In this document: in pieces, positions 1 through 64,000 of the stretch
Position numbering within the stretch: the first letter of the stretch is position 1
Layout of the letters: every line of letters starts with the position of its first letter
DNA from: a virus
Lineage: Duplodnaviria > Heunggongvirae > Uroviricota > Caudoviricetes
Strand: one strand, 5' to 3'
Length of the DNA stretch: 64,000 nt
Virus record (IMG/VR): IMGVR_UViG_2531839524_000004
Position numbers and translations under genes: made by a program
Notes under the pieces: generated by a model
Databases searched by the model: none
What the model was told of the DNA's origin: nothing
What the model saw: the letters and a program-made list of their open reading frames with translations, nothing else

Positions 1-444
1 GACGCCTACATTAATGAGGTGTCTAAAGCCGTTGGTGTAACCGCAGACATGATCATCGATCTGCATGATTACGACATTCTTCGACCTTTGGTTGAGGCAA
101 TCATTCGCCATGAGAATGGGCGAGGTCCGCTAAAAACGCTGAACACCTGGTATGCGGCAGAAGTTATTGAGGAAGGTCTGCGTCGAGCTGGCGTCGTTAA
201 GCCGGTGAAAACCGTGAAGGCTGTTCCTGTAACTAAAGAAACAGCAGGCGCAACTGTCACAGCAGGTATTGGTCTGGCGCAGCTGGCCGATGTTATGCCG
301 CAGGTTTCCGCTGCTATGGATAAAGCACAAGGTCATATCTCTAGCGGGGATACAGTACGCATCATCTTCGGTATTGCCACTATTGTTGTGGCTGGATTTA
401 TCGCCTGGTCGCAGGTAAGAAGACACCAGAAAGGGATGGTCTAA
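1..444 (+). CDS. hypothetical protein, C-terminal fragment (gene begins upstream of window); C-terminal hydrophobic helix
   Basis: Frame open from position 1 with no start in window, stop at 442-444; sits directly upstream of spanin-like pair, so possibly lysis-related. Confidence 0.4.
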   Translation, partial: DAYINEVSKAVGVTADMIIDLHDYDILRPLVEAIIRHENGRGPLKTLNTWYAAEVIEEGLRRAGVVKPVKTVKAVPVTKETAGATVTAGIGLAQLADVMPQVSAAMDKAQGHISSGDTVRIIFGIATIVVAGFIAWSQVRRHQKGMV

Positions 445-445
445 T

Positions 446-697
446 ATGCTAGGCAGCCTGATGACAAAGCTCAAAGTTGCTTTGATTACGCTGGCTGCCG
501 TTCTTTTCGTTCTGGTCGGCGCTTACACGATGGGCGGAAATGCGGCGCGACGAGCAATGGAAGAGAAGGCAAAACAGGAAGACAGGAAACGACTTCAAAG
601 CACAGTGGACGTCAAAAATGAAACACTTGATGAGTTACGGCGCAAGGATGCTTCTACTGTTCATCATGAGTTGCACAATAAGTGGTTGCGTGATTAA
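446..697 (+). CDS. putative i-spanin (Rz-like)
   Basis: 83 aa; N-terminal TM helix (KVALITLAAVLFVLVGAY) then highly charged helical region; overlapping partner ORF in another frame. Confidence 0.45.
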   Translation: MLGSLMTKLKVALITLAAVLFVLVGAYTMGGNAARRAMEEKAKQEDRKRLQSTVDVKNETLDELRRKDASTVHHELHNKWLRD

Positions 698-848
698 GCC
701 TCAATCCTCTGGTGTGCTTTTCTGCGATGCGGCTACACCGCTATACATCAGCCGTGATGATCTCATGACCGAAGAGACTGAAAGGGAAGTACTTTTTCAC
801 AATATGATAGGGGAGCGATTGTGTGGATGGGGCAGAAAAGTGCCATAA
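618..848 (+). CDS. putative o-spanin (Rz1-like) lipoprotein, overlapping the i-spanin frame
   Basis: ATG at 618 inside 446..697 in a different frame; signal peptide ending in lipobox-like ISGC; extends past i-spanin stop (overlapped architecture). Confidence 0.4.
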   Translation: MKHLMSYGARMLLLFIMSCTISGCVIKPQSSGVLFCDAATPLYISRDDLMTEETEREVLFHNMIGERLCGWGRKVP

Positions 849-1022
849 TAAAAGCGGAATTTTCTAACATAAAATTTGCATATTATTAGAGCACAAGGTA
901 GATTTGAAGCATGGATGTCAAGTAAATCATACCTTGTTTTAATAAATCGACGCATACTCGTAGCCTCTAAACCGACAAGGTCGCCGCTATGACATAAAGT
1001 TATTACCGGCTAAGGTGGAAAC

Positions 1023-1421
1023 ATGCATACTGCACTTAACGCATCTCGTTCTATTCAGACGATAAGAGACTGTACCAAGATGATCGCATCGGTTCCGTTG
1101 CGACATTGGAATGACTCGCTCCAAATTCGTGAAATGAACAAACCGGGTATGCTTAAGGATCAGCGTTTCATCGTTAACCTTAAAAGTGACGTTGAAGAAG
1201 GCAAGTTTACCATCAAATTGTTTGCAGAAATGATGGTGCTCAACAATCGGTTACGTTTTCTTGTTAAGCCAGAAAAACAGTTTCCCGATGTTGTGCGTTG
1301 TGAACAGGATGCTTTCTATGAGATTGAAAGCAAAATAGCTAAATTTATCAAAGATAAATACCGCGTAGATGTTAAAATAGCGAAACTGGATTCATCTACG
1401 GATATGCGGCTTGCTAACTAA
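1023..1421 (+). CDS. hypothetical protein
   Basis: 132 aa ORF with AAGGTGG RBS a few nt upstream of ATG. Confidence 0.5.
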   Translation: MHTALNASRSIQTIRDCTKMIASVPLRHWNDSLQIREMNKPGMLKDQRFIVNLKSDVEEGKFTIKLFAEMMVLNNRLRFLVKPEKQFPDVVRCEQDAFYEIESKIAKFIKDKYRVDVKIAKLDSSTDMRLAN

Positions 1422-2198
1422 ATGTCACCATCATTCATAGCAGAGTATTCAAAAGTACTGTCTGGTTTCCCTGAATGTGAAGCAAGAGAGAAAATCAGAG
1501 TTGGCTACATGGTTAACTCTGATTTTTCTGTTTTACGGCTCACAGAGTGGTCCTTGATCGGGTCTAATTATGATTACTGTTTGACAGTGTCATTTGTAGG
1601 CGACCCTGATGCAGATTGGCTTCAAGAACATGCAATGGATCTTGACGAGCAGGGGTATTCAGAAGCAGAGATAGTTCATAGTGTTCGTGAATTAGTTGGT
1701 GATGAGCAAGAAGATGATGACGGCATTCAGATCGCCAGGTTCGTCTACAAACGATTCCAGTTTCGCTCACAAAAAGGCTCTCATCTTGGGGTCCAGATTA
1801 AAGGGGCATTTGTAACCCCTTCAAAGGAACAAAAGGGACTTGCTAGAAGAGTTTACAATTTCCTTCTCAATTGGCATGACCATGTGGTATGTGATGACCA
1901 TCAGACGGTTTACGGTGCCAGAATTTGGGCGGTCGGTATGCTTCTGGTCGGGCGTGTCCAAATCTATGACAATTTAAACAAAGAATTTATAGATGTCCTT
2001 GTTGAAGGTGGTATTGGGCAGAATGGCGTCAAACCGTGGGACGCGCTGCTATTGAGCAGCGAGGCCCAGTTACGTCACTGGAACCCTATGGCCGTCAGCA
2101 TAGACCCATCTAGTCAGATTCTCGCCATCATCTCCAAAGAAGACCGTCACATTGAAGTGGGCGTTACAACTTTTGACGCCAGGTCTACCAACCATTAA
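1422..2198 (+). CDS. hypothetical protein
   Basis: 258 aa ORF, ATG immediately after upstream stop (coupled); followed by intrinsic terminator. Confidence 0.55.
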   Translation: MSPSFIAEYSKVLSGFPECEAREKIRVGYMVNSDFSVLRLTEWSLIGSNYDYCLTVSFVGDPDADWLQEHAMDLDEQGYSEAEIVHSVRELVGDEQEDDDGIQIARFVYKRFQFRSQKGSHLGVQIKGAFVTPSKEQKGLARRVYNFLLNWHDHVVCDDHQTVYGARIWAVGMLLVGRVQIYDNLNKEFIDVLVEGGIGQNGVKPWDALLLSSEAQLRHWNPMAVSIDPSSQILAIISKEDRHIEVGVTTFDARSTNH

Positions 2199-2203
2199 TT
2201 CCT

Positions 2204-2225
2204 AAACCCGCTTCGGCGGGTTTTT
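2204..2225 (+). terminator. rho-independent terminator
   Basis: AAACCCGC-TTCG-GCGGGTTTTT hairpin plus T-run right after stop at 2198. Confidence 0.7.
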
Positions 2226-2353
2226 GATGTTTCAGTTTCTTTATCAACCTACTAATTAACCTTTACACCGCAGCCGTAGGCATTTAGGCTATATCACATA
2301 TAAGAAAACAAGTTGTTTCAGACGATAATTATATACGCAAAGGGAACTCTCCA

Positions 2354-3022
2354 ATGACCAAGATCTTTGTGGTTGGCGGCACAAAGGGCGGGCCTGGCAA
2401 ATCCACCGTTGCCCAGCAAATTGCCGTTTGCCTGAAAGTCAAAAAGAAGAAGAAGGTTTATATCACTGATATAGATATTCAGCGCACGACAACAAGCTGG
2501 TGTGAAGACCGTCGACAGAACGAAGACCTTGAGCTGATTCCTTTTGCATACGTTCAGGATGACATCATTAAGCACCTAAAATCGCTTCAGGGTAGAGCTG
2601 AGTTTGTAGTGGTAGATGCTGGTGGCTTTGACTCCGAAATTCAGCGACAAGCGATGCTGATGGCCGACGTTATCATTATCCCGCTGCGTCCTAAGCGTCG
2701 TGATTTGAAATCTTTACGTGACATCGATCCTATTATCGACAATGTTCGTAATGTAAACGATAAAGTGAAGGTCCGCGCGGTCATGAACCAGTGCCCGGCT
2801 TTGCCATCACAAGTGTCTCGCATTTTGGCGGCTAAAGAGATTGTCGAGACGTTTGGCATCGAGTCTGCGCCAGTCAATTTATATAACCGCAACGTCTATG
2901 ATGATGCGGAAGAGTCTGGTCGTTCTATCTTTGAAATGACCGGTAGCGAGCGCGACAAAAAGGCGGAAGCCGAGTTTGAAGAATTTGTAGATTATCTGTT
3001 GAGTCTGGAGGAAGAAGAATAA
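2354..3022 (+). CDS. parA: ParA-family partition ATPase
   Basis: Deviant Walker A GGTKGGPGKST near N-terminus, about 220 aa; followed by coupled small gene. Confidence 0.75.
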   Translation: MTKIFVVGGTKGGPGKSTVAQQIAVCLKVKKKKKVYITDIDIQRTTTSWCEDRRQNEDLELIPFAYVQDDIIKHLKSLQGRAEFVVVDAGGFDSEIQRQAMLMADVIIIPLRPKRRDLKSLRDIDPIIDNVRNVNDKVKVRAVMNQCPALPSQVSRILAAKEIVETFGIESAPVNLYNRNVYDDAEESGRSIFEMTGSERDKKAEAEFEEFVDYLLSLEEEE

Positions 3023-3381
3023 TGTCCATGAAAATGGGTGACCTAGCAAAGCGCAAAGAGCCTGATGCACCGGCTAAGAACACAACTCCTTTGCGCCAAC
3101 CAGTCAGACCACAGGGACGCCCGACTCGTGGCAAAGAGAAAATTAAAAGCCGCACAATGTCACTGGAGGACGAATACTTCGAACTGCTGGAGATGATGAA
3201 GTTCATCCCTCGCTTCGAGAAGTTCACTCGTTCTGACGTGATTCGAGCAGCCATTTTCCATCTGGCAGAGAAGTCACCGCAGGAAATCGAGGACATCGTG
3301 AAATTGAATGAGGCGATCACCGCTGCCGATGTCACGATGCGTACCGATGAAATCAAACGAGAGTTGATGAAGAAAGGTTAA
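3022..3381 (+). CDS. putative partition adaptor / centromere-binding protein (ParG/ParB-like small partner)
   Basis: 119 aa, start overlaps parA stop (TAATG); basic N-terminus; position typical of ParA partner; no direct domain proof. Confidence 0.45.
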   Translation: MSMKMGDLAKRKEPDAPAKNTTPLRQPVRPQGRPTRGKEKIKSRTMSLEDEYFELLEMMKFIPRFEKFTRSDVIRAAIFHLAEKSPQEIEDIVKLNEAITAADVTMRTDEIKRELMKKG

Positions 3382-3386
3382 AAATC

Positions 3387-3417
3387 ATGCATTGGCGCGT
3401 ACATTGCGCCAATGCAT
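3387..3417 (-). terminator. perfect 12-bp inverted repeat hairpin, probable terminator for the convergent minus-strand gene
   Basis: ATGCATTGGCGC-gtacatt-GCGCCAATGCAT; on the minus strand it is followed by a T-run (complement of AAAAAT at 3381-3386). Confidence 0.5.
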
Positions 3418-3433
3418 AACTACAGTGTCAGCT

Positions 3434-4201
3434 TTATGCCGCGCTAACACTATGTTCAGTCCTAACCACCCCAACCTTCACAAAAGGGCTACCGTAGCTT
3501 GGTGGCTTCTTGATTAATTTGCCTACATACAGTTTTCTAATATGCTCATCGGCTATTCTGCCAACAAATTCATAACGTTTTGTGTCGGGGCCAAGAGCTA
3601 TATCCCTTGTAAAGTACTGCTGAGAACCGGCTTTGACCCAGCATTCAATCTGATAAACTTCCATTATCAGCCCACCATATGTAGCGTAGGCATATTTGAG
3701 ATTCTCGTCTCTTGGAACCTTTGCCCATACGCCACGCGTAGCTTCATATAATGCCAGAGCGGACATTCCTGACTTGTAGGTGCTGTTTAGCAGGAAGGCA
3801 AGACCGGCGTGCTCAGGAGCAATTTCAGTTTCCTCTTGCAGCACTAAGTGATGGTAGGCGTCCAGTGATATTCTGCCCATCATGGAACCACTTCCTCGTA
3901 CCTTATTCGTAAGCTCTCCGACCCCCATAAGGTCGATGCATGTCGCCTCAACAAGTTTGGCTGTGGTTTCATCCATACCATGACGAAGTATATCTATGCC
4001 TAATTTTTTATTAGCCAAAAGTTCTTTGATCCGCATGGATTTGGGAGAGTCATCGGGATACTTGATGTGATCGAGACAACGAGTCGATTTGCCTTTTCCT
4101 ATGTAAAACGGTCTTTTCATCTTGTCTTCTGTATCATAGAGACAGTAAACATAGTATTTAGCCTTATCCAATGATCTCGCGTATACCGATAAATCGTCCA
4201 T
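3434..4201 (-). CDS. GIY-YIG-type nuclease domain protein (possible homing-endonuclease-like)
   Basis: N-terminal YVYCLYD...FYIGKGK...R motif typical of GIY-YIG; 255 aa; isolated minus-strand gene. Confidence 0.55.
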   Translation of the reverse strand: MDDLSVYARSLDKAKYYVYCLYDTEDKMKRPFYIGKGKSTRCLDHIKYPDDSPKSMRIKELLANKKLGIDILRHGMDETTAKLVEATCIDLMGVGELTNKVRGSGSMMGRISLDAYHHLVLQEETEIAPEHAGLAFLLNSTYKSGMSALALYEATRGVWAKVPRDENLKYAYATYGGLIMEVYQIECWVKAGSQQYFTRDIALGPDTKRYEFVGRIADEHIRKLYVGKLIKKPPSYGSPFVKVGVVRTEHSVSAA

Positions 4202-4319
4202 TATTGCATCTCTTTGCTACTGACTAATGCGTTCTATTTTACACATAAGTTTTTAATCAATTTAACAGGCTCAAAGTGTAGAGCTTCTGGGCGTCTAAGA
4301 CGACAAGTTAGCCTGCTTC

Positions 4320-4380
4320 TGTATATATAAATAATAAGTAACTTATTAAATATATATACGGAAGCAGGTCTTTTAAAAGA
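4320..4380. repeat. about 60-bp near-perfect AT-rich palindrome; first of two related copies in the window
   Basis: AGCCTGCTTCTGTATATATAAATAATAAGTAACTTATTAAATATATATACGGAAGCAGGTC; left arm identical to 52709..52733. Confidence 0.6.
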
Positions 4381-4484
4381 CACCACCAGAACAACTCCCT
4401 TCCGTTTCCACTTCCAAAAACTGCCACCAGTCGCTATCATCCGCTCATTGTGATAAGTAAGTAACTACCTACCAGGTGAGCCAC

Positions 4485-5225
4485 ATGAGCCAAATCTTTT
4501 TCGATACCATCGACAACGACCAGTACGACTTCATGACAGAGTGGAATACCGCTGTTATGGACAAGTGGGTCGCTGAAAACATTGGTTTGTCGCGCTGTAA
4601 AGACGAGGCTGAACTCTTCGAGACGAAGTGGTTTGATTACCGCGACATGCATCCTCTCATGGCCACCTGTCTTTTTACGGAGGCATACAAACGTCAGTAC
4701 TCAAATATCATGCTGACGCACGGTCGCGAACACTTTGAAACAGCTCCGTTCACCACCGGGTTAAAACGCCTGCCTTATCAGGAGTTGTCGACTGCCAATA
4801 AAACGTCGCTATGGAAAGCACGCCAGTTTGCGGATCGCTATTGCTGCTCATACGACTACTTTATCTCCACCGTTCTTTCCGCAGCTGCACGACGGCTGTG
4901 GGACAAGCTGCCGCGCCCACAGCATTTGTGGCAGCCAGAACTGATTGAGATATTTGAAGAGAAATTAGCCAGACGCGCAACAACCCGTCTGGATGACTCT
5001 CTGGTTAGCTTTAAGCATATGGGAGACATGCAGTTCAACCCGATTCAGGAAAGCTATTTTGAGTGGATTCTGGAGCGTTTGCGCACCATCCCTCGCAGCA
5101 AGCGCATACGCGCAATTTTCTCCGCTATCTGGCTAATGGAAATCGTTCCAGAGCGCCTTATTTCCGCCCACTTTCCAGAAGAACTGGAAGAAGCACGGCG
5201 GTTTATTGATCCCCTATCTAATTAA
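4485..5225 (+). CDS. hypothetical protein
   Basis: ORF with AGGTGA RBS 5 nt upstream of ATG 4485 (track ORF begins at in-frame GTG 4476). Confidence 0.5.
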   Translation: MSQIFFDTIDNDQYDFMTEWNTAVMDKWVAENIGLSRCKDEAELFETKWFDYRDMHPLMATCLFTEAYKRQYSNIMLTHGREHFETAPFTTGLKRLPYQELSTANKTSLWKARQFADRYCCSYDYFISTVLSAAARRLWDKLPRPQHLWQPELIEIFEEKLARRATTRLDDSLVSFKHMGDMQFNPIQESYFEWILERLRTIPRSKRIRAIFSAIWLMEIVPERLISAHFPEELEEARRFIDPLSN

Positions 5226-5268
5226 CTAATACTAGAAAACAATTTGTTTAAAAAACAAAGGAAAGCAC

Positions 5269-6609
5269 ATGACCGAACTTTGCCATACAGGACGCGGGCT
5301 GTCCGAAGAGTTTGATGAAGATTTCCAGAACAGACTGACGGCATATTTTTGTCGTGATCACGAGTTTCTTACTCGTGCGGGAGATCTGGTTGTGCCTAGC
5401 CAATTTGCCAATGCGGCCAATGCCATATTGGTTAATATGGTTTCGGGCTATTACCGTATGTACAAGAGCGCGCCCTCTTCATCTGCAATTCTGGATATGC
5501 TTAAGCGTGCGAAACGCGATAAGACTATCCGTGAGGAACTATTCGCCGATGTTGTTGCTGCGTTTAAGCGCATTCTTGCAGAAAAATTGTCCGATACCTC
5601 GTACATGGTTGACCAGGTATCAACCTTCGCAAAAAGTGTAGCGTTTGATGATGCTCTGATTAAGGCTGCTGAACTGAAAGAGAAAGGCGACTTTCACGGG
5701 GCGATGGCAATCATGGCCAAGGTTCAGCAGATTGGATCGAACGAAGCGACCGGAATCTATGACTACTACACCTCCGCAAGTGAGCGATTGAAAGCGCGTG
5801 AATATGAGGCTTCAGAGGAGTATGTACCAAACAGTATTACAACTGGACTCCCTCTTCTCGATAGGTTGCTGTACCAAAAAGGCTGGGCAAAGCGCGAAAT
5901 GGTGCTCTTCATGGGGTTCGCTAAATCCGGTAAATCGACCGCAATGGGTGAGTTTTCCATAAACGCAACACTTGCTGGCTACAATGTTCTGTATCTCTCG
6001 CTGGAGGTTCACACCACCATTTTATCCGACCGTTTTGATGCAAGATTGTCGGAGACGGAAATGTCCAAGTTGGTGGAACGGCGCGATGAAGTTCATCGCA
6101 AGTTGGCAGAGTTGGGAGCTACGAAGGGTATTGGTAGTTTGTGGGTTGTTGAGCGTCCGTCAGGAAGTATGTCACCGGCAGATCTGGACCGTATGCTTAA
6201 CAGCATGAAAGCCAACGGCATGGTGCCTGACATGGTTGTTGTCGACTACGCAGATTTGATGCGTGCCAGTTATGACCTTCGTGATGATCGCGCCAACATT
6301 CGTAGTATCTACACCGATTTACGTGCTCTTTATGACAAGCATAACGTTGCTGGGATCACGGCATCGCAGACAAACCGTGAAGGTGGCGCGTCAGAAGTTG
6401 CCACAATGATGCACGCTGCCGACAACATCGAAAAAGTACGTATTGCTGACCTGGTAATAACGATCAACAAAACCGAAGAAGAAGAAGCGAAAGGAGAGGC
6501 TCGTCTCTACTTTGCTGGTTCACGTAACCAGCAGGGAGGGATCAGCATTCGCGTTAAACAAAACCTCGAACAAATGCGCTTCATTGAGCGAATCTTAGAC
6601 GTTACCTAA
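5269..6609 (+). CDS. DnaB-like replicative DNA helicase
   Basis: 446 aa; C-terminal RecA-like domain with Walker A GFAKSGKST and DnaB-like architecture; conserved leader AAAGGAAAGCACATG. Confidence 0.8.
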   Translation: MTELCHTGRGLSEEFDEDFQNRLTAYFCRDHEFLTRAGDLVVPSQFANAANAILVNMVSGYYRMYKSAPSSSAILDMLKRAKRDKTIREELFADVVAAFKRILAEKLSDTSYMVDQVSTFAKSVAFDDALIKAAELKEKGDFHGAMAIMAKVQQIGSNEATGIYDYYTSASERLKAREYEASEEYVPNSITTGLPLLDRLLYQKGWAKREMVLFMGFAKSGKSTAMGEFSINATLAGYNVLYLSLEVHTTILSDRFDARLSETEMSKLVERRDEVHRKLAELGATKGIGSLWVVERPSGSMSPADLDRMLNSMKANGMVPDMVVVDYADLMRASYDLRDDRANIRSIYTDLRALYDKHNVAGITASQTNREGGASEVATMMHAADNIEKVRIADLVITINKTEEEEAKGEARLYFAGSRNQQGGISIRVKQNLEQMRFIERILDVT

Positions 6610-6690
6610 AAAATAAGCGTGGAGAACACCTCCACGCTTGATTCATTGGTGAAACAACTTTTCTTTTGCCAAACCACAAAAGAAAAACAC

Positions 6691-7872
6691 ATGAGCCTTT
6701 ATGTTATATCAACATTTAGGTTGGTCACAATATTGCCTGTTAAAAGTGGAATTATCGTGAGCGAGCTGAAAGAGCTAATTACCGAATTAGATTTTGAACA
6801 ATGGTTGGATACTGAAGGTATCGTTTATCGACGTGGAGGCGTGAGTACTCGCGGTCGTGAAGTGAATATCAAGGAGTGTCCGGTATGTGGCAGCTCCAAC
6901 TGGAAGGTATATTTCAATCTGACCAGTGGCGTCGGTAAATGCTTCGCTGGTGATCATCCCGAAGAGATTCAGTTCAATAAGCTGGTCTTCCTCAAGCACT
7001 ACAGCGGCAAATCACGACGACAGTTCGAGGAATATGTGCAGAACGCCCTTCTTTCCCAGGGGTGGGCACCAAAGAAAGAAGAGCTAGTGCTTGCAAGCAC
7101 AGTCGAGTTAGAGGGGCCAGTTGCACTCCCTCGTCATTACGAGCTTCCTATAGATGGTCGTCTTCCAGACTATCTGGTTGAACGAAACATATCGCCTGAA
7201 ATGGCAAAGTATTTTGACCTACGATACTGCGTCGAAGGCAAGCACGCCTATGTAGATCCGTATACAGATCAGGTTAAAGGACAGATATTCGATATGCGAA
7301 TACTGATACCGGTTTACGATCTGGATGGGGTAATGAAGACATTTCAGGGACGAGACATTACCGGTACAGCAGAACGTCGCTACCTCTTTCCTATGCAGCT
7401 TCCAGCTTCAGGTAAGTTTCTCTACAACGGCCATAATGCAGTCGGCAAACAGACGGTAGTTGTCTGTGAGGGGGCGTTCGATGTTATGGGGGTCAAACGA
7501 GCTATTTTTGACGAAGAAACATTACGTGATTACGTGGAACCAATAGGAACGTTCGGGATGCATCTATCTGGCAACACCACTCAGGATGCAGAAGATCAGC
7601 TGGGCGCGTTCCTGACGCTCAAGGCGCGTGGATTACGTAATGTGATCATGATGTGGGATAGTGAAAAGCAAGCTATACGCAACACTATGGCCGCAGCTAG
7701 GCGACTCACAAGTATTGGCCTTAATGTCAAAGTTGCGTGTTTGGGCGAGGAAGGACTCGACCCCGGCGATGCGACACCGGGGCAGATTATCAAAGCCTAC
7801 TATTGCGCAAAACCTTATTCACGACAGCTTGAACTCTTAAGCAAGGTGAAAGGCATTGCAGCACTAGTTTGA
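6691..7872 (+). CDS. DNA primase (zinc-ribbon plus TOPRIM)
   Basis: CPVCGS...C...H zinc-binding motif and TOPRIM-like VVVCEGAFDVMG; start chosen at ATG 6691 preceded by conserved AAAGAAAAACAC leader. Confidence 0.7.
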   Translation: MSLYVISTFRLVTILPVKSGIIVSELKELITELDFEQWLDTEGIVYRRGGVSTRGREVNIKECPVCGSSNWKVYFNLTSGVGKCFAGDHPEEIQFNKLVFLKHYSGKSRRQFEEYVQNALLSQGWAPKKEELVLASTVELEGPVALPRHYELPIDGRLPDYLVERNISPEMAKYFDLRYCVEGKHAYVDPYTDQVKGQIFDMRILIPVYDLDGVMKTFQGRDITGTAERRYLFPMQLPASGKFLYNGHNAVGKQTVVVCEGAFDVMGVKRAIFDEETLRDYVEPIGTFGMHLSGNTTQDAEDQLGAFLTLKARGLRNVIMMWDSEKQAIRNTMAAARRLTSIGLNVKVACLGEEGLDPGDATPGQIIKAYYCAKPYSRQLELLSKVKGIAALV

Positions 7873-8901
7873 ACCAGTATTAGTCACGTAAACATTGACC
7901 GAAAATGATTTAACTTCTGTGTTGAAGTTGTCAGTCATTACCGCGAGGTAGGCATTCTTGGTATCTCTGAATTGCTTCAGGATGATTTGAACGTTATCGG
8001 TGCAAACAAACGAGGTAGCCAGATTGCCTCCTTTCTCTGAAAAATCCTTTAGGAAAGTGCAGTCAATTTTGCCATCATTAGCGGTGAAGGTGGCATCATC
8101 ACCCTGCCAGGTAAATGTTGCGTTAACGCCTTTATCAATGGATTTAGCAATAAGTCGCTGAGTGGAGGATTTTGCTTTAGATCTTGCTGCTGATGGTTGG
8201 TATTTACCGCTTTCTTTTAGTTCTGCAATGTAATCACAGCCATTTTTATCTTCTTTATCGCAAGCTGCCTGATAAAGCTCAGCTGCTTTTTTATAATCTT
8301 TTTTAACCCCTTCACCATACTCATACATAATGCCAAGATTCGCCAATGCAGATGCACTGCCTAGTTCGATTCCTTTTTTATAATACTCTATTGCCTTTTT
8401 GTAGCTTTTTGGCACGCCTGCGCCAACATAATATAACTGTCCTAGATATGACGCAGATTCAGGGTCGCCAGCCTCTACTGCAAGTTTGTGATATTTCAGG
8501 GAAAGTTTTTGGTCTTTCTTACCCGCAAGTCCTTTATGATAAATAACACCCAGATTGTGATAAGAGTTGCCTCCAGCTGCATCACCAGCTTTCTTAAAGA
8601 GTTCCTCTGCCTTTTTGAAATTTTTATCAACCCCATACCCAAGGGCATACATTATACCTAGAGCATTAAACGCTTCTTTGTTCCCCTTAGAAGTCGCCAG
8701 TTCAAGCCATTTTCTGGCTTCATCGTAGTTTTTTTCGACACCATGAATACCTTTCATATAGTCGATACCTAAAGCACTCTGTGACTCAACGTCGCCTGCT
8801 TTTGCCGCATCGATCAGCTTTTGTATTTCATAGGCATGTGCACTCCCCGAAACAAGTAATAGCGACAACATAAAGAAAGATATTGGTTTGAAATGTTTCA
8901 T
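7864..8901 (-). CDS. secreted Sel1-like repeat (SLR/TPR-like) protein with extra C-terminal domain
   Basis: N-terminal signal peptide MKHFKPISFFMLSLLLVSGSAHA; multiple repeats with A-G-x-x-Y-x-x-G pattern typical of Sel1 repeats. Confidence 0.7.
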   Translation of the reverse strand: MKHFKPISFFMLSLLLVSGSAHAYEIQKLIDAAKAGDVESQSALGIDYMKGIHGVEKNYDEARKWLELATSKGNKEAFNALGIMYALGYGVDKNFKKAEELFKKAGDAAGGNSYHNLGVIYHKGLAGKKDQKLSLKYHKLAVEAGDPESASYLGQLYYVGAGVPKSYKKAIEYYKKGIELGSASALANLGIMYEYGEGVKKDYKKAAELYQAACDKEDKNGCDYIAELKESGKYQPSAARSKAKSSTQRLIAKSIDKGVNATFTWQGDDATFTANDGKIDCTFLKDFSEKGGNLATSFVCTDNVQIILKQFRDTKNAYLAVMTDNFNTEVKSFSVNVYVTNTGSN

Positions 8902-9082
8902 TTTTGGATTTTCACAAGATGGTTAGGTGGTTGTGGCTACTCGGTGTAAGGCTTTGTAATCACCGATTGGTAAGGTTACTTCAATTTAGCTTAACTGTCA
9001 GCATACCCAATCGCCGAAAAGATAAGTAGATGATTACTTATTAGTGTGTAAGAATACTGCCATCTGTTAGCTAGGAGTTGGT

Positions 9083-9865
9083 ATGAAAGAAGAAATTAAG
9101 AGATTAGCCTGCAACATCATTGATAAAACTGGTTTAGAAATCAGCGAGAGCAATCGGCTAGACATCATTGAAAAAGCCGTCAATACGGCAATGGATCATA
9201 TCGCCACTCGTTTGGTCGAGATCCCGCTACCGGGGCTACCTTATCTGAAGGTTAAGTTGCGCGTATGGGGCGAACCTGCACATGCACGACGTTCTGCATT
9301 AGTTGTTTTTGTACGCAAAGAAAACTTACGAACTCTAAAAGTGCAGGTTGGGGCGTGGTTTGATGGCAGAGTCATCTATACAGATACCATTATCTGTCCT
9401 CCAGGTGACGAACATATTGAAGCCGTCATTCGAGAATCAATTCGAGCTATGCGCAGTTTAGCTTTGCTGGAAGACAAGCAAAACTTTGAAGATTACTTGC
9501 TGTCGGTAAAAGCTGAACCAACATTGTCTCTGAAAGCCGATTTCGTCACCCCGACAAATCTGTTGGAGGTTTTGATTAATAAAGGGGCTAATGATGCTGT
9601 AAACCTAATCAGGGAAAGCGAATATTCGACTCTTTGCGACATGTGCAAAAGCCAGTTGGATCTGGTGCATATCGTTATTGATGCTGGGAAGGCATGTGAT
9701 GGCGTAATGGCTGAATTTGCTGGGAAGATGGTCAGGATTGCTAACGAATTACCGATGATAGAGCAAGAGGCCAAATCATACGCCACCAATCATGTCACAG
9801 AGCTTCTTGCCCCCTATCGCTTAGAAAGCGATCAGCGCAAGATGATTAGCTGGGGAAGTTGGTAA
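9083..9865 (+). CDS. hypothetical protein
   Basis: 260 aa ORF with AGGAG RBS. Confidence 0.5.
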   Translation: MKEEIKRLACNIIDKTGLEISESNRLDIIEKAVNTAMDHIATRLVEIPLPGLPYLKVKLRVWGEPAHARRSALVVFVRKENLRTLKVQVGAWFDGRVIYTDTIICPPGDEHIEAVIRESIRAMRSLALLEDKQNFEDYLLSVKAEPTLSLKADFVTPTNLLEVLINKGANDAVNLIRESEYSTLCDMCKSQLDLVHIVIDAGKACDGVMAEFAGKMVRIANELPMIEQEAKSYATNHVTELLAPYRLESDQRKMISWGSW

Positions 9866-9932
9866 GCTCTCTGTGTGTCGTTTTTTACGCAAATAATGAT
9901 AGGTAAGCACAAGATTATTTCTGGCGGTAATT

Positions 9933-10403
9933 GTGAAAGCTGATTTGTCAAAAATCCCTTCTATTTCAGGAAATAACGGTTATTCACTTCGTTGTGAGGA
10001 AGTAAAGATAAACGGTGAGTCGGCATATTGCAGCTATTCCGTTTGCCAGCACACCATTCTTGCCTTCAAAGAAAACCGTCTTCCTCGAACTTCTTTCCAG
10101 TCGTGCGCAACCGCTATCAAAGCAGGCAAATGCAAGGCGTTAAAAATGATGGTTGAAGAGATTCGTAAAGGAGAATCTCTGTATTTCGAAGATATGACCG
10201 CGCTCATTAAGGAGGTTGAAGAACGGAATAAACAAGCCAGAACTATAAAACGAAAACGTGACAGTGTAACGATTAATAGCATGGTTAAGAAGAGCACCAC
10301 ATCACAAACAGCGATCACTGACGTGTATGCGGCGTTGCTTGAAGAAACAACAAAAGAAACACATGAGCAAATCGATCAACATATGGAGGCAAAACAACAA
10401 TGA
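9933..10403 (+). CDS. hypothetical Cys-rich protein
   Basis: ORF overlapping ligase start; several N-terminal cysteines; start codon uncertain (GTG in track). Confidence 0.4.
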   Translation: MKADLSKIPSISGNNGYSLRCEEVKINGESAYCSYSVCQHTILAFKENRLPRTSFQSCATAIKAGKCKALKMMVEEIRKGESLYFEDMTALIKEVEERNKQARTIKRKRDSVTINSMVKKSTTSQTAITDVYAALLEETTKETHEQIDQHMEAKQQ

Positions 10404-11722
10404 AAAAGTTGATCGCACTTAAGCATAAGCTGGACGAAATGAAAGCTATGGGAACCAATGCAAAAAAAGAGGCATTGGCCAACATGGATGACTTCGAGCA
10501 AAGCATGGTTTCATTGATGCTCAACCCTTTCATCCGTTTTGGGGTAAAGAAATACAAAGTGGCAGAGCCGCTTAGTGAGTCCGTCCCAAGTGACGAAAAA
10601 GCCATTGATATACTGAATAAGCTGGCCTCTCGCGAGCTGACGGGGAACGCAGCAATAGCTGCTGTTGAGTCTATCGTGGCGTCAATGTGCGCCGATGGGC
10701 AGGACGTGTTCCGTCGTTTCCTCTTAAAAGATCCGAAAGCTGGCGTTGGGATTAGCCTATGTAACAAGGTTTTTGAAAATCCCATTCCGAAATTCGAGGT
10801 GCAGCTGGCGTCACCGTATAAAGAAAAAGGCGACAAATACCCCTTCAAGCCAAATCCTAAAGCCAAATGGCCGATGATTGGCAGTCTTAAGCTCGATGGT
10901 TTGCGAGTAATTTGCGAGGTTATTGTTGACGAGGAAGAGGTTAACTTCCTTTCTCGTACTGGTAATCCAATCACGTCTCTCGATCACCTAAAGCCAGCCA
11001 TGCTCGAATTAGGCAAACTTTCAGGCCACAAACACATCTTCTTCGATGGTGAAGGAACTGCCGGTTCATTTAACCAGTCCGTATCTGCATTGCGCAAAAA
11101 GAACGTGCAGGCAATTGGCGCTATTTATCATGTTTTCGACTTCTTCCTACCGGAATGGCGAGCACAGGCTAAATCCAAAGAGTATGCAAAGACAGGTATG
11201 AAGCTGAAAGAGCGCCTGGCTATGCTGGTGGCGTTGTTCAAAAACGATCGCAGTGAAGGCTACACACAAGACATTCACCTGCATCCGTTCTATATCATCC
11301 ATAGCCACGAAGACTTCATCGAACGCTTCATGAAACGCCTGGACGATAACGAAGAAGGGGAGATGGGCAAAGATCCGAACTCTGTTTACGAGTTTAAACG
11401 TACCCGCAGCTGGTGGAAGTTAAAAGACGAAGATTCAGAAGATGGTGAAATTATCGACTTTGAGCCGGGCGACCCGGACTCTGGTTTTGCCAACACACTT
11501 GGAAAAATTGTTATTCGTCTTGAAAACGGCGTCATCGTTCGTGCGAGCGGTATTAAGCATAAATATCTGGACGAGATCTGGAACAACAAAGAGAAGTACC
11601 GTGGTCGTATTGTTGAGGTTCATTGTCACGAGAAAACACCGGATGGCAGCTTACGCCACCCCCGACTGAAATGGCCGCGTTGCTTACGCGATACAGAAGA
11701 TCGAATCGGAGATAAAGAATGA
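10400..11722 (+). CDS. ATP-dependent DNA ligase
   Basis: Adenylation motif I KLDGLR (KxDGxR) in PMIGSLKLDGLRV; length about 440 aa. Confidence 0.8.
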   Translation: MKKLIALKHKLDEMKAMGTNAKKEALANMDDFEQSMVSLMLNPFIRFGVKKYKVAEPLSESVPSDEKAIDILNKLASRELTGNAAIAAVESIVASMCADGQDVFRRFLLKDPKAGVGISLCNKVFENPIPKFEVQLASPYKEKGDKYPFKPNPKAKWPMIGSLKLDGLRVICEVIVDEEEVNFLSRTGNPITSLDHLKPAMLELGKLSGHKHIFFDGEGTAGSFNQSVSALRKKNVQAIGAIYHVFDFFLPEWRAQAKSKEYAKTGMKLKERLAMLVALFKNDRSEGYTQDIHLHPFYIIHSHEDFIERFMKRLDDNEEGEMGKDPNSVYEFKRTRSWWKLKDEDSEDGEIIDFEPGDPDSGFANTLGKIVIRLENGVIVRASGIKHKYLDEIWNNKEKYRGRIVEVHCHEKTPDGSLRHPRLKWPRCLRDTEDRIGDKE

Positions 11723-11898
11723 TGCTCGGCTGGATGATTGCATTTTTAGCAGTTGGGTTTTTCATAGGTATTGTGGTGATGTCCAGTTGCATCAATGACT
11801 ACATTAAAAGCGGTGTTATAGAAAGACGCGGTCGTATTTATCGCATTGTAGAAATAACCAACACCCTGAAGGAGATTAAGGATGATCGTATTAAGTAA
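11719..11898 (+). CDS. small membrane protein (59 aa), first of tandem paralogs
   Basis: ATG overlaps ligase stop (ATGA); N-terminal TM helix then GRIYRIVE motif shared with 12094..12246; below the ORF-track size cutoff. Confidence 0.45.
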   Translation: MMLGWMIAFLAVGFFIGIVVMSSCINDYIKSGVIERRGRIYRIVEITNTLKEIKDDRIK

Positions 11899-12097
11899 AC
11901 GGGAGAAGGAAACGCTTCATGAAATCAGTAAGTGGCCGGAGTTCCCTGAGTACTGGAAGCCTAAAACGCGAGCTAAGTTAGAGCGTTTAGGGTTGGTTGC
12001 AAACGTTTCTGAAACGTGGTGTTCGGCCAACTACCAGTTAACTGATAAAGGGAAAGTATTGCTACAGCAATTAGTAGAATCAGGAGTGTTAAAATGA
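11882..12097 (+). CDS. hypothetical protein
   Basis: 71 aa ORF, translationally coupled to flanking small genes. Confidence 0.4.
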   Translation: MIVLSKREKETLHEISKWPEFPEYWKPKTRAKLERLGLVANVSETWCSANYQLTDKGKVLLQQLVESGVLK

Positions 12098-12246
12098 TTC
12101 CATACATCTCATTAGCTTTTATGGGTGGCTTCCTTATCGGCTTCGGCATCTGTCGTGATTTAATTAAGCAGGAACTTAAAACCAAAACACTGTGCATCGG
12201 AAAGCGTGTGTATCGGGTAGTTCATGAAACAAAGGTGAAAAAATGA
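12094..12246 (+). CDS. small membrane protein (50 aa), paralog of 11719..11898
   Basis: ATGA overlap with upstream stop; TM helix FMGGFLIGFGI then KRVYRVVHE; not in ORF track (under 60 aa). Confidence 0.45.
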   Translation: MIPYISLAFMGGFLIGFGICRDLIKQELKTKTLCIGKRVYRVVHETKVKK

Positions 12247-12533
12247 GCAATTTAACTTCTTGGGAATGGTGGTTGGCCACCTATTTCTTAGCGGCCGGAG
12301 TCGCATTCGCCTTTTACGTAGGTCAGTTAGTCGTAAAACTGTTGCTGATTAAATTTGCTAGTCATAAACGTATCGATGATGGTCTGTGGCGTCTTGGCAC
12401 CCTGGTGGAAACTCGCTACGGGCAACTTAAGGAGAACGAAACCATTACTATCCAAGCGAAACGATTCACTGCCACCATTACAAGAACACCTAGTCGTAGA
12501 GTGGCCTTGATCAAAAAAGTCACAACCGAATAA
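12243..12533 (+). CDS. small membrane protein (96 aa)
   Basis: ATGA overlap with upstream gene; N-terminal TM helix YFLAAGVAFAFYVGQLV. Confidence 0.45.
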   Translation: MSNLTSWEWWLATYFLAAGVAFAFYVGQLVVKLLLIKFASHKRIDDGLWRLGTLVETRYGQLKENETITIQAKRFTATITRTPSRRVALIKKVTTE

Positions 12534-13311
12534 AAACATATTGATAAGTATTTACTTACTTATCTTTTGTGTATAAGATGACTTTGTTTTCGTTGAGACG
12601 CGACTGTTTGAACTTAAATACAAGTGCAAACGAAGAAGTCTATCTGGCAGTAGCCTAATAAGCCAAACACCAGCGAGGTCAGTTTCCAGCCTCGTTACCG
12701 AAATGGGACACACTGAGCGAGTGGGATTGCAGAACGCAGGAGGGAACATTCATGTTCCCTCCGATGAAGTAACAGAATGGGCGGTTGGTATATTTTCAAC
12801 TCCATATGACTCCCGGATTCTTAGCCACTGACCGCCCATTCTGTTACGTCATTTTGTTCAATTATGTCGTTTATACTGGGTTAAAAAGCGGCGACGTAGC
12901 CCGGCTGGTATGGTTAGCCAGCACACAACGTTGAGGCCATTACATTTTTATCAATTCTAAGGTTCTATTCACAGAGATACCGGCGAGCGTTGATATGTAA
13001 CATGTTGGGCAAACATTCAATCGGAGTAGTGGCCTCAACGTTGTGAAGACGGGATTGTTGTGTAGGTTTAACCACTGTTGCCATTGGTGCCTGTTTTCAC
13101 AACAAATGATTCCATACATCACATTGTATAAATTACAAAGTAGGTGCTGTCCTCAGAAACATCATCTACTTAAAGATTTTGCCTTCTACTATTGAGCGAA
13201 GTCGAAAGCGTCTGGCACTAACGAAAAGTGCAAGTAGCGGTGCGTTTCCTGGCAGAAACTAAACCGTCGCGATTGGCACTGTTGAGTAATAAATACTGGC
13301 AGTGCTGAATT

Positions 13312-13386
13312 GATGGTGTAGCTCAGCGGTAGAGCAGTTGGCTGTTAACCAACTGGTCGGTGGTTCGAATCCACCCACCATCGCCA
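13312..13386 (+). tRNA. tRNA-Asn (anticodon GTT)
   Basis: Hand-folded cloverleaf: acceptor GATGGTG/CACCATC, anticodon loop CTGTTAA, T-loop TTCGAAT, encoded CCA. Confidence 0.85.
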
Positions 13387-13391
13387 ATTTA

Positions 13392-13478
13392 GGGGAGTTA
13401 GTCCGTAGAGGTAGCGGTGTAGACTGTAAATCTACTGTCATGGCGACTCGGGTGGTTCGACTCCATCACTCCCCACCA
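13392..13478 (+). tRNA. tRNA-Tyr (anticodon GTA), long variable arm
   Basis: Acceptor GGGGAGT/ACTCCCC, anticodon loop CTGTAAA, long variable arm, encoded CCA. Confidence 0.8.
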
Positions 13479-13482
13479 AATT

Positions 13483-13558
13483 GCCGGTTTAGCTCAGTTG
13501 GTAGAGCGCCTGCCTTGTAAGCAGGATGTCAGCGGTTCGAGTCCGTTAACCGGCACCA
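13483..13558 (+). tRNA. tRNA-Thr (anticodon TGT)
   Basis: Acceptor GCCGGTT/AACCGGC, D-arm GCTCAGTTGGTAGAGC, anticodon loop CTTGTAA, T-loop TTCGAGT, CCA. Confidence 0.85.
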
Positions 13559-13775
13559 ACACAACAGGAAAGAGCATTGAAACCCGCCGAGACTGCCCTG
13601 TTTTAAGCGTAAGTCCGTGCAAACGTCATACAGTGCTCTTTTCGTTGTGGTTGATGCGCAGACTGATGCGCGGAAAGAAATGCCCCAGCGACACACGAGG
13701 CGAGTTCACACACTGCAATGCAGTCAGTAGCCGGGGTCGCTAAGCCGGAGATCAGTACCGGTAACCACAACAATT

Positions 13776-13862
13776 GGAGAGTAGGGAGCATGGTGCTCAA
13801 GCGGTCTTGAAAACCGTCCCATTGTGCAAACGATGATGGTTCGATTCCATTACTCTCCGCCA
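13776..13862 (+). tRNA. tRNA-Ser (anticodon TGA), long variable arm
   Basis: Acceptor GGAGAGT/ACTCTCC, anticodon loop CTTGAAA, long variable arm, T-loop TTCGATT, CCA; D-arm pairing slightly irregular. Confidence 0.7.
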
Positions 13863-14016
13863 GACACAGCGTTGAGCGGTTTGGCCTTTTAATCAACTCG
13901 ATTAAGACTCCGCTAACATAAACCAGACCGCTCAACGCTGTGATAGATAATTACGGCAGACGTTCTTAACCATAGCTTGCTAACATCCTAGCAACACTTT
14001 TTTCAGCGCAAAATTC

Positions 14017-14041
14017 AAAGGGGCTTCGGCCCCTTTTTTGT
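14017..14041 (+). terminator. rho-independent terminator closing the tRNA cluster
   Basis: GGGGC-TTCG-GCCCC followed by TTTTTT. Confidence 0.8.
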
Positions 14042-14054
14042 TGAACAGTGCAAT

Positions 14055-15317
14055 TTACTTTGCATAGTCGCCCAATTTTAATATTTCGCGCTTATATTCA
14101 TTAACCATGCTACTGGATTCAGTATAAATTCGATTTAAAAGATTATCGTTATCTTTATTTTCATTTATCTTAATTAGTGCTAATTTATATTCATAGTCAT
14201 CAAATGCCACAATTAAATGGTGGCCTGGGATTATATCTTCGTCACTCTTAAAGTATATATCTTCAAGTATGTAATCTAGTTGATTAGATTTTCTTTTCTC
14301 GATGTAATCTTCAGCCATAGCTATTACATCATTCCTGTCATTTAACCTGTTTTTTTCGGAAGGCACATCTTCGTAATGTTGCACGATTGAACAACCAATA
14401 AGGCGTGGGATGTAAACGTCAAAATGAGTAACTCTATCATTCGCGGTTTTAAGTAGTTCCTCAAAGTAGTTTCTTACATGTAAAGGCAACTTCTCAAAGT
14501 AATCATTAATTATAGGAGAACAAGGAGTTTTATAATTCATAAGAACCGACGGTACGAGCTTTGGGTGTCGAAACATCCAGTCCCTTTTAACGTCCGATGG
14601 AACATAATAACTTTTAATGATATTATCAAAATAATTTATCATTCGAGATTTGAATATTTTGTTGAATCTAAGGTTTATGAATGTATCCAGATAAGGCATA
14701 TTTGAATAAGCATCATCAAAAAATATTTCATCATTGAAAAAATCATATTTATTCAATAAACAACACAGTTTTTCCGAATTAATATGTTCACAATAATCGA
14801 TTTTTAATCCAAAGATAGCAATGATCAACTTCATCTGAGGTGGGATTTTAAAAATTAATTGTGACACATACGCTCTTTTTTCCTTGAGACATTCCCCATC
14901 AATATAAAATGAACCATCCACATACTCAAATATATTAATAATATGCTTCACATACTGTATTACCTCATGCTGTCTTACCAATGGATAATATAGTCTATGT
15001 AACTCATCGCTGTTTAAATTAATTTTGTGTTTATCGATAATTTGTTTTGCAAGAAGACATAACTCATCATGTTGATTTAATAAGGAATCAAACCATTGTT
15101 TAAATGCACTCTTTCGCATTTCGAACAATGATTCAGTTGTTAATTGAAGGGCTGAAAAAGCTGCTTTTGCACTTTTTCTCGCTTCGTAGGCATTCCATGC
15201 TGTTGCTATAAAAGCAAATGCTGTAGCCAATGTTCCAACAGTTTGACCATTTAAAACAACCCAATCCCAAAAAATGACGGTGAGCAGTAGTATAATAATG
15301 AAAATTAAAAAAGGCAT
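14055..15317 (-). CDS. membrane-anchored hypothetical protein, strongly AT-rich accessory gene
   Basis: 420 aa; two N-terminal TM helices; base composition much more AT-rich than flanking genes; isolated on minus strand. Confidence 0.6.
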   Translation of the reverse strand: MPFLIFIIILLLTVIFWDWVVLNGQTVGTLATAFAFIATAWNAYEARKSAKAAFSALQLTTESLFEMRKSAFKQWFDSLLNQHDELCLLAKQIIDKHKINLNSDELHRLYYPLVRQHEVIQYVKHIINIFEYVDGSFYIDGECLKEKRAYVSQLIFKIPPQMKLIIAIFGLKIDYCEHINSEKLCCLLNKYDFFNDEIFFDDAYSNMPYLDTFINLRFNKIFKSRMINYFDNIIKSYYVPSDVKRDWMFRHPKLVPSVLMNYKTPCSPIINDYFEKLPLHVRNYFEELLKTANDRVTHFDVYIPRLIGCSIVQHYEDVPSEKNRLNDRNDVIAMAEDYIEKRKSNQLDYILEDIYFKSDEDIIPGHHLIVAFDDYEYKLALIKINENKDNDNLLNRIYTESSSMVNEYKREILKLGDYAK

Positions 15318-15491
15318 GTATGTATTTCACTCTACTAACTATAAAATATTAGGCTAATGTTAACCAAACAATGCCTTAATTAATAGATTGATCGAGGCTT
15401 TAATAGCTTTATAATGCAGACTGTAAAGATAAGTATGCACATACCTATCTTCTTTGTAAGTAAAGTTGCATATCAATTCTATGAGGTAACA

Positions 15492-15737
15492 ATGACGATC
15501 ACTATCTACGGACGAGATAACTGCTCATACTGCAAACGTGCGGTCGAGCTGGCGAAGCAACTAAAGGGACATGGCTACGGTGATTATGAGTACATCGACA
15601 TCACCACTGCCGGTATCGACAAGGAAAAACTAAGTGAAATTGTTGGTAAACCGGTAGAGACTATCCCCCAAGTGCTGATCGATGGCCAACCGATTGGCGG
15701 ATACACAGAACTGGCTGCATACGTCAGCACCCTCTGA
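15492..15737 (+). CDS. glutaredoxin/NrdH-like redoxin
   Basis: MTITIYGRDNCSYCKRA with CxxC active-site motif; GAGG RBS 4 nt upstream of ATG 15492. Confidence 0.7.
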   Translation: MTITIYGRDNCSYCKRAVELAKQLKGHGYGDYEYIDITTAGIDKEKLSEIVGKPVETIPQVLIDGQPIGGYTELAAYVSTL

Positions 15738-15741
15738 TTTT

Positions 15742-15766
15742 AACGGCTCACAGGAGCCGTTTTTAT
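15742..15766 (+). terminator. rho-independent terminator
   Basis: AACGGCTC-acag-GAGCCGTT followed by TTTATT. Confidence 0.65.
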
Positions 15767-15947
15767 TCCCACCAAACTCACTCCCGTTTCCCTTAAAATT
15801 CAAAAAACAACGTCAAAATGATTCCATACCTACTATGTATGGAATCATTACTGAAAATGAGTTACTTTGACTCTTGATCCTATAAGAATCTATGCCTAAT
15901 ATACTGTTTACTTATACAGTGAATCGGCGTAACTCGGTGATTGTCAT

Positions 15948-17051
15948 ATGAAAAATAGCTTTGACAGAGCACGCGCTGCGGAGAACACCTCAAAAGAGGC
16001 GATTGAGTATCTCGAAAGAGCATCTCAAATGCAGGCCGTTATGATCTCGCAGGTTAGCAATGATATGAGATTCTCGGACGCATTCATGTTATTTACTCGC
16101 TTATCTCTGCTGATAACAAGACGTCGGCCGGAGATCGCTGTTCATTGTATTTTGATACATGTTTTGCCGCACATTGCTGATGTAAAAGTAAGTGACATTA
16201 ATAGGTTCATGGTGAACCAACTGGTCAACCCCCTAATACTGGATGGCAAAATTGTTATGGGCCGCCGCGTTTTCTCTCTGATGAAGCAGTTCCTTAGCTG
16301 GTGTGCCTTCCAGGGGATGATCGACGTGTCACCGTTAAACGATATGTCACTAAACAAAGTTGCCGGTGGCGCAAAGCCCACGCCTCGCGAGCGGAAGCTA
16401 ACCGACGCAGAGGTATGGGTGTTCTGGAATATATGGGACTACTTCAATGTGTGCGCTGGTACAAAATGGGCGGCCAGGCTATGTCTTGTATCCGCAAGAC
16501 GACCTGACGAAGTACTGCGGGCTAAAAAAAGTGAGTTCAACCTCCAGCGTGGGGTTTGGAATCAAGGCAAGAGAAACAAATCAGCCCGTGAGCATTCTCT
16601 GCCTTTAAGCACATTAATGCGCACATGCATTGAAGAGTTATTCGAATATGGTAAAGGCAGCCAGTGGCTTGTGCCTTCGAATAAAAAAATCGGGAAAGAT
16701 CTTCCGATGTCTAAAGTGGCAATAGCCCAGGCATTACGCCGTATCCTGGAACGACCAGAACTGATGGAGCTTGAGCCATTTACACCACGAGATTTGCGTC
16801 GTACTGCGCGTAGTTACTTCCCAGCATTAGGCATAAGCCAGGAGGTATCACGTAAAATCATGAACCACAGTCTTGAGGGGATAGATCGGGTCTACGACCG
16901 GCACGATTATATGGACGAGATGCGAGACGCCTTAGAAAGTTTCTCGACGTACATCGCATCAATCGTAGAGCAACCGGATTTAGACGAAATTGACCACAAA
17001 TTCAAGGGAGATCGTCTATCGACAGAGCTTATTCGTGTAAATTTTTCATAG
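15948..17051 (+). CDS. tyrosine recombinase / phage-type integrase
   Basis: C-terminal catalytic region with DLRRT box and NHSLEG...RVYDRHDY (His and Tyr nucleophile); first His of HxLRR appears to be Arg. Confidence 0.65.
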   Translation: MKNSFDRARAAENTSKEAIEYLERASQMQAVMISQVSNDMRFSDAFMLFTRLSLLITRRRPEIAVHCILIHVLPHIADVKVSDINRFMVNQLVNPLILDGKIVMGRRVFSLMKQFLSWCAFQGMIDVSPLNDMSLNKVAGGAKPTPRERKLTDAEVWVFWNIWDYFNVCAGTKWAARLCLVSARRPDEVLRAKKSEFNLQRGVWNQGKRNKSAREHSLPLSTLMRTCIEELFEYGKGSQWLVPSNKKIGKDLPMSKVAIAQALRRILERPELMELEPFTPRDLRRTARSYFPALGISQEVSRKIMNHSLEGIDRVYDRHDYMDEMRDALESFSTYIASIVEQPDLDEIDHKFKGDRLSTELIRVNFS

Positions 17052-17432
17052 AGACTTTATGGCCTCAACAACCTTTTGTGATGCGCCTTTCTCTTTACCG
17101 AATCGCTCGTTATATGCAGCAAGAACCTGTTTTTCGTCCTCGTTAAGAGGAGCAGTGCCTTCTTTGTATAAAAATGCTGCGAGTTCGGGTTGGCGTTCTT
17201 CCAGCACCATCATCATAAGACGACTTGGCTCAATACCCAGTGCCAGCGCCAGCGGACGAACCTTATCGATAGGCAAAGGAATTTTGCCGCTTTTAATTAA
17301 AGAAAGGTTGTTGGCGTTTTTATACCCAATTGTTTTGGCTATCTGGGCCTGGCTCATAGGTGAGGATTCAATCAACCCTGCGATAAAAGCAGCGTAGCGA
17401 CTTTCTATAAATTCAATCTTGTTGTCAGACAT
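17046..17432 (-). CDS. XRE-family helix-turn-helix transcriptional regulator
   Basis: HTH signature SQAQIAKTIGYKNANNLSLIKSGK; convergent with and overlapping recombinase 3' end. Confidence 0.7.
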   Translation of the reverse strand: MSDNKIEFIESRYAAFIAGLIESSPMSQAQIAKTIGYKNANNLSLIKSGKIPLPIDKVRPLALALGIEPSRLMMMVLEERQPELAAFLYKEGTAPLNEDEKQVLAAYNERFGKEKGASQKVVEAIKSL

Positions 17433-17684
17433 TGTTACAACCTTTGCGCGTTCAATTCTCTCTGGTAAGTGCTTACCGATATTACATCAAAGGTTAGGGT
17501 TGTAAAGCTATTATCATTTTTTTCGATAGGCACTTAAAAGACCGGTTAAAGGCCATTGCACGGAGAAAAAATTAGCCCAAAACAGGTAAGAAAATTAACT
17601 TGCATCTAATATGGATGTATTCAGTATTGATATAAATTTTAGTAGTATTCCTTACAATAGTATAAGTAAGAATGGATTGATTGA

Positions 17685-17897
17685 ATGAACACCACTATTT
17701 CCAGCCTAATAGCTCTTGAGATCGGACACGTACAAAAATTAGCTGATGAGTGTGTAGCTGACATCCTCACCGAGCTACCGAATGAGCAGATTGAGGTTGG
17801 TGTGAATGACACAACTGGCTTTATATTCGAACTTAACAACAAACGCTTCACGCTTATCAATACCGGCTCCGGGTCTTTAGCCGTCAGAACCTGTTAA
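17685..17897 (+). CDS. hypothetical small protein
   Basis: 70 aa ORF divergent from HTH regulator across an AT-rich intergenic region. Confidence 0.3.
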   Translation: MNTTISSLIALEIGHVQKLADECVADILTELPNEQIEVGVNDTTGFIFELNNKRFTLINTGSGSLAVRTC

Positions 17898-17995
17898 TCC
17901 CTCTTCTACCTGCGCGAATGGCTTAGTTCCCTGTTCGCGCAGTGCTACATTAAACACACTAGTAAATAATTTGTTTTCATAACAAAGGATTAGCC

Positions 17996-20104
17996 ATGTC
18001 TAAAAAACGTTCCATCAAAGAGGTTCAGGACTTCCGTGACAGTGTAAAACGAGTAGTCGCTCTCCTTTCAGGTAAAAACATCCCTGTTGCAGAACGAGGG
18101 GACGACGCTTATGTACGCTATAACGATGATGGAGAGCCAATTCTCGTAAACATCCCATCAATCCCGGATAACGCAACACCGGCATTGATGAATGCTGTGC
18201 GCGGATTTCTCGATCATGAGGTTGCTCACATTTTGTTTACCGATATTCGTGTGTCCAACAAAATGAGAGAAAAAGGACGCGTTCCTTCCTGGTCGCTATG
18301 GAATGCCTTAGAAGACGTGTTCATCGAGCGAAAAATGGGTCAGGTCTTTAACGGAACAAGACGTAATCTGATGGCAACTCAGCGCCTTATAATCGAAAAA
18401 GTCTTTAAACCAAAGGCTTCAGAGGCTATTGCTTATTGTGGCAAAGATCAGCGCGCGCTTTTTCTAAACTTCTTTCTCTGTCCGGTTGTAAGAGCCTGGG
18501 ATGGCCAAGCACCGTTCGTAGATTTCATGGATGAATATTGGCCTGTCATTGAGAAACCAATTTCATTATTAAAAGAACATGGTATCGATGTGGCCGTGCG
18601 TAACATGTCTTGCACCGAGGATTGTGTAAAGGTGGCTGCGACCATAGCTAAGATCCTCAAAGACACTGAAAGTGAAAGCAAAGGTAAGGAGTCAGCTCCG
18701 GGAAAAACTTCCGATCCTTCAGACGCTGACCAGACGGATGCCTCTGGAGAAAACAATGAAGACAACGAAGATCATGAGACACTCTCAGTGTTAGATAATC
18801 ACAAATCTATCAAATCAGAATCACATAGTAAGTACAAACATGATAATAACGACAGTGATGATTCAGATAATTCTGAATCATCAGAAACAATATTCGATGA
18901 TACAGAAAATGATAAAGAGGTATCAGATTCTGATGCTTCTGATAACGCGGCGTCAGAATCATTAACCGCTGACCACGAAAAAAGAAAAACGACAGAAGAC
19001 GGCTCTTCAGATATCCCAACTCCGTCAAAAATGAGTCTGGAAGAGGCTTTAGAGGAGCTGGATAGCATAGAAGATGAAGTCGGAGGCATGACAGAAGATG
19101 CTCTATCCGAAACGATTAAAAGCGAGTTAACAGAAAGCTCGAAAAGCGAATACAGGCCATACAATCGCTCATACGACTTCATCGGCTCGATTGATCAGGC
19201 AGAAGCCCATATCAAACGGCTTATTAAAACATTCTCCGATATTGATTTAGGTGGATATCCAATCAGCCGTTATCGCATCGTTCCTGAAGGCAACCAACTC
19301 TTCGACAAATATATTGAAAAGCACCTTTCGTCAGGTGTTTCGTCGACGCTGGCAAAAGACCTGGAACGTGCAATAGCAAGCAGAAACAGAGTTCAGTTTA
19401 TACCTGGCCAGCGTCGGGGGCGCATTCATGGTTCAAGTATCTACAGATTAACAATGAATGATGATCGCGTGTTTCGTAAAAAAGAAGAATCTAAAGCCGT
19501 TAACGCCTGTGTTCAACAAGTGATTGATTTATCAGGTTCAATGAGTGGTATAACGATACAATTGGCTCTTGCAAGTGCATATACCATCGCCGATGCCCTT
19601 GATCGAATAAATGTTCCCAACATTATCACCGGCTTCACTACATTTGGTAGTCATATGGCGGCAGGAGAACTTAAGGCTGTCAAGTATGAGTTCTCTCGCT
19701 TTGAATCTTTAATGCTACCTATCATCAAAAATTGGAATGAAAAGGTAAATTCTCGCGAAGTTCGCTCACGTATGGGGTGCGTAGGCTACACATTCCCACT
19801 TCTTAATAACGTGGATGGTGAAAGCATAGCCAGCCTTGCATCGTTATTTTCCGGTCGCATGGAGGACAGGAAGATCATGCTTGTTCTGAGTGATGGCGCG
19901 CCGTGGGCTGTTGGGAGAGGTTTTGACGCTCATTTGCGTTCAGTTGCGAAGCAAATTGAAACGCAGACTGATATTGATTTGATGGCAATTGGCATCATGA
20001 CTGACGCACCGGAGAGATTTTACGCAAATCATGCCCTGGTAACGAGCGTTGATAGTCTTGGTGCATCTGTAGTTACTGAACTATCTCGTATCATTTTGAA
20101 GTGA
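17996..20104 (+). CDS. VWA-domain protein (CobT-like) with acidic Ser/Asp-rich insert
   Basis: MIDAS motif in VIDLSGSMSG; long low-complexity acidic segment (residues about 230-330). Confidence 0.7.
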   Translation: MSKKRSIKEVQDFRDSVKRVVALLSGKNIPVAERGDDAYVRYNDDGEPILVNIPSIPDNATPALMNAVRGFLDHEVAHILFTDIRVSNKMREKGRVPSWSLWNALEDVFIERKMGQVFNGTRRNLMATQRLIIEKVFKPKASEAIAYCGKDQRALFLNFFLCPVVRAWDGQAPFVDFMDEYWPVIEKPISLLKEHGIDVAVRNMSCTEDCVKVAATIAKILKDTESESKGKESAPGKTSDPSDADQTDASGENNEDNEDHETLSVLDNHKSIKSESHSKYKHDNNDSDDSDNSESSETIFDDTENDKEVSDSDASDNAASESLTADHEKRKTTEDGSSDIPTPSKMSLEEALEELDSIEDEVGGMTEDALSETIKSELTESSKSEYRPYNRSYDFIGSIDQAEAHIKRLIKTFSDIDLGGYPISRYRIVPEGNQLFDKYIEKHLSSGVSSTLAKDLERAIASRNRVQFIPGQRRGRIHGSSIYRLTMNDDRVFRKKEESKAVNACVQQVIDLSGSMSGITIQLALASAYTIADALDRINVPNIITGFTTFGSHMAAGELKAVKYEFSRFESLMLPIIKNWNEKVNSREVRSRMGCVGYTFPLLNNVDGESIASLASLFSGRMEDRKIMLVLSDGAPWAVGRGFDAHLRSVAKQIETQTDIDLMAIGIMTDAPERFYANHALVTSVDSLGASVVTELSRIILK

Positions 20105-20199
20105 TTAAAACAGCCTTAATGATAAGTAACTACTTATCATAGTTAATGGTATATTTATATAAGAAATTAAACGCTCATTAGAGAACAAAGGAAAAGCGC

Positions 20200-21435
20200 A
20201 TGACTACGACTGCACTGCAAAATGATAAAAATCCTTCTGATTACCTTGTTTGCAAGTGGTGCGGCAAATCATTTCATTATTTTAAGTCCCATGTAGCCAA
20301 TGGTAATTGCGAGGGCATTCCTGAGTCAGTAAAAGATGCCGATCCTGACACTGTACTGAAAATGTACACAACGCAGTTTCCAGACGAGCCGACGCTATCA
20401 AAAAAGGCACTTGATGCAATTCAAGCCAAACGTGCCGAGCAAAAAAGCGAAATAGCCAAATCTTCTGGCGTAACCAGTAACCCAGGCTACACAGGCACAG
20501 TTGAGTACAAGACAGATCTGGTCGCAGCTCACGAACTGCTAGGTGTAACGGTGAAAGAACTCGGGACAAAACGTGGGGCGCCGCTCATGGTTAGCGTCAA
20601 CGTCAATACGCCGTTTCCAGAGTTCGTTCCAGAAGTGAAGCAGGGCTACGTATATGGCGACTTTGAACTGATCAAAGACATTTTCATGATGCTTGAACTT
20701 GGCATACCAGGCTATTTGTGGGGTCATGCGGGAACAGGCAAATCATCATTACCTACACAGCTATGTGCTTTGCTCAATCGTCCGTTAATCCGTGCCCAAC
20801 ATACAGCATCAATGGAAGAGGCTCATGTTACTGGTCAAATTCTGGCGCGTGATGGCTCTACGTATTTCGAACCTGGCTTACTTGCGCTTGCCATGAAGCA
20901 TGGCTGGGTTTACCTCGCGGATGAATACGACTTTGCGTTTCCACAAATTCTTGGCGTGTACCAGCCAGTGCTGGAAGGTGAGGCGTTGGTTATCAAAGAG
21001 GCGACTCCAGAATGGCGTCGCATTACTCCGCATGAACGATTTGCTTTCATTGGTACTGGCAACACAAACGGTTCTGGTGATGAAACCGGCTTGTACCAGG
21101 GTACAAATATCCAGAACGCCGCAAACTTTTCGCGTTTTGGCATCGTTTCGAACGTGAAATACATGAGCAAAGAGGCAGAGATCAACATGTTGATAAATGC
21201 CGGCATCGTGGATGAATACGCTGAGAAGATGGTTAAGTTTGCCGGTATCGTTCGCGATGGATACGAAGAACACAATATCAGCCAACCAATTGGGCCTCGT
21301 GAGCTTTTGTTGTCGGCCAAGATTGGAATGATGCGAGGCGACTTTGTGACAGGCATTGAGCGTTCTTTCATTAACAAACTCCCTTCAGCTTCTGCGCAAG
21401 CGGCTCGTGAAATTGTTCAGAAAATATTTGGTTAA
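20200..21435 (+). CDS. AAA+ ATPase (CobS/MoxR-like), partner of VWA protein
   Basis: Walker A GHAGTGKSS, Walker B VYLADEYD; N-terminal Cys-rich segment; adjacent to VWA gene. Confidence 0.75.
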   Translation: MTTTALQNDKNPSDYLVCKWCGKSFHYFKSHVANGNCEGIPESVKDADPDTVLKMYTTQFPDEPTLSKKALDAIQAKRAEQKSEIAKSSGVTSNPGYTGTVEYKTDLVAAHELLGVTVKELGTKRGAPLMVSVNVNTPFPEFVPEVKQGYVYGDFELIKDIFMMLELGIPGYLWGHAGTGKSSLPTQLCALLNRPLIRAQHTASMEEAHVTGQILARDGSTYFEPGLLALAMKHGWVYLADEYDFAFPQILGVYQPVLEGEALVIKEATPEWRRITPHERFAFIGTGNTNGSGDETGLYQGTNIQNAANFSRFGIVSNVKYMSKEAEINMLINAGIVDEYAEKMVKFAGIVRDGYEEHNISQPIGPRELLLSAKIGMMRGDFVTGIERSFINKLPSASAQAAREIVQKIFG

Positions 21436-21615
21436 TCGTGCGTAAAGGATGTTTCGGCTCTCTTATCGCTGCTTCTGAAACTGGTAAGGCTTGTCTGGTA
21501 TGTCCAGACAAGCCCGATTGTCACCAATCAGCAAAAGAAGTTGCGATTTCGATGTATGGGAAGTTCGTAGGCTTCCCCAATGACAAAATCAAAAAAACCA
21601 GAAAGGTAAAAACAC

Positions 21616-24600
21616 ATGAAGGCTCTAATGGTTCGAACTGACTTCTCTCTTGGGGAGTCGGCTCTAAAAGCAGAAAACGCGGGGAAGATTGCCAGAGAAG
21701 CTGGCTACACCGCTGTAATTTCGGCAGATAGCATGAATATTGCGAGTGTTATTCCACTACAACGTGCCGCTGGTGACGACATGGCGGTTATTTGTGGTGT
21801 GAAACTAAACATCGTTGATGATCCCACATACGAGCACCGGGCTAAACTTGCTAAAGAGTCTATGAGATGTATGGAATCATTAGAGCGTGGGCGGAACTAC
21901 TCGTTTACCGCTCTAATTAAAAATGAGCAAGGATATCGCGACATCTGCGAACTAATGACGGTGGCCAACACACGAGAACAATTCTACTTTGTACCGCGTC
22001 TCTCGCTCGATCAGCTGGTTTCTACATATGCCAAAGGCAACATCATCCTGCTTACTTCCGACATCGGTAGCGTGTTCCAACGCAACGATTTTGCAAAAAT
22101 CATAAGCTCACTGATTACAGCGGGTGGAAAAGACAACTTCTATAGCGTGGTTTATCCGCACCCTACCCCATTCTACGACCAGATTAACGTCCGAGCGATG
22201 AAAGTAGCTAGCGCACTGAAAATAGAGCCAGTGGCGTTCTATCCCGCTTATTACGAATCGATCGACGATGCAGACATTAAAGACATTGCGCACATGGTTA
22301 CGAACAACATCAAAATAGCCCAGCCGCATCGTCTGCGTATCCCCCACCAGCGAGATAACGCCGTCAATGGTCGCCGCCATCTCCTTGAGGCGCTTAAAGC
22401 CTTCTCCGTTCGCATGGATGTGCCGGTAACAGCTGCAATGGCCTCAACAACGCAGGACACCATTATCGAAGCCTGCACATGGCGCTGGCATGAATTGCCA
22501 CCAGCACTTCCTAAGATGGCAGACGACGAACCTGCAACACTGATGAAACTTGCTGTTGCAGGGCTGCGTAAGCGTCTTACCACAAAAGAGTTTGGCTATA
22601 TACCACCGGCTTCTGAGAACAGGGTTTATGTTGAACGACTTAAGTACGAAATGGACACGCTGACTCGCCTGGGATTCTGTGGTTACTTCCTGATGGTGCG
22701 CGATCTGATGAATCATAGTCGTGAAACTGGCATTCCCGTTGGGCCTGGTCGTGGTTCCTCTGCCGGTTCTCTGGTGGCGTGGTGCATAGGCATAACCAAC
22801 GTCGACCCAATCCGTCACGGTCTTCTGTTTGAACGTTTCATCAACCCTGAGCGTCTCGACTTGCCGGATGCGGATTTGGACTTCAGCCAGGCACGTCGCC
22901 ATGAGGTGATCGAGTATCTGAATGAACGCTACGGCGAAGATTACGTTGCAGGCATTCCGAACTTCACCTACCTGGGCGCCGCCTCTGCACTACGTGACAC
23001 TGCTCGTATTTATGGTGTGGAGTCCGCAGATATGGCGGTATCAAAAGAGCTGAAGAACGTCGAGGATGATAGCCTTCCATTGGAGGAGCTGCGCGAACAA
23101 CTGGCAAGTCTCGACAAATACGCGACAAAATACCCTGATGCATTCAATGCAGCCTGCAAGTTACAAAGCCTTATGCGTGGCTTTGGTAGGCATGCGGCTG
23201 GGATGATCGTAGCAGGTGTTCCTCTGACTGAACGTACACCGGTTGAACGTCGTGGTGACGCGCGTTGTATCGCATTTGACAAGCGTTACTGCGAGGCTAT
23301 GGGCCTAATTAAGCTGGACGTACTTGGCCTAGCAACTCTCGATTTGCTCGATAGTGCAAAACGCTATATCAAAGAGAACACGGGTGAAGATATCAACCTT
23401 GATGCCATTTCTCTTGAAGATCGCAAGGTGCTGGATGGTTTTGCTGCTGGGTACACTCAAGGTGTTTTCCAGCTTGAATCAGGCCCAATGCGCAAGCTGC
23501 TTAAGGACTTAGGTAGTGGCATTGAGCCAATGAGCTTTAAAACGGTCGTTGCTACGACTGCGCTCTTCCGACCGGGGCCAATTCAGTCAGGCATGTTGGA
23601 TGACTATGTTTCTGTCGCCAAAGGTTTTATGACGCCAGAGTCACTACACCCCGTTCTTGATGAGCTTACCGCAGAAACCAACGGTGTGATTCTCTATCAG
23701 GAGCAGACGATGAACGCGACCCGATTGCTTGCCGGCTTCACAATGGCTGAAGCTGACGGCGTTCGTAAAGCGATCGGCAAAAAAGATATGGAAAAAATGA
23801 AGAGCATGGGCGAGAAGTTCATCGTTCAGGCTCAAGCTGGCTGGATAGACGTTGAGCTGGAAGATGGCACTACACAGCGCATTCACCGTGCGGAACATTT
23901 TAAATGCGAAGACGGAACTCTGAAAACTGTCGAAGAGGCACTTGAGCACGGCGCAAAACTACCTATAAACGCAGTACGCGTGACAGCGTCACACCCAGGG
24001 CTATCAGAGATGAAAGCGAAGGAGATCTGGACCGCATTCGAAAAAAATGGTGCCTACCAGTTCAACAAATCACACTCTGTTGCTTACTCCTTAATCAGTT
24101 ATCAATCTATGTGGTTGAAAACTCATTATCCCGCAGAGTTTTTCGCTGCTGCTCTTACTATTCTTGGTGAAGATAAACACCAGGGGCTGGTTAAAGATGC
24201 GCTGACCTATGGCATTCGCGTATTGCCACCAGACGTTAATGTGTCATCTAACCGAATAGAGATCCGCACGCTTGAAGATGGCAGCCAGGTGCTGTTCGCG
24301 CCTTTCTCTGCTGTGAAGGGGTGTTCAGAGAATGGCTGCCAAGCCATCATGAGAGCGCGTGAAAAAGTTGGAGGTAAATTCGAGTCACTGGCGCAATTCG
24401 AAGAAGCTGTCGAGAAACGTGCCTGTAATAGTCGAGTACGCGAATCACTGCAAAAAGTAGGGGCGTTTGCATCCATTGAGCCTGGTAGTCTGCCAGCAAC
24501 TGATCCAGAGCGTCTCCGCGACCAAGCAGAATTGATGGGAAACCTTGTCATAGACGCAGTTAAAGCCTCACGTCCGTTTGAAATGAACCCCAAACGATCG

Positions 24601-25134
24601 GCTGAAATTAACGTGCTCATGACACGGATGGCGGCTGAAATGGGTTTAGGTGATGAACTAATCCGCCCCAGCATTGGTATTAAGCCGAAAATCATGATCA
24701 TTCTGGACAATGCGAACGGCAATGATGCTCGAACCGGTTACTTTATGGAGAACGGATACGACGATTTTAAGGCCAAGTTGCTGACGGCCGGAGATTTGCG
24801 TATGGGCGATCTCTATGTCACAGGCGTTTGCAAGAAGGTTAAAGACAAAGAAAAAGACTACACCAAAGACGAGATCGGCCAGTTCACCGACTTTATGCGT
24901 GAAGAGATCAATCTGGTGCGTCCGACCTATGTTCTGACGTGTGGTAGTCGGGCGACGTCGCTCTTCAACAACAAGAGCAAACCATCCGACCTGGTTGGAC
25001 GCAAAGAGTATCTGCCAGAGCTGGATGTGACCGTTTTCTACGGCTTTAACCCGAATATTTTGTACTTTCGTCCAGAGGAAGGCGAGAAGCTGGAAGCAAT
25101 TCTGGCAGAGGTAGCGGAGACTATTAGCAAATGA
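21616..25134 (+). CDS. DNA polymerase III alpha-like (DnaE-family C-type polymerase)
   Basis: 1172 aa; strong match to DnaE catalytic core, e.g. GPGRGSSAGSLVAWCIGIT..DP and FERFINPERLDLPDADLDF. Confidence 0.9.
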   Translation: MKALMVRTDFSLGESALKAENAGKIAREAGYTAVISADSMNIASVIPLQRAAGDDMAVICGVKLNIVDDPTYEHRAKLAKESMRCMESLERGRNYSFTALIKNEQGYRDICELMTVANTREQFYFVPRLSLDQLVSTYAKGNIILLTSDIGSVFQRNDFAKIISSLITAGGKDNFYSVVYPHPTPFYDQINVRAMKVASALKIEPVAFYPAYYESIDDADIKDIAHMVTNNIKIAQPHRLRIPHQRDNAVNGRRHLLEALKAFSVRMDVPVTAAMASTTQDTIIEACTWRWHELPPALPKMADDEPATLMKLAVAGLRKRLTTKEFGYIPPASENRVYVERLKYEMDTLTRLGFCGYFLMVRDLMNHSRETGIPVGPGRGSSAGSLVAWCIGITNVDPIRHGLLFERFINPERLDLPDADLDFSQARRHEVIEYLNERYGEDYVAGIPNFTYLGAASALRDTARIYGVESADMAVSKELKNVEDDSLPLEELREQLASLDKYATKYPDAFNAACKLQSLMRGFGRHAAGMIVAGVPLTERTPVERRGDARCIAFDKRYCEAMGLIKLDVLGLATLDLLDSAKRYIKENTGEDINLDAISLEDRKVLDGFAAGYTQGVFQLESGPMRKLLKDLGSGIEPMSFKTVVATTALFRPGPIQSGMLDDYVSVAKGFMTPESLHPVLDELTAETNGVILYQEQTMNATRLLAGFTMAEADGVRKAIGKKDMEKMKSMGEKFIVQAQAGWIDVELEDGTTQRIHRAEHFKCEDGTLKTVEEALEHGAKLPINAVRVTASHPGLSEMKAKEIWTAFEKNGAYQFNKSHSVAYSLISYQSMWLKTHYPAEFFAAALTILGEDKHQGLVKDALTYGIRVLPPDVNVSSNRIEIRTLEDGSQVLFAPFSAVKGCSENGCQAIMRAREKVGGKFESLAQFEEAVEKRACNSRVRESLQKVGAFASIEPGSLPATDPERLRDQAELMGNLVIDAVKASRPFEMNPKRSAEINVLMTRMAAEMGLGDELIRPSIGIKPKIMIILDNANGNDARTGYFMENGYDDFKAKLLTAGDLRMGDLYVTGVCKKVKDKEKDYTKDEIGQFTDFMREEINLVRPTYVLTCGSRATSLFNNKSKPSDLVGRKEYLPELDVTVFYGFNPNILYFRPEEGEKLEAILAEVAETISK

Positions 25135-25312
25135 ACAAAGAGAACACCATAAAGGTGGTCAAAGAATTTATGGAAGTGAACAGATTGGCGATGTGAGACA
25201 GTATCGGCTGAAGCGTCAAACCAGAGTAACGCGATCCAACATTTTTAGTAAGAAAGTCGCTTAATTGTAAGGCTCGCTAAGTAGCGAGCCTTAATAGCAA
25301 CAATAAGAGGAC

Positions 25313-26161
25313 TCAATATTTAACAAATATTTCATTAAGCCTAGGGTTAACTTGGTCATATTTATCTATGTCGTCTTTTAAAACTGAATGACATTTGACA
25401 CCAATTTCAAATGCTATCAATATCGAATTTATATATTGATTATAGCATTCAATCAAAGATTTAATATCAGATGATAGTTGTATCAACCGTGGATTGACTC
25501 TAAGAGCACTAATAACCTTATCATACTTGTTAAGCAACCCATTCAATTCATTAGCAAAATTATATGGATAACCATTTTGGTATGTATTTTCATCATCAGC
25601 AGGACCTAAATAATCACCAATGCACTTAAGTTTATTCTTAATGAATACAGCATCTTCAGTGGCATCTATATCATTTTTCGTTAAGAAAAGTTCTATCCAC
25701 TTGTTCTTGTCCGACTCTTTCAAAAGGTTATTTTCTTTATCAAAAGTAATACAATAGCTATCACTTTTTTTCTCGTTGGAAATACTAATCATTTCCGCCA
25801 ACTCGTCTTTACCTAAATGTTTCCAAAATATTACAGGGAGACCGTTGTCGTTTAGAAAAACGCGAACAATGACAATCGGATCATTAATACTTTGCCAATA
25901 AATTAAATTTTTAATAGGTACAGAAACTCTTAGTGAATCATCGATTTTTTTACTTGTTGTTTTAACTTGAACTCCAATAAACATACCTGTTGAATGACAG
26001 TTGTCATCATAAATCTCAACCTGAGCATCCAACCCCATGTCAATATCAAGAATTCGGCAAGGCCATACAAATTTATTTGAAATCCAATATGCGAAATAAA
26101 ACTCACCAGCATTTCCGTTAGCAACTCTTTCGATATATCTCATGCCCTGATCGTTTGCCAC
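25313..26161 (-). CDS. hypothetical protein with PD-(D/E)xK-like N-terminal motif (recalled DUF4365-like pattern); AT-rich accessory gene
   Basis: 282 aa; LDIDMGLDAQVEIY ... IGVQVKTT arrangement; isolated minus-strand AT-rich gene convergent with polymerase. Confidence 0.55.
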   Translation of the reverse strand: MANDQGMRYIERVANGNAGEFYFAYWISNKFVWPCRILDIDMGLDAQVEIYDDNCHSTGMFIGVQVKTTSKKIDDSLRVSVPIKNLIYWQSINDPIVIVRVFLNDNGLPVIFWKHLGKDELAEMISISNEKKSDSYCITFDKENNLLKESDKNKWIELFLTKNDIDATEDAVFIKNKLKCIGDYLGPADDENTYQNGYPYNFANELNGLLNKYDKVISALRVNPRLIQLSSDIKSLIECYNQYINSILIAFEIGVKCHSVLKDDIDKYDQVNPRLNEIFVKY

Positions 26162-26315
26162 TTCCGTATCCCTTGTTAAGTTATCACTGGAGCACTTTAG
26201 AGAACACTTTGATAATTAACAAGTTGCAGCCTAGTGGACAGACAAAGGCTATTGTTTGATGTAACACCAGATAGTCATATAATTGATATATAGAAATAAG
26301 TAACAGGATACATTT

Positions 26316-26747
26316 ATGAACGCCGATATTTACGAGAAAATAATGTCTGATCTCGAGTTTGACCGAGACAATCTGGAAGACGTCTGGCGTAGACAACCTC
26401 GCCTGTTGATGGAGTATGGTTCAAAGCTCGCCCATGCAGAAAGAAGTGTCGCAGAGGCAAAACTTAACCTTGAAGCTGTTGAAGCAAAGCTATACGACAC
26501 AGAGCGTAAGAACTTGAGTATGAACGGCATTAAGTTCAACGAATCTGTACTAGACGCTAAGGTTAAAACAAACCCACAGTATCTATCTAAACGGCAGAAG
26601 TTGGATGAAGCACGGCACATCGCAGACATATACAAACATGCTGTCGCCGCCTTTTCGCATCGCCGAGACATGATCGTTCAGGCGTCGAAGATGGCCATTG
26701 TTGAATTAGAGCGATTAGGCTCTGAACGCTTTATCACTCCCCGTTGA
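26316..26747 (+). CDS. hypothetical protein
   Basis: 143 aa, predicted helical; directly upstream of SSB. Confidence 0.5.
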   Translation: MNADIYEKIMSDLEFDRDNLEDVWRRQPRLLMEYGSKLAHAERSVAEAKLNLEAVEAKLYDTERKNLSMNGIKFNESVLDAKVKTNPQYLSKRQKLDEARHIADIYKHAVAAFSHRRDMIVQASKMAIVELERLGSERFITPR

Positions 26748-26864
26748 TTTTTGATAGATAATAAGTAAGTACTGATCTATCATTTAGCAGCTCGAAAGAG
26801 TCACGAATGAACGAAAGCCCAACGCGCATAGCGCCATCGGCCAAATCACAACAAGGAGAAACAC

Positions 26865-27893
26865 ATGTCTAAGACATTACTTGATTTGCTTAACAAAACT
26901 CGTGAAGACATTGCCGCCAAACGTGGTAACAACGTTGATCTGACTCGCTTAAAAGACGGCGTCAACTATATCCGCATCTTCCCGAATAAAGACGACCCAA
27001 ACGGTAAGTTCTTCCAGACTTTCGGTATGCACTACGTTAAGTATCAGAACGAGGAAGGTAAAGAAGCAACCAACGCTTATATTTGTGAGCAACATACTCA
27101 CGGTCGCGCTTGTCAGCTATGCGAAATGGTGATGGAAGGTCGCGCTCGTCACAAGGGTAACAAAGCAATGGAAGAACGCATCGGTCAAATGCGTGCCACT
27201 CCTCGCTACCTGGTCAACGGCATTCTTTCTGCTCGTGAGGATTTCGCAGATGCTGAGAAATGCCAGTTAATCGAGCTGCCGTCTACTGTATTCGATGATA
27301 TCTGCAAAGCAATCACCGAAGACATCGCTGATGATATCGGCAATCCACTGAGCAAAGAGGAAGGCTACGCATTCCTGATTAAACGTACTGGCTCTGGTCG
27401 CGATACCAAATATGACGTCTCGCCTAAGCGTAAAGTCTACAAAGGCGATATCGAAGATAAATTCTGGAACACCCAGCATGATCTGATCGCATACGCAAAT
27501 CAGGCTGATGAAACTCGTCTTCTGTCGACAGTTCGCACTATGGGTCGTCTGATTGGCATCGCTGCACCAACTGCCGCAGCATCTGCACCAGCAATTTCCT
27601 CAACCGCGAAAACATCGGCTGCGGCACTACCTGGATTTGGCTCTGTCACTGGTCATACAGAAGGAGCGACGGCTGTAGCTACCGCTCATACCCCAGCTTC
27701 TGAACCAACCAGTCTGGTTGATGAAGAAATCCTCCGTGCCGTTGAAACTGAATTTAAACCAGAAGCAAGTTCCGCTGCCGTTGCCGTATCAGTCAAAGAG
27801 TCTGAAGCAGTCGCAGCGACATCTGTAGCAGCCGCATCTGCGACGGAAGATGAAGGTCTGGATGACCTACTGAGAGAGCTGGACTCTCTGTAA
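26865..27893 (+). CDS. single-stranded DNA-binding protein (gp32-like)
   Basis: Cys/His cluster CEQHTHGRACQLCE; Ala/Ser-rich linker and acidic C-terminal tail DEGLDDLLRELDSL. Confidence 0.6.
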   Translation: MSKTLLDLLNKTREDIAAKRGNNVDLTRLKDGVNYIRIFPNKDDPNGKFFQTFGMHYVKYQNEEGKEATNAYICEQHTHGRACQLCEMVMEGRARHKGNKAMEERIGQMRATPRYLVNGILSAREDFADAEKCQLIELPSTVFDDICKAITEDIADDIGNPLSKEEGYAFLIKRTGSGRDTKYDVSPKRKVYKGDIEDKFWNTQHDLIAYANQADETRLLSTVRTMGRLIGIAAPTAAASAPAISSTAKTSAAALPGFGSVTGHTEGATAVATAHTPASEPTSLVDEEILRAVETEFKPEASSAAVAVSVKESEAVAATSVAAASATEDEGLDDLLRELDSL

Positions 27894-27909
27894 TCCCATT
27901 ACGTGACCA

Positions 27910-27938
27910 GTAAGGCGTCTACGGACGCCTTACTTTTT
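27910..27938 (+). terminator. rho-independent terminator (GGCGTC/GACGCC stem family)
   Basis: GTAAGGCGTC-tacg-GACGCCTTAC followed by TTTTT. Confidence 0.7.
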
Positions 27939-27953
27939 GGAAGGAATGTACCG

Positions 27954-28898
27954 GTGAATTATCTCTTCGTAGATGGCAATAGCCTGGGTTATTACCACCA
28001 ACAATCTGACAAATTGCACAACGGCGAAATGGAAGTACAGGCTGCTTTCGGCTTTGTTAAGAACGTCCGTCGTTATGCCTCCATCCTCCATGCCCGACCT
28101 ATGATTCTTTGGGATGGATTTAGTGACAAGCGTCGCGACTTTTACCCGGACTACAAAGCAAATCGCGACGACGATCCTGATATGAAAAAGATGAAGGAAG
28201 GCTTTGCTATCCAGAAGCCATACATCCTCAAAATGATGACCGCGCTTGGTGTTAACCAAATCATTGCAAAAGATGCAGAAGCGGATGATCTGGCCGGGCT
28301 GCTGGTATCCCGCATGGCACCGCAGCCAACCGTTGAACACATCTATCTGTTAACAGGCGATAGCGACTGGCTTCAGTTAGTTCGCGAAAACGTAAGCTGG
28401 GTAAGCCTGCGTGAAGACGCCAAAAACAAGCAGGTTAATTTTGAGCAATTTGCGGAGCTGACAGGATTCGCCACGCCTCGCGCATTTTTGGAAGCAAAAG
28501 CATTACAAGGCGATAACTCGGACAACATTAGCGGTGTTGGTGGCATTGGTGCTGGCGGTGCGAAAGAGCTGCTGCATGAATGGGGAAGTGTCGCAACGAT
28601 GGTACGCGGCATCAACGACGGCTCAATCGTGGTTAATAAAGGGCGTCATAAGACCGCCTTCAACAAACTAGCGAAGAATGCCTTCAACGAGAAAACAGGC
28701 TGTCGAATGCTCGAAGCGTTCAAGAGAAACATCACGCTAATGAACCTGATTGAGACGAAGTTTCCGCCTACCGAAATCGAAACAATCAAAGGCAATCGTG
28801 ACGTGAAAGCATTCGAGCAACTGTGCTACGAGCTGAATTTCCGTTCGTTCCTTGAAGACCTTGAAGTGTTTGTTCTTCCATTCGAAAGGTATTGCTAA
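27954..28898 (+). CDS. flap endonuclease / 5'-3' exonuclease
   Basis: LFVDGNSLGYY N-terminal motif, GDSDWLQL, H3TH-like GVGGIGAGGAKELL; start set at in-frame GTG 27954 after GGAAGG RBS. Confidence 0.75.
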   Translation: MNYLFVDGNSLGYYHQQSDKLHNGEMEVQAAFGFVKNVRRYASILHARPMILWDGFSDKRRDFYPDYKANRDDDPDMKKMKEGFAIQKPYILKMMTALGVNQIIAKDAEADDLAGLLVSRMAPQPTVEHIYLLTGDSDWLQLVRENVSWVSLREDAKNKQVNFEQFAELTGFATPRAFLEAKALQGDNSDNISGVGGIGAGGAKELLHEWGSVATMVRGINDGSIVVNKGRHKTAFNKLAKNAFNEKTGCRMLEAFKRNITLMNLIETKFPPTEIETIKGNRDVKAFEQLCYELNFRSFLEDLEVFVLPFERYC

Positions 28899-29164
28899 TG
28901 CTTAAATCGATTATCAATGGCGCTACAACCACCCCTGCCCAACTGGCAAAAGAGATTGTCTTTTATCACGGTGAGTACGCTGTCATCGCACTGCCGTCAA
29001 TTCTAGGCGCTGCCGGAATGAAAGCGACAGATCGCGAGTTTGGATTAGTCAGCGAGCAGGTCGTAAAAATCCTCGCTCGTGTATCCAGACTCCTTAACCA
29101 CGATGCGATTGTATTCGACGAATCCGCCGCTTTAAAACGAATCAACGAAACAAAAGGAGCCTGA
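28892..29164 (+). CDS. hypothetical protein
   Basis: 90 aa ORF overlapping FEN stop. Confidence 0.4.
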   Translation: MLMLKSIINGATTTPAQLAKEIVFYHGEYAVIALPSILGAAGMKATDREFGLVSEQVVKILARVSRLLNHDAIVFDESAALKRINETKGA

Positions 29165-29166
29165 TC

Positions 29167-30240
29167 ATGGCAAAAGGAAAATCCGCACTGGCACTTGCTC
29201 TGAAAAAGAAAATCGGTAGCAACGACGAAATTCAGAAAGTAACTCATTGGATTGATACAGGCTTTCCACCGTTAAACAAAGCTATTTCTGGTCGTTACGA
29301 TGGCGGCTTCCCATGTGGTCGTATCGTCGAAGGATTCGGTCCTCCAAGTGCAGGGAAAACGTTCCTTGCAACAGCAGCGATGATCTCCGCTCAAAAACAA
29401 GATGGTCTGGCGGTATTCCTCGATCATGAAAACAGTTTTGACGTTGGCCTGGCTGTAGCCAATGGCCTGAACGCAGATGAGGATGACGGTCAGTGGGTAT
29501 ACAAGCAGCCTGATACCTTCGAAGACTCTGTAGAGTTGATCGGCACAATTCTTAAATTGGTACGTGATGAAGAGCTTATTCCTGAATCAGCACCTATCTG
29601 TATCGTGGCTGACTCACTTGCGTCTATGGTTCCGAACTCCAAAGCCGAGAAGTTCGAAAAGATGGCTGAAGGCACTGCCAAAGACAAAGATCAGCTAAAC
29701 ATGAACGACAATACGGCACTGGCTCGTGCGACAAGTGCGAACTTCCCTACTCTGGCTTTGTGGGCACGCAAATACAACGCCTGCATCATCTTCTTGAATC
29801 AGGTTCGCACAAAAATCGGTGTAATGTTTGGCGACCCTACTACGTCGCCAGGTGGAGATTCACCGAAGTTCTACGCTTCTGTACGTATCCGTCTTGGTGC
29901 ATCGGTGATGAAGGATGGTAAAGAGAAGATCGGCCAGGACGTAGGCGCAGAATGCATCAAAAACAAAGTTGCACCACCGTATGGCAAATGCACCTGGAAA
30001 TTCTACTTCGATCCTACTCGTGGCCTCGACGTTATCGAATCGCTCGTCGAGTACATGCTGGAAGAAGGATACCTGCCAAAGAACGCCAGCGGGCGAGTTG
30101 AAATTGGTGACAAGAAATACACCAAATCGCAGATCGTCGAGATGTATCGGGAGAAGCCACTGGCTGAAATCATTGCGGCTTTGCAGGCAATCGACGACCG
30201 AAGAGCAAAAGACAACCCCACCGAGTCAGTAGAAGAGTAA
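29167..30240 (+). CDS. RecA-family recombinase (UvsX/Sak4-like)
   Basis: GRIVEGFGPPSAGKTFLA Walker A context closely resembling the RecA core; 357 aa. Confidence 0.8.
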   Translation: MAKGKSALALALKKKIGSNDEIQKVTHWIDTGFPPLNKAISGRYDGGFPCGRIVEGFGPPSAGKTFLATAAMISAQKQDGLAVFLDHENSFDVGLAVANGLNADEDDGQWVYKQPDTFEDSVELIGTILKLVRDEELIPESAPICIVADSLASMVPNSKAEKFEKMAEGTAKDKDQLNMNDNTALARATSANFPTLALWARKYNACIIFLNQVRTKIGVMFGDPTTSPGGDSPKFYASVRIRLGASVMKDGKEKIGQDVGAECIKNKVAPPYGKCTWKFYFDPTRGLDVIESLVEYMLEEGYLPKNASGRVEIGDKKYTKSQIVEMYREKPLAEIIAALQAIDDRRAKDNPTESVEE

Positions 30241-30245
30241 ACACA

Positions 30246-30269
30246 AGGCGTCCACAGGACGCCTTTTTT
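30246..30269 (+). terminator. rho-independent terminator (GGCGTC/GACGCC stem family)
   Basis: AGGCGTCC-aca-GGACGCCT followed by TTTTTT. Confidence 0.75.
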
Positions 30270-30332
30270 ATCTCTTGAAAATATATAAGTACTTACTTAT
30301 TATTTTCGCATAACAACCACATAGGAAAACAC

Positions 30333-30533
30333 ATGATCAAAATCTATCTATTGGCAGTAGCCACAGGCCTTTCAGTGGCTCTCATCTACGGTTTACTGGT
30401 TCCGTCGCTGATTTCTACCAAGAGTGATTTAGCCGTCATGTTTGGAGTTATCGTTGGTTTTGGTGCTCCTGTAATCGGTCTTATTGCTGGTCGTAAGTTT
30501 ATCAACTCATTAATCAAAGCAAAGGGGAAATAA
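30333..30533 (+). CDS. small two-helix membrane protein
   Basis: 66 aa, two hydrophobic helices; immediately upstream of SPFH gene. Confidence 0.5.
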   Translation: MIKIYLLAVATGLSVALIYGLLVPSLISTKSDLAVMFGVIVGFGAPVIGLIAGRKFINSLIKAKGK

Positions 30534-30536
30534 GTA

Positions 30537-31367
30537 ATGAAGAAAGGTTTACTTGCAGTTGCTCTGGCGGCTATTTGCACAATGGGTCTTACTGGCTGTG
30601 ATCGCGTGGAGCCTGGATACGTTGGCATCAAAGTAAACAAATTAGGTGAAGACAAAGGGATCGGTGAAGTGGTTGGCGTTGGTCGCCAATGGACAGGTCT
30701 TAACACCGAACTTTACGTATTCCCGACCTTCAAACAAATGAAGACCTACGACGAACCGTTCACATTCCAGATGAGTGACGGTACTGCTATTGGTCACAAA
30801 ATTGGCGTTGCGTATCTGGTTAATCGTGACAAGGTAACGACGGTGTTCCAGACCTATCGCAAAGGCGTAGACGATATCACCGAATCAGATCTGCGTCAGA
30901 AAATTGCCGACTCTCTAAACCGTTTGGCCAGCCGTATGACCACTGACTCATTTATCGACGGTGGTAAGGCGCAATTGCTGGACAACGCACTGAAAGATAT
31001 TCAGAAAGAGATGTCTCCGGTTGGTATTGAGGTACTGAGCCTGTCATGGGTTGGAAAGCCTGATTACCCAAAAACCGTCATTGAATCTATCAACGCCAAA
31101 GTAACGGCTAACCAGCGTACTCTGCAACGTCAGCAGGAAGTTGAACAGCGTAAAGCTGAGGCGAATATGCTACGTGAACAGGCTAATGGTGAAGCTGATG
31201 CTATCCGTGCTCGTGCGCAAGCAGAAGCCGACGCCATTCGTCTGCGCGGTGAAGCTCTGCGTCAAAACCCGAACGTTATGGAGCTGGAAGCCATCAATAA
31301 ATGGAATGGCCAGTTACCGCAGTACATGACTCAAGGGGCTAACACTCCTTTCATTACAGTGAAATAA
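30537..31367 (+). CDS. SPFH/band-7 domain lipoprotein
   Basis: Signal peptide with lipobox LTGC; band-7 core and C-terminal Ala/Glu/Arg-rich coiled coil. Confidence 0.7.
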   Translation: MKKGLLAVALAAICTMGLTGCDRVEPGYVGIKVNKLGEDKGIGEVVGVGRQWTGLNTELYVFPTFKQMKTYDEPFTFQMSDGTAIGHKIGVAYLVNRDKVTTVFQTYRKGVDDITESDLRQKIADSLNRLASRMTTDSFIDGGKAQLLDNALKDIQKEMSPVGIEVLSLSWVGKPDYPKTVIESINAKVTANQRTLQRQQEVEQRKAEANMLREQANGEADAIRARAQAEADAIRLRGEALRQNPNVMELEAINKWNGQLPQYMTQGANTPFITVK

Positions 31368-31385
31368 CTCTCATTAAGAAGATCA

Positions 31386-31409
31386 GGCGTCCAGTTGGAC
31401 GCCGTTTTA
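31386..31409 (+). terminator. rho-independent terminator (GGCGTC/GACGCC stem family)
   Basis: GGCGTCCA-gt-TGGACGCC followed by GTTTTA. Confidence 0.7.
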
Positions 31410-31462
31410 TTCTCGTTATTATCACACACAAGAAAACAATTTGTTAAAAGGTTAAGTTAATT

Positions 31463-32287
31463 ATGCCCAACCACATTACAAACGAAATCCGAGTCATAGG
31501 TGGTACAAATAAACAACGCTTAGATTTCATACGTGCCATAACTAACAAAAAAGGTCTAATTGACTTTAATACCATTTGCAGACGTCCGAAAAGTATAGAA
31601 ATGGAAGAAAACAATCATATCAGGCGCATGGCCTCTGCAATGGCGGGCGAAACAGTTTACGACCACATGTTCGGTGAATTAAAGACTCCAGAACAGGTCG
31701 AATTAGCTATGCGTGAATCAGGAATGACACGCAAGGAAATTCGCAAAATCAAAGAGCAGGCTCTTATGCGGCTTGAGAATTATCGTCGCTATGGCTATTA
31801 CTCATGGTTTGACTGGTCGCGAGCTAATTGGGGAACAAAATGGAATGCCTACAACATCGAAATGCCCGTAAAACGTATCCCTACACGTATTAAGTACGGC
31901 CATAATTTCCGCCATACACACGTTCGAGCATATGCAAAACGAATCTATAAAAAACGTCTTGCAAGACATGCCGCAACTGGTAGTGAGTTGGTGATTCGCT
32001 TTGAAACAGCCTGGTCTATGCCAAAACCAATTTATCAAGAGATGGCTAGAAAGTTCCCGCACCTTGAGTTTGTAATACGTTATGCAGACGAAGACTTCGG
32101 CAATAACTGCGGATTCATTTTACTTCGCAACGGCAAATGGGAATATGACTACATTGCACCGGCGAATAACAAACAATCGTCAGAAGAAAAAATCAAATGG
32201 CGCAAGTTCGCCTTTGAGTTATGTTGTCCTGGTATCACTCCACAAGAATACGGTCTAAATGAAGAATACGAATACGCCGGATATTAA
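31463..32287 (+). CDS. conserved hypothetical protein with SWFDW...NWGTKWN motif
   Basis: 274 aa; AT-rich gene; motif recalled from a plasmid/phage family (DUF1281-like), unverified. Confidence 0.5.
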   Translation: MPNHITNEIRVIGGTNKQRLDFIRAITNKKGLIDFNTICRRPKSIEMEENNHIRRMASAMAGETVYDHMFGELKTPEQVELAMRESGMTRKEIRKIKEQALMRLENYRRYGYYSWFDWSRANWGTKWNAYNIEMPVKRIPTRIKYGHNFRHTHVRAYAKRIYKKRLARHAATGSELVIRFETAWSMPKPIYQEMARKFPHLEFVIRYADEDFGNNCGFILLRNGKWEYDYIAPANNKQSSEEKIKWRKFAFELCCPGITPQEYGLNEEYEYAGY

Positions 32288-32334
32288 AAAAAATTGTCAT
32301 TTAGCTTTACGCATGAAGCATAGAGGTTAATAAG

Positions 32335-33075
32335 ATGAAAAGAAAAATTGAAGAACCAAAAACGACCCTTAATAAACATGGGGAAAAAATTCAAACACAT
32401 CCAGCGTTCGGTCTTGTGAAAACAAGCCGTGTTAGCACAACTGGCATTCGCCTATTTGATTCAGAACTGGAACATAGAGACTATATTGAAATAGGCGTTT
32501 ACGAGGCGGAACTGTCCTTAGACAATGAACGAACCCGCCCACAAAGAAGTTGCAATAGACGGCCTTTAGTTGAAATTAGACTTAGCCAGGCACAATGGGC
32601 TGCTATGGTTAGCAGTTTTGGAGTGGGCGAAGGTGTGCCATGCACTATTTCATATAAAACCATTGGAGACTCAATTAGAGTTCATGATATTGCCGAGCAA
32701 AAAAGTATTCGGCAAAAATTCAACGATCAAATAAAGGCCGCTACGAATAGTGAGATTGATCGACTTAATCAGCAAGTTTCAGAGCTAGGTGAACTTGTGA
32801 AAAAAGGAAGAGCTGGAAAACGTGACCTTGAAGAACTATATAGAAAACTAGCATCTGCTGTAGCTAACCTTCCTGAAAATCTGTGCTTTGCTACCGAATT
32901 AATGCAGGAACAAATGGATGAAATTGTCTCATCTGGAAAGGCGGAGATTGAGGCGTATGTTGCGGGCACGGTTATGCGTAAAGGGTTAGCAGCATTAGGC
33001 ACAGAATCATGCATTAACGATGATCCTACTGTCTCTATCACCAAAATGGAAAGCGGTAAAGAATTACTGCCATAA
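32335..33075 (+). CDS. hypothetical protein
   Basis: 246 aa ORF with GAGG RBS. Confidence 0.45.
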   Translation: MKRKIEEPKTTLNKHGEKIQTHPAFGLVKTSRVSTTGIRLFDSELEHRDYIEIGVYEAELSLDNERTRPQRSCNRRPLVEIRLSQAQWAAMVSSFGVGEGVPCTISYKTIGDSIRVHDIAEQKSIRQKFNDQIKAATNSEIDRLNQQVSELGELVKKGRAGKRDLEELYRKLASAVANLPENLCFATELMQEQMDEIVSSGKAEIEAYVAGTVMRKGLAALGTESCINDDPTVSITKMESGKELLP

Positions 33076-33095
33076 ATGCATCTGAGGTACTGACA

Positions 33096-33485
33096 ATGTT
33101 TTTAATTCAACCTGGGTTCGGTTTAAAGATAAAAAAAGGGCATATGTTTGGTGAGCGAGATTCCAAACGAAAAATTCTGTCTATTCGATTACCATTTATC
33201 ACCATTCATTGGTTAAACAGAGAGTCAACCGATTATTGGTATAAATGCGCAAGAGCAGCATTTAACGACCCTGACTGGTTTGTAGAAAATCACCACGCGG
33301 TTCGTCAGGCAAAAAGAAAGGCTAATACGACATATATGAAGGCATATCAGGATGCCTGGGAAGAACATCGTGGCCGATACCAAAAAAACATTGAAAAACT
33401 TGAATCAGAAAATATGGACCTAAGAAGAAAACTCGGTGAAGCACGTCGAGACATCGAAGCATATAAACGTCTTGTATCGGAGTGA
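33096..33485 (+). CDS. hypothetical protein (start uncertain)
   Basis: ORF with coiled-coil C-terminus; internal ATG possible. Confidence 0.4.
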   Translation: MFLIQPGFGLKIKKGHMFGERDSKRKILSIRLPFITIHWLNRESTDYWYKCARAAFNDPDWFVENHHAVRQAKRKANTTYMKAYQDAWEEHRGRYQKNIEKLESENMDLRRKLGEARRDIEAYKRLVSE

Positions 33486-33546
33486 ATATATCTTTGCTTT
33501 ATTTTTTCAAAGGTGATTATTTTCCTATTTATAAGGAGAAGTAAAC

Positions 33547-33972
33547 ATGGCAGCAATTAAGAAACTCTACGATGCCGCAAACGCGGCTCTGGATGTTATT
33601 GATGATGAAGTATCAAAAGGCTTTCCTGAACCTGATTGGGCGCATCAGCTACGAAACGCTATCGCAGAAATGACCCCATCAGATCCAACCCCCGACGAGA
33701 CAAACTGGCAGCGATTCATCCGTATGTACGCTCAGGAAATAGGTCCAACGCCAACGGCAGAGCAGGCAATGCTGCTGAAATACTTCAAAGAGGCGGGAGA
33801 GGATTTACCAATTGATGACTCAGCATATTGGTTCCACTGCGCATGGCGTAAGTATGACGTGATATTCACACAAGGCATGGGAAGCAAAGATATGGTTGTG
33901 TGGCATCTACTCCATATAGACACAGCCGTTGACAGAGTTATTGAACAGTTTTTCCCTAACCAAGAAGATTGA
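33547..33972 (+). CDS. hypothetical protein
   Basis: 141 aa, AAGGAGA RBS. Confidence 0.5.
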   Translation: MAAIKKLYDAANAALDVIDDEVSKGFPEPDWAHQLRNAIAEMTPSDPTPDETNWQRFIRMYAQEIGPTPTAEQAMLLKYFKEAGEDLPIDDSAYWFHCAWRKYDVIFTQGMGSKDMVVWHLLHIDTAVDRVIEQFFPNQED

Positions 33973-34027
33973 TCGCCTATTCATAACTAACAAAATAAGT
34001 AAACACTAACCACAAAAGGAAAAACAC

Positions 34028-34303
34028 ATGAGAGTTTTAGTTCGAATCGTTACCAGCACTGTCTATGACGTGTTTCCGCTTTTTATGGTCAAAGTCGATG
34101 GCCTTAACGATGAAGAAACTGACGCGCTGATCCAGCGTATTCTCGTTGAATATACAGGTCATGACGCTGATTCAGTGATGGTTGATGATGATGGTGTTTG
34201 TTGGCATAACGGCAACTGTTGGTACGTAGAAGAGACTCAACAAATCAGTGATGAAGATGCCGCACATCTTGAGCGTATTTTAAGCATCAGCACTTTTGAG
34301 TGA
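34028..34303 (+). CDS. hypothetical protein
   Basis: 91 aa; conserved leader AAAGGAAAAACACATG. Confidence 0.5.
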   Translation: MRVLVRIVTSTVYDVFPLFMVKVDGLNDEETDALIQRILVEYTGHDADSVMVDDDGVCWHNGNCWYVEETQQISDEDAAHLERILSISTFE

Positions 34304-34518
34304 GTTTACAGTAAAATTTATATAAGTTAGTATCTACCTATCATGAAGATTTTTATTGAATACTTGTTACTCATCGTTTCAATAGCTTTTGTCATCGACT
34401 GCATTTTCACCGGTGTCATTCGTAAAGTCTTTTCCCCGGTGAACGACGTAGTCATAAACGCTTTGGCTATCGTGCTCGTATTTAATTCAGCATTTGATCT
34501 AATCAAAGAGGTGGCAGC

Positions 34519-34854
34519 ATGAAGGCCATCCCATTCGCGCTGTTGTTCCTTTCTTCGATCGTTGTGGCCGACACCACTGTTTATCAGTGTGAAATGTCTG
34601 TAGCCGACGTTAAGAATGGCGCTCTTACCGACGTCATAAAAGCACCATATGGAGCGATGGTCGTAGACAGCGGCGACCAGTTCTATGTTGTGCGTGACGA
34701 TCGAGTGTTGTCATCCCCATATCTCACAAATCGTAATGGCAAATTAACCGGCGTCGGAGAAGACCACTTCGTATACAACAAATACAAGGGCTTCTATGGC
34801 GTTCACGCTTCTCAGCAAAGCTACCTTTTCGATGACTGCAAGGAGGTTGGGTAA
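34519..34854 (+). CDS. hypothetical secreted protein
   Basis: N-terminal signal peptide MKAIPFALLFLSSIVVA; GAGG RBS. Confidence 0.5.
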   Translation: MKAIPFALLFLSSIVVADTTVYQCEMSVADVKNGALTDVIKAPYGAMVVDSGDQFYVVRDDRVLSSPYLTNRNGKLTGVGEDHFVYNKYKGFYGVHASQQSYLFDDCKEVG

Positions 34855-35066
34855 TGGCATTAACACTGGCAGGTCTGGAAATCGAGAAAACAAGCGGCTA
34901 CTGGCGTGCTAAGGGTTTCAAGCAGCCTGGCATTCTTGAGCGTCTGGAACGTGAAGATGGGTATATCGTCCACCAGCGGCGTGAATGGCGTATGTACGAT
35001 CCAGAAACAGGAAAACTGACTACAAAAGCCGGAACACTTTGGGGTCTGTTGAAGAAAATACACTAA
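34854..35066 (+). CDS. hypothetical protein
   Basis: 70 aa ORF coupled to upstream gene. Confidence 0.4.
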   Translation: MALTLAGLEIEKTSGYWRAKGFKQPGILERLEREDGYIVHQRREWRMYDPETGKLTTKAGTLWGLLKKIH

Positions 35067-35112
35067 ATGCAAACTGACTGCGGCTCGTTCCGCAGTCATA
35101 TTTCATAGTCGT

Positions 35113-35646
35113 CACCGCTGACAGCATACACAATCAACTACCGCTGATAGCATATCGAGAGTCTATCTCACCGCTCACAGCATACTTTACTCGATTTTTT
35201 ACCGCTGACAGCATACTTAAGAAATTGCATGAATAATGTGTCCCAGTATGGGTATAACCAGAACAAAATTACCGCTGGCAGCATACGAATGTCTGACATA
35301 TACCATTAATTACCGCTGATAGCATATCCAAACAAAAATTCCTCAATAAAACACCGCTGACAGCATACGTTCTATCAGGGAGTAGCAGGCAATAAATGCC
35401 TTTCACTACAAGCAATCAGCGCAATAGCAATAGAATGTTAGTGAGCGCAAACCTATATGGAATGCACTCTTCGAGGTTAGTAACCACTGGGGAGGTATGA
35501 CAGAGCATTGAGTGGTGATAGATGATTTACCGCTCACAGCATACGTTCATCTCACTATACCGCTGGTAGCATATCTTTAACCGTTCACAGCATACTTTTC
35601 AGAAAAATAGCCGCTGATAGCATACATTTCACCGCTGACAGCATAT
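35113..35646. repeat. iteron array (about 12 copies of about 17 bp ACCGCTGACAGCATAC), incA-like copy-control locus
   Basis: Copies at about 35113, 35149, 35169, 35200, 35270, 35311, 35352, 35528, 35558, 35579, 35609, 35630 with minor variants; downstream of Rep gene. Confidence 0.8.
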
Positions 35647-36740
35647 CAAAGCAGTTTGAGACTATTGGAAAGGATCTCAATCATCTTGATATTTTCAGGC
35701 GTCAAATTCTGCGAAAGTTCGGTTATCTTGTTGATAATGTTCTGTTTGGCATCAATTTCCCCAGCTTTCTCATCTGGTTTTTTGGGTTCGATGTCTTCAG
35801 GTTTTGGCGGTGCGACTTTGAGTTTTGGATTGCGGCTGTGAATCTGGATATAGATCGACCGCCCACGCTTAATCTCGCTGTATTCGAGATAGCCCAAATC
35901 TTGGAGAGCTTTTAAGCCGTTACGTATAGTCTGATTCTGCGAGCTGACATTCCTGCTACTCAAATTGAGTCGCGCACGCAATCGAGCAAGCGATACCGGC
36001 GCAGGCTTGGTTGGAAGACTTTCGATGAAGGTGTACAGAGCCTGTGCTGTTTCTTTGCGTGGTAGCTTATTGATAACCTTTAACTGCAAAAGAACCTTAT
36101 GGTCAAAGCGATATAGTTCGGCCAGCTTCGGTTCTGCATAGAACACCACCGTATCTTTCTGCTCGTTGTAGTCCACGCTATTGATGAGGTGCACCATCAG
36201 AAGCGAGATCTTGTTAGAGCCGTCGACGTTCTTTTCTTCATACGTTCTCTGGAAAGACAGAGTTGTACGCATGATCTTCAAAAGACTGTTTGTAAGCCGG
36301 TCGCGGAGTGTTTTGCGGATCTGTGACGATGGATAGCCACAAAACTTAGCAAATTTCGTGATGCTTAACTCGACACGACCGTTAGGTTCGCCGTATTCTG
36401 CCAGCGAACGCACAACGCCCACCCACGTTTTGAAATCATGATCCATGTCGAGACGAGGACCGGTTATCTTGATATCGGAATAGCCTTCAGAACGGGCTAC
36501 TTCGAGCTGGACAAGCTCCTTTGAAGCATCGATCTCATTTGGCTTGTTACGTTTACTGTATTTTGTTCCCTTAAGCGTGGGGACGAACAACCCCAGTCGC
36601 ATCAACGCAATTGGTTGGACTGTATTGTTGCTATTAGGGACAAGTTCCCCTGTGTACAATTCAAGGGAACCTTCTTCAAAGTTGTCGATGTTATCTTCTA
36701 CTTCTTTGTTATTTTTACCTTTTTTATTTTTTGTGGACAT
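35646..36740 (-). CDS. plasmid-type replication initiator (Rep) protein
   Basis: Minus-strand 364 aa ORF flanked on both sides by iterons; start set at ATG (MSTKNKKGK) with AAGGTG RBS because the longer track ORF would overlap upstream iterons. Confidence 0.6.
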   Translation of the reverse strand: MSTKNKKGKNNKEVEDNIDNFEEGSLELYTGELVPNSNNTVQPIALMRLGLFVPTLKGTKYSKRNKPNEIDASKELVQLEVARSEGYSDIKITGPRLDMDHDFKTWVGVVRSLAEYGEPNGRVELSITKFAKFCGYPSSQIRKTLRDRLTNSLLKIMRTTLSFQRTYEEKNVDGSNKISLLMVHLINSVDYNEQKDTVVFYAEPKLAELYRFDHKVLLQLKVINKLPRKETAQALYTFIESLPTKPAPVSLARLRARLNLSSRNVSSQNQTIRNGLKALQDLGYLEYSEIKRGRSIYIQIHSRNPKLKVAPPKPEDIEPKKPDEKAGEIDAKQNIINKITELSQNLTPENIKMIEILSNSLKLL

Positions 36741-36759
36741 GTGGACACCTTTGTCATTC

Positions 36760-36863
36760 AACCGCTGACAGCATACTTGATTTGCCGCTGACAGAATACC
36801 AAAAACAGTTGGCAGCATACGGTGAACCGCTGACAGACTATCAATTACCGCTGACAGCATACA
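36760..36863. repeat. iteron array (5 copies) upstream of rep, origin/incC-like
   Basis: ACCGCTGACAGCATAC-type repeats at about 36760, 36783, 36805, 36825, 36845. Confidence 0.75.
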
Positions 36864-36920
36864 TGAACATGACTTCAGACCAGGCGTGGCGCGGCTTACA
36901 GCGATCGGGGATCTTATTTG

Positions 36921-36996
36921 ATCTATATAAGGATCTATCTATGGATCTCTTTATTAGGATCTATCCTGTGGATATGTGAATAATTAAAACAGGCAT
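36921..36996. promoter_or_regulatory. origin-associated GATC-rich repeat block with DnaA-box-like site
   Basis: Six GATC sites within about 65 bp, mostly as GGATCT repeats; TGTGGATAT (complement of DnaA-box-like ATATCCACA) at 36988-36996. Confidence 0.6.
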
Positions 36997-37061
36997 TTAC
37001 TACCTTCGGCGCACCTGGTGGGTTATCGTTGCCTCGGCTAACAATCACAGAAAAATGACAT

Positions 37062-37706
37062 ATGGATCTAAAACGCACGCGCTGGGTTCGTCGTCTTGAA
37101 GACGGCTCCTACACTATCGAATCAAATTCCAACCTGAATAAGCAGAAGTTGCTTTGTGACATCTGCGGTATAGCGGCGAAGTGCCCGATCTACGAAACCA
37201 GAATTAAACTTGATAAGGCTGGTGTGAATTTTCATTTAAACAGTTGCATCAGGTACGTTCCATTACTCGCATTTCGTAAACCGATCATCGGATTGGATGC
37301 TCCCTACTTCAACACACTCCGTTCAGGTGTGACGTGGCGAGATCGTTTATCACCAGACAAGCTGATTTGCCTCGTATCCGCAGACACAGGGAAAATCATC
37401 CGTTTTGGGAAAGTAGACAAGGTTTACTCAGGCCCAGTAGACGAAATGTTGCGGAAACACAGCCGGTTTAATCATCTCTGTATGGGTGGTGAGAAAATCG
37501 AGAAGGTAGAAGAAGTGATCCGCAAATCCTACGGACACTTTCTGACCAAAGATAGCCTGCTCACCGCAATCTACATCAGACATGTAAAACGTGAGTTCGA
37601 CCTCGAATACCACAGCGAAGAAGAGCTTAACCTTGTTGACCCACGTCCAAAAGCTGGCGTCATAAGCATAAACGCAGCGCGTAAAAAGCCCACTGACGCG
37701 CTGTAA
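37062..37706 (+). CDS. hypothetical protein
   Basis: 214 aa ORF. Confidence 0.5.
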   Translation: MDLKRTRWVRRLEDGSYTIESNSNLNKQKLLCDICGIAAKCPIYETRIKLDKAGVNFHLNSCIRYVPLLAFRKPIIGLDAPYFNTLRSGVTWRDRLSPDKLICLVSADTGKIIRFGKVDKVYSGPVDEMLRKHSRFNHLCMGGEKIEKVEEVIRKSYGHFLTKDSLLTAIYIRHVKREFDLEYHSEEELNLVDPRPKAGVISINAARKKPTDAL

Positions 37707-37960
37707 CCCTCCAGATCGTATATTGGCGTAGATAGAATCTACGCCTCCTCAAAATAGCTCTCATAGCGTTCTACAGTGATTCTGTCTTATTTTTAGTCAT
37801 ATAGACAAGCAAACTTGCGCCACAATAAATAGGTATATACTTACTTATAAATTTTGTATATTAAGGCGCTCGTTTCATTCCTAACATACCGTTATGCATA
37901 GTTGTTTACCTCATCATTGCTCTTAGAATTTGTATCAAAATAACCACAAAGGAAAAATAC

Positions 37961-39046
37961 ATGACTTTGCCATACGGCGTCATTTCTGACTGCCACTACC
38001 ACAAATGGGATGCGTTCTCCACGACGAACGCTGAGGGGCTTAACTCCAGACTTGAAATACAGTTGGAAGCAACGAAAGAAGCAGCCATCGCCATGAAGAA
38101 GGCCGGTTGTAAGTACATGTTGGTTGCCGGTGATACATTTCACGTCCGAGGAACTGTGTCCCCTTCTGTTTTGCATTACGTAACTGAAACGTACAAGTGG
38201 ATTATCAACGAGCTTGATCTGATAGTAGTAATGCTGGCCGGTAATCACGATCTTGAAACCAACGATTCAGTATATAGCGCCAACGCAGCAGCATCGCTGA
38301 GTTCTATCGGCGTGGTAATCGTATGTGGCAAGCGCCCACACTCAATAAAAATTGGTGATGTGACTGTCCACCTGATTAGCTGGCGTAACAATCATGCGGA
38401 GCTTATCAGCGATCTGAAAGCATTACGTAAGAGCGTAGAAGGTGATAATCATGACGTTGTTATCCATACATCCATTAACAAAGCCATTCCAACAATGCCT
38501 GACGTCGGTATCGATGCGCAGGAGTTAAAGGATATCGGCTTTCGTCTCGTGCTTAGTGGGCATTACCACAACCACAAAGAGGTCATTCCTGGAGTTATCA
38601 GTGTCGGTGCGCTGACCCATCAAAATTGGGGAGATGTTGGATCTCTGGCTGGTTACATGATCGTAAACCCGGACGGCAGTTTCAGTCACTACGAAACCAG
38701 TGCGCCTAAATTCATTAACCTGGAAGATTATGTTGCCGATGACCAAATTCGCGGCAACTACGTGCGTTTCCGCGCCGTAATCGAGAACGATGAAGAAGGC
38801 ATTAAGTACCAGAACATCCTTAAAACAATGGGTGCAAAAGGTGTTGTGTGCAACTTCATCCGTAAGTCATCAATGATGGAAGGGACAGCAAGCACAACGG
38901 AAACCAGCAAAATCGATAGCCTGGGAGAGTCGGTATCTGCTTATTGCAAGATTGTCCACGATACTGACGGCGGATTTGATCTGAGCAAGTTGGATATTTT
39001 GTGTCAGGAAATCCTCACCGAAGCGGAGAGTTCGGAGGCTGTGTGA
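37961..39046 (+). CDS. sbcD: SbcD/Mre11-like metallophosphoesterase nuclease
   Basis: Calcineurin-like motifs DCHYH, AGDTFH, GNHD; followed by SbcC-like gene. Confidence 0.75.
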   Translation: MTLPYGVISDCHYHKWDAFSTTNAEGLNSRLEIQLEATKEAAIAMKKAGCKYMLVAGDTFHVRGTVSPSVLHYVTETYKWIINELDLIVVMLAGNHDLETNDSVYSANAAASLSSIGVVIVCGKRPHSIKIGDVTVHLISWRNNHAELISDLKALRKSVEGDNHDVVIHTSINKAIPTMPDVGIDAQELKDIGFRLVLSGHYHNHKEVIPGVISVGALTHQNWGDVGSLAGYMIVNPDGSFSHYETSAPKFINLEDYVADDQIRGNYVRFRAVIENDEEGIKYQNILKTMGAKGVVCNFIRKSSMMEGTASTTETSKIDSLGESVSAYCKIVHDTDGGFDLSKLDILCQEILTEAESSEAV

Positions 39047-39275
39047 GGCAAAGTCGTTATGGGAGCTTTCGAGACTTTGCCATCACGATGAAAAGACTTG
39101 AACGAGGCCAGACGGTGATGTTTCACAAGCCCTACCCGCCACAAGGAAATCCCGTAGCGTTTTATCTTGGAAGGTTAACCAGAAAAGGCGTATTGAGGCG
39201 CAGATCCTTCCCGGCGCATACGGAGTTCAGATTGAAAGAAGGTCAAAAGCTAACACACGGTATCAAAGGTGTTAT

Positions 39276-41192
39276 ATGAAGTTTTTAAAGCTCCAGGTTG
39301 AGAATTTTATGGCTATCGCCAGCGCGGAGGTCGAGTTAGATCAGCGTGGTTTAGTGCTCATTCAGGGTGTTAATAGTGATGATAGTTCCGCATCAAGTAA
39401 TGGCTCTGGAAAGTCAACTCTAATGAATAGCCTGATGTGGTGTCTTTATGGCGAAACAGCTCATGGTGTGAAGGGGGACGATGTGTTGTCTACCGACCAT
39501 GAAAAGAACTGTCGTGTTGCAGTAACCATCGAGGATGAAGGCAAGAGATATGCGATCATTCGTCACCGTAAACACAAAGAGTTCAAAAATCGTCTTATCG
39601 TTCGTGGTGAAGACGGCGATATGACGAAAGGCAAAGATGCGCTGACGCAAGAGTTCGTCGAGCGTCTGATCGGTGCATCTAAAGAGGTTTTCATGGCTTC
39701 CATCTATGCGAGCCAAGAAGCTATGCCAGATTTACCTGGAATGTCCGACAAAAACCTCAAAACCATCGTAGAAGAAGCCGCTGGCGTTGACAGACTGACA
39801 CGCGCCTACGCTATTGCTCGTGAGCGAGCTAATGCAGCTGCCGCACGTATGGATGTGGTTAAAACCAAATTGGAGTCGACAATCTCGACCATTGAGGCAA
39901 CACAGTCAGAAATTGAGTCAGCGAAAGCCTCCTCTGAATCATGGGAGCAAGAGCGTTCTAAACGTTATGACGATGCCCTGGCTGGGCTGGCCAGTGCCGA
40001 AGTTGAGTTAACGGAAGTTGAACTTGAGATCCGCACTCTTCCCGAACAGATCCGTGATACCGAGAAGGCAATCGAAAGTGAGCGCAAAAAGTTAGCCTCA
40101 AAAGAAGAACATGACGCCAAGTTGCTCAAAGTTCGTGGTGCGATAACTGATATTCGGGCAAGCATCAAAGCTACAGAAAATAGTCAGGCTGATGCAATGA
40201 ACCGCGCGCGTAATTTTAAGACCAAAGCAGAAGAGGTTGGTACTAAAGTGGGATCACCATGCCCTACTTGTGGCAAAGCCTACTGCGAAGAAGATCTATC
40301 AACGGTGAAGGAGAATTTCATTGAACAAGCACGTCAGGAAATTGGTCAGGCGAAGACACTTGCAGAGGCAATGGCTAAACACAAAACGAATCTTGAGAAA
40401 GCGTTAAGCATTGAGTCTGCCCTTGTTAAAACGACACCTGATGTAACGGCTATCATTGCCCGGATTGAAGAGCTTACGAAACAACTCTCATCTTTGCGTC
40501 ATCGTGAGAAGGAGGTTGTTGCTATTGAGTCTCTTGTGACTCGTGCTCGTACTGAGGTCGATCGTATATCAAAAGAGATTAATCCGTTTATTGCTCTTAT
40601 CGCCAGACACGAAGATAACCTGGTATCCAGTAAGTCTACCTTCAAGTCCTTAAAAGATGAGTTGAAGGCTATTCAGGAACAAACGTTGCTATTGGAAAAA
40701 GCTCGTCAGGTCTACTCTCCTGCCGGGGTGCGTTCTCATATTTTGACGTCTGTTACGCCTTTCCTGAATACACGCACTGCCGAGTATCTCAATACGTTGT
40801 CTGACGGGAATATTACTGCTGAGTGGTCGACGATGGATGTCACTAAAAAAGGTGAGTATCGCGACAAATTCAACATTAGTGTGCAGAAGAAAGGTTCAAG
40901 TAAGTCGTTCCAGACCCTCTCTGGTGGTGAGAAGCGGAAGGTTCGCATTGCGTGTTCTTTGGCATTGCAGGATCTGGTTAGTAACCGGGCGAGTAAAAAC
41001 ATCGATTTGTTTATCGGCGACGAAATTGACGATGCACTCGATACAGCCGGTCTTGAACGCCTCATGGGTATTCTGGAGTCCAAAGCTCGCGAGCGAGGTA
41101 CTGTGCTGATTATCTCCCATAAAGAGATGAAGTCATGGTTCCGGGAAACTATTACGCTGGAAGTTAAAGAGGGGCGCAGCTATGTCGTTTAA
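39276..41192 (+). CDS. sbcC: SbcC/Rad50-like ATPase
   Basis: N-terminal Walker A NGSGKSTL, long coiled coil with CPTCG zinc hook, C-terminal signature and Walker B (LFIGDEIDDALD). Confidence 0.75.
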   Translation: MKFLKLQVENFMAIASAEVELDQRGLVLIQGVNSDDSSASSNGSGKSTLMNSLMWCLYGETAHGVKGDDVLSTDHEKNCRVAVTIEDEGKRYAIIRHRKHKEFKNRLIVRGEDGDMTKGKDALTQEFVERLIGASKEVFMASIYASQEAMPDLPGMSDKNLKTIVEEAAGVDRLTRAYAIARERANAAAARMDVVKTKLESTISTIEATQSEIESAKASSESWEQERSKRYDDALAGLASAEVELTEVELEIRTLPEQIRDTEKAIESERKKLASKEEHDAKLLKVRGAITDIRASIKATENSQADAMNRARNFKTKAEEVGTKVGSPCPTCGKAYCEEDLSTVKENFIEQARQEIGQAKTLAEAMAKHKTNLEKALSIESALVKTTPDVTAIIARIEELTKQLSSLRHREKEVVAIESLVTRARTEVDRISKEINPFIALIARHEDNLVSSKSTFKSLKDELKAIQEQTLLLEKARQVYSPAGVRSHILTSVTPFLNTRTAEYLNTLSDGNITAEWSTMDVTKKGEYRDKFNISVQKKGSSKSFQTLSGGEKRKVRIACSLALQDLVSNRASKNIDLFIGDEIDDALDTAGLERLMGILESKARERGTVLIISHKEMKSWFRETITLEVKEGRSYVV

Positions 41193-41925
41193 ATTAAGCC
41201 GCTCGCAGTTTTTGCAGGTATTTGCAGTGATGCAGTCGATAAAACTGATCAATGGGCATACTTCCAATGGTGCGGCTCCACGTATTCTGTGGGGCAGCAA
41301 CAATATTGACGGAGTACAATTCGCCGCGTTGCTTGGTCTAATATCCGAGACGCCATTGATGCAAAGTTTGAAATCACTACCACCTGGATGTATTGCGCCG
41401 ATCCTGATTAATCCTTTTGTTGAGGGGGGATATCTTCCCAACGTCGGGCCTGGGTTTATTGCATCCCATGAAACTGAAGATCTTAACATTAATAGCGAAG
41501 GGTTCTTTGGGGGAATGGGTGCGCATCACTGTATGGCTTTCACGAACCTTATTCGACTTGCCAATAAGCGGGTGGATAGTTTGGCATCGCCAGGTGATGC
41601 TTTTACTGGTTTCCTTATCCAAAGGAGGGATAAAAAGTACAGTGCGGACAAACTACAGTTTGTTGGTAAGTATGGAGAAATGGTAGAAATCGAACTTCAG
41701 CTCCCTCATGTTTTAGCAAACGATAGTGCAGACAGTCGGAGGCTGTTGGGCATCATGCGTCATTTCATAGCAAGTGGTGTTAAACATGCCGCAGATAAAC
41801 GTGTCACGCAGGAAAATGAGTATTCAGACTTTGCAAACTATCCCCAACCAACGTTGCAAACGGCAATAGTAGCCAATTCGTTGGAGGCGAGATTATTGGA
41901 AAACCCTATATGGGGAACATGGTAA
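41182..41925 (+). CDS. hypothetical protein
   Basis: 247 aa ORF overlapping sbcC stop. Confidence 0.5.
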   Translation: MSFKLSRSQFLQVFAVMQSIKLINGHTSNGAAPRILWGSNNIDGVQFAALLGLISETPLMQSLKSLPPGCIAPILINPFVEGGYLPNVGPGFIASHETEDLNINSEGFFGGMGAHHCMAFTNLIRLANKRVDSLASPGDAFTGFLIQRRDKKYSADKLQFVGKYGEMVEIELQLPHVLANDSADSRRLLGIMRHFIASGVKHAADKRVTQENEYSDFANYPQPTLQTAIVANSLEARLLENPIWGTW

Positions 41926-41934
41926 GGAGACTAT

Positions 41935-42504
41935 ATGAGTAAAAAAATCAGCGTAGTTGGTGTTGATCCCTCAATGAGCAACTTTGGGCTTGCTGTGGGC
42001 ACTTTAGACCTTGAGACGGACGAACTTGAGATTCACGGCCTTACTCTTGTTGAGACTAAAGCGGGGAGTAACAAAAAGACCGTTCGTGTGAACAGTGACG
42101 ATCTGCGCCGAGCCAGTGAAATATGGCGTGTTGCGAAGCCAATCATTGATAAGGCAAATATGGTTTTTTGTGAGCTACCGGTTGGGAGCCAAAACTCTCG
42201 TTCGCAGACGTCTTACGGTATTTGTATCGGTGTACTTGCGTGTGTGGATAAGCCATTGATCCAGGTTACTCCAAACGAAATCAAGCATTTTGTCGGCAAT
42301 AAACTTACTACATCGAAAGAAGAGATTATCCAGTGGGCTACGAAAAAACACCCTAAAGCACCGTGGCTGCGTCGTAAGCAATCTGGACAGGATGTTCTCG
42401 TGAACAAAAACGAACATTTGGCTGATGCGGTGGCTGCCATCCATACCGGTATGCAAACAGATCAGTTCCGCCAGGTGCGCGATGTTCTTAAGTCTCTCAT
42501 TTGA
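41935..42504 (+). CDS. RuvC-like Holliday junction resolvase
   Basis: VVGVDPSMSNFGLAV N-terminal motif, acidic FCELPV, C-terminal ADAVAAIHTG resembling RuvC catalytic motifs. Confidence 0.6.
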   Translation: MSKKISVVGVDPSMSNFGLAVGTLDLETDELEIHGLTLVETKAGSNKKTVRVNSDDLRRASEIWRVAKPIIDKANMVFCELPVGSQNSRSQTSYGICIGVLACVDKPLIQVTPNEIKHFVGNKLTTSKEEIIQWATKKHPKAPWLRRKQSGQDVLVNKNEHLADAVAAIHTGMQTDQFRQVRDVLKSLI

Positions 42505-42538
42505 TTTCATTGATAGGTAAGTGCTTATCTATTAACAT

Positions 42539-42569
42539 GGGCCACTATATTTAGTGGCCCTCTTTATTT
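42539..42569 (+). terminator. rho-independent terminator
   Basis: GGGCCACTA-tatt-TAGTGGCCC followed by T-rich run. Confidence 0.65.
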
Positions 42570-42577
42570 GGTGATAC

Positions 42578-44893
42578 ATGATAAGCATCGTAAAACGTAA
42601 CGGCCAAACAGAGCCGTTATCCGAAGAAAAATACAACCGCGTCGTAATGTATGGCGTAGAAGGCATTCGTGGTGTAAGCGCATCCGCTGTAGCAATGGGA
42701 GCTGCGGCCAGCATTTTTGATGGGATGACCACCAGCCAGTTGCATGAGGCTTTGGTTAAATCTGCCGCTGATTTGATCTCACCAGAAGCACCAAATTACT
42801 CACAGGTGGCTGCCCGCCTGAACATTTTTAAAATCCGCAAAGATGCCTTCGGTCGTTACGACTATCCGAACTTCTACCAACACATTGTCAAGAACGTTAA
42901 CAAGGGCGTTTATGACAAGGATTTGCTGACACATTATTCGTTTGAAGAGATCGAAGAACTCGGCAATTACATTAAGCCGAAACGTGACGATCTTTTTGGC
43001 TATGCAGCTACGGTGCAGTTGCAAAGCAAATACCTCGTTCAAAACCGTGTTACTGGTGAGATTCATGAGGGGCCGCAACATATCTATATGCTGGTAGGCA
43101 TGTGTCTGTTCCAGAATTGGGAAGACGACTGCGCTGGCAAAACACGTATGGAGATGGTCAAAGGTTTCTATGACGTTACAAGTACGTTCAAACTGTCTCT
43201 GCCCACACCAATCATGGCCGGCGTCCGTACTCCAACCCGTCAGTTCTCCAGTTGTGTGCTGATTGAGTCTGGCGATAGTCTGAAAGGGATTAGTGCAGCT
43301 TCAGCCGCAATTATCGACTACGTTTCACGTCGTGCTGGAATTGGTATTGGTTTTGGCCGTATCCGTGCGCTGGGCAGCGAGATCCGCAATGGTGAAGCCA
43401 CCCATACCGGAGTTATTCCATTCCTGAAGCATTTCCAGACGGCTGTTAAATCTTGTTCGCAAGGTGGTGTTCGTGGTGGCGCAGCAACAGCGTTTTACCC
43501 GATCTGGCATCTTGAAGTTGAAAGTCTGCTGGTGGTGAAAAATAACCGTGGTATTGATGAAAACCGCGTTCGCCATCTTGATTACGGCGTCATGAGTAAC
43601 CGTCTAATGTACCGTCGACTCGTCAGAAGCGAGAACATCACTCTGTTCAGCCCGCATGATGTGCCTGATATGTACGAAGCCTTCTTCACAGACCAGGAGC
43701 TGTTTGAAAAGCTGTACCATAAATACGAAGCCGATGATTCAATTCGCAAGAAGTCAGTACCTGCCATTGAGCTGTTCTCATCTCTGATGCAGGAACGAGC
43801 GTCCACGGGCCGAATTTATATTGCGAACGTCGATCATATTAATGAGCATGGCGCTTTCATTCCTGCTCTTGCACCTGTCCGCCAGTCAAACCTGTGCATG
43901 GAGATCACTCTACCCACTCGTCCACTGGCATTTACCGACGACCCGAACGGTGAGATCGCGCTATGCACTTTATCCGCTTTTAACCTCGGAGCCATCCGTT
44001 CACTGGAGTCTCTTAAAGAGGTGGCGTTCTATGCCGTTGCTGCACTGGATTCGTTACTGGATTATCAAGACTATCCGATGGAGGCAGCCGAAGTGCCTGC
44101 CAAAGCTCGTCGTAGCTTGGGAATTGGTGTAACCAACTTTGCTTATTACCTGGCAAAGAATGGCGTTCGTTATTCTGATACCGCTGGCAATAAACTGGTG
44201 CATGAAACGTTCGAAGCTATCCAGTATTACCTTCTTGATGCCAGCTGCCGACTTGCTGAAGCAAAAGGTGAGTGTGACTGGTTTGAGCAGACCAAATACG
44301 CAATTGGTCAGTTGCCGATCGACCATTACCGTTCTTCATTAGACGAAAGTGGCGAAACCAACTTTGAGTTAAAGATGCCGTGGGAAGAACTGCGTGAACG
44401 TATTGCAAAATACGGCCTTCGCAACTCCACACTGACGGCACAAATGCCATGCGAGACTTCCAGCCAGATCACTAATTCCACCAACGGCATCGAACCGCCT
44501 CGTGGCCCGGTGTCAGTGAAATCTTCTAAGGACGGCATCGTCAAGATGGTCGTGCCTGAGTTTGAAAAACTGAAGGAACAGTATGAATACCTGTGGGATA
44601 TGCCGGACAACCGCGGCTATCTGACAAAGGTGGCGATCATCCAGAAGTTCTTTGACCAGGCTATTTCGGCCAATACCAACTATGACCCTTCTCGCTTTGA
44701 AGGCGATAAAGTCCCAATGATGACGCTACTGTCAGATTTGCTTCTCGCCTACAAGATGGGAGTTAAAACGCTTTACTACCACAACACCAGAGATGGTGCA
44801 GGAAAGCGTGATGACGACGAACCGCAGAATCCACTGGCGCAAGCTGTAGCCGTCGAGCCAGAAGATGAGTGCGACGGAGCCTGCAAAATCTGA
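42578..44893 (+). CDS. nrdA: ribonucleotide reductase class Ia alpha subunit
   Basis: 771 aa; long identical stretches to enterobacterial NrdA (e.g. LVQNRVTGEI, SLPTPIMAGVRTPTRQFSSCVLIE, PVRQSNLCMEI); C-terminal CDGACKI. Confidence 0.9.
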   Translation: MISIVKRNGQTEPLSEEKYNRVVMYGVEGIRGVSASAVAMGAAASIFDGMTTSQLHEALVKSAADLISPEAPNYSQVAARLNIFKIRKDAFGRYDYPNFYQHIVKNVNKGVYDKDLLTHYSFEEIEELGNYIKPKRDDLFGYAATVQLQSKYLVQNRVTGEIHEGPQHIYMLVGMCLFQNWEDDCAGKTRMEMVKGFYDVTSTFKLSLPTPIMAGVRTPTRQFSSCVLIESGDSLKGISAASAAIIDYVSRRAGIGIGFGRIRALGSEIRNGEATHTGVIPFLKHFQTAVKSCSQGGVRGGAATAFYPIWHLEVESLLVVKNNRGIDENRVRHLDYGVMSNRLMYRRLVRSENITLFSPHDVPDMYEAFFTDQELFEKLYHKYEADDSIRKKSVPAIELFSSLMQERASTGRIYIANVDHINEHGAFIPALAPVRQSNLCMEITLPTRPLAFTDDPNGEIALCTLSAFNLGAIRSLESLKEVAFYAVAALDSLLDYQDYPMEAAEVPAKARRSLGIGVTNFAYYLAKNGVRYSDTAGNKLVHETFEAIQYYLLDASCRLAEAKGECDWFEQTKYAIGQLPIDHYRSSLDESGETNFELKMPWEELRERIAKYGLRNSTLTAQMPCETSSQITNSTNGIEPPRGPVSVKSSKDGIVKMVVPEFEKLKEQYEYLWDMPDNRGYLTKVAIIQKFFDQAISANTNYDPSRFEGDKVPMMTLLSDLLLAYKMGVKTLYYHNTRDGAGKRDDDEPQNPLAQAVAVEPEDECDGACKI

Positions 44894-44898
44894 CATAT

Positions 44899-44930
44899 GG
44901 TGGGGGATATCCCCACCTTCTCTTTGATTT
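44899..44930 (+). terminator. rho-independent terminator
   Basis: GGTGGGGGATATCCCCACC hairpin followed by TTCTCTTTGATTT. Confidence 0.65.
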
Positions 44931-44999
44931 GTAAGCCTTGTTTAAACACATAAGATAACAACTTGTTTAAACGCACCAAAAAAGAAAAAGGAAAAACAC

Positions 45000-46142
45000 A
45001 TGTCATATTCAACGTTCCGTTTGGGTGCTAATGATGCAACCAAAGAGCCTATGTTCCTCGGACAATCTGTCAACGTGGCACGTTACGATCAGCAAAAATA
45101 CCGTGATTTTGAAAAGTTGATTGAACGTCAATTGTCTTTCTTCTGGCGGCCGGAAGAAGTTGATATTTCGAGCGATCGTATCGACTTCAACACGAAGCTG
45201 CGGGACCACGAACGTCACATTTTTCTGAGCAATCTCCGTTATCAAACGTTACTCGATTCAGTTCAGGGACGTAGTCCAAATGCAACGCTGCTGCCGCTTA
45301 TCTCTATTCCTGAACTGGAAACGTGGGTTGAAACGTGGTCTTTCTCTGAGACTATCCATAGCCGCAGCTACACCCACATTATTCGTGGCATGGTGGACGA
45401 TCCGAGCATTGTTTTTGACGGTATTGTTACGGATGAAGAAATCATCAACCGAGCGATCAGTATCTCTGCTGAATATGACAGGCTTTATGGGATGACCTGC
45501 GAGCGCCAGTCGTTAGGTGAGAAGGAATTTGAGCGTCTGTACGTAAATGAATATGGCTGGGAGCCATACCCTTTGCATCGTCAGCTTTTCCGCACGTTGG
45601 TGTCCATTAATGCGCTTGAGGCGATCCGTTTCTACGTAAGTTTTGCATGTACGTTTGCCTTTGGTGAACGGAAGTTGCTTGAGGGTAACACCAAAATTAT
45701 GCGCTTTATTGCCCGTGATGAAGCTCTGCATTGCGAAGGAACTGAACGCATGATCCGCTTCATGCGTACCGGTCGCGAAGGTTTATTGTGGAAAGAGATT
45801 GCTGCTGATGAAGAAAACGTCATTTACGACACCATGAAATCAGTCGCCGAACAAGAAATGAACTGGGCAGACTATCTCTTCAAAGACGGTTCGATGATTG
45901 GTTTAAACGCGGATATTCTCAAAACCTATGTAAAATACCGCACCAATCTGGCTATGAATCGTCTTGGCCTGAAGGCTTTATTTCCAGAAGTTACCACAGA
46001 TCCGCTGGTCTGGATGAACAAGTGGTTGTTAACCGACACACTGCAAATTGCACCACAAGAGGCAGAGCAAAGCACATATCTGGTAGGTCAGATCGATTCT
46101 ACCGTGGATAAGGCTTCTCTAAGCCAGTTTGCAGACCTGTAA
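45000..46142 (+). CDS. nrdB: ribonucleotide reductase class Ia beta subunit
   Basis: 380 aa; near-identity to enterobacterial NrdB in blocks such as FFWRPEEVD and [33 protein letters not shown]. Confidence 0.9.
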
Positions 46143-46219
46143 ACCGATACAAAGCATTATGTGGCCTGGCAACGCTGGGCCACAATGGATCACAAGAATT
46201 AAGAAGGAACAAAACTAGC

Positions 46220-47089
46220 ATGAACTTTACCAAACTGACTGACCCCCTGAAACTTGCCACCGATCGTCTCATTGGATTTAAGCCAGAACCATATGAGTTG
46301 CATGAAGGTCATGGTGTAGCTACTGAAAGTATTTACAAGATGGTCGATCAGTTTCATGAACTCTTCCAGCATCCGAGACGCGTTATGCCGACACCAGAGC
46401 TGCTTCGTCTCCGTGCAAGCCTGATTCATGAAGAAGCTGTAGTGGAAGGTATTCCAGCCGCAATGAATGGGGATATTGAGCAACTGCTGGATGCAATGGC
46501 CGACTTTTTATACGTTGGTGTTGGTACGATGGTCGCCATCAAAGGTGGTATTTCTACCGGCATGACCTATTACACGCAGGAACAGAGCATTGATCGCTTT
46601 ATGCAGACAATTTTTGTGCCCGGTAACACTGTTTTCGATGATATGGCAATGCCATTTCAGGAAGCTCGTGAGGCGTCATATATGCTCGAAGAGCTGGCAG
46701 ATAAACTTGAGAACAAGACTGTTAAGGATTCTGAGCTGATTCAGGAACTGCGCCGTGTCATGAACAAAATCTATGTGGCGTGCATGATGACCTATCGACT
46801 GGCTGATTTCCTCGGTATCAATGTAGTCGAGCTGGTTGGCGAAATTCATCGGTCTAACATGACAAAATTATGGCCTGCTGATGTCGAGGAACGTCGCCAG
46901 GCTGTGGCCAACTGCAAATACGACTCTTCAGACCTGGGATTTCGCCATGCTGATGGTACCGATAAGATGATCGGTTTTCGAATTTCCGATGGAAAGATTC
47001 TGAAGTCTCCAACCTATAGTGATGTCGATTTATCCTCCTTTGTTGAGCAAGCTAAAGCCTCAGCAATGTACGGAATGATCAAAAAATAA
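46220..47089 (+). CDS. putative MazG-like nucleoside triphosphate pyrophosphohydrolase
   Basis: All-alpha candidate with acidic EEAVVEG...DIEQLLDAMADFLY pattern reminiscent of MazG/HisE; weak, by eye. Confidence 0.35.
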   Translation: MNFTKLTDPLKLATDRLIGFKPEPYELHEGHGVATESIYKMVDQFHELFQHPRRVMPTPELLRLRASLIHEEAVVEGIPAAMNGDIEQLLDAMADFLYVGVGTMVAIKGGISTGMTYYTQEQSIDRFMQTIFVPGNTVFDDMAMPFQEAREASYMLEELADKLENKTVKDSELIQELRRVMNKIYVACMMTYRLADFLGINVVELVGEIHRSNMTKLWPADVEERRQAVANCKYDSSDLGFRHADGTDKMIGFRISDGKILKSPTYSDVDLSSFVEQAKASAMYGMIKK

Positions 47090-47156
47090 TTGTAGGTAGT
47101 TATCTATCTATGTATATTGTGTTAGCGCGTTAAATTCCTGAAACAACTATTCGTTT

Positions 47157-47182
47157 TGGTGGCCTATGGCCACCATTTTTTT
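47157..47182 (+). terminator. rho-independent terminator
   Basis: TGGTGGCC-tat-GGCCACCA followed by TTTTTTT. Confidence 0.75.
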
Positions 47183-47259
47183 ATCTATCTGGCCTTGTTC
47201 CCTCAATAAATGTAAACTCACGCAATGAATAAGTGATTACTTATCTTTGTGAGGTTTTT

Positions 47260-48363
47260 GTGTCACTCCTTTTGAATCGTGAGCATACGAACGGTCAGGT
47301 AACAAACGCATCGTATGCAAAAGTTATTGAGACGGTGCTTAAAAGCGGCGTGCAGGCTGATGATCGCACAGGCACTGGTACTTTAAGCACCTGCTACGTT
47401 CCCTCTTACTACATGCTTACTGGTGGGACTGTGCCGCTTATTTCTGGAAAGGCGGTAAATCTTAAGCCACTGCTTGTCGAACTTGAGTGGTATCTGAAAG
47501 GCACGGGCAACATCCAATTTCTCAAGGATAACGGCGTTAAGATTTGGGATGCATGGGCCGATGAGAATGGCGATTTGGGGCCAGTTTACGGTAAGCAGTG
47601 GCGTCGATGGGAAGATACCCGCATCGTGAGCCATAGTGAATATCTGAGCAAGATCGCTACTTTCCGTGAACGCGGGTACAAAGTCGAGGGATACCTAGGT
47701 ATCAGTGAAGATCGCGTAGTGCTGTCCCGTGAAATCGATCAGCTACAGCGTATTGTCGATACACTGCGCACGAACCCTACCGATCGTCGCATCATGCTTA
47801 ACGCATGGAACGTAGGCGAGCTTGAGGATATGAAACTGCCACCTTGCCACTTTGTCTTCTCTTTGTGGAGTCGTGAGCTTGATTTTGAAACCCGTTTAAC
47901 GATGGCAACTGACATTGGTCTTCAACACAGTCGCCTCGGTTACGAGTCTATCTACACCAAGATGCTATACGATCTGGAGATGGACGGCAGTGTTACTGAA
48001 GCTGAACTGGATGAACTTGGAATCCCCAAACGCATCCTCAACTCCTGCCTCGTACAGCGTAGCGTAGACACTTTTGTTGGTATGCCATTCAATATTGCTG
48101 GCTATGGCATTCTCACTCATTTTCTCGCGAAGATTACGGGTCACATGGCCGGTGCATTTGTGCATTTTGGCTTTGACGTGCATTTGTACAATAACCACAT
48201 GGAAAGTGTGCGTGAGCTAATGCAACGACAGGCTCCAGAGCATTCAGATCCGGTCGTTATATTCCCTAATGAATGGTCTGAGCTGGATGATTTCAAATGG
48301 GACGAGATTCTTATTCTTGGCTATGCCCCTCTACCGTGGATCAAGGTTCCAGTGGCGGTGTGA
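47260..48363 (+). CDS. thyA: thymidylate synthase (ThyA) with two in-frame insertions
   Basis: DRTGTGT, WADENGDLGPVYGKQWR, catalytic LPPCH, MPFNIA motifs; GTG start at 47260 after GAGG RBS; about 100 aa longer than E. coli ThyA. Confidence 0.85.
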   Translation: MSLLLNREHTNGQVTNASYAKVIETVLKSGVQADDRTGTGTLSTCYVPSYYMLTGGTVPLISGKAVNLKPLLVELEWYLKGTGNIQFLKDNGVKIWDAWADENGDLGPVYGKQWRRWEDTRIVSHSEYLSKIATFRERGYKVEGYLGISEDRVVLSREIDQLQRIVDTLRTNPTDRRIMLNAWNVGELEDMKLPPCHFVFSLWSRELDFETRLTMATDIGLQHSRLGYESIYTKMLYDLEMDGSVTEAELDELGIPKRILNSCLVQRSVDTFVGMPFNIAGYGILTHFLAKITGHMAGAFVHFGFDVHLYNNHMESVRELMQRQAPEHSDPVVIFPNEWSELDDFKWDEILILGYAPLPWIKVPVAV

Positions 48364-48364
48364 T

Positions 48365-48778
48365 ATGGCAAGAGGTATGTATGTCTTATGCGAAATTGAA
48401 GGTGTGCTGGCAAATACCAGCCATCGTAAATCTGTATCTGACTCGGATGCAGGCCAATTCATTGCCGGTGATGAACTCATTTTCCCCACCAGCCGTATGT
48501 TGCGTGGTTTTGCTCGCTCAGGGGCTGAAGTGGTGCTTATCAGTAGCCGCTCTGAAACTCTTGAAGCGCCCACTAAACGATGGCTGAAAGATTTTGGTGT
48601 TGATTACGACTGGCTTCATCTCGTACCGAATAGCACTAGTTATGAGAAGCATATTAAGCGCACATTAGCGGAGCATAAAGGCGATCTGCTTATCGCTGCG
48701 CTGGTGCACGATCCTCGACTCCGTGCCGCTTTAGCTGACTCTCATCATAGACCGGTCATCTATGAGGTGAGCAAATGA
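48365..48778 (+). CDS. hypothetical protein
   Basis: 137 aa ORF between thyA and DHFR, translationally coupled. Confidence 0.45.
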   Translation: MARGMYVLCEIEGVLANTSHRKSVSDSDAGQFIAGDELIFPTSRMLRGFARSGAEVVLISSRSETLEAPTKRWLKDFGVDYDWLHLVPNSTSYEKHIKRTLAEHKGDLLIAALVHDPRLRAALADSHHRPVIYEVSK

Positions 48779-49251
48779 AGATGATAGCTGCTGTTGGCCG
48801 TAACTATGAGATCGGCATAGCGAACGAACTGCCCTGGCGTTGTTCTACCGATCTGAAGCTATTTAAGAGACTCACCAAAAACGCCACTGTCGTTATGGGG
48901 CGTAAAACGATGGAAAGTCTCAAACGCCCTCTTCCAGAGAGTCATAACCTCGTTTTGACGCGCTCTCATGGCTTTGTACCAAATGGATTCTACCCTGCTG
49001 GTGTGGATGATGTGTTGCGATTACCAGAGCCTGTGTGGGTGATTGGCGGGGAACAAATTTACTCGCTATTCATGCCGCATGTTGAAGAGATTTGGCTCTC
49101 CCACATCGGCGTTGATGTGCCAAACGCCGATGCATTCTTCCCGGCAAGCATGATGCGTAATTTAGGCTTTGTGCCTGTTGAAACAGCTTATACCCAACGA
49201 GCCAGCGAGGAAGAGCCTGGCTTTTCGCAGATCGTATACAGAAGGTCGTAA
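48775..49251 (+). CDS. folA: dihydrofolate reductase
   Basis: MKMIAAVGRNYEIGIANELPWR N-terminus and overall DHFR-like length/pattern (VMGRKT, VIGGEQIY). Confidence 0.75.
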   Translation: MKMIAAVGRNYEIGIANELPWRCSTDLKLFKRLTKNATVVMGRKTMESLKRPLPESHNLVLTRSHGFVPNGFYPAGVDDVLRLPEPVWVIGGEQIYSLFMPHVEEIWLSHIGVDVPNADAFFPASMMRNLGFVPVETAYTQRASEEEPGFSQIVYRRS

Positions 49252-49895
49252 TGGATTACCGGATTGGGATCACTGGTGCTCAGGGCAGTGGGAAAACAAC
49301 CCTGGCTAAATATATCGACAAACATTACGGAATCCCTTACGTGGATGCTGGTGTCGGAAGTTTGATGAGCCGCCTCGGTGTTCGAGTAGGTGATTCTATG
49401 CCTCTATATGAGCGGCTTCAGATTCAAATGGAAATAGCAAAGCATATAGAGCTACTTACGCGTGGTGTTGAAGGCTTTGTTATCGATCGCACACCTGCTG
49501 ATGTTATGGCCTACACGTTGGATTTGGTCGGCCATACAAATGAAGATCGGTGTATTGAGTTAGCCCTCGATATCGAAAAGTTTTGCCACAAAACTGCTAT
49601 TTCAAACTTTAACGCCATTGCTGGCCTACGCCCGGGGGTCGCTCTCTCAGAGCGAGATTACTTGCGGTCACAACGAGCATCATTAGACCGTCTGTATGTC
49701 GCTCGTATTGATGCGTTGATGTGCGGGGAACTGACAAAAATTCACCTGCATCCGCAAAGGGGAGATCTGCAAACCTTCGTCGTTTCCAACCGGTATCGCA
49801 CAGTTGAAGCAAGAGCCAGATCAGTGATGAGAATGCTAGATAACGCTGTAGAAAAGATAGAAAACCGCTTCTGTGGCCGAGTAACCGTTCATTAG
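49251..49895 (+). CDS. deoxynucleoside monophosphate kinase-like P-loop kinase
   Basis: P-loop GAQGSGKTT at N-terminus; 214 aa; nucleotide-metabolism context. Confidence 0.6.
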   Translation: MDYRIGITGAQGSGKTTLAKYIDKHYGIPYVDAGVGSLMSRLGVRVGDSMPLYERLQIQMEIAKHIELLTRGVEGFVIDRTPADVMAYTLDLVGHTNEDRCIELALDIEKFCHKTAISNFNAIAGLRPGVALSERDYLRSQRASLDRLYVARIDALMCGELTKIHLHPQRGDLQTFVVSNRYRTVEARARSVMRMLDNAVEKIENRFCGRVTVH

Positions 49896-49956
49896 AAATT
49901 GTTCGCCTCTTCGACATTGCGACAATAAAACTCTCAAAATGGGTTAAGGATAAAAA

Positions 49957-50376
49957 ATGTTTAGTGAAATGTTGCTTGAAGATGAACTGGATCGGAAAAC
50001 AACAGAGGCTTTGATTCGTGTAGCGGACGAACATTCCCGGTCGCTTATGAGCGATCGAGAGGCTCGTCTGGCTATTCGTGCCATATTCGAAACTGCGCAG
50101 GGGCTTGTTGGTACACAAGTGGGTGAAGCCATTAACATCGCCATGTCTCAGTTCAGTGAAGGCAGTAAAAAGCCTCTGTTTCCTATGCATTTGATGCTGG
50201 CTGGTGGCACGGTGCTTTATATCTCTGTTTGTCTGGATAGCAACCAAATCAATATTCTCAACACTGTGTCAGGTAAGTGGAAAGATCCGATTGTCTGTGA
50301 AACCAGTGAAGAAACTTTGAAAAAAGCGGCTCAATTTGTACGTAGCGCACTACTTAAGGGCGCTAAGAAGTTGTAA
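49957..50376 (+). CDS. hypothetical protein
   Basis: 139 aa ORF. Confidence 0.45.
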   Translation: MFSEMLLEDELDRKTTEALIRVADEHSRSLMSDREARLAIRAIFETAQGLVGTQVGEAINIAMSQFSEGSKKPLFPMHLMLAGGTVLYISVCLDSNQINILNTVSGKWKDPIVCETSEETLKKAAQFVRSALLKGAKKL

Positions 50377-50385
50377 GGAGTTCTG

Positions 50386-50943
50386 ATGACAACGATTGTT
50401 GCAGGCATCGATATCGAGTCTACGGGACTGGATTTCCTTGCTGGTCATAAAATTATTGAAATCGCAATTACCCGCTATGAACTGGAGACACAGAGACATA
50501 TTGATAGTCTGGAGATGCGTTTTAACCCTCGCAGAAACATAGATCCGAAAGCTCAAGCCGTTCATGGCATTTCATTGGAACAGCTCGCAGCTGAACCTTT
50601 GTTGTCAAATCATGCCAGCGAAATTGGCGCTTATATGGGGGCATGTAGTGTGTGGGTTGCTCATAACGGCGAAGCATTTGATATACCATTTATTCGACAC
50701 GAGTTTTCAGGGTATGGAGTAAGACTGCCAGAAGTTCCTGTTATAGATACTATGTTATCGGGATTGTGGGCCACAGAAGACGGCAAACGTCCCCGCCTTG
50801 AAGAGTTGGCCTTCTCTCTTGGCTATATATACGATCATGCCAAAGCACATAGTGCCTTATATGACACAAACTTAATGATGCAATGCTTCTTTAAGGCACG
50901 TAATAAGTACGGATTTTTTAAATTACCCTCTGAAATTGTGTAA
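50386..50943 (+). CDS. DnaQ-like DEDDh 3'-5' exonuclease (candidate proofreading subunit)
   Basis: Exo I GIDIESTG, Exo II HNGEAFDIPF, Exo III HSALYDTNL. Confidence 0.75.
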   Translation: MTTIVAGIDIESTGLDFLAGHKIIEIAITRYELETQRHIDSLEMRFNPRRNIDPKAQAVHGISLEQLAAEPLLSNHASEIGAYMGACSVWVAHNGEAFDIPFIRHEFSGYGVRLPEVPVIDTMLSGLWATEDGKRPRLEELAFSLGYIYDHAKAHSALYDTNLMMQCFFKARNKYGFFKLPSEIV

Positions 50944-50947
50944 AACA

Positions 50948-50986
50948 AAAGCCTACTTTAAAAAGTTTAAAGTAGGCTTTCTTTTA
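50948..50986 (+). terminator. rho-independent terminator
   Basis: AAAGCCTACTTTAAA-aag-TTTAAAGTAGGCTTT followed by CTTTT. Confidence 0.7.
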
Positions 50987-51101
50987 AAGAACAGTAGCCT
51001 TTCAATCATTTCCTGCCTGTATTTAATACTTTTCCGCCTGATAGGTTTAGTCAAAATGCAGCCATCGAAACGCAAATGTAACCAAACAGAAGGAGACTTA
51101 C

Positions 51102-51911
51102 ATGAGTTCGGTTGAAAATGTAATGACAAATGATGATCTGGACGAGCTGACAGCCATGTTGCAATCACTTGATGAACCAGTAAAAAAAGCTGCACAGGTT
51201 GAAAATACTGATGATATTGACGATCTGCTGCTCGGCCTAGATGCTGGCGTAGCCATGAGTTCTGATGATGTTGCCGAAGAACTGTTCAATGAAGAAAAAG
51301 CAGGTGATTTCAGCTCTGCTTTAAATGAGTTGGAGTTAGCGCATGAGCCTATAAACGTAATTAACGCTGAAAGTGTTGAAGCTGCCGAAAACGAGCCAGA
51401 ACAATTGGGATTTATTGAGGTTGAAGAGTGTGTTGAGGTTAATGATGAATTAAAAGTTCAACAGTCAAATGATAGCAATACAAATAAAAAAGCTCGTACT
51501 GCAAGAGGTCCTCGTTTTACTTTAAGTGATAAAGATGATTCGTTTTTCAATAAAGCGGGCTTAGAAAAAGATATTTTCTTAGACGCTTACGATAACGCGC
51601 CTGTCAAAGCAAAGGATAAGATATTAAACCTTCTTAATTGGTTTAGCGGAGGTCCAGATATTAGTGTTTACACGGTAATTTCCATGAGACACCTTCTCAC
51701 AGAAAAGAAGGCTACAAGTAATAGTATTAAGATTGCTTTAATGAGCAATCCAGAAAAACCGTATCCGCTTAATACTGCGTCAACTCAGGCTGGGCAAATG
51801 ATGGCTGTATTTCCAGCGACAGGAATTGCCGTTAGAGACGGTGGAAATCTAACATTGAACGAAGAATCACCGATCGTTAAGAAGTTTGTCGCGGAGTACA
51901 CTATTGGATGA
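51102..51911 (+). CDS. hypothetical acidic protein
   Basis: 269 aa; highly acidic N-terminal half; GGAGA RBS. Confidence 0.5.
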   Translation: MSSVENVMTNDDLDELTAMLQSLDEPVKKAAQVENTDDIDDLLLGLDAGVAMSSDDVAEELFNEEKAGDFSSALNELELAHEPINVINAESVEAAENEPEQLGFIEVEECVEVNDELKVQQSNDSNTNKKARTARGPRFTLSDKDDSFFNKAGLEKDIFLDAYDNAPVKAKDKILNLLNWFSGGPDISVYTVISMRHLLTEKKATSNSIKIALMSNPEKPYPLNTASTQAGQMMAVFPATGIAVRDGGNLTLNEESPIVKKFVAEYTIG

Positions 51912-52094
51912 CGTTCCCCTACTTAAAATAAAGCCCATAGAGAGCTTTATAGTACTGGGTAAGCCAATCACATACCCAGCACCACAAAAACGCGCCAGAG
52001 AGCTTCTCGTTTGCATTTCTGGCGCGTTTTATTTGATTGCCAGACATAAAATCAAATGCAAAAATAGGTATATACTTACCTATCGAGAAAGAAG

Positions 52095-52688
52095 ATGATT
52101 GCAGCCGAAAAAATCAAACAGCGAAAGCGCGACAACTCTCTTCGTGACCTCTGGAGAACACCTGACTGGCTGTTTTCTGCCATTCAACGTTATCTTGGAG
52201 TGACATTTGATGTTGACGTTGCCTGCAACAAGGACAATGCAAAGCTGCCTAATTTCATAGGCGTTGAGCGTGATGCTTTGAAATCTGAATGGGGACAGCC
52301 AGGTACAATTGCCTTCCTCAATCCACCCTACTCCAAAATCTCCCCCTGGATTGATGCGGCTATACGTGAGCAGGCTCCCGGAGTTACAACAGTGATGCTA
52401 ATTCCTCAATCCCTAGATACAAAGTGGTATGAGCGTGCAACAGAGTGTGCGAATGAGACGATTATTCTGTCTGGTGGCCGCGTAGCGTTTGTCGAGCCTG
52501 ACGTAAATCTGGGTCAGGTAGAAGTAAACATCAACCCAGGTGGCAGTATGCTCGTTGTTTTTCGAGGATTCTGTCAGGACGCTGGGCACTCTATAAGCAA
52601 GATCCCTTTGGACGTCATGAAAAGTCTGGGAGGGTATGATCCTGCGAATGTGATCAGGAAAAAAAGACCATCAAAGAAGGCTGCTTAG
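52095..52688 (+). CDS. phage-type N6-adenine DNA methyltransferase (Dam-like)
   Basis: Catalytic motif FLNPPYS (DPPY/NPPY class) and small size (197 aa) typical of phage Dam family. Confidence 0.7.
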   Translation: MIAAEKIKQRKRDNSLRDLWRTPDWLFSAIQRYLGVTFDVDVACNKDNAKLPNFIGVERDALKSEWGQPGTIAFLNPPYSKISPWIDAAIREQAPGVTTVMLIPQSLDTKWYERATECANETIILSGGRVAFVEPDVNLGQVEVNINPGGSMLVVFRGFCQDAGHSISKIPLDVMKSLGGYDPANVIRKKRPSKKAA

Positions 52689-52708
52689 TTTGTTCTGGTG
52701 TCTGTAAT

Positions 52709-52768
52709 TAGCCTGCTTCTGTATATATAAATAACTACATATTAATTATTAATATACGGAAGAAGGCT
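52709..52768. repeat. second copy of AT-rich palindromic element
   Basis: AGCCTGCTTCTGTATATATAAATAA identical to 4320..4344; partner arm TTAATATACGGAAGAAGGCTG degenerate. Confidence 0.55.
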
Positions 52769-52873
52769 GTTTTGTATCAGAGACTCCAGACCTGAACATC
52801 ACTACAGAATCCACTAGAACCCCTTCCCAGACGCTTTAAAATCGATTTTATGAACCACTTTAAGGAAACCAAC

Positions 52874-53104
52874 ATGTCATACCCGACTAATGTCGTTGCG
52901 CTCGTAGAGAGCGATTTTCTGGCCCAGGCTCGTGAAATGATGAAAGATCGTGAGCAGGCTTTCAACTTGTACGAATGGGCAATTAAGTGCTTGCATCTTG
53001 GCGAGCATCGCGAACTTGTTGAACAGCTTTTAGGTGAGTTGATCAATGAGGTGTTTGCCTTGAATGTTCAACTACATGGTAGAGAAAATAATCAATCACA
53101 ATGA
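52874..53104 (+). CDS. hypothetical small protein
   Basis: 76 aa from ATG 52874 with AAGGAAACC RBS. Confidence 0.35.
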   Translation: MSYPTNVVALVESDFLAQAREMMKDREQAFNLYEWAIKCLHLGEHRELVEQLLGELINEVFALNVQLHGRENNQSQ

Positions 53105-53686
53105 TAGATAAGTACAAACTATTCATAAAGTGAATTGTAAGTGCTAAGATCTGATAGTTTCCAGTCGTAGACTGGAGACTCGACCTGATGGGTGGGGGTA
53201 AGCGTCACTGGCGTCAGGTTTAAAAAAGCTCACTACCAGCGTAGAACTGGTGCCGTTTAGGTGTCGGGGAAGGGGGAACCAAAGTGAGCAGAGACAAGGG
53301 TCACTTTATGATTGTCGAGTCTGGGGTGTTTCGAGAGGTTGAATCCAGTACTCCCCTTCATAAAGTGTGGGAAGATCTCGGTTCTGGGGTGCTGTCATCC
53401 ATAACTTCCCAAGTCTAAGCTGGCAGTAGACTTAGACCATAACTTTTCAGGTTATGAAACGACCAGGTTGGTGAGAGATTTTTATACTCACCTCCCTGGG
53501 AGAGTATTACCTGAAAAGACAACCTCTCACTTCGTTCGAGGTGAACTTCACTCACTTCGTTCGTTCAGTTCAGGTTTATAAAAACCTGTTCTGGGAAGTA
53601 ATTTGTTTATTTTAATAATTATTAACACGCACGCGTGTGCGCACGCGCGAGGAAAAATCGGCGCGGCGCTTGATTCAGGAGTTTAT

Positions 53687-54277
53687 ATGACGACGAAGAC
53701 ACCAGCCCGATCGCAAGCAAAAACTCGCAAAAAAGCCAAAAACAAAAATTCCCCCCGCACCAATCCCACAACGCCTGTCGTAGAGTTCAATCCCCAGCTT
53801 AAAACCGTGAAAATCTTTAGTGATGGCTCTTGCCTTAAAAATCCGGGTGGCCCGGGCGGTTACGGTATCGTTCTCCAGTATCGTGGTGAGGAACGCGAGT
53901 TCTCAGATGGTTTTCATAGCACCACCAATAACCGCATGGAGATGATGGGGGCACTTATCGGGCTGGAGCGTTTGAAATATCCATGCAACGTTATTTTGCA
54001 CTCTGATAGCCAGTATCTGAAAAACGGCATGACACAGTGGATGAAATGGTGGAAACGCAATGGATGGATGACTTCTGACAAAAAACCGGTAAAGAATGTT
54101 GATCTGTGGAAGCGTCTGGATGAGGCCGCAAGTCGACATAATGTTCGCTGGAAGTGGGTTAAAGGCCACGCCGGGCATCGTGAGAATGAAATATGCGATC
54201 GACTCGCGAAGATCGCAGCTTTTTCAGCAGCAGATATGCCTCACAAGAAAGATATTGGTTTTGTTTATAATAAGTAG
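53687..54277 (+). CDS. rnhA: ribonuclease HI with basic N-terminal extension
   Basis: [57 protein letters not shown] closely match RNase HI. Confidence 0.85.
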
Positions 54278-54425
54278 TAAGTAAGTGTTTACCTATCATT
54301 TTAAATCATGTATCTTATCGGCGTCAGGATGACAATGTGTCGGTAAGACACAGTTCCAGGATGGAACGAGAAAGGCGGCTGGCAATCGCCAGCCGCAACT
54401 CTTTCTGACACTGGATGGGGTCCAC

Positions 54426-54920
54426 ATGGCACGTCAAACCTATTTCACTTCTGCAACTAAACGTCCTCGTTCTTTACGTCAAATTTTGGCCGAATTATTT
54501 AGCGGTCGTGTTATGTCACGTCTTGATGAACTAGAGACTACCGTTCGGTTGCTGAATGAACGTTTAGATAATCAAGCGTCAGTTGTTGCGAACGTGGGGG
54601 CGATTGTTGCCTCTGGTTCTTCACGCGAAGCGAAAAGTACACGGCCTTTAGTGAAGGAGAAAAACAACAAGGACAGTTCGAATGGAAAATTTTCAAAGAA
54701 AGAGGCTGAAACCAATGGCCTACGTTCTCATTATAGTTTCACTGGCGACGGTAGCCGTTCCAGCCGGCCAGAGCCTTTTGATGCCGGATTCATCCATCAC
54801 CACACCTTCGTCGACGACAATTACCACCACTCCAGTGGAGCGTCCTGTCACTCTGGATGGGATGGCGGTGGATGCGATACCTCAAGTTCATCCAGTTACT
54901 CAGGATCATGCTGTGACTAA
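54426..54920 (+). CDS. hypothetical protein; 3' half frame-ambiguous with overlapping ORF 54715..54933
   Basis: N-terminal 85 aa look protein-like; C-terminal low-complexity Ser/Cys/Gly tail overlaps an alternative frame encoding a signal-peptide-like protein. Confidence 0.3.
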   Translation: MARQTYFTSATKRPRSLRQILAELFSGRVMSRLDELETTVRLLNERLDNQASVVANVGAIVASGSSREAKSTRPLVKEKNNKDSSNGKFSKKEAETNGLRSHYSFTGDGSRSSRPEPFDAGFIHHHTFVDDNYHHSSGASCHSGWDGGGCDTSSSSSYSGSCCD

Positions 54921-54929
54921 GGCGGTTGT

Positions 54930-55118
54930 ATGAACTGGTTTTCAAATCACTTTGGAAAAATTTGGCTGGCAATTCTTGCCCTTATGGTCGCCGGTTGGGT
55001 ATCGAACATTATAAAACTTGTTTGCTCTGGCGATCTCCAGTTTCAGGCTGGCATGACCTTGGCTCGTGTAGTTGGGATTTTTGTTTTTCCAGTTGGTTCG
55101 GTACTTGGTTATTTCTGA
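54930..55118 (+). CDS. small two-helix membrane protein
   Basis: 62 aa, two hydrophobic helices; ATGA overlap with upstream frame. Confidence 0.4.
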   Translation: MNWFSNHFGKIWLAILALMVAGWVSNIIKLVCSGDLQFQAGMTLARVVGIFVFPVGSVLGYF

Positions 55119-55211
55119 CGGCTGTTAGTGCATATGCATTGACCATCTCTGCGTAAGCAATTTATGTAATTAGAAAACAACTTGTTTTGACAAATAATAA
55201 AAGGAAAGCAC

Positions 55212-55637
55212 ATGTTAGGTTTCTTCAAAAAGAAAACTCGTAAAGCTGTTATCGAAGTCAAAAAAATGGAGAACCGTGATGCGGTTGAGGCCACCGTGTG
55301 GGGCGCGTACATGATCTCCTATGCCGACGGCACATGTGACGCAAAAGAAATTGCCATTCTTGAGAAGACAATTGCAGCTCTGCCTGCGTTTTCTCCGTTT
55401 GCTGGTGAAATTGCCCAAATGAGCGCCAATATCCGTGCTCGTTACGAAGCGTCCCCTCGTTCTGCTAATGCACAGGCTATTCGTGAGCTGTCTGATATTG
55501 CGGGTACTCCAGAGGCGGTCGATGTTCTGTGTCTGTGCCTTGATATTGCCGATCAGGACGGCATTGGTGAACAAGAAGAGCAGGCACTGAAAAAGATCGC
55601 CCAGGCGCTTCAGTTGTCACTGGATGCTTATCTCTAA
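55212..55637 (+). CDS. TerB-like domain protein
   Basis: By-eye resemblance to TerB tellurite-resistance domain (SYADGTCDAKEIAILE...DIADQDGIGEQEEQALKKIA); conserved leader upstream. Confidence 0.5.
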   Translation: MLGFFKKKTRKAVIEVKKMENRDAVEATVWGAYMISYADGTCDAKEIAILEKTIAALPAFSPFAGEIAQMSANIRARYEASPRSANAQAIRELSDIAGTPEAVDVLCLCLDIADQDGIGEQEEQALKKIAQALQLSLDAYL

Positions 55638-55796
55638 TGCTTGAGAGATTCCGGCTTGTGATCGTCATTGCTCTTCTGGTGATGGCGGGGTTGGTGGATT
55701 TTACGGGAAAGATGATGTCTGTCATTTCTGATGGCGTCCTCATTGGTTTGGCGATCTACTTCGCTTATCCGTTAGTTCGTAAAGCAAAGTGTTAAT
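55638..55796 (+). CDS. small membrane peptide (52 aa)
   Basis: ATG overlaps TerB-like stop (TAATG); hydrophobic sequence; followed by strong terminator; not in ORF track (under 60 aa). Confidence 0.4.
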
Positions 55797-55798
55797 GA

Positions 55799-55828
55799 CA
55801 AGGGCCAAATGGCCCTTGTGTTTCGTTG
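55799..55828 (+). terminator. rho-independent terminator
   Basis: ACAAGGGCC-aaat-GGCCCTTGT followed by GTTTCGTT. Confidence 0.7.
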
Positions 55829-55934
55829 ACCGAAATAGAGAGTTTGCACCTTTACGTTTAGCTTGCTCCCCTTTTATGCCACATCACAATAAAGCCAATA
55901 AGAAAACAACTTGTTTAAGCATTAGGAAAAACAC

Positions 55935-56504
55935 ATGTGCAAGAAATGCAAAGCGATAGCTGATGAACAAAACGCCTTATTCGAAGAAATGGATGCTAAT
56001 GAACTGGTCAAAATGTTAGCCATTCTTCGAGGAATAGAAGACGTTTCCATATTTGAGAGAGTGGTTACAGCACTTAATTTTGAGTCCACCTTTGAAGAGC
56101 CAACTCAGGTTGTAGCTTTAGCACATCATTTCGGTGTTCATTATCTTGCTGAAAAAGAGCGCGCTGATAAGTTGCAGGCGACTTTGGATATGGTGAGCGA
56201 GACTCAACGAACTGATGACACTAACAAGAGTGAGGCGATTATTGCCAGCAAAGATCGTGAAATTGCTGGGCTTAAATCCTCTCTAACGATGTTGATGTCT
56301 GCGTTCAATCTTATGTCTTCTCAGGCGGGTTATAAAATGCCATCACTAAACAGCGATGATCCGATGGCCGTTCGTCAGCTTTTGGGAGCAATGGCCGACC
56401 AACTCGACGACACAAAGAGTCGGCTTGAAGACATGATGCGTGAGTTAAGCCATCGACATAACCTCGCAACACAGCCACACAAAGCCTTTCAAAGCTCTAA
56501 TTGA
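55935..56504 (+). CDS. hypothetical protein
   Basis: 189 aa; conserved leader GGAAAAACACATG. Confidence 0.5.
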   Translation: MCKKCKAIADEQNALFEEMDANELVKMLAILRGIEDVSIFERVVTALNFESTFEEPTQVVALAHHFGVHYLAEKERADKLQATLDMVSETQRTDDTNKSEAIIASKDREIAGLKSSLTMLMSAFNLMSSQAGYKMPSLNSDDPMAVRQLLGAMADQLDDTKSRLEDMMRELSHRHNLATQPHKAFQSSN

Positions 56505-56559
56505 TCTGATATGGCCGCATGATCGGCCATATTGTGTTGATAAAAAACAAGGATGAAAA

Positions 56560-56841
56560 ATGGCATACGGTACAGGGATTTACAACAATAAAGGAATTAA
56601 CGTTACTGGCTTCCTTACTCCTATTTTTTTTCTTGATCGATTTACTGCGTCATCAGGCTCTAAGACGTACTCCAATCCGCCACCGGGTAAATCGCTACAT
56701 GCCGTGTGGTCATTGATGCCTCTTAACAACGACAACTACATTAATTTACCTGTTCCAACAGTTACTATTAATGGAAATACGGTTAGTTGGTCAAATTTAT
56801 ATACGGGGCTTGGTTCTTACATATACACATACTGGGGATAA
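56560..56841 (+). CDS. hypothetical protein (AT-rich cassette)
   Basis: 93 aa; Gly/Asn/Thr/Tyr-rich. Confidence 0.4.
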   Translation: MAYGTGIYNNKGINVTGFLTPIFFLDRFTASSGSKTYSNPPPGKSLHAVWSLMPLNNDNYINLPVPTVTINGNTVSWSNLYTGLGSYIYTYWG

Positions 56842-56843
56842 TT

Positions 56844-57458
56844 ATGTTCGGGATGTCAATTACTCAATCAGATGGAAGTTTGTGGATGAGTCCAGAATTT
56901 ACTCCGCAAAATCTGATTAATAAAGGGACAATGTCTACATCTAAAGGTTCTGTTTTTCAAACATCAATCCCATCAAACAAATCATGCTTTTTCTTCATAA
57001 AAAGCAGTAATAAGGCGAACATGATGTTTATTCATGAGCATAGTAACGGATACAATGCTCTCAGATTGCATCAGGTAAATGGTAGCCCCGGAACAATAAC
57101 AGTTTATGCTTTTTCTGATATGGTGTTACCACATTCTGGCTATGGCATTGCCATGTATAACAGCGCAGGCGCAATGGTGTATCACGGTGAGATGATGCCC
57201 CTTGATGCGAAACTTATCACTATTTCGGACCCTCAATTTACCATAGATGTGGGGTATCCGTGTGCGGTAATGCCTGCTATGGTTGGGGTTTATAACTATA
57301 GACGAACCGATTACGACAGACCTGTCTATGTAACTATGACCGGTGCAACTGGAAACCAAGTATATAACGGTCAATGGTATTCCGGTAATGTCACATGGGA
57401 TATTAAGAAGATTTATACAAACAAAATCCTGGTTATAAATACCTCAAAGTATGATTAG
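56844..57458 (+). CDS. hypothetical protein (AT-rich cassette)
   Basis: ATG 56844 directly after upstream stop; 204 aa; Gly/Asn/Tyr-rich. Confidence 0.45.
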   Translation: MFGMSITQSDGSLWMSPEFTPQNLINKGTMSTSKGSVFQTSIPSNKSCFFFIKSSNKANMMFIHEHSNGYNALRLHQVNGSPGTITVYAFSDMVLPHSGYGIAMYNSAGAMVYHGEMMPLDAKLITISDPQFTIDVGYPCAVMPAMVGVYNYRRTDYDRPVYVTMTGATGNQVYNGQWYSGNVTWDIKKIYTNKILVINTSKYD

Positions 57459-57561
57459 CAAATACCTTTATTTAAAGGATTGCCTGTTAATTTCTATTTA
57501 GCACCTTTTCATTTTTGAAATAATTGCACCATTAAACAAATCTTTTCTTAATGGTGCAATT

Positions 57562-59247
57562 ATGAATACAGCTCTTTCCATCATCGACGATGCCAACTCA
57601 AACACTGCTATCGATTATCGTCAGGAAATGAACGTCATCCACGAAATTGTGGCCGAGTGCGAGAAGGAGATCGCCTTCATGTATCAGGTTCACGACTTCG
57701 TTTATGGAGACGAACGCCACAACATGATTAATCGCCTGCTGCAACTGAACCACCGACCAGATGAAGAACGCTCACGTTTGAATCGAGCTTGGCTGGATAA
57801 AGTCGATCTGGAATGGGTGAAACAGAATATTTGGGCCGAGTACTGGAGGAAGGTCACGGATATGACTAACGTTCTGCTGATCATGCCAGCTTCCCGTCGC
57901 GACGAGTGGCGTGAGCAGTTTATCGAGGGTAAGCAGGAAGTCATCAAAACTGACAGAACCGGCTATCAGATGAAGGTAAAAGAGTTCGTTGGTGTACCGG
58001 AGTTCAAAGCAGAAACGGTCATACCCACGATGCTTAATTTGCTGAATGACAGGCACAAATATCTCTCTGAGCGCGTGTATGGCTTGTTTAAGGCGCTGAG
58101 TCCTGCGCACAAGACAAATAAGACAAACGGTTTCAGCGAACGTCTGATAATCGCTGACTGCATTTCTGATTTCTGGCGGGACAGCGTTAGTGTGAACTAT
58201 CGCAAAGAGGACTATATCGACGATCTGCGTGTCTTGCTTCATTTCTTCGCGCACAAAGAATTTATTACCATCAACCGCACTGCTGAGGTGCTATCAGCTG
58301 CGTATCGGGCAAACGACTGCCGGACCGGTGACTGGATGAACGTCGATGGAAATCTGATGCGCGTGAAGATGTTCAAGAACGGCAACGTTCACTTTGAAAT
58401 ACATCCTGACGTGGCCTGGAAGTTGAATGAGGGGCTGGCTTACAGTATGCCTGCTGCAATCCCCGCGCCATGTCGCACCGCGCCAAAAACACGGGCACCA
58501 AAGCAGTTCGGGTTAATCCAGAAGACGATCTCCGTGCCGGTTCGCACTGCGCTTCGTGACGGGCGATTGAGCAAAGACAAAGGCGTATGGTACTTCTCTG
58601 ATTCAGCTCTCCAGAAGTCGCAGGTGGAAGAGCTTGAGCGCACACTGAGCTTCATTGGCGGCGTGCAGGAGAAAAAGCACTGGCAGTTCCCGTATGACAT
58701 CGTCCATACGCTAAATACGATTGTGGCTACCGGTTTAATACCGGATACAAAATCACACCAGTTCTACCCTCCCCCACGCTTGATTGCTGAGTACGTTGCC
58801 AGAGCCACTGAATTGAAGTCTGGTGAGAAGCTGCTGGAGCCTCAAGCCGGACGTGGGGATCTTCTGGCCTATATTAACGCCGATCTGGAAGATGTTACCT
58901 GCATAGAAATCGCACCTCTCTTCGCTGATATCCTGCGTGGAAAAGGGTATACGAACACGATTTGCTGCGACTTCATAAAGTGGTCTGAGGACAACGTAGG
59001 TTATCAGTTCGACAAAATCGTTATGAACCCGCCGTATTCGCTTGGTCGTCATAGAGAGCACACGCTGGCTGCGCTGGGGCATCTGAAAGTCGGCGGGCGT
59101 CTTGTAGCAGTATTGCCGGGCACTGCGCCAATACTGGACTGGATGACGATGGATAATTACGTTTATGCCAGAGGGAAGTCGTTTACCAACGAGTTTGAAG
59201 ACACAGGGATCACAGTCAGCGTATACGTTTTCAAACGCGTTAAATGA
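57562..59247 (+). CDS. large protein with C-terminal amino-methyltransferase domain (gamma-class, NPPY)
   Basis: C-terminal motif I-like LLEPQAGRGDLL and motif IV IVMNPPYS; N-terminal about 400 aa without recognisable motifs. Confidence 0.65.
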   Translation: MNTALSIIDDANSNTAIDYRQEMNVIHEIVAECEKEIAFMYQVHDFVYGDERHNMINRLLQLNHRPDEERSRLNRAWLDKVDLEWVKQNIWAEYWRKVTDMTNVLLIMPASRRDEWREQFIEGKQEVIKTDRTGYQMKVKEFVGVPEFKAETVIPTMLNLLNDRHKYLSERVYGLFKALSPAHKTNKTNGFSERLIIADCISDFWRDSVSVNYRKEDYIDDLRVLLHFFAHKEFITINRTAEVLSAAYRANDCRTGDWMNVDGNLMRVKMFKNGNVHFEIHPDVAWKLNEGLAYSMPAAIPAPCRTAPKTRAPKQFGLIQKTISVPVRTALRDGRLSKDKGVWYFSDSALQKSQVEELERTLSFIGGVQEKKHWQFPYDIVHTLNTIVATGLIPDTKSHQFYPPPRLIAEYVARATELKSGEKLLEPQAGRGDLLAYINADLEDVTCIEIAPLFADILRGKGYTNTICCDFIKWSEDNVGYQFDKIVMNPPYSLGRHREHTLAALGHLKVGGRLVAVLPGTAPILDWMTMDNYVYARGKSFTNEFEDTGITVSVYVFKRVK

Positions 59248-59308
59248 TAGGTAAATACTTACCTAATTTGTGTAAGAATGTAGTTACTAAACGATAAGAG
59301 AAAAACAC

Positions 59309-60013
59309 ATGAACAACCTCCAGTTAGAGCATTTTAACGTCACAGGCCATTCTGATTTTCCTTTCAAGTTTACATTGAAAGGTTATGCAGAGGATGCGGT
59401 AGGCCAGATCATTATTGATAAAGGCATCGTTAAGTTTGAGGGGGATTTTGATGAATCCGCGAAAACATTCATAGACTTCGTTGCCAAACGTTGGAGCGAG
59501 CAATGGAAAAACCTGGAAAAGCGCGCCAATGAGTTTGATCGGTTCATGGATGCAATGGATACAGCAAAAGAGGCTCTTGATGCCGGGACTCCGTTAGATC
59601 TGGAGTCACTTTTCAACGGCGAAGTGGCCTCTGCGATGTTTGCCACCATGTTCGCGGGTGAGTTCGTCCGCAGCGGTGCCAAAAACTACCTTGAGCTGGA
59701 TTACAACGTCCCTGCAATTGGCGATTTCGTCGTTACCATCCAACGCAAAGAAGGTAAGACGCCAGGTGAACGCGTCGCAGAGCTTGAGGCCGTTGTGGAT
59801 CAGCGTAACGGAGAGTGTGACCGTTTGATCAACGAGCTTCATGCACTTCGGGAAGAAAGAATATGTGCGGGTAGCAATACACGTAATGCAGCGGATATCT
59901 ACTTCCAGTTAGTTGAGGAATGCCAGATTCCACCAGGTGGCTCTCTTGTCGATTACGTCAGACATTTAATGGCGGAAGTTAACTCCAGCCATAAAGATGG
60001 TGAGGTGCGCTGA
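59309..60013 (+). CDS. hypothetical protein
   Basis: 234 aa; conserved leader AGAAAAACACATG. Confidence 0.5.
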   Translation: MNNLQLEHFNVTGHSDFPFKFTLKGYAEDAVGQIIIDKGIVKFEGDFDESAKTFIDFVAKRWSEQWKNLEKRANEFDRFMDAMDTAKEALDAGTPLDLESLFNGEVASAMFATMFAGEFVRSGAKNYLELDYNVPAIGDFVVTIQRKEGKTPGERVAELEAVVDQRNGECDRLINELHALREERICAGSNTRNAADIYFQLVEECQIPPGGSLVDYVRHLMAEVNSSHKDGEVR

Positions 60014-60393
60014 TGTTTGGCATTGACGCACAGCGTATAGCCGCTTTTGCAAAAAGCCCTCTTGATAATCCCTTGTCTCGTAGTGAGCAAATGGAGCTGG
60101 CAAGGCTTTTTCTTCACATTCAAAAACAGGCAGACATTTTCAATAACATGCCTAATCAACCTATTCTGGATGGTCACATCCAGATGGTCATTAACAGTCA
60201 TGAGAAAGGCTGGGCTGCAATCGTCCCCTGCACAATTACATACAAGTTGGCGAAAGAGGTTCAAGAGTTTCGAAAAGCCAGTGTCGAATCGGAGTCTACC
60301 AAAGCCGCAATAAACACTCTTATTCGCATGGGGTTCACATGGACCGGTGGAGCCTACTGGCAAGCACCTCACCCCATTTTATCCGGCAATTAG
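60013..60393 (+). CDS. hypothetical protein
   Basis: 126 aa, ATGA-coupled to upstream gene. Confidence 0.5.
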   Translation: MFGIDAQRIAAFAKSPLDNPLSRSEQMELARLFLHIQKQADIFNNMPNQPILDGHIQMVINSHEKGWAAIVPCTITYKLAKEVQEFRKASVESESTKAAINTLIRMGFTWTGGAYWQAPHPILSGN

Positions 60394-60423
60394 ACGCTAC
60401 AAATCCTTCGGCATGAATAAATA

Positions 60424-60460
60424 AAGGCCATAAGTTGTGGCCTTAAATAAATTGTTTTCT
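60424..60460 (+). terminator. putative terminator
   Basis: AAGGCCA-taagttg-TGGCCTT hairpin followed by A/T-rich tract ending in TTTTCT. Confidence 0.4.
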
Positions 60461-60512
60461 ACCTTTTCTTATTTGTGAAAATAACCACAACTAGAAAACA
60501 ACGGAGTTAAGA

Positions 60513-61154
60513 ATGTCTAGTATTTCCGAAGCTCATATGTTCGCCGCTGGCGCTCATGGTGGCGTTGGTCAGAAAAGAAAATATACCGGCGAAGACTACA
60601 TCAACCACCCGGTTGCTGTCCGAGAGATTGTTGCATTGCATGACGGAACCGTGGAGATGCAAATCGCGGCGCTTCTGCATGATGTGGTCGAAGACACCCA
60701 TGTAACCATAGAGATGGTTCGTGATCACTTCGGTGAGCGCGTAGCTGAAATGGTTCAGGCTCTGACCAACATTGCAAGGCCAGAAGACGGCAATCGAATA
60801 CAGCGTTTCATCATCAATGTCCGGGAGCTGGAGCAAAATCTCGACATGCAGACGCGCATGATCAAGCTGGCTGACCTGCTCGACAATACCTCTTCTATCG
60901 TGAGTCGCGATCCCGAGTTTTCAGCTGTCTACCTCGCAGAGAAAGAACTGATGCTGGACGTACTCTTTCACGGCAAAGAGATTGGTGCCAATGCTGATGT
61001 TGTCGAGTACATGGAGAGGATCGGTATAGAACACCCGTTGCTATTAAGCGCAATGGCGAAAGTCACTGAAGGTATTGCGCTTCTGAAACCGGTACACATC
61101 AAACGTTATGAAAAACACAAATCGCTGATCTGGAGCGCGTGGGAGGCTGCATGA
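60513..61154 (+). CDS. RelA/SpoT-type HD-domain hydrolase (small alarmone hydrolase-like)
   Basis: HPVAV...AALLHDVVEDT...FGERVAEMV...IKLADLLDN matches the (p)ppGpp hydrolase HD domain motifs. Confidence 0.75.
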   Translation: MSSISEAHMFAAGAHGGVGQKRKYTGEDYINHPVAVREIVALHDGTVEMQIAALLHDVVEDTHVTIEMVRDHFGERVAEMVQALTNIARPEDGNRIQRFIINVRELEQNLDMQTRMIKLADLLDNTSSIVSRDPEFSAVYLAEKELMLDVLFHGKEIGANADVVEYMERIGIEHPLLLSAMAKVTEGIALLKPVHIKRYEKHKSLIWSAWEAA

Positions 61155-61693
61155 AGGTCGAAAAAATAGATGTTCTTTCCTTTGTGCTGACGGATCTGGA
61201 ACGCCTCGATCCGGTTCGAGTAATGATTGAAAACTACGAACCTGGTAAGGGAAGAATCACCATCATCTGCTACGGAAAAGCGTGGACTGCGGCTTGGTTT
61301 GCTATGGGCGGTGATGATGTGCAGACGTTCATTAAGCGGGTCAGCAACGAGTATCTAATCGGCTATTTCGACTCTCAACTGCGAAGCACGGTCGACGATG
61401 ACAACGATGCAAATCTGCTTTTCGTGAAGTCAGAAATCATAAAGTTACGAAGAGAGAGAGAAATAGACGCCGTACTGGCTCGCGAAATGTGGGACGAGGC
61501 GGAAAACGCCGATGACGTAAAAGAAAGCTGCTGTTGTTTCGGCGTCGGTAACAAACTGCTGAATCTCTTTGGTGATGATCCGTGGTATGCCGACTGGCCA
61601 ACGGTACCAAACCCGAAATACCAGTATCTGGAACGCATTGTGAACGCGGTACGTGAAGGGCTGAAAGAGTTAGATAAGTTAGAGGCATCGTAA
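61151..61693 (+). CDS. hypothetical protein
   Basis: ATG 61151 after GGGAGG RBS; overlaps HD hydrolase 3' end. Confidence 0.45.
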   Translation: MKVEKIDVLSFVLTDLERLDPVRVMIENYEPGKGRITIICYGKAWTAAWFAMGGDDVQTFIKRVSNEYLIGYFDSQLRSTVDDDNDANLLFVKSEIIKLRREREIDAVLAREMWDEAENADDVKESCCCFGVGNKLLNLFGDDPWYADWPTVPNPKYQYLERIVNAVREGLKELDKLEAS

Positions 61694-62115
61694 TGAGAGA
61701 GAAAATCAAGAACCCGGTCGTCGTATTGTATAAACGGGAAACCAGCGATTCTTATGCGGTATCCATCACTGATGGAAGCCAGAACATGCACGATGGTCTG
61801 CTAATGGCCTCCGTATCTCCTGATGATTCTGACTACCCTTTCGCCACTTTCGCTATGGTTGGTTACTACATGGCTGCCGAAATTGAGAAGTTGCGTGTTG
61901 AGCTGGAGACCGTTAAACAGCGGGAAAAGGATCTGTTTATGGAAAATGTTCGACTTAAGTCAGGTATAGCCGGTCTGATACACCTCGGTATTCGATATGC
62001 GGATGTTGAGGTCATGAAAATTGCTGGAGATGCCCAGCTTTCTACTCCATGCACTGACAGCATCATAAACAGCATTGCAGCAGGCATTTTCACCAAAGAG
62101 GGGGCAGCACGATGA
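61693..62115 (+). CDS. hypothetical protein
   Basis: 140 aa, coupled. Confidence 0.45.
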   Translation: MREKIKNPVVVLYKRETSDSYAVSITDGSQNMHDGLLMASVSPDDSDYPFATFAMVGYYMAAEIEKLRVELETVKQREKDLFMENVRLKSGIAGLIHLGIRYADVEVMKIAGDAQLSTPCTDSIINSIAAGIFTKEGAAR

Positions 62116-62297
62116 GAACACTAGAGGTTCGCGCTGAAGACGTAATCCCTGGTGATGTGCTCATAACATCTAAAGGTCAACAATGTGCGGTTAAATCTTT
62201 TTGGATGGAAAATGACAAAGTGACTCTGTTCGGTACGGATGGTTCCGAAACTGATTATGACTACGACGAATTGCTTGTTGTTGAGAGAGCTGCCTAA
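62112..62297 (+). CDS. hypothetical small protein
   Basis: 61 aa, coupled. Confidence 0.35.
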   Translation: MRTLEVRAEDVIPGDVLITSKGQQCAVKSFWMENDKVTLFGTDGSETDYDYDELLVVERAA

Positions 62298-62950
62298 TGA
62301 CCACCGTTAACAATAAGAAATGCTACCCAAGCGAGAAATATCTTAATGAGCTGATCACCAACATTGAGTTTGCTGCAAAGGCACCAGTTGAAGTCGTGAG
62401 AGCGATTGCAGCAGAGCTACAGAAGCACCGTAAGGCCTATGCCAATACAGCCGCATCTAAGGATGGTTGGATAAGCTGTAGTGAGCGAATGCCTGTAATT
62501 GGCGAGCTAAATTGGAGAACTAGTTTTCCTTTACTGGTTATGTGTGAGATCGGCGTTATACCTGCTTATTACGGCTTTGTGAGCGTTAATGGTGATAGGC
62601 ATTATGGCTTTATGGAGAGTCTTAAATACGGAGACGATAACGGCAACCATCCTCAAACTAATGAATATGGTCTGATTAGCAATGTCACACACTGGATGCC
62701 ACTACCAGAACGCCGCAGGAGTCGAACAGTGAATAATGCAGAGTTATTTCAGAAAATATCGGCTCTCGCGACTGAATGCCACGCTATAGCATCTGAGCTT
62801 GATGTTGGCGATGAACGAACCGAGATGTTCGAAATATACAGTGTGCTGCGCAATCTCTGTCGGCGTGGCTACGCCACTCAAGTAGGGCGAATGACTAACC
62901 CACTACTCTCATCCTGTGATGAGGATGACTCGGATGAGGATGACGAATGA
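62297..62950 (+). CDS. hypothetical protein (possible DUF551-like phage protein)
   Basis: 217 aa; WISCSERMP pattern recalled from a phage protein family, unverified. Confidence 0.4.
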   Translation: MTTVNNKKCYPSEKYLNELITNIEFAAKAPVEVVRAIAAELQKHRKAYANTAASKDGWISCSERMPVIGELNWRTSFPLLVMCEIGVIPAYYGFVSVNGDRHYGFMESLKYGDDNGNHPQTNEYGLISNVTHWMPLPERRRSRTVNNAELFQKISALATECHAIASELDVGDERTEMFEIYSVLRNLCRRGYATQVGRMTNPLLSSCDEDDSDEDDE

Positions 62951-63330
62951 TGCATAAATCAGTAGCCGGTGAGTTTCAGAAGGAAGTCGATAATACCACT
63001 GATCTATTGGACGATATTTTAAGCATTCTCGCGCTGCTTGAGGCTGGCGATTGGTCAGAACATTGCACTCAAACAGAGCTAGGCGGTCGGCTTGAAAGAG
63101 AGATTACACGACTGATTAGCGATGCCCAAAATGATTTGTCACCTGAGCATCTCCCCTGCGATGTAGTTCTTGTGCCAGGGATGAGGATACACGAAGGCGT
63201 CAGAACGAAAACATTATTAACCGCATTACAGAGAAGAGCCGAACTAAGCTCGCGGATAAAGTTGATGCCATCCAAAATATTTGATGTCGTCAAATTTACG
63301 CCATCGCAACATACTGAGAGAGATAAATGA
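62947..63330 (+). CDS. hypothetical protein
   Basis: 127 aa, coupled. Confidence 0.4.
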   Translation: MMHKSVAGEFQKEVDNTTDLLDDILSILALLEAGDWSEHCTQTELGGRLEREITRLISDAQNDLSPEHLPCDVVLVPGMRIHEGVRTKTLLTALQRRAELSSRIKLMPSKIFDVVKFTPSQHTERDK

Positions 63331-63707
63331 GCACGGTAGCGAAAGATCTCACAGAAGATATTCTCAATGAAATTATTGCTGGTGCAAATACCTCGCTTGA
63401 GCAACTTCTTGCGTTAGCACTGAGAGCCGAACGTCGAGACAGAAATCGTTTTTATGAGCGATTACCAGGGAAGCGACCAGATAGATCGGATGAAGAAGGT
63501 TGCGATATAGACTACATGGAGCCTTCAGAGATTTATCAACTTGGTAAAGATGACGGCTGGAACGCTTATCACGATGCTGTGATGAAGTTGGATGAAAAAG
63601 TTAAACCTCTTTCTCGACCGGTAGATCACGGTTTCCGCGATAACTGCGAATGCTCTAGTTGCCAGACCACGGCCCGTATTTGTTCCGAATTGACAGATAA
63701 GTCGTAA
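63327..63707 (+). CDS. hypothetical protein; stop codon lies inside the IS terminal sequence
   Basis: 126 aa; TAA at 63705-63707 is part of GTAAGCG at the putative IS end. Confidence 0.4.
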   Translation: MSTVAKDLTEDILNEIIAGANTSLEQLLALALRAERRDRNRFYERLPGKRPDRSDEEGCDIDYMEPSEIYQLGKDDGWNAYHDAVMKLDEKVKPLSRPVDHGFRDNCECSSCQTTARICSELTDKS

Positions 63708-64000
63708 GCGTAAACTGACCGCCGTATGTAGCCATCAGACGAGAATTGGTAACTTAGACGCCCATCTGATATAGACGGACATCTAAGTATGGAATTACAG
63801 GACTGGCGAAAAGAACCTCGTAAAAACTATTCGAATGAATTCAAACTTCGTATGGTGGAACTGGCATCACAACCTGGAGCTTGTGTTGCACAGATTGCAC
63901 GTGAAAATGGCGTCAATGATAATGTTATTTTCAAATGGCTCAGGCTCTGGCAGAACGAAGGGCGTGTTTCGCGGCGTCTTCCGGTAACGACCTCTTCTGA
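63704..64000 (+). mobile_element. left end of an insertion sequence (IS66-family-like), truncated by window edge
   Basis: GTAAGCG terminus recalled as typical of IS66-family inverted repeats; HTH transposase-accessory ORF starts about 85 bp inside. Confidence 0.45.
63789..64000 (+). CDS. IS transposase accessory protein (TnpA/OrfA-type HTH), 5' partial at window end
   Basis: MELQDWRKEPRKNYSNEFKLRMVELASQPGACVAQIARENGVNDNVIFKWLRLWQ is a typical IS HTH OrfA pattern; no stop before 64000. Confidence 0.5.
   Translation, partial: MELQDWRKEPRKNYSNEFKLRMVELASQPGACVAQIARENGVNDNVIFKWLRLWQNEGRVSRRLPVTTSS

Follow-up and report, generated by a model that had tools for sequence, protein, structure and literature searches.

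The stretch of DNA analysed here (the window, 64,000 nt) came from an E. coli phage-plasmid resembling SSU5: it was 95-97% identical at the nucleotide level to many E. coli plasmids and phages, was matched by 782 plasmid records and shared 85% nucleotide identity with SSU5 itself. A first-pass annotation, made from the letters alone, had described a replication core built on a C-family polymerase III alpha-like protein with a stand-alone DEDDh exonuclease, and both open reading frames were found exactly where it had placed them. The two genes are labelled Pol III alpha and epsilon in several of these plasmid and phage records, and the replication module that carries them is an already catalogued part of SSU5-type phage-plasmids. 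Chance is ruled out as the source of the pattern of polymerase, exonuclease, partner proteins and iterons. The features are listed in Table 1.

Table 1 Replication, recombination and neighbouring features of the window
Feature	Position	Strand	Basis
DnaB-like replicative helicase, 446 aa	5269..6609	+	Pfam DnaB_C 3.7e-13; NCBIfam phage_DnaB 8.7e-14, below curated cutoff
DnaG-like primase, 417 aa	6619..7872	+	NCBIfam dnaG domain 5.2e-9; Pfam Toprim_2 and DNAG_N weak
ATP-dependent DNA ligase, 440 aa	10400..11722	+	NCBIfam ligase models 1e-12 to 1e-6, all below curated cutoffs
CobT-like (VWA) and CobS-like (AAA+) gene pair, next to dnaE on its upstream side	17996..21435	+	NCBIfam, PHROG
DnaE-type (C-family) DNA polymerase, 1172 aa	21616..25134	+	Pfam, NCBIfam, PDB, PHROG 405
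PHP domain of DnaE, about aa 1-290, metal-binding ligands replaced	21616..22485	+	Alignment to M. tuberculosis DnaE1
Insertion of ~53 aa in fingers region, aa 740-792	23833..23991	+	Gap between two aligned blocks versus Taq DnaE
Candidate beta-clamp-binding motif QAELM, aa 970-974, just after (HhH)2	24523..24537	+	Family conservation
Family-4 UDG-like domain, about aa 1010-1172, degenerate catalytic motifs	24643..25131	+	TIGR00758, Pfam UDG, AF2, Foldseek
gp32-like single-strand DNA-binding protein (SSB)	26865..27893	+	Pfam gp32 1.7e-66
5'-3' exonuclease / flap endonuclease (FEN)	27903..28898	+	Pfam 5_3_exonuc_N 1.5e-24, 5_3_exonuc 6.8e-12
RecA/UvsX-like recombinase	29167..30240	+	Pfam RecA 4e-41; TIGR02012 1.3e-43, below cutoff
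P1-RepA-type plasmid replicon	35108..36861	-	rep gene 35646-36860 (-), Rep3_N 5.2e-9
SbcD-like (37961-39046) and SbcC/Rad50-like (39276-41192) nuclease pair	37961..41192	+	Pfam
RuvC-like Holliday-junction resolvase	41935..42504	+	PHROG 159 3e-57; NCBIfam RuvC 0.005
Nucleotide-metabolism block: NrdA, NrdB, MazG-like, ThyA, HAD-like, DHFR, NMP-kinase-like	42578..49895	+	Pfam; kinase-like by PDB and NCBIfam
139-aa ORF, 10 nt upstream of exonuclease gene	49957..50376	+	PHROG 5373, function unknown
Epsilon-like DEDDh 3'-5' exonuclease, 185 aa, candidate trans-acting proofreader	50386..50943	+	Pfam RNase_T, PDB, PHROG 192, AF2
RNase HI, outside the 21616-50943 interval	53603..54277	+	Pfam RNase_H 1e-44; NCBIfam PRK00203 220 bits vs cutoff 160

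The window DnaE has the layout PHP(degenerate)-Pol3-(HhH)2-UDG-like. It was matched by the Pfam families PHP (1.7e-11), DNA_pol3_alpha (1.4e-73), DNA_pol3_finger (2.5e-44) and HHH_6 (3.5e-16), scored 627 bits against the NCBIfam superfamily TIGR00594 (cutoff 434), reached 1e-120 against DnaE structures in PDB and matched PHROG 405 over its full length. Its palm motifs PDADLDF and KLDVLGL line up with Taq DnaE, and judging from the sequence the polymerase core is intact. The fingers insertion was confined to the SSU5 clade, being present in P0128 and absent from P0136 and others. The CobT-like and CobS-like proteins matched their NCBIfam models far below the cutoffs (1.7e-18 and 1.1e-24, respectively) as well as PHROG 1576 and PHROG 249; such a pair likewise stands immediately 5' of dnaE in phage nickie, which marks the two genes as conserved neighbours. 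A polymerase of this kind had been regarded as unusual for phages, and DnaE is indeed uncommon in them, though not exceptional: it was found in 1,209-1,214 of 50,697 phage records, and 947 C-family polymerases were reported among 18,382 Caudoviricetes genomes (PMC11348598).

The family-4 UDG-like domain stands where the OB and tau-binding C-terminal domains would be, neither of which was found in the window DnaE by Pfam, NCBIfam or PDB profile searches. This domain matched TIGR00758 at 1.1e-7, and Pfam UDG was matched by 28/28 family members; the domain profile matched PDB 4zbx at 7e-21, and Foldseek searches with the AF2 model (pLDDT 91) retrieved TM0511, TthUDG and UdgX at probability 1.0. 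The polymerase is the known 'UDG-tailed' DnaE, published in 2014 as an unusual variant (PMC3919608). The candidate clamp motif QAELM lies in the same region as QADMF of E. coli, with GAFASIEP aligning to E. coli residues 886-893; the published consensus, also placed after (HhH)2, is QL[S/D]LF (PMC3919608). In the family alignment Q was conserved in 38/43 members, L at position 4 in 35/43, and position 5 was aliphatic in 41/43. The window motif has M, not F, at position 5 and is followed by G-N, whereas P-G follows in most relatives. From this motif we infer that DnaE would bind the host beta clamp. The window ORFs scanned yielded neither a sliding clamp nor a clamp loader, and the complete relative pG749_2 (97.5% identical) has no annotation for either, so the polymerase probably relies on the clamp of its host.

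The helicase, primase and ligase genes belong to the replication module but lie upstream of the 21616-50943 interval. The helicase gene occupies the same position in SSU5 and phage nickie, the DnaG-like gene is annotated as primase in relatives, and the ligase homologues of SSU5 and nickie are annotated as DNA ligase. In the SbcCD-like pair, the first protein matched Metallophos (2.9e-9) and the second AAA_23, SMC_N and SbcC_Walker_B. The DnaE, exonuclease, helicase, primase, ligase, SSB and FEN named in the first-pass annotation are all present, but its description of a near-complete bacterial-type replisome was overstated: neither clamp nor clamp loader was detected, DnaE is without the OB and tau-binding domains, and the SSB, recombinase, SbcCD-like nuclease, FEN and ATP-dependent ligase are all of phage type. 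The RNase H counted within the interval is probably the RuvC-like gene, which gave no Pfam RNase_H match and whose homologue is annotated RuvC in nickie and 'ribonuclease H-like' in SSU5; the real RNase HI is encoded further downstream, its domain covering aa 66-208 of an ORF whose start codon, as listed, is uncertain.

The plasmid iteron replicon said to accompany these genes was also found, with at least 15 copies of the iteron core ACCGCTGACAGCATA (eleven at 35108-35645 and four at 36755-36861) on either side of a Rep3/P1-RepA-type initiator gene whose product is 43.5% identical to P1 RepA. However, it is a separate, exchangeable P1-RepA-type module, absent from non-plasmid relatives. No match was found in the Rhizobium, Pseudomonas and Stenotrophomonas relatives, and phage nickie keeps the replication gene order without Rep or iterons.

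In the alignment of the PHP domain to M. tuberculosis DnaE1, DH was replaced by DS, GVE by GVK and NDCHY by FYPAYY, the TH histidine fell in a gap, and the N-terminal HxH read VRT; the distant family members P0240 and P0255 retain all PHP ligands. The metal site of the window PHP is predicted from these replacements to be destroyed and its exonuclease activity to be absent, in which case DnaE would be unable to proofread alone and would need an external proofreader. It has been reported that bacteria do not combine an active PHP with an E. coli-type DnaQ, and that DnaQ homologues without the alpha-binding tail are able to proofread via the beta clamp (PMC11348249).

The stand-alone exonuclease matched Pfam RNase_T at 2.3e-21, and its catalytic residues D9, E11, D99, H155 and D160 were invariant in an alignment of 53 family members. 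Its closest solved relative was E. coli epsilon (5e-11 for the sequence by itself, 1e-23 for the family profile), the profile also matching the exonuclease domains of DinG (7e-17) and PolC (7e-15) and, more weakly, RNase T (2e-13), TREX2 (2.6e-13) and ExoX (9e-8). The NCBIfam comparison gave 1.9e-19 for epsilon and just 1e-4 for RNase T, the protein remaining below the curated cutoffs of all epsilon models (70 bits vs 196, 55 vs 71.5). PHROG 192, 'DNA polymerase exonuclease subunit', was matched at 6.5e-51, and at E <= 0.001 it was the only exonuclease family among the PHROGs matched. By these comparisons the enzyme is epsilon-type with all catalytic residues kept, and not the RNase-type DEDD enzyme that the first-pass annotation had named as the outcome contrary to its proposal. 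That it acts on RNA or signalling nucleotides, as an RNase T- or oligoribonuclease-like enzyme or an anti-defence nuclease unrelated to replication, is very improbable: the Pfam family name, the RNase T structures among the Foldseek matches (about 3e-10) and an Acb2/Tad1-like gene that follows the exonuclease homologue of a Halomonas element by ~2.2 kb point that way, but RNase T ranked behind epsilon in both the NCBIfam and the family-profile comparison, and neither NCBIfam nor the family-profile search of solved structures gave an oligoribonuclease match.

The AF2 model of the exonuclease (pLDDT 96.4) had as best Foldseek matches the S. aureus DinG exonuclease domain (4e-12, top) and epsilon, with TM 0.83, and matched TREX2 and ExoX as well; the fold ranking by itself does not tell epsilon apart from these, the DinG exonuclease domain and RNase T. 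This ranking would suit a 3'-5' DNA exonuclease serving repair or recombination, of the same type as ExoX, TREX or the DinG exonuclease domain; such an enzyme would act apart from the polymerase and trim back 3' ends during recombination-dependent replication alongside the RecA-like, SbcCD-like and RuvC-like proteins, a set that is complete on the element and includes a weak UvsY-like match. We consider such a role quite unlikely, given the clear lead of epsilon over DinG, TREX2 and ExoX in the profile search, the location of the gene outside the recombination block and the finding, in the survey described below, that its presence follows the dead-PHP state of DnaE. The protein stops at residue 185, where the clamp motif and alpha-binding tail of epsilon would start. 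Its conserved C-terminal G-F-F-x-L-P is ordered in the model, with pLDDT of about 96 and then 84, and so looks structural rather than like a tethering peptide.

The dnaE and exonuclease genes are 25 kb apart in the window, and among 74 viral loci dnaE was never less than 10 kb from the exonuclease gene, which always came after nucleotide-metabolism genes. The DHFR of this block is 99% identical to DfrA51 of pG749_2. A small ORF likewise precedes the exonuclease gene in distant relatives; its pairwise similarity to the window ORF was weak (2e-4 for nickie, 5e-5 for the Halomonas element), and the four-way alignment was poor. Phage exonucleases such as T4 DexA are ascribed a salvage role, and the window enzyme might similarly degrade host DNA fragments or oligonucleotides to dNMPs for phage DNA synthesis, to be used by the adjacent kinase, thymidylate synthase, DHFR and ribonucleotide reductase, while the polymerase would work without a dedicated proofreader or recruit host epsilon. 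The gene does stand at the block's downstream end, in most cases a few genes past an NMP-kinase-like gene, in the window, the Halomonas element, metagenomic contigs and most of the 74 viral loci; it is never beside dnaE in this lineage, and its product has no recognisable polymerase-binding extension. We nevertheless regard salvage as unlikely, because with a dead PHP site a 110-kb genome must have some proofreader, and the divergence of the PHP (E 0.08 to any solved PHP) is too great for binding of host epsilon to be assumed. Moreover, the PHROG families matched were those named 'DNA polymerase' and 'DNA polymerase exonuclease subunit' alone, and three other dead-PHP phage lineages, represented by Pbunavirus JG024, Xanthomonas phage Carpasina and Cronobacter phage Ss1, have a homologous short exonuclease gene right beside dnaE, touching or overlapping its 5' end.

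In the phage collection, exonuclease homologues of >=39% identity occurred in 31 records, from the same lineages as the UDG-tailed DnaE records (SSU5-like, Rhizobium RHEph10-like, Stenotrophomonas, Pseudomonas nickie-like and Xanthomonas JGB6). This was established by comparing printed lists, with DnaE aligned across the UDG-like C-terminus in 31 of the 117 records with >=80% coverage. No cultured phage with a DnaE of this type was without a member of the exonuclease family. The DnaE proteins of exonuclease-carrying lineages are only about 35% identical to each other; co-occurrence inside one phage lineage may be explained by common descent alone. A mini-survey was made of eight lineages, with PHP status judged by eye from N-terminal sequences. 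All phage DnaE lineages with a degenerate PHP (5/5) had a short (184-199 aa) epsilon-like exonuclease, and the gene was absent from the sequence searched in two of the three intact-PHP lineages (42 of 67 kb were covered for Hawkeye). This comparative evidence, drawn from sequences, favours a proofreading role of the exonuclease.

Taken as a whole, it is probable that the SSU5-like module combines a DnaE with a dead PHP, an exonuclease proofreading in trans and use of the host clamp. The 185-aa DEDDh exonuclease would most likely supply 3'-5' proofreading to DnaE in trans; since it has no epsilon C-terminal tail and its gene and dnaE are never neighbours in this lineage, a physical pairing of the two proteins is something that we only infer. 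DnaE would probably sit on the host beta clamp through the conserved Q-x-x-L-[LM] after (HhH)2. The replication module would drive replication in the lytic cycle, and the P1-RepA-type iteron replicon inserted into it would keep the prophage as a plasmid via the host replisome.

The dnaE region of the window was 95-97% identical in nucleotide sequence to E. coli plasmids (e.g. pG749_2) and to Escherichia phages CMS-2020a and PhiR41_1, and 85% identical to Salmonella phage SSU5. The gene order was that of SSU5, PhiR41_1 and pG749_2, a complete relative annotated by PGAP, which also carries the virion genes that lie outside the window. Because nucleotide identity and gene order both match, the window was assigned to an SSU5-like phage-plasmid; near-identity, synteny and plasmid functions (ParA-like gene, RepA and iterons) were all found. 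Such phage-plasmids are a well-described group (e.g. PMC7969092), and the 782 plasmid records that matched the dnaE region mark them as very common in Enterobacteriaceae. Phage-plasmids of the SSU5, pHCM2 and pMT1 types resemble the window in dnaE (85-97% nucleotide identity) and in gene order, and the annotated products of the SSU5 group are the same (Pol III alpha, 3'-5' exonuclease or 'epsilon', RepA and ParA), whereas the differences are confined to the Rep allele and to accessory content such as the DUF4365 gene and the low-GC island at 14-16 kb.

The DUF4365 gene, also present in pG749_2, lies just after dnaE on the opposite strand, and since SSU5 and PhiR41_1 carry other genes there, the position was regarded as a variable accessory slot. 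The low-GC segment (GC 0.35 against about 0.45) looks like an accessory or cargo island, and the 420-aa ORF in it has no Pfam match and adjoins a tyrosine integrase gene. In the region corresponding to the cluster of four tRNA genes, a single tRNA-Asn is annotated in the SSU5 record. The dihydrofolate reductase (DHFR) is 99% identical (155/157 residues) to the pG749_2 protein named trimethoprim-resistant DfrA51 by PGAP. It has been reported that SSU5-like phage-plasmids carry resistance determinants, e.g. DfrA51 (PMC12217456).

Coordinates of the features discussed (window positions unless another locus is named)
Feature	Position (strand)	Remark
ParA-like gene	2354-3022	plasmid function
Conserved ORF near replication genes	4476-5225	
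Conserved ORF near replication genes	9083-9865	
tRNA cluster	13312-13862	Asn-GTT, Tyr-GTA, Thr-TGT, Ser-TGA
Low-GC segment	14001-17051	
420-aa ORF	14055-15317 (-)	in low-GC segment
Tyrosine integrase gene	15948-17051	
CobT/CobS-like pair	17996-21435	just upstream of dnaE
CobT/CobS-like pair, compared locus L008	11981-15382	just upstream of dnaE
dnaE	21616-25134 (+)	1172-aa product
Fingers insertion in DnaE	23833-23991	aa 740-792
DUF4365 protein gene	25313-26161 (-)	
143-aa protein	26316-26747	upstream of gp32-like SSB gene
rep	35646-36860	404-aa ORF
rep of SSU5	59428-60492	
Conserved ORF near replication genes	41182-41925	
RuvC-like resolvase gene	41935-42504	
DHFR gene	48775-49251	
214-aa P-loop protein	49251-49895	
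139-aa ORF	49957-50376	PHROG 5373, unknown function
Exonuclease gene	50386-50943 (+)	185-aa product
Conserved ORF near replication genes	51102-51911	
RNase HI gene	53603-54277	
Acb2/Tad1-like gene, Halomonas locus L005	12731-12997	contig JXYB01000010

Both the C-family polymerase and the stand-alone DEDDh exonuclease proposed in the first-pass annotation were confirmed in place. The polymerase contains PHP (Pfam 1.7e-11; 45 bits, cutoff 26.4), DNA_pol3_alpha (1.4e-73), finger (2.5e-44) and HHH_6 (3.5e-16) domains and scores above the cutoff of the NCBIfam C-family superfamily model. Among solved proteins it is nearest to DnaE of Taq, M. tuberculosis and E. coli (1e-120 to 1e-108). The palm aspartate motifs are kept, with PDADLDF and KLDVLGL aligning to PDIDTDF and KMDFLGL of Taq. 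The metal ligands of the PHP domain are replaced, as the N-terminal sequence and an alignment with DnaE1 of M. tuberculosis show. Pfam and NCBIfam matched neither an OB fold nor a tau-binding C-terminal domain after the (HhH)2 element, and the score against the DnaE1 equivalog PRK05673 was 675 bits, below the cutoff of 1002; the protein is therefore a DnaE-form polymerase and not a DnaE1 orthologue. Several insertions were observed in this gene family: about 53 aa in the fingers in the SSU5 clade, about 730 extra nt inside dnaE of Klebsiella phages p4727 and GArcari, a LAGLIDADG match in the metagenomic relative P0234, and about 420 aa, intein-like by eye, in the relative P0162. DnaE was carried by about 2.4% of 50,697 phage records; a published figure is about 5% of Caudoviricetes genomes (PMC11348598).

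DnaE residues about 1010-1172 adopt a family-4 uracil-DNA-glycosylase (UDG) fold. NCBIfam TIGR00758 matched the C-terminus at 1e-7, Pfam UDG (PF03167) was matched by all aligned relatives (28/28), and the profile of the domain family matched S. tokodaii UDG (PDB 4zbx) at 7e-21. The AF2 model of the domain had a pLDDT of 91, and Foldseek returned TM0511, T. thermophilus UDG (TthUDG) and UdgX at probability 1.0, with TMt up to 0.78. The catalytic motifs of family-4 UDGs are GE(A/G)PG (motif A) and HP(S/A) (motif B), and their cysteines serve as 4Fe-4S cluster ligands. The GEAPG of 4zbx corresponds to (l)D(a)P(n) in the family consensus and to LDNANG in the window DnaE, where the motif B histidine is also replaced by asparagine (GFNPN). 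Many relatives (P0139, P0144, P0149, P0169) have a CxxC pair that the window DnaE and P0128 lack, and the distant UDG-tailed relatives P0240 and P0255 keep the canonical HxH...DH...E...H...DxH pattern of the PHP domain. Judged from these sequences, ancestral UDG-tailed members appear to have still kept both the Fe-S cysteines and a predicted-active PHP site.

An exhaustive search of representatives placed the UDG-tailed family in more than 150 metagenomic clusters at 50% identity; a locus search with the intact-PHP relative P0255 as query yielded contigs of 5-7 kb only. Many metagenomic relatives of 380-400 aa (P0131, P0138 and others) consist of (HhH)2 and the UDG-like domain alone, which suggests that the dnaE gene was split at a fixed point. 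Such C-terminal pieces are filed as 'unknown function' in PHROGs 4335 and 13175, and one C-terminal fragment is named 'uracil-DNA glycosylase' by NCBI.

The architecture itself is published. Timinskas et al. (2014, PMC3919608) described 'DnaEX', an unusual DnaE in which a UDG domain takes the place of OB and CTD, as an extra polymerase of some Yersinia pestis and Salmonella enterica strains. As far as the passages on DnaEX describe it, its architecture is exactly that of the window DnaE, a match borne out here by profile comparison, a predicted structure and a fold search; those passages make no mention of phage origin, PHP status, clamp motif or an exonuclease partner. A similar combination is known for A-family phage polymerases, in which the fused UDG is inactive in N4-like and active in SPO1- and SP15-like members, and in SP15-like enzymes contacts the 5' template strand (bioRxiv 10.1101/2025.03.26.645540). 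These are also replicative phage polymerases with a type-IV UDG fold, and the N4-like ones have lost the catalytic residues as here. However, they belong to family A and not C, and the UDG is N-terminal in the Czernecki clusters cited in that preprint and C-terminal here. The terms DnaE, C-family and Pol III do not occur in the preprint.

The exonuclease was matched by Pfam RNase_T, the general DEDDh family, at 2e-21. The residues of motifs ExoI, ExoII and ExoIII-epsilon (D9, E11, D99, H155, D160) were invariant in 53 sequences and line up with those of E. coli epsilon. Of solved structures, the exonuclease domain of E. coli epsilon is the best match to the protein, and the AF2 model (pLDDT 96.4) superposed on it with a TM of 0.83 and 30% identity. 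Against the PDB, the 53-sequence profile ranked epsilon first (1e-23), followed by the exonuclease domains of DinG (7e-17) and PolC (7e-15) and by RNase T (2e-13). This ranking speaks against an RNase-type DEDD enzyme, the identity named in the first-pass annotation as unrelated to proofreading, and a nuclease directed at RNA or at signal molecules is a very improbable reading. The best NCBIfam matches were likewise epsilon models, with scores under the curated cutoffs (PRK05711, 70.3 bits vs 196; TIGR01406, 66.5 vs 222.7; TIGR00573, 55.2 vs 71.5).

The protein ends at residue 185, where the clamp motif and the alpha-binding tail of epsilon begin, and neither the C-terminal segment that binds the alpha PHP domain nor a QTSMAF clamp motif is present; the whole family is 170-210 aa long. 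A conserved C-terminal G-F-F-x-L-P stretch at the position of QTSMAF was considered as a clamp- or polymerase-binding peptide and largely rejected. It is probably structural, since the AF2 model shows it as ordered, at high confidence. A 139-aa ORF immediately precedes the exonuclease gene, and ORFs of similar size with weak similarity (E 2e-4 and 5e-5) occupy this place in Pseudomonas phage nickie and in a Halomonas element, so that the two genes may form a conserved unit. When this ORF was examined as a theta-like partner, only the weak pairwise similarity to its positional counterparts and no family match were obtained. The Halomonas element, which is related to the SSU5-type module, also carries an Acb2/Tad1-like anti-defence gene about 2.2 kb downstream of its exonuclease homologue.

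Whether the exonuclease belongs with the polymerase was assessed from their distribution. Homologues with at least 39% identity occurred in 31 of the 50,697 phage records, namely SSU5-like, Rhizobium RHEph10-like, Stenotrophomonas, Pseudomonas nickie-like and Xanthomonas JGB6 phages. In the same lineages DnaE aligns over its full length including the UDG-like tail, though at only about 35% identity between groups; the lineage lists were compared as printed, and the DnaE table has 31 such rows among 117 records with at least 80% coverage. A tblastn search of cultured phages with P0255 found the UDG-tailed form confined to these lineages as well. Shared occurrence within one lineage may reflect inheritance alone. 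The state of the PHP domain was also compared with the presence of an exonuclease gene in a small survey of eight phage DnaE lineages.

PHP state of DnaE and epsilon-like exonuclease gene in the surveyed phage lineages
Lineage	PHP domain	Exonuclease gene
SSU5-like (window)	degenerate	present, 25 kb from dnaE
Pseudomonas nickie	degenerate	present, 25 kb from dnaE
Pbunavirus JG024	degenerate	present, adjoining the start of dnaE
Xanthomonas Carpasina	degenerate	present, overlaps dnaE start
Cronobacter Ss1	degenerate	present, overlaps dnaE start
Streptomyces Aaronocolus	intact	no match in whole genome
Mycobacterium Hawkeye	intact	no match in 42 of 67 kb searched
Bacillus Glittering	intact	present, far from dnaE

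All exonucleases in the survey were short (184-199 aa). JG024, Carpasina and Ss1 share the degenerate PHP and the short exonuclease with the window, and the SSU5-family HMM matched theirs at 1e-15 to 1e-19. Their DnaEs are shorter (931-1035 aa against 1172 aa), and the window DnaE as query aligns to phage DnaEs not of the SSU5 type only up to about residue 990. Their exonuclease gene sits at the start of dnaE, whereas that of the window is found within the nucleotide-metabolism block, 25 kb downstream of dnaE. Across 74 viral loci and three contigs of metagenomic or genomic origin, the exonuclease gene was never within 10 kb of dnaE and always followed nucleotide-metabolism genes. This position fits a salvage nuclease equally well, although a role in nucleotide salvage was judged unlikely; trimming in repair or recombination was rated as slightly less likely again. 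An active PHP and a DnaQ of the E. coli type have been found to exclude each other in bacteria (PMC11348249). A dead PHP site in DnaE implies that an external proofreader is needed, and, going by the co-occurrence and the survey, the short epsilon-like exonuclease is probably the proofreader for this DnaE.

The proposed pair resembles the Pol III core of E. coli (alpha-epsilon-theta), which also combines a DnaE with a non-catalytic PHP and a separate DEDDh exonuclease. The exonuclease domain of epsilon is about 30% identical to the window protein, and E. coli alpha has a Q-x-x-[LM]-hydrophobic motif after (HhH)2 as the window DnaE does. By contrast, the window exonuclease has no epsilon C-terminal tail and no QTSMAF-type motif, theta and a clamp loader were not detected in the window, the window DnaE is without OB and tau-binding domains, and neither window protein reaches the NCBIfam equivalog cutoffs. 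A proofreader without an epsilon-type tail binding to alpha is known from mycobacteria, where DnaQ binds the beta clamp and the clamp-binding motif is dispensable for the antimutator effect (PMC11348249). There, the PHP domain of DnaE1 is the main proofreader (PMC11348249), whereas it is dead in the window DnaE, and DnaQ has a BRCT domain and a C-terminal clamp motif, whereas the window exonuclease has no convincing clamp motif.

A candidate beta-clamp motif, Q-x-x-L-[LM], is conserved in DnaE across 43 full-length relatives (position 1 in 38, position 4 in 35, an aliphatic residue at position 5 in 41) and reads QAELM at aa 970-974 of the window protein. By comparison with E. coli alpha, it follows (HhH)2, the location also given in the literature for the clamp-binding motif QL[S/D]LF (PMC3919608). 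Neither a sliding clamp nor a clamp loader turned up in the window ORFs scanned, none is annotated in the complete relative pG749_2, and Pfam and PHROGs found none in the four conserved ORFs near the replication genes. The 214-aa P-loop protein was considered as a clamp loader because of its PHROG 168 label (4e-11) and was rejected. PDB and NCBIfam matches point to kinases of the adenylate, cytidylate or dephospho-CoA type, with similarity mostly limited to the P-loop, and the label 'clamp loader of DNA polymerase' is misleading for this NMP-kinase-like protein. What the element borrows from its host is probably the beta clamp together with its loader.

The near-complete bacterial-type replisome claimed earlier was retained only in part. 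Genes for a gp32-like SSB, a FEN and a RecA-like recombinase do follow dnaE, succeeded by SbcD- and SbcC-like genes, but no clamp or loader was detected among the genes scanned, and the RNase H-like candidate inside 21616-50943 ('ribonuclease H-like' in SSU5) is a RuvC-like resolvase (PHROG 159, 3e-57), whose nickie homologue is annotated RuvC; the real RNase HI gene lies outside that interval. The 143-aa protein has a weak UvsY-like mediator match (PHROG 231, 1.6e-4), and if it is UvsY-like, a T4-style set of SSB, UvsX and UvsY would be complete. CobT-like (VWA) and CobS-like (AAA+) genes immediately precede dnaE in the window, and one small ORF intervenes in nickie, whose DnaE is about 35% identical; PHROGs files this pair under 'porphyrin biosynthesis' or auxiliary metabolism.

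In the conserved gene order, helicase, primase and ligase come first, then the CobT/CobS-like pair, DnaE, SSB, FEN, RecA-like, SbcCD-like and RuvC-like, and finally ribonucleotide reductase, ThyA, DHFR, kinase and exonuclease. Nickie has the same order without Rep or iterons, which marks the DnaE module as the replication system of the phage itself. The plasmid iteron replicon noted in the first-pass annotation is real: fifteen copies of the core ACCGCTGACAGCATA form two arrays around a Rep3-type initiator (Rep3_N 5.2e-9; 37 bits, cutoff 22.4). As in the P1 RepA/RepFIB replicon, the initiator is of the Rep3 type, and the arrays flank rep on both sides, which is the incC/incA layout of P1. The initiator is 43.5% identical to P1 RepA but longer, with residues 71-348 aligning, and unlike that of P1 the replicon is embedded in an SSU5-type phage replication module. 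Rep is 48% identical between the window and SSU5, whereas DnaE is 94.5% identical, so the plasmid replicon seems to have been exchanged between elements that are otherwise almost the same. The P1-RepA-type replicon is an inserted, exchangeable module for plasmid maintenance.

The DnaE module would serve the lytic cycle, with DnaE synthesizing DNA on the host beta clamp, the short exonuclease correcting its errors in trans, and Okazaki fragments being processed by FEN, RNase HI and ligase; the UDG-like domain could act in template handling or in sensing of uracil or lesions. A more specific but doubtful version is a minimal two-protein phage 'Pol III core' of UDG-tailed DnaE and exonuclease, which would hijack the host beta clamp via Q-x-x-L-[LM] and work free of tau, with the degenerate UDG-like domain replacing the OB fold and handling, or reading ahead on, single-stranded template. 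This role would have a parallel in the A-family phage polymerases with fused UDG domains.

Public records (PhiR41_1, Cyrano, nickie, PHROG 192) already contain the element and the two genes with their 'alpha' and 'epsilon' labels, and the UDG-tailed architecture has been in print since 2014. The modest additions of this analysis are the observation that the PHP site is dead, the clamp-like motif and its conservation, the metagenomic breadth of the UDG-tailed family, and the association, across phage lineages, of a dead PHP with an epsilon-like exonuclease. Ordinary and largely explained already, the finding leaves the picture of a catalogued, annotated element unchanged. Nevertheless, the pattern of dead PHP and short epsilon-like exonuclease extends to phages a rule known from bacteria, and the pair is a simple system of two proteins in which to study proofreading in trans where the epsilon tail is lacking. 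Furthermore, which replication functions are brought and which are borrowed bears on the host range, the copy-number bursts and the targeting of SSU5-like phage-plasmids.

Follow-up and report, generated by a model that had tools for sequence, protein, structure and literature searches.

A 64-kb window of DNA, the SSU5-like E. coli phage-plasmid analysed here, carries a lone gene whose 282-aa product combines an intact PD-(D/E)xK nuclease fold of the DUF4365 (DREN) type, catalytic residues included, with a helical C-terminal domain. The gene is accessory, horizontally exchanged, under purifying selection and without a partner gene. It is a single-gene accessory cassette in a hotspot between dnaE and a uvsY-like gene, and we lean towards a stand-alone anti-phage or anti-mobile-element nuclease effector as its most probable role, by analogy with related systems.

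A lone AT-rich gene in a replication block

The DUF4365 gene is the sole minus-strand gene inside a plus-strand block encoding VWA, AAA, dnaE, uvsY-like, gp32-like SSB, 5'-3' exonuclease and RecA-like proteins, and it is convergent with dnaE, whose stop lies at 25134 (Table 1). Its product is identical to RefSeq WP_106372450, a two-domain DUF4365 protein, and RefSeq gives the same CDS coordinates in pG749_2, a plasmid 99.6% identical to the window, and in CP062814. The GC content of the gene is 0.319 (GC3 0.269) versus 0.44-0.50 in six neighbours, which places it in the lowest 1.3% of 849-bp windows across the 64 kb. An earlier sequence-only reading had described a lone minus-strand gene convergent on the polymerase gene and much poorer in GC than its neighbours, and the measurements bear out both points. 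No partner gene, methyltransferase or antitoxin was found among its neighbours, dnaE and the uvsY-like gene, which lie on the other strand.

The same reading had also given the gene intergenic flanks of its own, a description that needs refining on the left side. On the right, a divergent control region holds predicted expression signals for the DUF4365 and uvsY-like genes, although the consensus promoter scan returned no minus-strand promoter above threshold. This region is ~91% identical to that of the Citrobacter cassette and therefore travels with the DUF4365 gene. On the left, the inverted repeat between the two convergent genes folds into a hairpin with dG of -22.3 and -23.6 kcal/mol on the two strands (z of -4.6 and -5.5). 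It is a candidate bidirectional terminator without a U-tract, and the terminator scan missed it because it lacks a T-run. The left flank is not plain spacer, as part of it is what remains of a 147-aa backbone gene, one that is intact after dnaE in Citrobacter and Klebsiella relatives. A tblastn search with the Citrobacter protein showed that residues 1-7 and ~110-147 remain, in different frames.

No tandem repeats and no flanking direct or inverted repeats bounding the cassette were found. A transposon or integron cassette was ruled out, given the lack of flanking repeats and the location of the boundaries inside homologous backbone sequence.

Table 1 Features of the DUF4365 gene and its surroundings in the 64-kb window
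Feature	Position	Strand	Details	Evidence
Recombination tract	24800..26310		raised identity, ~0.90-0.98, to C. freundii pA_CitB	sliding identity
Variable slot relative to the "empty" relative pLAO7	25127..26276		1150 bp replaced by 94 bp in pLAO7	BLAST boundaries, pLAO7 annotation
Remnant of 147-aa backbone gene	25131..25264	plus	internal deletion and frameshift; part of left flank	
Perfect inverted repeat between convergent dnaE and DUF4365 genes	25268..25293		12-nt arms, 2-nt gap	
Complete DUF4365 CDS	25313..26161	minus	282 aa plus stop, GTG start	ORF list
Family-specific acidic three-helix bundle	25316..25693	minus	residues 157-282, pI 4.8	
DUF4365/DREN-type PD-(D/E)xK nuclease domain, N-terminal	25694..26113	minus	residues 17-156	Pfam, PADLOC, Foldseek
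Catalytic core DxGxD...QxK	25961..26041	minus	D41, G43, D45, E49, Q65, K67	family alignment
E20 on helix 1	26102-26104	minus		family alignment
Divergent control region	26162..26315		154 bp, common to DUF4365 and uvsY-like genes	sequence and promoter scan
SD-like AAGGGA	26169-26174	minus	7 nt upstream of DUF4365 GTG start	
Weak sigma-70-like candidate TTGTTA-17-TAAAGT, DUF4365 gene	26222..26194	minus	8/12 consensus match, below scan threshold	
TTGATG-16-TATAAT, uvsY-like gene	26256-26283	plus		promoter scan

An intact nuclease domain

The N-terminal domain matched Pfam PF14280 (DUF4365) with an E-value of 1.1e-13 and 51.9 bits, well above the curated cut-off of 24.3 bits, with residues 18-156 aligned on profile positions 3-136 of 139. 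All 26 aligned homologues match the same Pfam family, and D41, G43, D45, Q65 and K67 are invariant or near-invariant in their alignment. The arrangement LDIDMGLDAQVEIY ... IGVQVKTT, which had been picked out from the sequence as reminiscent of a nuclease core, is indeed the DUF4365 catalytic core, its motifs falling on the invariant columns G43, D45, A46, Q47, E49, Q65, K67 and T69. Residues D45, Q65 and K67 align with the catalytic D41, Q60 and K62 of NbaSPARDA (residues from PMC12205087). Together with D41, they also align with D42, D46, Q66 and K68 of the Photorhabdus DUF4365 protein EAT16 (WP_082303719), the residues that were mutated there; three of the four EAT16 alanine mutants lose toxicity (PMC11297309).

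The AlphaFold (AF2) model of the protein (pLDDT 82.6) has its secondary-structure elements in the order that matches the DREN/PD-(D/E)xK fold. In a Foldseek search of the PDB, the top 12 matches were DREN-APAZ chains of SPARDA (PDB 9jsb/9jsz/9jt2, 9qcc, 9qbp and 9vx6), with E-values from 9e-8 to 5e-5 over ~150-165 columns. They were followed by the type II restriction enzymes DpnI, MspI, PvuII and HincII and by the Holliday-junction resolvase PrfA. PADLOC matched residues 28-159 to the REase part of its model Aga_REase-PNTD1-PNTD2, at model positions 25-143 of 429 only. From its name and the matching part, we read this model as an Argonaute-associated REase-APAZ protein; a literature search on the label "PNTD1/PNTD2" found nothing relevant. 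A PHROGs profile search of the protein found nothing, and there was no meaningful NCBIfam match. The family and structural matches agree with the earlier proposal of a DUF4365-like PD-(D/E)xK nuclease. The 282-aa protein, with E20, D41, D45, Q65 and K67 in place, is predicted to be an Mg2+-dependent nuclease; elsewhere, DUF4365 nuclease activity has been shown for SPARDA complexes only, that of EAT16 being an inferred one.

A diverging C-terminal domain

The C-terminal 126 residues are all-helical and form a generic bundle with no recognisable sensor features. The bundle is nearly confined to its own family, with eight matches among 1.84 billion representatives. This family-specific domain and the gene remnant in the left flank were both absent from the sequence-only reading. 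Across the family, the N-terminal domain is conserved and the C-terminal domain diverges (0.61 versus 0.37), which holds in all 253 of 253 pairs. Such a combination is the pattern expected for an effector plus a sensor, and a sensor role for the bundle seems plausible on these grounds.

The composition of the protein bears on a restriction-like function, in which a nuclease of the Mrr type (type IV, modification-dependent) would directly recognise foreign DNA and protect the host without killing it. DUF4365 has been assigned to the Mrr subfamily of PD-(D/E)xK nucleases, restriction enzymes come after SPARDA in the fold search, and the lack of a methyltransferase or antitoxin partner is as with type IV systems. 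However, no DNA-recognition, DNA-binding or modification-reading module is recognisable in the protein, and its C-terminal domain is an acidic helical bundle. PADLOC also gave no type IV match for it, though the same tool matched a neighbour of the Serratia homologue at E=1e-81. Finally, characterised DUF4365 nucleases are non-specific once activated. We consider a restriction-like role improbable.

A variable slot and its exchange among phage-plasmids

The dnaE/uvsY-like slot of relatives is empty or contains HicAB, CspG, an AlpA-like gene, a 196-aa ORF or DUF4365 alleles; in phage Cyrano, for example, a HicAB toxin-antitoxin pair occupies it. That unrelated genes, HicAB and CspG among them, also use the slot marks it as a general hotspot. 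The DUF4365 alleles found there are 33-100% identical and have the same orientation, in phage-plasmids of E. coli, Citrobacter, Klebsiella and Salmonella. Most phage-plasmids lack the gene, the slot being empty or filled with other cargo in most relatives. The allele studied here was present in 3 of ~780 related plasmids and members of its family in ~4% of relatives, and a tblastn search of 50,697 phage records, SSU5 included, found no family member. This distribution excludes a core function.

These counts also weigh on the idea of a lytic-cycle nuclease that belongs to the replication and recombination module and resolves junctions or breaks down host DNA for nucleotides. Such a role would suit the neighbouring genes for dnaE, the uvsY-like protein, gp32-like SSB, 5'-3' exonuclease and RecA-like protein. 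The fold has weak similarity to PrfA/RecU resolvase (E=0.014), and the EAT16 domain has likewise been compared to a junction resolvase (PMC11297309). However, the gene lies on the opposite strand with a foreign composition, its family is rare in relatives and missing from the phage records, and homologues also occur outside phages. Defence effectors, moreover, are the best structural matches by five orders of magnitude in E-value. A lytic function therefore seems doubtful at best, and quite unlikely in our view.

Comparison with C. freundii pA_CitB showed that the gene has a history distinct from that of the backbone. The DUF4365 gene is 91.4% identical and both flanks ~91% identical, against 83.7% for dnaE, 77.2% for the uvsY-like gene and 76.8% for the SSB-like gene. 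In this Citrobacter phage-plasmid comparison, the dS of the DUF4365 gene was 0.20 versus 1.5-2.3 in its neighbours. The tract of raised identity marks the stretch that has passed from one phage-plasmid lineage to another. For this single close pair, dN/dS was 0.30 for the gene and 0.33 for its C-terminal domain, compared with 0.04-0.07 for the neighbours, indicating purifying selection that is looser than on the neighbours and giving no support for positive selection. The Citrobacter copy has a premature stop 12 codons before the end, which shows that copies can decay.

The gene thus has variable presence, atypical GC, a hairpin and divergent control region as predicted signals, and exchange independent of the backbone, as is characteristic of morons. 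The earlier suggestion of a recently acquired moron accords with the rarity of the allele, the variable slot, and the ~91% tract between flanks of 77-84% with its low dS. None of the findings that would have told against the earlier reading emerged: the protein is neither housekeeping nor structural, a nuclease fold was found, and the gene is not part of the core.

The pattern of exchange might also be produced by a free-standing homing endonuclease that cuts the gene-less dnaE/uvsY-like junction, with recombinational repair then copying the gene in, as a selfish element with no benefit to the host. A lone AT-rich gene amid conserved replication and recombination genes, sporadically present at one conserved site, would fit this explanation, and the raised-identity tract extends ~330 bp into dnaE in a manner resembling co-conversion. 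An HNH endonuclease ORF in the dnaE region of a relative suggests that homing genes may be active nearby, and the fold of DREN has been likened to that of I-Ssp6803I, a tetrameric homing endonuclease (PMC12205087; XauSPARDA preprint). However, homologues occur on chromosomes and plasmids at sites that are unrelated and differ in their flanks, and are not confined to a cognate site. The slot also accepts the unrelated HicAB and CspG, and the alleles that share it diverge by as much as 67%. The whole protein (pI 5.0) and its C-terminal domain are acidic and have no recognisable DNA-recognition module, and characterised DUF4365 nucleases lack sequence specificity. Homing is therefore unlikely.

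Homologues at other loci

Homologous clusters of similar length number 31, mainly from Enterobacterales. Their members occur singly within mobile or variable regions at unrelated sites, including chromosomes of Serratia, Providencia, Proteus and E. coli and other plasmids. The E. coli chromosomal homologue lies in a CP4-like island found in 82 of 5426 genomes, and the Providencia homologue sits between inovirus prophages. The Serratia homologue has a transposase fragment next to it and a type IV restriction enzyme in its vicinity (the PADLOC match noted above), and the Proteus homologue adjoins an orphan Hcp gene. A scan of species-representative genomes recovered just three loci, from Buttiauxella, Dryocola and a Campylobacterales MAG, and missed Photorhabdus and Vibrio. 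Known defence genes showed a weak association with the chromosomal loci in a PADLOC scan of their neighbours. The literature searched contained no assay on any member of this family of DUF4365 plus three-helix bundle.

Two candidates for a conserved partner were rejected: the upstream 294-332-aa ORFs of Providencia and E. coli and the 147-aa gene of Citrobacter and Klebsiella are absent or decayed in the window and at other loci. Across the homologous loci examined, there was no adjacent immunity or antitoxin gene and no conserved co-oriented small ORF.

These loci are informative about a toxin function, either as an antibacterial toxin that is secreted or injected, delivered by a contractile injection system or T6SS in the way proposed for EAT16, or as a plasmid-addiction toxin. 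EAT16, encoded in an eCIS neighbourhood, kills E. coli on expression (PMC11297309), the Proteus homologue has its Hcp neighbour, and HicAB occupies the same slot in Cyrano. However, the genes on either side of it do not belong to an injection system or T6SS, and the protein has no delivery domain. Neither the window nor the homologous loci examined offer an immunity or antitoxin gene, and the flanks have no repeats and no RNA antitoxin family in an Rfam search. In addition, the Proteus gene is divergent from Hcp and does not form one operon with it, and EAT16 has only the nuclease domain in common with the 282-aa protein. A toxin role is thus very improbable.

Proposed mechanism and significance

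We therefore return to the stand-alone effector as the favoured explanation. The gene lies in a slot where relatives swap accessory genes, which makes it a good candidate for an anti-phage gene, and the analogy with SPARDA, Divona and EAT16 together with the hotspot context suggests a role in defence or exclusion, which the sequence-only reading had likewise offered as a candidate function. A similar genomic footprint would be expected, however, from a nuclease that was constitutively active or simply selfish.

According to the mechanism that we propose, the DUF4365 gene would have its own promoter and be expressed in the plasmid state of the element, with the nuclease domain inactive as a monomer. 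An infection cue might be sensed via the C-terminal bundle, or might relieve inhibition by it, whereupon the nuclease domains would oligomerise like the DREN domains of SPARDA. The oligomer would then degrade DNA non-specifically, so that the infection is aborted or a rival element is excluded. Activation by oligomerisation is suggested here by the behaviour of SPARDA, in which the DREN domain by itself is an inactive monomer and tetramerisation activates it, the activated complex degrading DNA without sequence specificity (PMC12205087; XauSPARDA preprint).

A bolder form of this explanation, which we put forward tentatively as possible rather than probable, is a minimal, Argonaute-free DREN switch. 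In such a switch, the rapidly diversifying three-helix bundle would directly recognise a component of a phage or plasmid and bring about formation of the active oligomer, and the dnaE/uvsY-like junction would be a dedicated immune hotspot that exchanges divergent alleles (33-100%) and other systems by homologous recombination. If so, phage-plasmids would gain swappable exclusion of rival phages and plasmids.

Phage-plasmids of the SSU5 type are frequent in clinical E. coli, Shigella, Salmonella and Klebsiella, and few studies have dealt with the accessory genes that they carry. If the gene is protective, a compact single-protein nuclease with a new regulatory domain would join the DUF4365 defences (SPARDA, Divona), the slot would provide a defined and easily scanned hotspot for finding further systems, and the protein would be a simple model for DREN-type nuclease activation without an Argonaute scaffold. 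If it is not protective, the locus remains a clear case of cassette exchange between phage-plasmid lineages.

Comparison with known systems

Among homing endonucleases, those of the I-Ssp6803I type resemble the DUF4365 gene in being lone genes with a sporadic distribution. However, there is no evidence for a specific target site of the 282-aa protein, its homologues are at many unrelated loci, and it has an extra acidic C-terminal domain. Morons of the same hotspot, such as HicAB of Cyrano, agree with it in their position between dnaE and the uvsY-like gene, minus strand, own signals and variable presence. They encode different proteins with a presumably different mechanism, and the DUF4365 cargo comes without a partner gene.

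EAT16 and Divona, the latter a single DUF4365 gene of a Vibrio cholerae integron with anti-phage activity (preprint), are closer in organization. Each is encoded by a single gene in a mobile context and has two domains in ~280-340 aa, DUF4365 being the N-terminal one, and EAT16 has the DxGxD...QxK motif at nearly the same positions as the 282-aa protein. Divona was compared by its reported architecture, which is the same as that of EAT16, and the EAT16 sequence served for direct comparison. However, the C-terminal domain of EAT16 is Crr6/DUF1817 (PF08847, E=2.4e-8), to which the bundle is unrelated: PF08847 had no match at E<=1 in the 282-aa protein and 25 relatives, and hhalign gave a probability of 0.4% for the two C-terminal domains. 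Profiles of the two families align over residues 8-122 only. The DUF4365 plus Crr6 family is large and widespread (298 clusters), whereas the DUF4365 plus bundle family is small (31 clusters); a search seeded with EAT16 had no Vibrio cholerae member among the 120 matches listed. Because it has no Crr6 domain, the 282-aa protein is not of the EAT16/Divona type.

The DREN-APAZ proteins of SPARDA belong to the same Pfam family, are the best structural match and have the catalytic Asp and QxK in common with the 282-aa protein. However, the latter has the 126-residue helical bundle in place of APAZ, and no short Argonaute (MID-PIWI) gene is beside the DUF4365 gene or at any homologous locus examined. 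Since it has neither an APAZ domain nor an Argonaute partner, the system is not SPARDA, and with the bundle replacing APAZ the protein cannot be guide-directed. By analogy with SPARDA, it may nevertheless be active only as an oligomer and may cleave DNA without sequence specificity.

A lone AT-rich gene in a replication block

According to the ORF list, the DUF4365 gene lies on the minus strand within a run of plus-strand genes, whose names were taken from annotated relatives. Its GC content was 0.319 (GC3 0.269), compared with 0.44-0.50 in six neighbouring genes, and just 1.3% of the 849-bp windows across the 64 kb were as AT-rich. The sequence-only reading, which had described a lone minus-strand gene with GC well below its neighbours, was right on both counts. 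An AAGGGA motif is located 7 nt upstream of the GTG, and the identical ORF and start are annotated in RefSeq (WP_106372450, 'DUF4365 domain-containing protein') in the 99.6%-identical plasmid pG749_2. The gene is convergent with dnaE. Its supposed own intergenic flanks were found only in part: a perfect hairpin separates it from dnaE, but the left flank partly consists of a decayed 147-aa gene. This remnant overlaps the dnaE stop codon, has lost ~100 internal codons, and is frameshifted in the remainder, and the same decay was seen in other E. coli relatives.

Coordinates of features in the window and in related sequences
Feature	Sequence	Coordinates	Strand	Remarks
Four tRNA genes	window	13312-13862		Asn, Tyr, Thr, Ser
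420-aa ORF (AT-rich island)	window	14055-15317	-	GC ~0.30, lowest in the window; hydrophobic N-terminus
367-aa integrase-like ORF	window	15948-17051
Tract of high identity to pA_CitB	window	~24800-26310		begins within dnaE 3' end
Segment replaced in pLAO7	window	25127-26276		94 bp only in pLAO7
Decayed remnant of 147-aa gene	window	25131-25264	+	intact in Citrobacter and Klebsiella phage-plasmid relatives
Perfect hairpin	window	25268-25293		dG about -22 to -24 kcal/mol, z about -5
DUF4365 gene	window	25313..26161	-	single ORF, 282 aa, GTG start
Neighbouring genes	window		+	VWA protein, AAA ATPase, 1172-aa DnaE, 143-aa uvsY-like, gp32-like SSB, 5'-3' exonuclease, RecA-like
561-aa ORF	window	57562-59247	+	IVMNPPYSLG in C-terminal part (translation)
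'HNH endonuclease' CDS	NZ_CP062814.1 (L002)	1029-1763	+	within dnaE region
196-aa ORF (WP_000459728)	pYLPM7a, NZ_CP073997.1 (L004)	2354-2944	-	slot content
332-aa hypothetical protein	E. coli E2865 chromosome (L020)	10866-11864	+	136 bp upstream of DUF4365 homologue, same strand
DUF4365 allele	C. freundii pA_CitB (L024)	2501-3352	-	87% identical

A DREN-type nuclease domain

Residues 18-156 matched Pfam DUF4365 over the curated cut-off (E = 1.1e-13), in agreement with the family proposed from sequence. The single PADLOC match covered positions 25-143 of the 429-position model Aga_REase-PNTD1-PNTD2, and searches of PHROGs and NCBIfam gave no useful match. In an AlphaFold model from 26 homologues (pLDDT 82.6, pTM 0.70), residues 18-139 fold as an alpha/beta domain and residues 162-281 as a helical one. 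In a Foldseek search against the PDB, the best 12 matches were all DREN-APAZ chains from SPARDA (short Argonaute) complexes (E = 9e-8 to 5e-5), followed by DpnI, PrfA Holliday-junction resolvase, MspI, PvuII, and HincII. Among viral structures (BFVD), the nuclease domain was best matched by the DUF4365 protein Q6NE05 (176 aa) from Leptospira phage LE1, which also replicates as a plasmid.

The two motifs that the sequence-only reading had likened to a PD-(D/E)xK nuclease core proved to be the invariant core of the family alignment (D41-x-G43-x-D45 ... Q65-x-K67), together with E20 and E49. D45, Q65, and K67 align with NbaSPARDA D41, Q60, and K62, which bind Mg2+ and are needed for activity (PMC12205087). 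D41, D45, Q65, and K67 align with D42, D46, Q66, and K68 of EAT16, a single-gene DUF4365 protein of Photorhabdus whose toxicity in E. coli was abolished in three of four alanine mutants (PMC11297309). Because the family-invariant motifs align with these key residues, there is good ground for reading the N-terminal domain as a nuclease, with an active site that looks intact.

A family-specific C-terminal bundle

Residues 157-282 are predicted to form three long helices and a short one (pLDDT 87.4, pTM 0.80 when modelled separately). This domain is acidic (pI 4.8), and none of 26 family members matched Pfam in this region. A search of its profile against 1.84 billion representative proteins found only eight: five two-domain family members (three already in the family by precomputed DUF4365 assignment, two further with a direct DUF4365 match), two short proteins (84 and 165 aa) without a Pfam match, and a 1060-aa repeat protein whose match is probably spurious. 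Given this result, the C-terminal domain is essentially specific to this small family. Mean pairwise identity across the family was 0.61 for the nuclease domain versus 0.37 for the bundle, and the former was better conserved in all 253 pairs. The bundle is fast-evolving and non-catalytic, and by appearance not DNA-binding. A type IV-like restriction enzyme is a distinctly unlikely reading, since the protein contains nothing like a DNA-reading domain.

A cargo slot in SSU5-like phage-plasmids

The window represents an SSU5-like phage-plasmid of E. coli. The flanking backbone is common to ~780 plasmids and 12 phages (among them SSU5, Cyrano, and Klebsiella phage-plasmids); the plasmids are nearly all ~100-120 kb and non-mobilizable. 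The dnaE/uvsY-like junction is a cargo hotspot, with slot lengths of ~0.1 to 1.9 kb in a sample of relatives spread over the ranking. The slot is empty in pLAO7; it holds the same DUF4365 gene in pG749_2, CP062814, and CP195946, a 327-aa DUF4365 allele in pRM13322, a 196-aa ORF in pYLPM7a, HicAB in phage Cyrano, and AlpA-like, CspG, lipoprotein, and further ORFs in other relatives. The 196-aa ORF is the commonest alternative cargo in close E. coli relatives; its sole match was a sub-threshold one to a YfbR-like 5'-deoxynucleotidase (E = 0.0045), with none in PADLOC. In NZ_CP062814.1, which carries the same DUF4365 allele, an insertion (intron, intein, or homing endonuclease) in the polymerase gene is suggested, because an HNH endonuclease is annotated in the dnaE region and dnaE itself is not listed at that site.

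Full-length family members were detected by tblastn in 30 plasmid records, nearly all SSU5-like phage-plasmids, from Escherichia, Salmonella, Klebsiella, Enterobacter, and Citrobacter. Their alleles were 100%, 87%, 43%, 42%, 40%, and 33% identical to that of the window, and slot and orientation were identical in the family-carrying records examined. The window allele occurred in three of the ~780 related plasmids and in three of 5426 complete E. coli genomes, every time on an SSU5-like phage-plasmid, so the gene is not core. A lytic-cycle nuclease for recombination or host degradation would suit the gene neighbourhood. However, strand and composition do not suit it, and only ~4% of relatives and not one of 50,697 phage records (tblastn) carried a family member, making this role rather improbable.

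Exchange between lineages

Compared segment by segment with C. freundii pA_CitB, the DUF4365 gene was 91.4% identical and both flanks about 91%, whereas dnaE, the uvsY-like gene, and the SSB-like gene were 83.7%, 77.2%, and 76.8% identical, respectively. Identity fell sharply where the uvsY-like gene starts. The gene had a dS of 0.20 and a dN/dS of 0.30, versus 1.5-2.3 and 0.04-0.07 in its neighbours, and is under comparatively relaxed purifying selection. Given the high identity of the gene and its flanks and the low dS of the gene, the cassette was swapped between lineages long after backbone divergence, via recombination in the homologous flanks. Together with its sporadic occurrence as slot cargo, this fits the recently acquired moron first proposed. 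Searches for repeats on either side of the locus and for Rfam families found none, which makes a transposon, an integron cassette, or an RNA antitoxin unlikely. [quoted passage not shown]

Homologues at other loci

Clustering at 90% identity divides the family into 31 clusters, and the named members belong nearly all to Enterobacterales (Serratia, Xenorhabdus, Enterobacter, Proteus, Providencia, Salmonella, and E. coli). One sub-clade (P0019, P0024, P0026-P0029; 307-332 aa; alignment A1), including alleles of Salmonella, Klebsiella, and some E. coli phage-plasmids, is extended at the N-terminus by a lysine-rich stretch of 35-45 residues that might be a DNA- or nucleoid-binding tail; the window allele lacks it.

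Chromosomal copies were always solitary, with large intergenic flanks. The Serratia homologue adjoins a transposase fragment and lies 7.5 kb from a type IV restriction enzyme; that of Providencia lies between two inovirus prophages; that of Proteus adjoins, and diverges from, an orphan Hcp gene; and that of E. coli shares a CP4-like island with YeeU, antirestriction, and IS66 genes. This E. coli copy was present in 82 of 5426 genomes, and those listed were mainly O26/O103-type strains. No partner gene was conserved across these four loci. The 332-aa protein in E. coli E2865 matched a HEPN family weakly, below threshold (E = 0.0047), and Providencia has a 294-aa ORF without a Pfam match at the equivalent position. 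Proteins sharing only the N-terminal domain, with other C-termini, were encoded by solitary genes on plasmids of Yersinia, Enterobacter, and Vibrio; integrases lay near two of these three.

A free-standing homing endonuclease could account for a lone, sporadic, AT-rich gene and a co-conversion-like identity tract. However, homologues at many unrelated loci, a slot that takes unrelated cargo, and an acidic protein without a recognition domain make it unlikely. A secreted or addiction toxin is very improbable, as the gene has no delivery system, immunity gene, or antitoxin.

Other possible accessory genes in the window

A second, stronger AT-rich island encodes a 420-aa ORF without a match in Pfam or PADLOC, flanked by a cluster of four tRNA genes and a tyrosine recombinase-like ORF of 367 aa; this island, too, may be accessory or defence cargo. 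The 561-aa ORF contains an NPPY motif, typical of N6-adenine or N4-cytosine DNA methyltransferases, and may encode an orphan phage-plasmid methylase.

Proposed function and comparison with known systems

These comparisons establish the anatomy and evolutionary pattern of the gene. We lean towards a stand-alone defence or exclusion nuclease, because a DREN-type site that looks intact is combined with a fast-evolving bundle, no partner, and a slot in a temperate element where genes are readily swapped. The original interpretation is supported as far as sequence analysis reaches. In SPARDA, a DREN domain on its own is a monomer without activity; it acts as a non-specific DNase only once filament formation has driven it into a D2 tetramer via helix-1 and beta1-beta2 contacts, and cell death or dormancy follows (PMC12205087). 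EAT16 is toxic when over-expressed (PMC11297309), and Divona, one DUF4365 gene of a Vibrio cholerae integron, protects against phage. For the protein studied here, we infer nuclease activity, trigger, oligomerisation, and phenotype by analogy: the C-terminal bundle would keep the nuclease off, an infection cue would let the nuclease domains assemble, and the assembled nuclease would degrade DNA indiscriminately.

Since HMM match, motif, and predicted fold all agree, the protein is assigned to the DUF4365/DREN domain family. It is not a SPARDA component, as there is no APAZ domain and no Argonaute gene. Nor is it of the EAT16 type: EAT16 carries Crr6/DUF1817, which is missing from all members of the present family, the C-terminal domains are unrelated, and the alignment between the two family profiles is limited to residues 8-122. 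The Crr6-type family is also large and spread across many phyla, whereas the present one is small. Divona has the EAT16-type architecture as reported, and is set apart here on that basis, not by sequence. Public records already label the gene by its domain name, and the role of DUF4365 nucleases as defence effectors is established. The novelty lies in this two-domain family with its private helical domain, and in recognising it as one among several cargoes that are exchanged in a phage-plasmid hotspot.

Follow-up and report, generated by a model that had tools for sequence, protein, structure and literature searches.

A conserved phage gene pair encodes a predicted SPFH-domain lipoprotein and a small two-helix membrane partner

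In the 64,000-nucleotide stretch of viral DNA analysed here (the window), the gene for an SPFH/band-7 lipoprotein (ORF B) is paired with a gene for a small membrane protein (ORF A). We show that this phage SPFH lipoprotein is one half of what appears to be an ancient module, encoded as two genes or as a single fused gene, whose other half is a two-helix partner that had not been curated. By a modest balance of probability, we propose that ORF A and ORF B are two subunits of one inner-membrane, periplasm-facing SPFH complex that acts early in infection. It is now established that SPFH proteins build closed cages on membranes, and genome papers have called the reason that phages carry them unclear; the literature that we found on the function of phage SPFH proteins consists of annotations and speculation only. 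With 66 and 276 residues, the pair offers a small system in which to study the anchoring of an SPFH cage and the nature of what such a cage captures, and the carriers of the module include tractable phage models.

Results

Organization of the cassette

Both open reading frames were found where the original prediction had placed them, ORF A directly 5' of ORF B with a stop-to-start gap of 3 nt (letters TAAGTAATG); the sequence GGGGA lies 8 nt upstream of the ORF B start, within the 3' end of ORF A (Table 1). On the left, the cassette is bounded by the hairpin terminator of a RecA/UvsX-like gene (29167-30240) and on the right by a second hairpin; the two share one stem, which is found nowhere else in the window. 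With a consensus promoter at 30275-30303 and the two flanking hairpins, the pair has the promoter and terminator of its own by which morons are defined, and the proposal that it forms a separate two-gene unit is upheld by these elements and by the pair of the closely related phage-plasmid Cyrano, which in published RNA-seq varies jointly and independently of its flanking genes.

The window belongs to an SSU5-like phage-plasmid, and Escherichia phage CMS-2020a and many E. coli plasmids of ~110 kb carry the two genes at 99-100% identity. Synteny with SSU5-like relatives stops just past the right terminator, where they align to query position ~1557 (window ~31456), and GC falls downstream of this terminator. 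The GC content of the cassette resembles that of the upstream genes, and a foreign-composition island was rejected. In PADLOC-DB v2, neither ORF A nor ORF B matches a defence-system model at E<=0.1, and no anti-defence domain lies near the pair within the window.

Table 1. Features of the cassette, in window coordinates
Feature	Position	Strand	Basis and details
Hairpin terminator of the upstream RecA/UvsX-like gene, left cassette boundary	30245-30265	+	Terminator scan; stem GGCGTCC/GGACGCC then T-run
Sigma70-like promoter	30275-30303	+	Consensus scan, 10/12; -35 TTGAAA 30275-30280, 17-nt spacer, -10 TATTAT 30298-30303
Perfect 16-bp palindrome ATAAGTA-N2-TACTTAT, putative operator	30285-30300	.	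Spans the spacer and first 3 nt of the -10
ORF A, 66-aa two-TM inner-membrane protein, proposed partner subunit	30333-30533	+	ATG start; AGGA 6 nt upstream
ORF B, 276-aa prohibitin/HflKC-like SPFH lipoprotein	30537-31367	+	Pfam, PHROG, AF2, Foldseek, PDB-sequence profile
ORF B predicted lipoprotein signal peptide, lipobox L18-T-G-C21	30537-30599	+	Sequence; Cys21 codon 30597-30599
SPFH/Band-7 domain, ORF B residues 23-209	30603-31163	+	Pfam PF01145; AF2 pLDDT 91; Foldseek
ORF B Ala/Glu-rich helix and C-terminal motif, presumed oligomerisation wall/cap	31071-31319	+	AF2; conservation
Hairpin terminator, right cassette boundary	31386-31403	+	Terminator scan

ORF B and the SPFH fold

A Pfam profile search, the check that the original prediction had named, found the Band_7 domain PF01145 in ORF B (E 2.6e-30; 106.2 bits, with the cutoff at 23.6; positions 2-176 of the 176 in the profile), which together with the lipobox bears out the description of this protein as an SPFH/band-7 lipoprotein; a weak Flotillin match covers residues 208-266. 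ORF B also matches PHROG 200, "lipoprotein", over its full length (phrog_200, E 3e-108). The AF2 monomer model (pLDDT 91.2) consists of strands and helices from residue 21 to 176, a helix of about 65 residues (179-243) and a further helix (245-255). Beyond these lies the motif W256-x-G258-x-x-P261, in which W256 is invariant and G258 and P261 are nearly invariant among 109 sequences, a pattern of conservation that would be compatible with cage assembly. Foldseek searches with the full-length model returned HflK/HflC (7vhq, E 7e-14), prohibitin (8rrh), erlin, stomatin, flotillin and QmcA, with a probability of 1.00 for HflK/C, prohibitin, erlin, stomatin and flotillin; the solved homologues share only 13-18% identity with ORF B. 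When the family profile was compared with PDB sequences, prohibitin-1 was matched at 5.5e-10, HflK/HflC at 6e-7 to 2e-6 and QmcA at 3e-5. ORF B is thus confidently predicted to be a cage-type SPFH protomer of complete architecture, whose nearest solved relatives are the prohibitins and HflK/HflC.

Orthology with HflK or HflC was rejected, as ORF B scores far under the equivalog cutoffs: 30.2 bits against 134.4 for HflC (TIGR01932) and 18.7 bits against 159.4 for HflK (TIGR01933), each over residues of about 115-240. Binding of FtsH therefore cannot be assumed. The old label "serine protease", given to phiP27 L05, P88 and others, was also discarded, since the matches are to Band_7 and weakly to Flotillin only, with no protease domain.

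Lipoprotein signal and location of ORF B

The N-terminus of ORF B (MKKGLLAVALAAICTMGLTG followed by CD) begins with MKK and continues through a hydrophobic core to a canonical lipobox, in which Cys21 is followed by Asp22, and on this predicted signal ORF B is a Sec/SPase II-type lipoprotein. The lipobox was read from the sequence against the pattern [LVI][ASTVI][GAS]C; its strict form is present in 87 of 117 full-length family representatives, and CDRVEPG is invariant among the enterobacterial phage homologues (window, Cyrano, phiP27 and P88). Under the +2 rule of E. coli, Ser, Thr or Gly would send a lipoprotein to the outer membrane; ORF B has Asp at this position, the mark of inner-membrane retention in Enterobacteriaceae. 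Given this residue, and because the fused forms of the module described below are three-TM inner-membrane proteins, we infer that ORF B is held in the inner membrane and that its SPFH domain therefore faces the periplasm, like that of HflK/C. Two observations count against this location: many ORF B family members carry Ser, Thr or Gly at +2, and a possibly related Pasteurella prophage protein has been seen in outer-membrane vesicles (PMC9872710).

ORF A and its family

As had been predicted, ORF A is a two-helix membrane protein of 66 residues, with TM1 at about 5-27, a periplasmic turn (S28-D32) after P24-x-L-I-S, TM2 at about 33-53 and a basic tail. Its net charge is +1 at the N-terminus, about 0 in the loop and +5 in the C-terminal tail, and the homologues have charges of +1.25, -0.33 and +2.6 in the same segments (positive-inside); this distribution points to an N-in/C-in topology with the tail in the cytoplasm. 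ORF A matches PHROG 1130, "membrane protein" (phrog_1130, E 2.1e-25), over residues 1-65 of the 66-position profile. It has no Pfam match at E<=0.1, and its family profile retrieved only compositional TM noise, such as PsbI, from PDB sequences. The suggestion that the partner is NfeD-like did not hold: neither ORF A nor any of 12 diverse homologues matched NfeD, the homologues belonging to no Pfam family and none reaching NfeD at E<=1, and ORF A is too small, as its 13-residue tail cannot hold an OB fold.

A profile was needed to find the family, a BLAST-level search of phage genomes having given six close relatives only. The ORF A profile retrieves 513 protein clusters of 63-90 residues; the family alignment is gapless and conserves the periplasmic turn as P-x-L-[IV]-S-x-x-[SD], apparently the one strongly conserved part of the protein. 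In sequence terms, ORF A founds a previously uncurated family of two-TM proteins of about 65-80 residues. Compared with Cyrano, it carries 18 nonsynonymous and 16 synonymous changes, against 0 and 9 in ORF B; the nonsynonymous changes are mainly hydrophobic swaps inside the TM helices, and substitutions are biased to the third codon position. Conservation, this codon-position bias, the profile matches and the fusions rule out ORF A as a chance open reading frame, and equally rule out the antisense frame 30386-30706 (106 aa) as the real gene in its place. Several records (phiP27, a P1 variant and a crAss-like phage) leave the small partner gene without annotation.

Conservation, spread and natural fusions of the pair

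An ORF A homologue lies immediately 5' of the SPFH gene in all 80 of the 80 related IMG/VR viral loci, at an offset of +3, -4 or -20 nt. Among 16 distant phage lineages the partner is present in 13, including N4-like, rV5-like, LUZ24-like, jumbo and crAss phages, and undetectable in three (phiEa104, CcrSwift and L112). Across 80 genome loci of a distant clade, 60 carry it, non-phage Dyella chromosomes among them: it lies upstream in 52 and in frame in 8. One further locus has a match elsewhere, and the other 19 have no detectable partner; together with the three lineages, these 19 loci suggest that the SPFH protein may work alone in some lineages. In the reciprocal check, the next gene encodes Band_7 at nine of nine places where partner proteins are encoded. 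The ORF A family is co-inherited with the SPFH clade of ORF B, and the two genes are usually translationally coupled.

In about 18 natural fusions the partner is joined to the N-terminus of the SPFH protein, and the ORF A HMM matches 11 fused representatives (reversed controls, zero). The order of segments is TM1, TM2, basic linker, TM3/lipobox and SPFH, a topology with the SPFH domain on the periplasmic side; for fusion P0157, AF2 models three helices, at 2-27, 32-53 and 59-73, with pLDDT 83-92. In each of the 18 N-terminal fusions, a small residue and Cys are retained directly before the SPFH domain.

At least 377 records of cultured phages, virulent and temperate and from many hosts (N4-like, LUZ24-like, rV5-like, P2-like, lambdoid, SSU5-like and crAss-like), contain the module. 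So do about 7% of the complete genomes of E. coli and, in ordinary non-phage neighbourhoods, Dyella chromosomes; it is also common in environmental phages and bacteria without an animal host. Its phage contexts are mostly replication or early blocks, in temperate phages early lytic operons. Because the two proteins recur together, sometimes fused, in unrelated phages and bacteria, the comparisons argue that the pairing is real and ancient, spanning hundreds of unrelated phages and some bacteria. Synteny across very distant carriers and the natural fusions make the partnership far stronger than originally claimed.

Promoter and expression

The sigma70-like promoter is invariant across five SSU5-like relatives, while its flanks vary. 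The palindrome has ten copies in the window at <=2 mismatches, all intergenic, against 0.16 expected, and because of its position in the promoter we regard it as a putative operator of a phage regulator. RNA-seq of Cyrano places its pair, CYRAN_56/57, at background in LB (PMC9928086 S1 Table), which lends no support to a constitutive moron or lysogenic-conversion gene. At 6 h in macrophages the two genes together reach log2 values of about 7.3-7.7, about 10-40-fold up relative to LB, and the flanking RecA, exonuclease and CYRAN_58 genes stand at about 2.4-4.2 log2; other Cyrano genes, including capsid and tail, are likewise up, and CYRAN_56/57 are missing from the authors' list of 13 morons (PMC9928086). 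The operator-bearing DNA-metabolism units are not co-induced with the pair in macrophages (PMC9928086), so that shared regulation is only a possibility.

Discussion

The conservation of the pair and the fold of ORF B suggest a model for its activity. The two genes would be transcribed from their own operator-bearing promoter, one of about ten units marked in this way that mostly hold DNA-metabolism genes, and a promoter type shared with these units would point to a function in the early or derepression phase rather than to a constitutive lysogenic one. The turn P-x-L-[IV]-S-x-x-[SD] of ORF A would contact the membrane-proximal base of ORF B, and ORF A would thereby provide, in trans, the transmembrane ring that is part of the SPFH chains themselves in HflK/C and the prohibitins (in cis). 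By oligomerising, the pair would build a closed SPFH cage and so set apart an area of inner membrane; for both the cage and the contact of ORF A with ORF B, we extrapolate from solved homologues that are only 13-18% identical. Such a cage might enclose, or compete for, a conserved inner-membrane client, and could in this way tune membrane-protein quality control or stabilise the inner membrane in infection or stress. Homology with HflK/C and prohibitin makes the FtsH protease our leading candidate for the client, although this is a guess. That virulent as well as temperate phages with many hosts carry the module, and that it also sits in a non-phage context in Dyella chromosomes, counts for a general membrane role. 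Were that role routine membrane maintenance, the annotation would still stand corrected: the serine-protease label of the SPFH protein is wrong, NfeD is not the identity of its partner, and several GenBank records lack the partner gene.

A bolder version of this model, which we consider unlikely, is that the minimal periplasmic SPFH cage serves an early takeover of the inner membrane, shielding it against abortive-infection effectors or superinfecting genomes, or capturing FtsH. If true, this would represent a new mechanistic class of phage host takeover or counter-defence, in which a lipid-anchored scaffold is combined with a fast-evolving transmembrane adaptor. As a corollary, the 18 N-terminal fusions, with their small residue and Cys ahead of the SPFH domain, may be polyproteins that signal peptidase II cuts at the internal lipobox, freeing the subunits 1:1.

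Other explanations place the complex in conflicts between phages or with the host. We give a small chance to superinfection exclusion, in which the periplasm-facing complex would block the entry of secondary phage DNA at the inner membrane, for instance by sequestering an inner-membrane component of genome translocation, and would resemble the early-expressed T4 Imm/Sp or prophage Sie proteins. T4 Imm resembles ORF A in size and topology, and an envelope location and a position in the early region of virulent and temperate phages alike fit this explanation. The fast evolution of the partner (18 nonsynonymous changes to 16, with 0 to 9 in ORF B) is compatible with an arms race, but the changes are mostly hydrophobic swaps in the TM helices. 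Searches of PADLOC, Pfam and the PDB revealed no similarity to known families of exclusion or defence proteins, the LB-grown Cyrano lysogen keeps its pair silent, a cage would cover small membrane patches only, and the hosts are too diverse for a single receptor. Strictly virulent phages carry the module and so do non-phage chromosomes, including the ordinary Dyella neighbourhoods, which argues against a purely lysogen-protective exclusion.

Smaller still is the chance of a counter-defence role, in which the scaffold would guard the inner membrane or its proton-motive force against membrane-disrupting abortive-infection effectors or premature depolarisation. In three phage contexts that are unrelated to one another, known anti-defence families lie within about two genes of the cassette (Acb2/Tad1-hairpin in L004, Tad2-like in Salmonella and E. 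coli elements, and Gad2 in large freshwater phages), and other SPFH proteins act together with membrane-stress systems, namely B. subtilis YdjI with PspA (PMC8581546) and S. aureus FloA (PMC11222466). This is guilt by association, however, in early accessory regions crowded with many kinds of gene, and the pair in the window has no anti-defence domain beside it. Effectors that attack membranes mostly do so within the bilayer or from its cytoplasmic face, whereas the ORF B domain is predicted to be periplasmic, and copies exist in non-phage chromosomes.

The rise of CYRAN_56/57 in macrophages at 6 h raises a further explanation, which we hold to be very unlikely: a lysogenic-conversion or virulence factor, the stress-made lipoprotein acting on the animal host as a TLR2 agonist or vesicle cargo, or aiding survival in macrophages. 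The HflK/C-like protein PM0222 of a Pasteurella multocida prophage is found in OMVs and signals through TLR1/2, and its deletion attenuates virulence (PMC9872710), yet PM0222 is a possible family member only. The Cyrano capsid, tail and other genes are also up in macrophages, strictly virulent phages commonly have the module, as do environmental phages and bacteria without an animal host, and temperate phages carry it inside early lytic operons.

Least probable of all is a role in lysis timing, with ORF A as a class II holin- or antiholin-like protein whose triggering the SPFH lipoprotein regulates: class II holins are typically of similar size, with two TM helices, an N-in/C-in topology and a basic tail, and one crAss-like phage has a peptidoglycan hydrolase two genes away from the cassette, but ORF A has no holin family match in PHROGs or Pfam and no adjoining endolysin, its other contexts are replication or early blocks rather than lysis cassettes, Cyrano has a separate holin-endolysin-spanin cassette elsewhere, and covalent partner-SPFH fusions and non-phage chromosomal copies would ill suit a lethal pore-former.

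A comparison of the proposed two-subunit, periplasm-facing complex with known systems starts from its direct homologues, which are annotated but unstudied and present no structural difference: those of SSU5, phiP27 (L05), P88, Erwinia phage S6 (gp044/gp045) and phi1026b (gp48/gp49). PM0222 is a prophage-borne HflK/C-like envelope protein of 25-35 kDa with a measured phenotype (PMC9872710); it differs in being reported in OMVs, where ORF B is placed by prediction in the inner membrane. HflK/HflC of E. coli, which form an SPFH cage around FtsH (PDB 7vhp/7vhq, 7wi3 and 9cz2), have the same predicted protomer architecture as ORF B, its likely periplasmic orientation on the inner membrane and a two-component make-up, and their sequences are weakly similar to it across the SPFH2 and helix region. 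At about 16-18% identity to ORF B, however, they are two SPFH paralogues rather than one SPFH subunit, their anchor is a TM helix rather than an N-terminal lipid, and their second component is an SPFH protein rather than a 66-residue two-TM protein.

The mitochondrial inner-membrane prohibitins PHB1/PHB2 (PDB 8rrh and 9o9z) provide the best sequence-profile match to ORF B among solved structures, that with prohibitin-1 covering nearly the whole length (E 5.5e-10); they are similar in size (272-299 residues), and their domain faces the compartment equivalent to the periplasm. They differ in being eukaryotic and in forming a hetero-oligomer from two SPFH paralogues, which are anchored by TM segments at the N-terminus and have neither a lipid anchor nor a small partner. 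The prohibitin cage partners an FtsH-family protease.

The domain of QmcA faces the cytoplasm, whereas that of ORF B would be periplasmic and lipid-anchored. Even so, the SPFH-NfeD operons to which QmcA belongs (QmcA-YbbJ, PDB 8z5g; YqiK-YqiJ; PH1511-PH1510) share with our cassette the conserved pairing, sometimes as a fusion, of an SPFH protein with a small membrane protein, an operon logic set out by Hinderhofer et al. 2009 (PMC2636767). ORF A differs from the partner in these operons in its length of only 66 residues, in its position upstream of the SPFH gene and in being without the NfeD OB-fold domain. By analogy between the two kinds of pair, the TM helices of the partner plausibly lie inside or under the cage.

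Predicted structure and topology of the two proteins

We demonstrate that ORF B, the 3' gene of the cassette, belongs to the SPFH superfamily and is a lipoprotein of the prohibitin/HflKC type. Both ORFs proposed in the original prediction lie where it placed them, and a profile search bears out its SPFH assignment, with a Pfam Band_7 match in ORF B (E 2.6e-30) alongside phrog_200 'lipoprotein' (E 3e-108). The predicted lipobox is also present, in an N-terminal lipoprotein signal peptide made up of MKK, a hydrophobic core and LTG followed by C21; the residue at +2 is Asp, the enterobacterial inner-membrane retention residue. The motif CDRVEPG is unchanged in ORF B homologues of four phage types. 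In the AlphaFold2 model (109-sequence alignment, pLDDT 91.2) an N-terminal helix leads into the SPFH core (residues 21-176), which is followed by one long helix over 179-243, a shorter one over 245-255 and then a flexible tail. In Foldseek the whole protomer aligns at 13-18% identity to cage-forming SPFH proteins, namely HflK/HflC (7vhq, E 7e-14), prohibitin, erlin, stomatin, flotillin and QmcA, while the family profile places prohibitin-1 first among PDB sequences (5.5e-10, near full length), HflK/HflC next and QmcA third. Among the 109 sequences W256 never varies, and G258 and P261 hardly do; these positions correspond to where solved SPFH homologues close the cage. The HflK/HflC models score ORF B weakly, far under their cutoffs, which rules it out as an equivalog of either protein.

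ORF A, the small protein encoded directly upstream, has two hydrophobic segments, in agreement with the two transmembrane helices first ascribed to it. The mean charge of its homologues is +1.25 at the N-terminus, -0.33 in the loop and +2.6 in the C-terminal tail, and the conservation of this distribution indicates a predicted N-in/C-in topology. ORF A matches phrog_1130 'membrane protein'; searches of Pfam, the NfeD model and solved structures (PDB) gave no match, and the NfeD identity for which a check had been suggested is thereby ruled out. Homologues of very different sources align without gaps and follow the pattern [KR]-x-Y, TM1, P-x-[LM]-[IV]-S-x-x-[SD], TM2, basic tail, in which the short periplasmic turn is best conserved. 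A profile search returned 513 clusters, every one 63-90 aa and unnamed. Between the window and the related phage-plasmid Cyrano, ORF B has 9 synonymous and 0 nonsynonymous codon differences (about 99% nucleotide identity) and ORF A has 16 and 18 (about 80%), reflecting either a recombination boundary at the junction of the two genes or a partner that evolves much faster.

Co-inheritance and natural fusion

A co-inherited, sometimes fused, two-TM partner accompanies the SPFH lipoprotein. Both the lambdoid Stx phage phiP27 and the P2-like phage P88 encode the pair; their SPFH proteins share 77-79% identity with ORF B, their partners just 27-37% with ORF A. At all 80 IMG/VR loci with close ORF B relatives an ORF A homologue lies directly upstream, spaced by +3 nt or with a 4- or 20-nt overlap. 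In a tblastn search, 377 phage records proved to carry a relative of ORF B; they come from temperate and strictly virulent groups, with hosts including Pseudomonas, Klebsiella, Erwinia, Escherichia, Burkholderia, Caulobacter, Salmonella and Prevotella/Bacteroides. The partner was detected in 13 of 16 distant lineages inspected (not in phiEa104, CcrSwift or locus L112), mostly adjacent to the SPFH gene, with one small ORF between the two in KpS8 and two in U47. Starting reciprocally from three partner clusters, a Band_7 gene came next in 9/9 places. Several partner ORFs, though clearly present, are unannotated in GenBank (Table).

For a distant SPFH clade, purpose-built partner profiles, whose specificity is supported by a reversed-sequence control and by hit position, located the partner upstream at 52 of 80 genome loci, in the same frame at 8 and elsewhere at 1, leaving 19 undetected; 60/61 hits adjoin or are fused to the SPFH gene. 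At one of these 80 loci, in a complete Dyella halodurans chromosome, the module stands among genes for a BlaR1-type M56 peptidase, hemerythrin and ribonucleotide reductase, and is thus not exclusive to phages; it recurs in many Dyella/Rhodanobacteraceae species.

At E<1e-30, HMMER returned 195 representatives of the family from the 50%-identity clusters, and about 18 of the best 150 are 320-390 aa long, the extra N-terminus being an ORF A-like two-TM hairpin (P0157, P0167, P0168, P0176, P0178, P0184, P0186, P0198, P0200, P0201, P0203, P0218, P0223, P0224, P0233, P0241, P0257 and P0273). An HMM of ORF A relatives matches 11 of the fusions (E 5e-9 to 3e-4) and gave zero matches on reversed sequences. 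The fusions run from hairpin through a basic linker and a third hydrophobic helix, with a lipobox-like Cys at its end, to the SPFH domain, with three helices at pLDDT 83-92 in the AlphaFold2 model of one. A C-in partner joined to an N-in signal peptide predicts exactly this order, which places the SPFH domain outside the cytoplasm.

A small residue and Cys stand directly ahead of the SPFH domain in 18/18 fusions, whereas the Cys is absent in 15 unfused family members; judged from this internal lipobox, the fusions are possibly polyproteins cut by signal peptidase II. A further SPFH lipoprotein, P0162 (344 aa), carries a partner-like segment (MKKEI...GLVVPTLISSSATF...) read through in its C-terminal 70 residues, which suggests reversed gene order in some lineages or a missed stop codon.

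Genomic setting and expression

Features of the cassette and of compared loci (window positions unless a locus is named)
Feature	Position	Strand	Details
RecA/UvsX-like gene	29167-30240		357 aa, without intein
Cyrano orthologue	L001 2002-4341		779 aa, intein with LAGLIDADG homing endonuclease
Hairpin terminator of RecA/UvsX-like gene	30245-30265		upstream boundary; sequence-based prediction
Sigma70-like promoter, TTGAAA-17-TATTAT	30275-30303		downstream of that hairpin; consensus match
Palindrome ATAAGTA-N2-TACTTAT	30285-30300		perfect; covers promoter spacer and start of -10
Palindrome copies (starts)	12544, 20122, 26761, 30285, 37829, 42513, 47229, 52064, 52727, 59247		all intergenic
ORF A	30333-30533	+	66 aa
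ORF B	30537-31367	+	276 aa
Second hairpin terminator	31386-31403		3' of ORF B; sequence-based prediction
Variable accessory region	31463 onward		first gene DUF1281_C (Api92-like)
ORF resembling DUF7238 part of P0018	33547-33972
Unannotated partner, phiP27	L002 2756-2944
Unannotated partner, P1 variant MH445381	L125 about 2317-2520
Unannotated partner, crAss-like PhiCrAssBcn1	L118 1281-1502
Dyella halodurans module	L142 3697-4870
Acb2/Tad1-hairpin	L004 218-520		anti-defence neighbour
Tad2-like	L128/L130/L134-L136 about 4730-5305		anti-defence neighbour
Gad2	L131/L132 5517-6227		anti-defence neighbour

The cassette region shares 99.8% identity with Escherichia phage CMS-2020a and 80-96% with PhiR41_1, Cyrano and Salmonella phage SSU5, which identifies the window as an SSU5-like phage-plasmid. 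Upstream of the pair are genes for a gp32-like SSB, a 5'-3' exonuclease and the RecA-like recombinase; downstream come a DUF1281_C gene, unknown ORFs, a DUF7238 gene and the gene for a Rep3-type initiator. The module is found in 373 of 5426 complete E. coli genomes, at 195 plasmid and 204 chromosomal places; the full-length, high-identity matches listed come from plasmid records of about 106-156 kb, and the chromosomal copies among the matches listed are about 75% identical, with both of the two inspected lying in prophages. Homology with SSU5-like relatives ends right past the second terminator, beyond which GC is 0.38-0.44 against about 0.48. One assembly encodes P0018 (303 aa), in which ORF B residues 1 to about 226 are joined to a DUF7238 domain, probably a deletion variant lacking about 2.3 kb.

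An AGGA lies 6 nt ahead of the ORF A ATG. The GGGGA of ORF B falls within the 3' end of ORF A, and stop and start are just 3 nt apart (TAAGTAATG), so that the genes are arranged for coupled translation. Predicted hairpins bracket the pair as the original prediction described, and the predicted promoter region is identical in five relatives despite differing flanks. Both hairpins (30247-30263 and 31386-31403) have identical 7-bp stems (GGCGTCC/GGACGCC) and similar T-rich tails; as these are the sole two copies in 64 kb, they suggest that the cassette arose by insertion or duplication at a terminator. The 16-bp promoter palindrome occurs 10 times in the window at <=2 mismatches (0.16 expected), mostly preceding plus-strand DNA-metabolism units, and we infer from its placement that it is a putative operator/promoter element of a phage-plasmid regulon.

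The expression data are published RNA-seq of Cyrano in its host strain LF82; the Cyrano genes CYRAN_56/57 (L001 4435-5469) are 80% (ORF A) and 99% (ORF B) nucleotide-identical to those of the window. The two are at background in LB overnight culture and rise jointly, reaching log2 about 7.3-7.7 in macrophages at 6 h (PMC9928086), a 10-40-fold increase approximately (PMC9928086 S1 Table). The flanks show no such rise (RecA about 4, exonuclease about 2.4-2.9, CYRAN_58 about 4), nor did the palindrome-bearing DNA-metabolism units rise alongside; CYRAN_44, 46 and 60-62 are also up, as are some of the capsid and tail genes (PMC9928086). These data support one autonomous unit under joint regulation, in line with the separate two-gene unit first proposed, and indicate that the lysogen does not express it constitutively. 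The pair is not in the authors' moron list (PMC9928086).

Possible functions and comparison with known systems

The cassette forms part of early lytic operons in phiP27-type and P2-type prophages, and in virulent phages it sits among early or replication genes, not lysis genes. Superinfection exclusion by the pair fits the predicted envelope location and the early timing, although homology lends it no support. A counter-defence function is suggested only by genes of known anti-defence families (Acb2/Tad1-hairpin, Tad2-like and Gad2) found 1-2 genes from the cassette in three unrelated phage contexts, but none of these lies near the pair in the window. Virulence or lysogenic conversion is a rival reading that draws on the macrophage induction of CYRAN_56/57 (PMC9928086) and on PM0222 of Pasteurella, possibly related to ORF B (PMC9872710). 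Lysis control would fit the holin-like shape of ORF A but agrees with neither its genomic contexts nor the fusions.

Database labels already call ORF B 'lipoprotein' or 'SPFH domain protein' and ORF A 'membrane protein' or 'hypothetical'. Genome papers call the role of phage SPFH genes unclear or speculate on it (PMC13239085, PMC10269572, PMC1524935), and our literature search for the function of the phage SPFH and partner pair found no study. What is new here is a lipid-anchored SPFH scaffold with a distinct, uncurated TM partner family, widespread in phages.

Our data suggest a model in which ORF B would sit at the inner membrane with its SPFH domain in the periplasm, and the conserved periplasmic turn of the partner would touch the base of that domain. 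In HflK/C and prohibitins the TM ring is present in cis; here the partner may supply it in trans, and the complex would oligomerise into a cage. We lean slightly towards this structural model of the pair. That the module is also present in virulent phages and in non-phage chromosomes speaks for a general role in organising or stabilising the membrane rather than for one specific to lysogens. The cage is hypothesised to enclose a conserved inner-membrane client. FtsH is the obvious candidate: the nearest solved relatives, HflK/C and prohibitin, share this topology, and each encloses a protease of the FtsH family. FtsH specifically is a conceivable but rather unlikely client.
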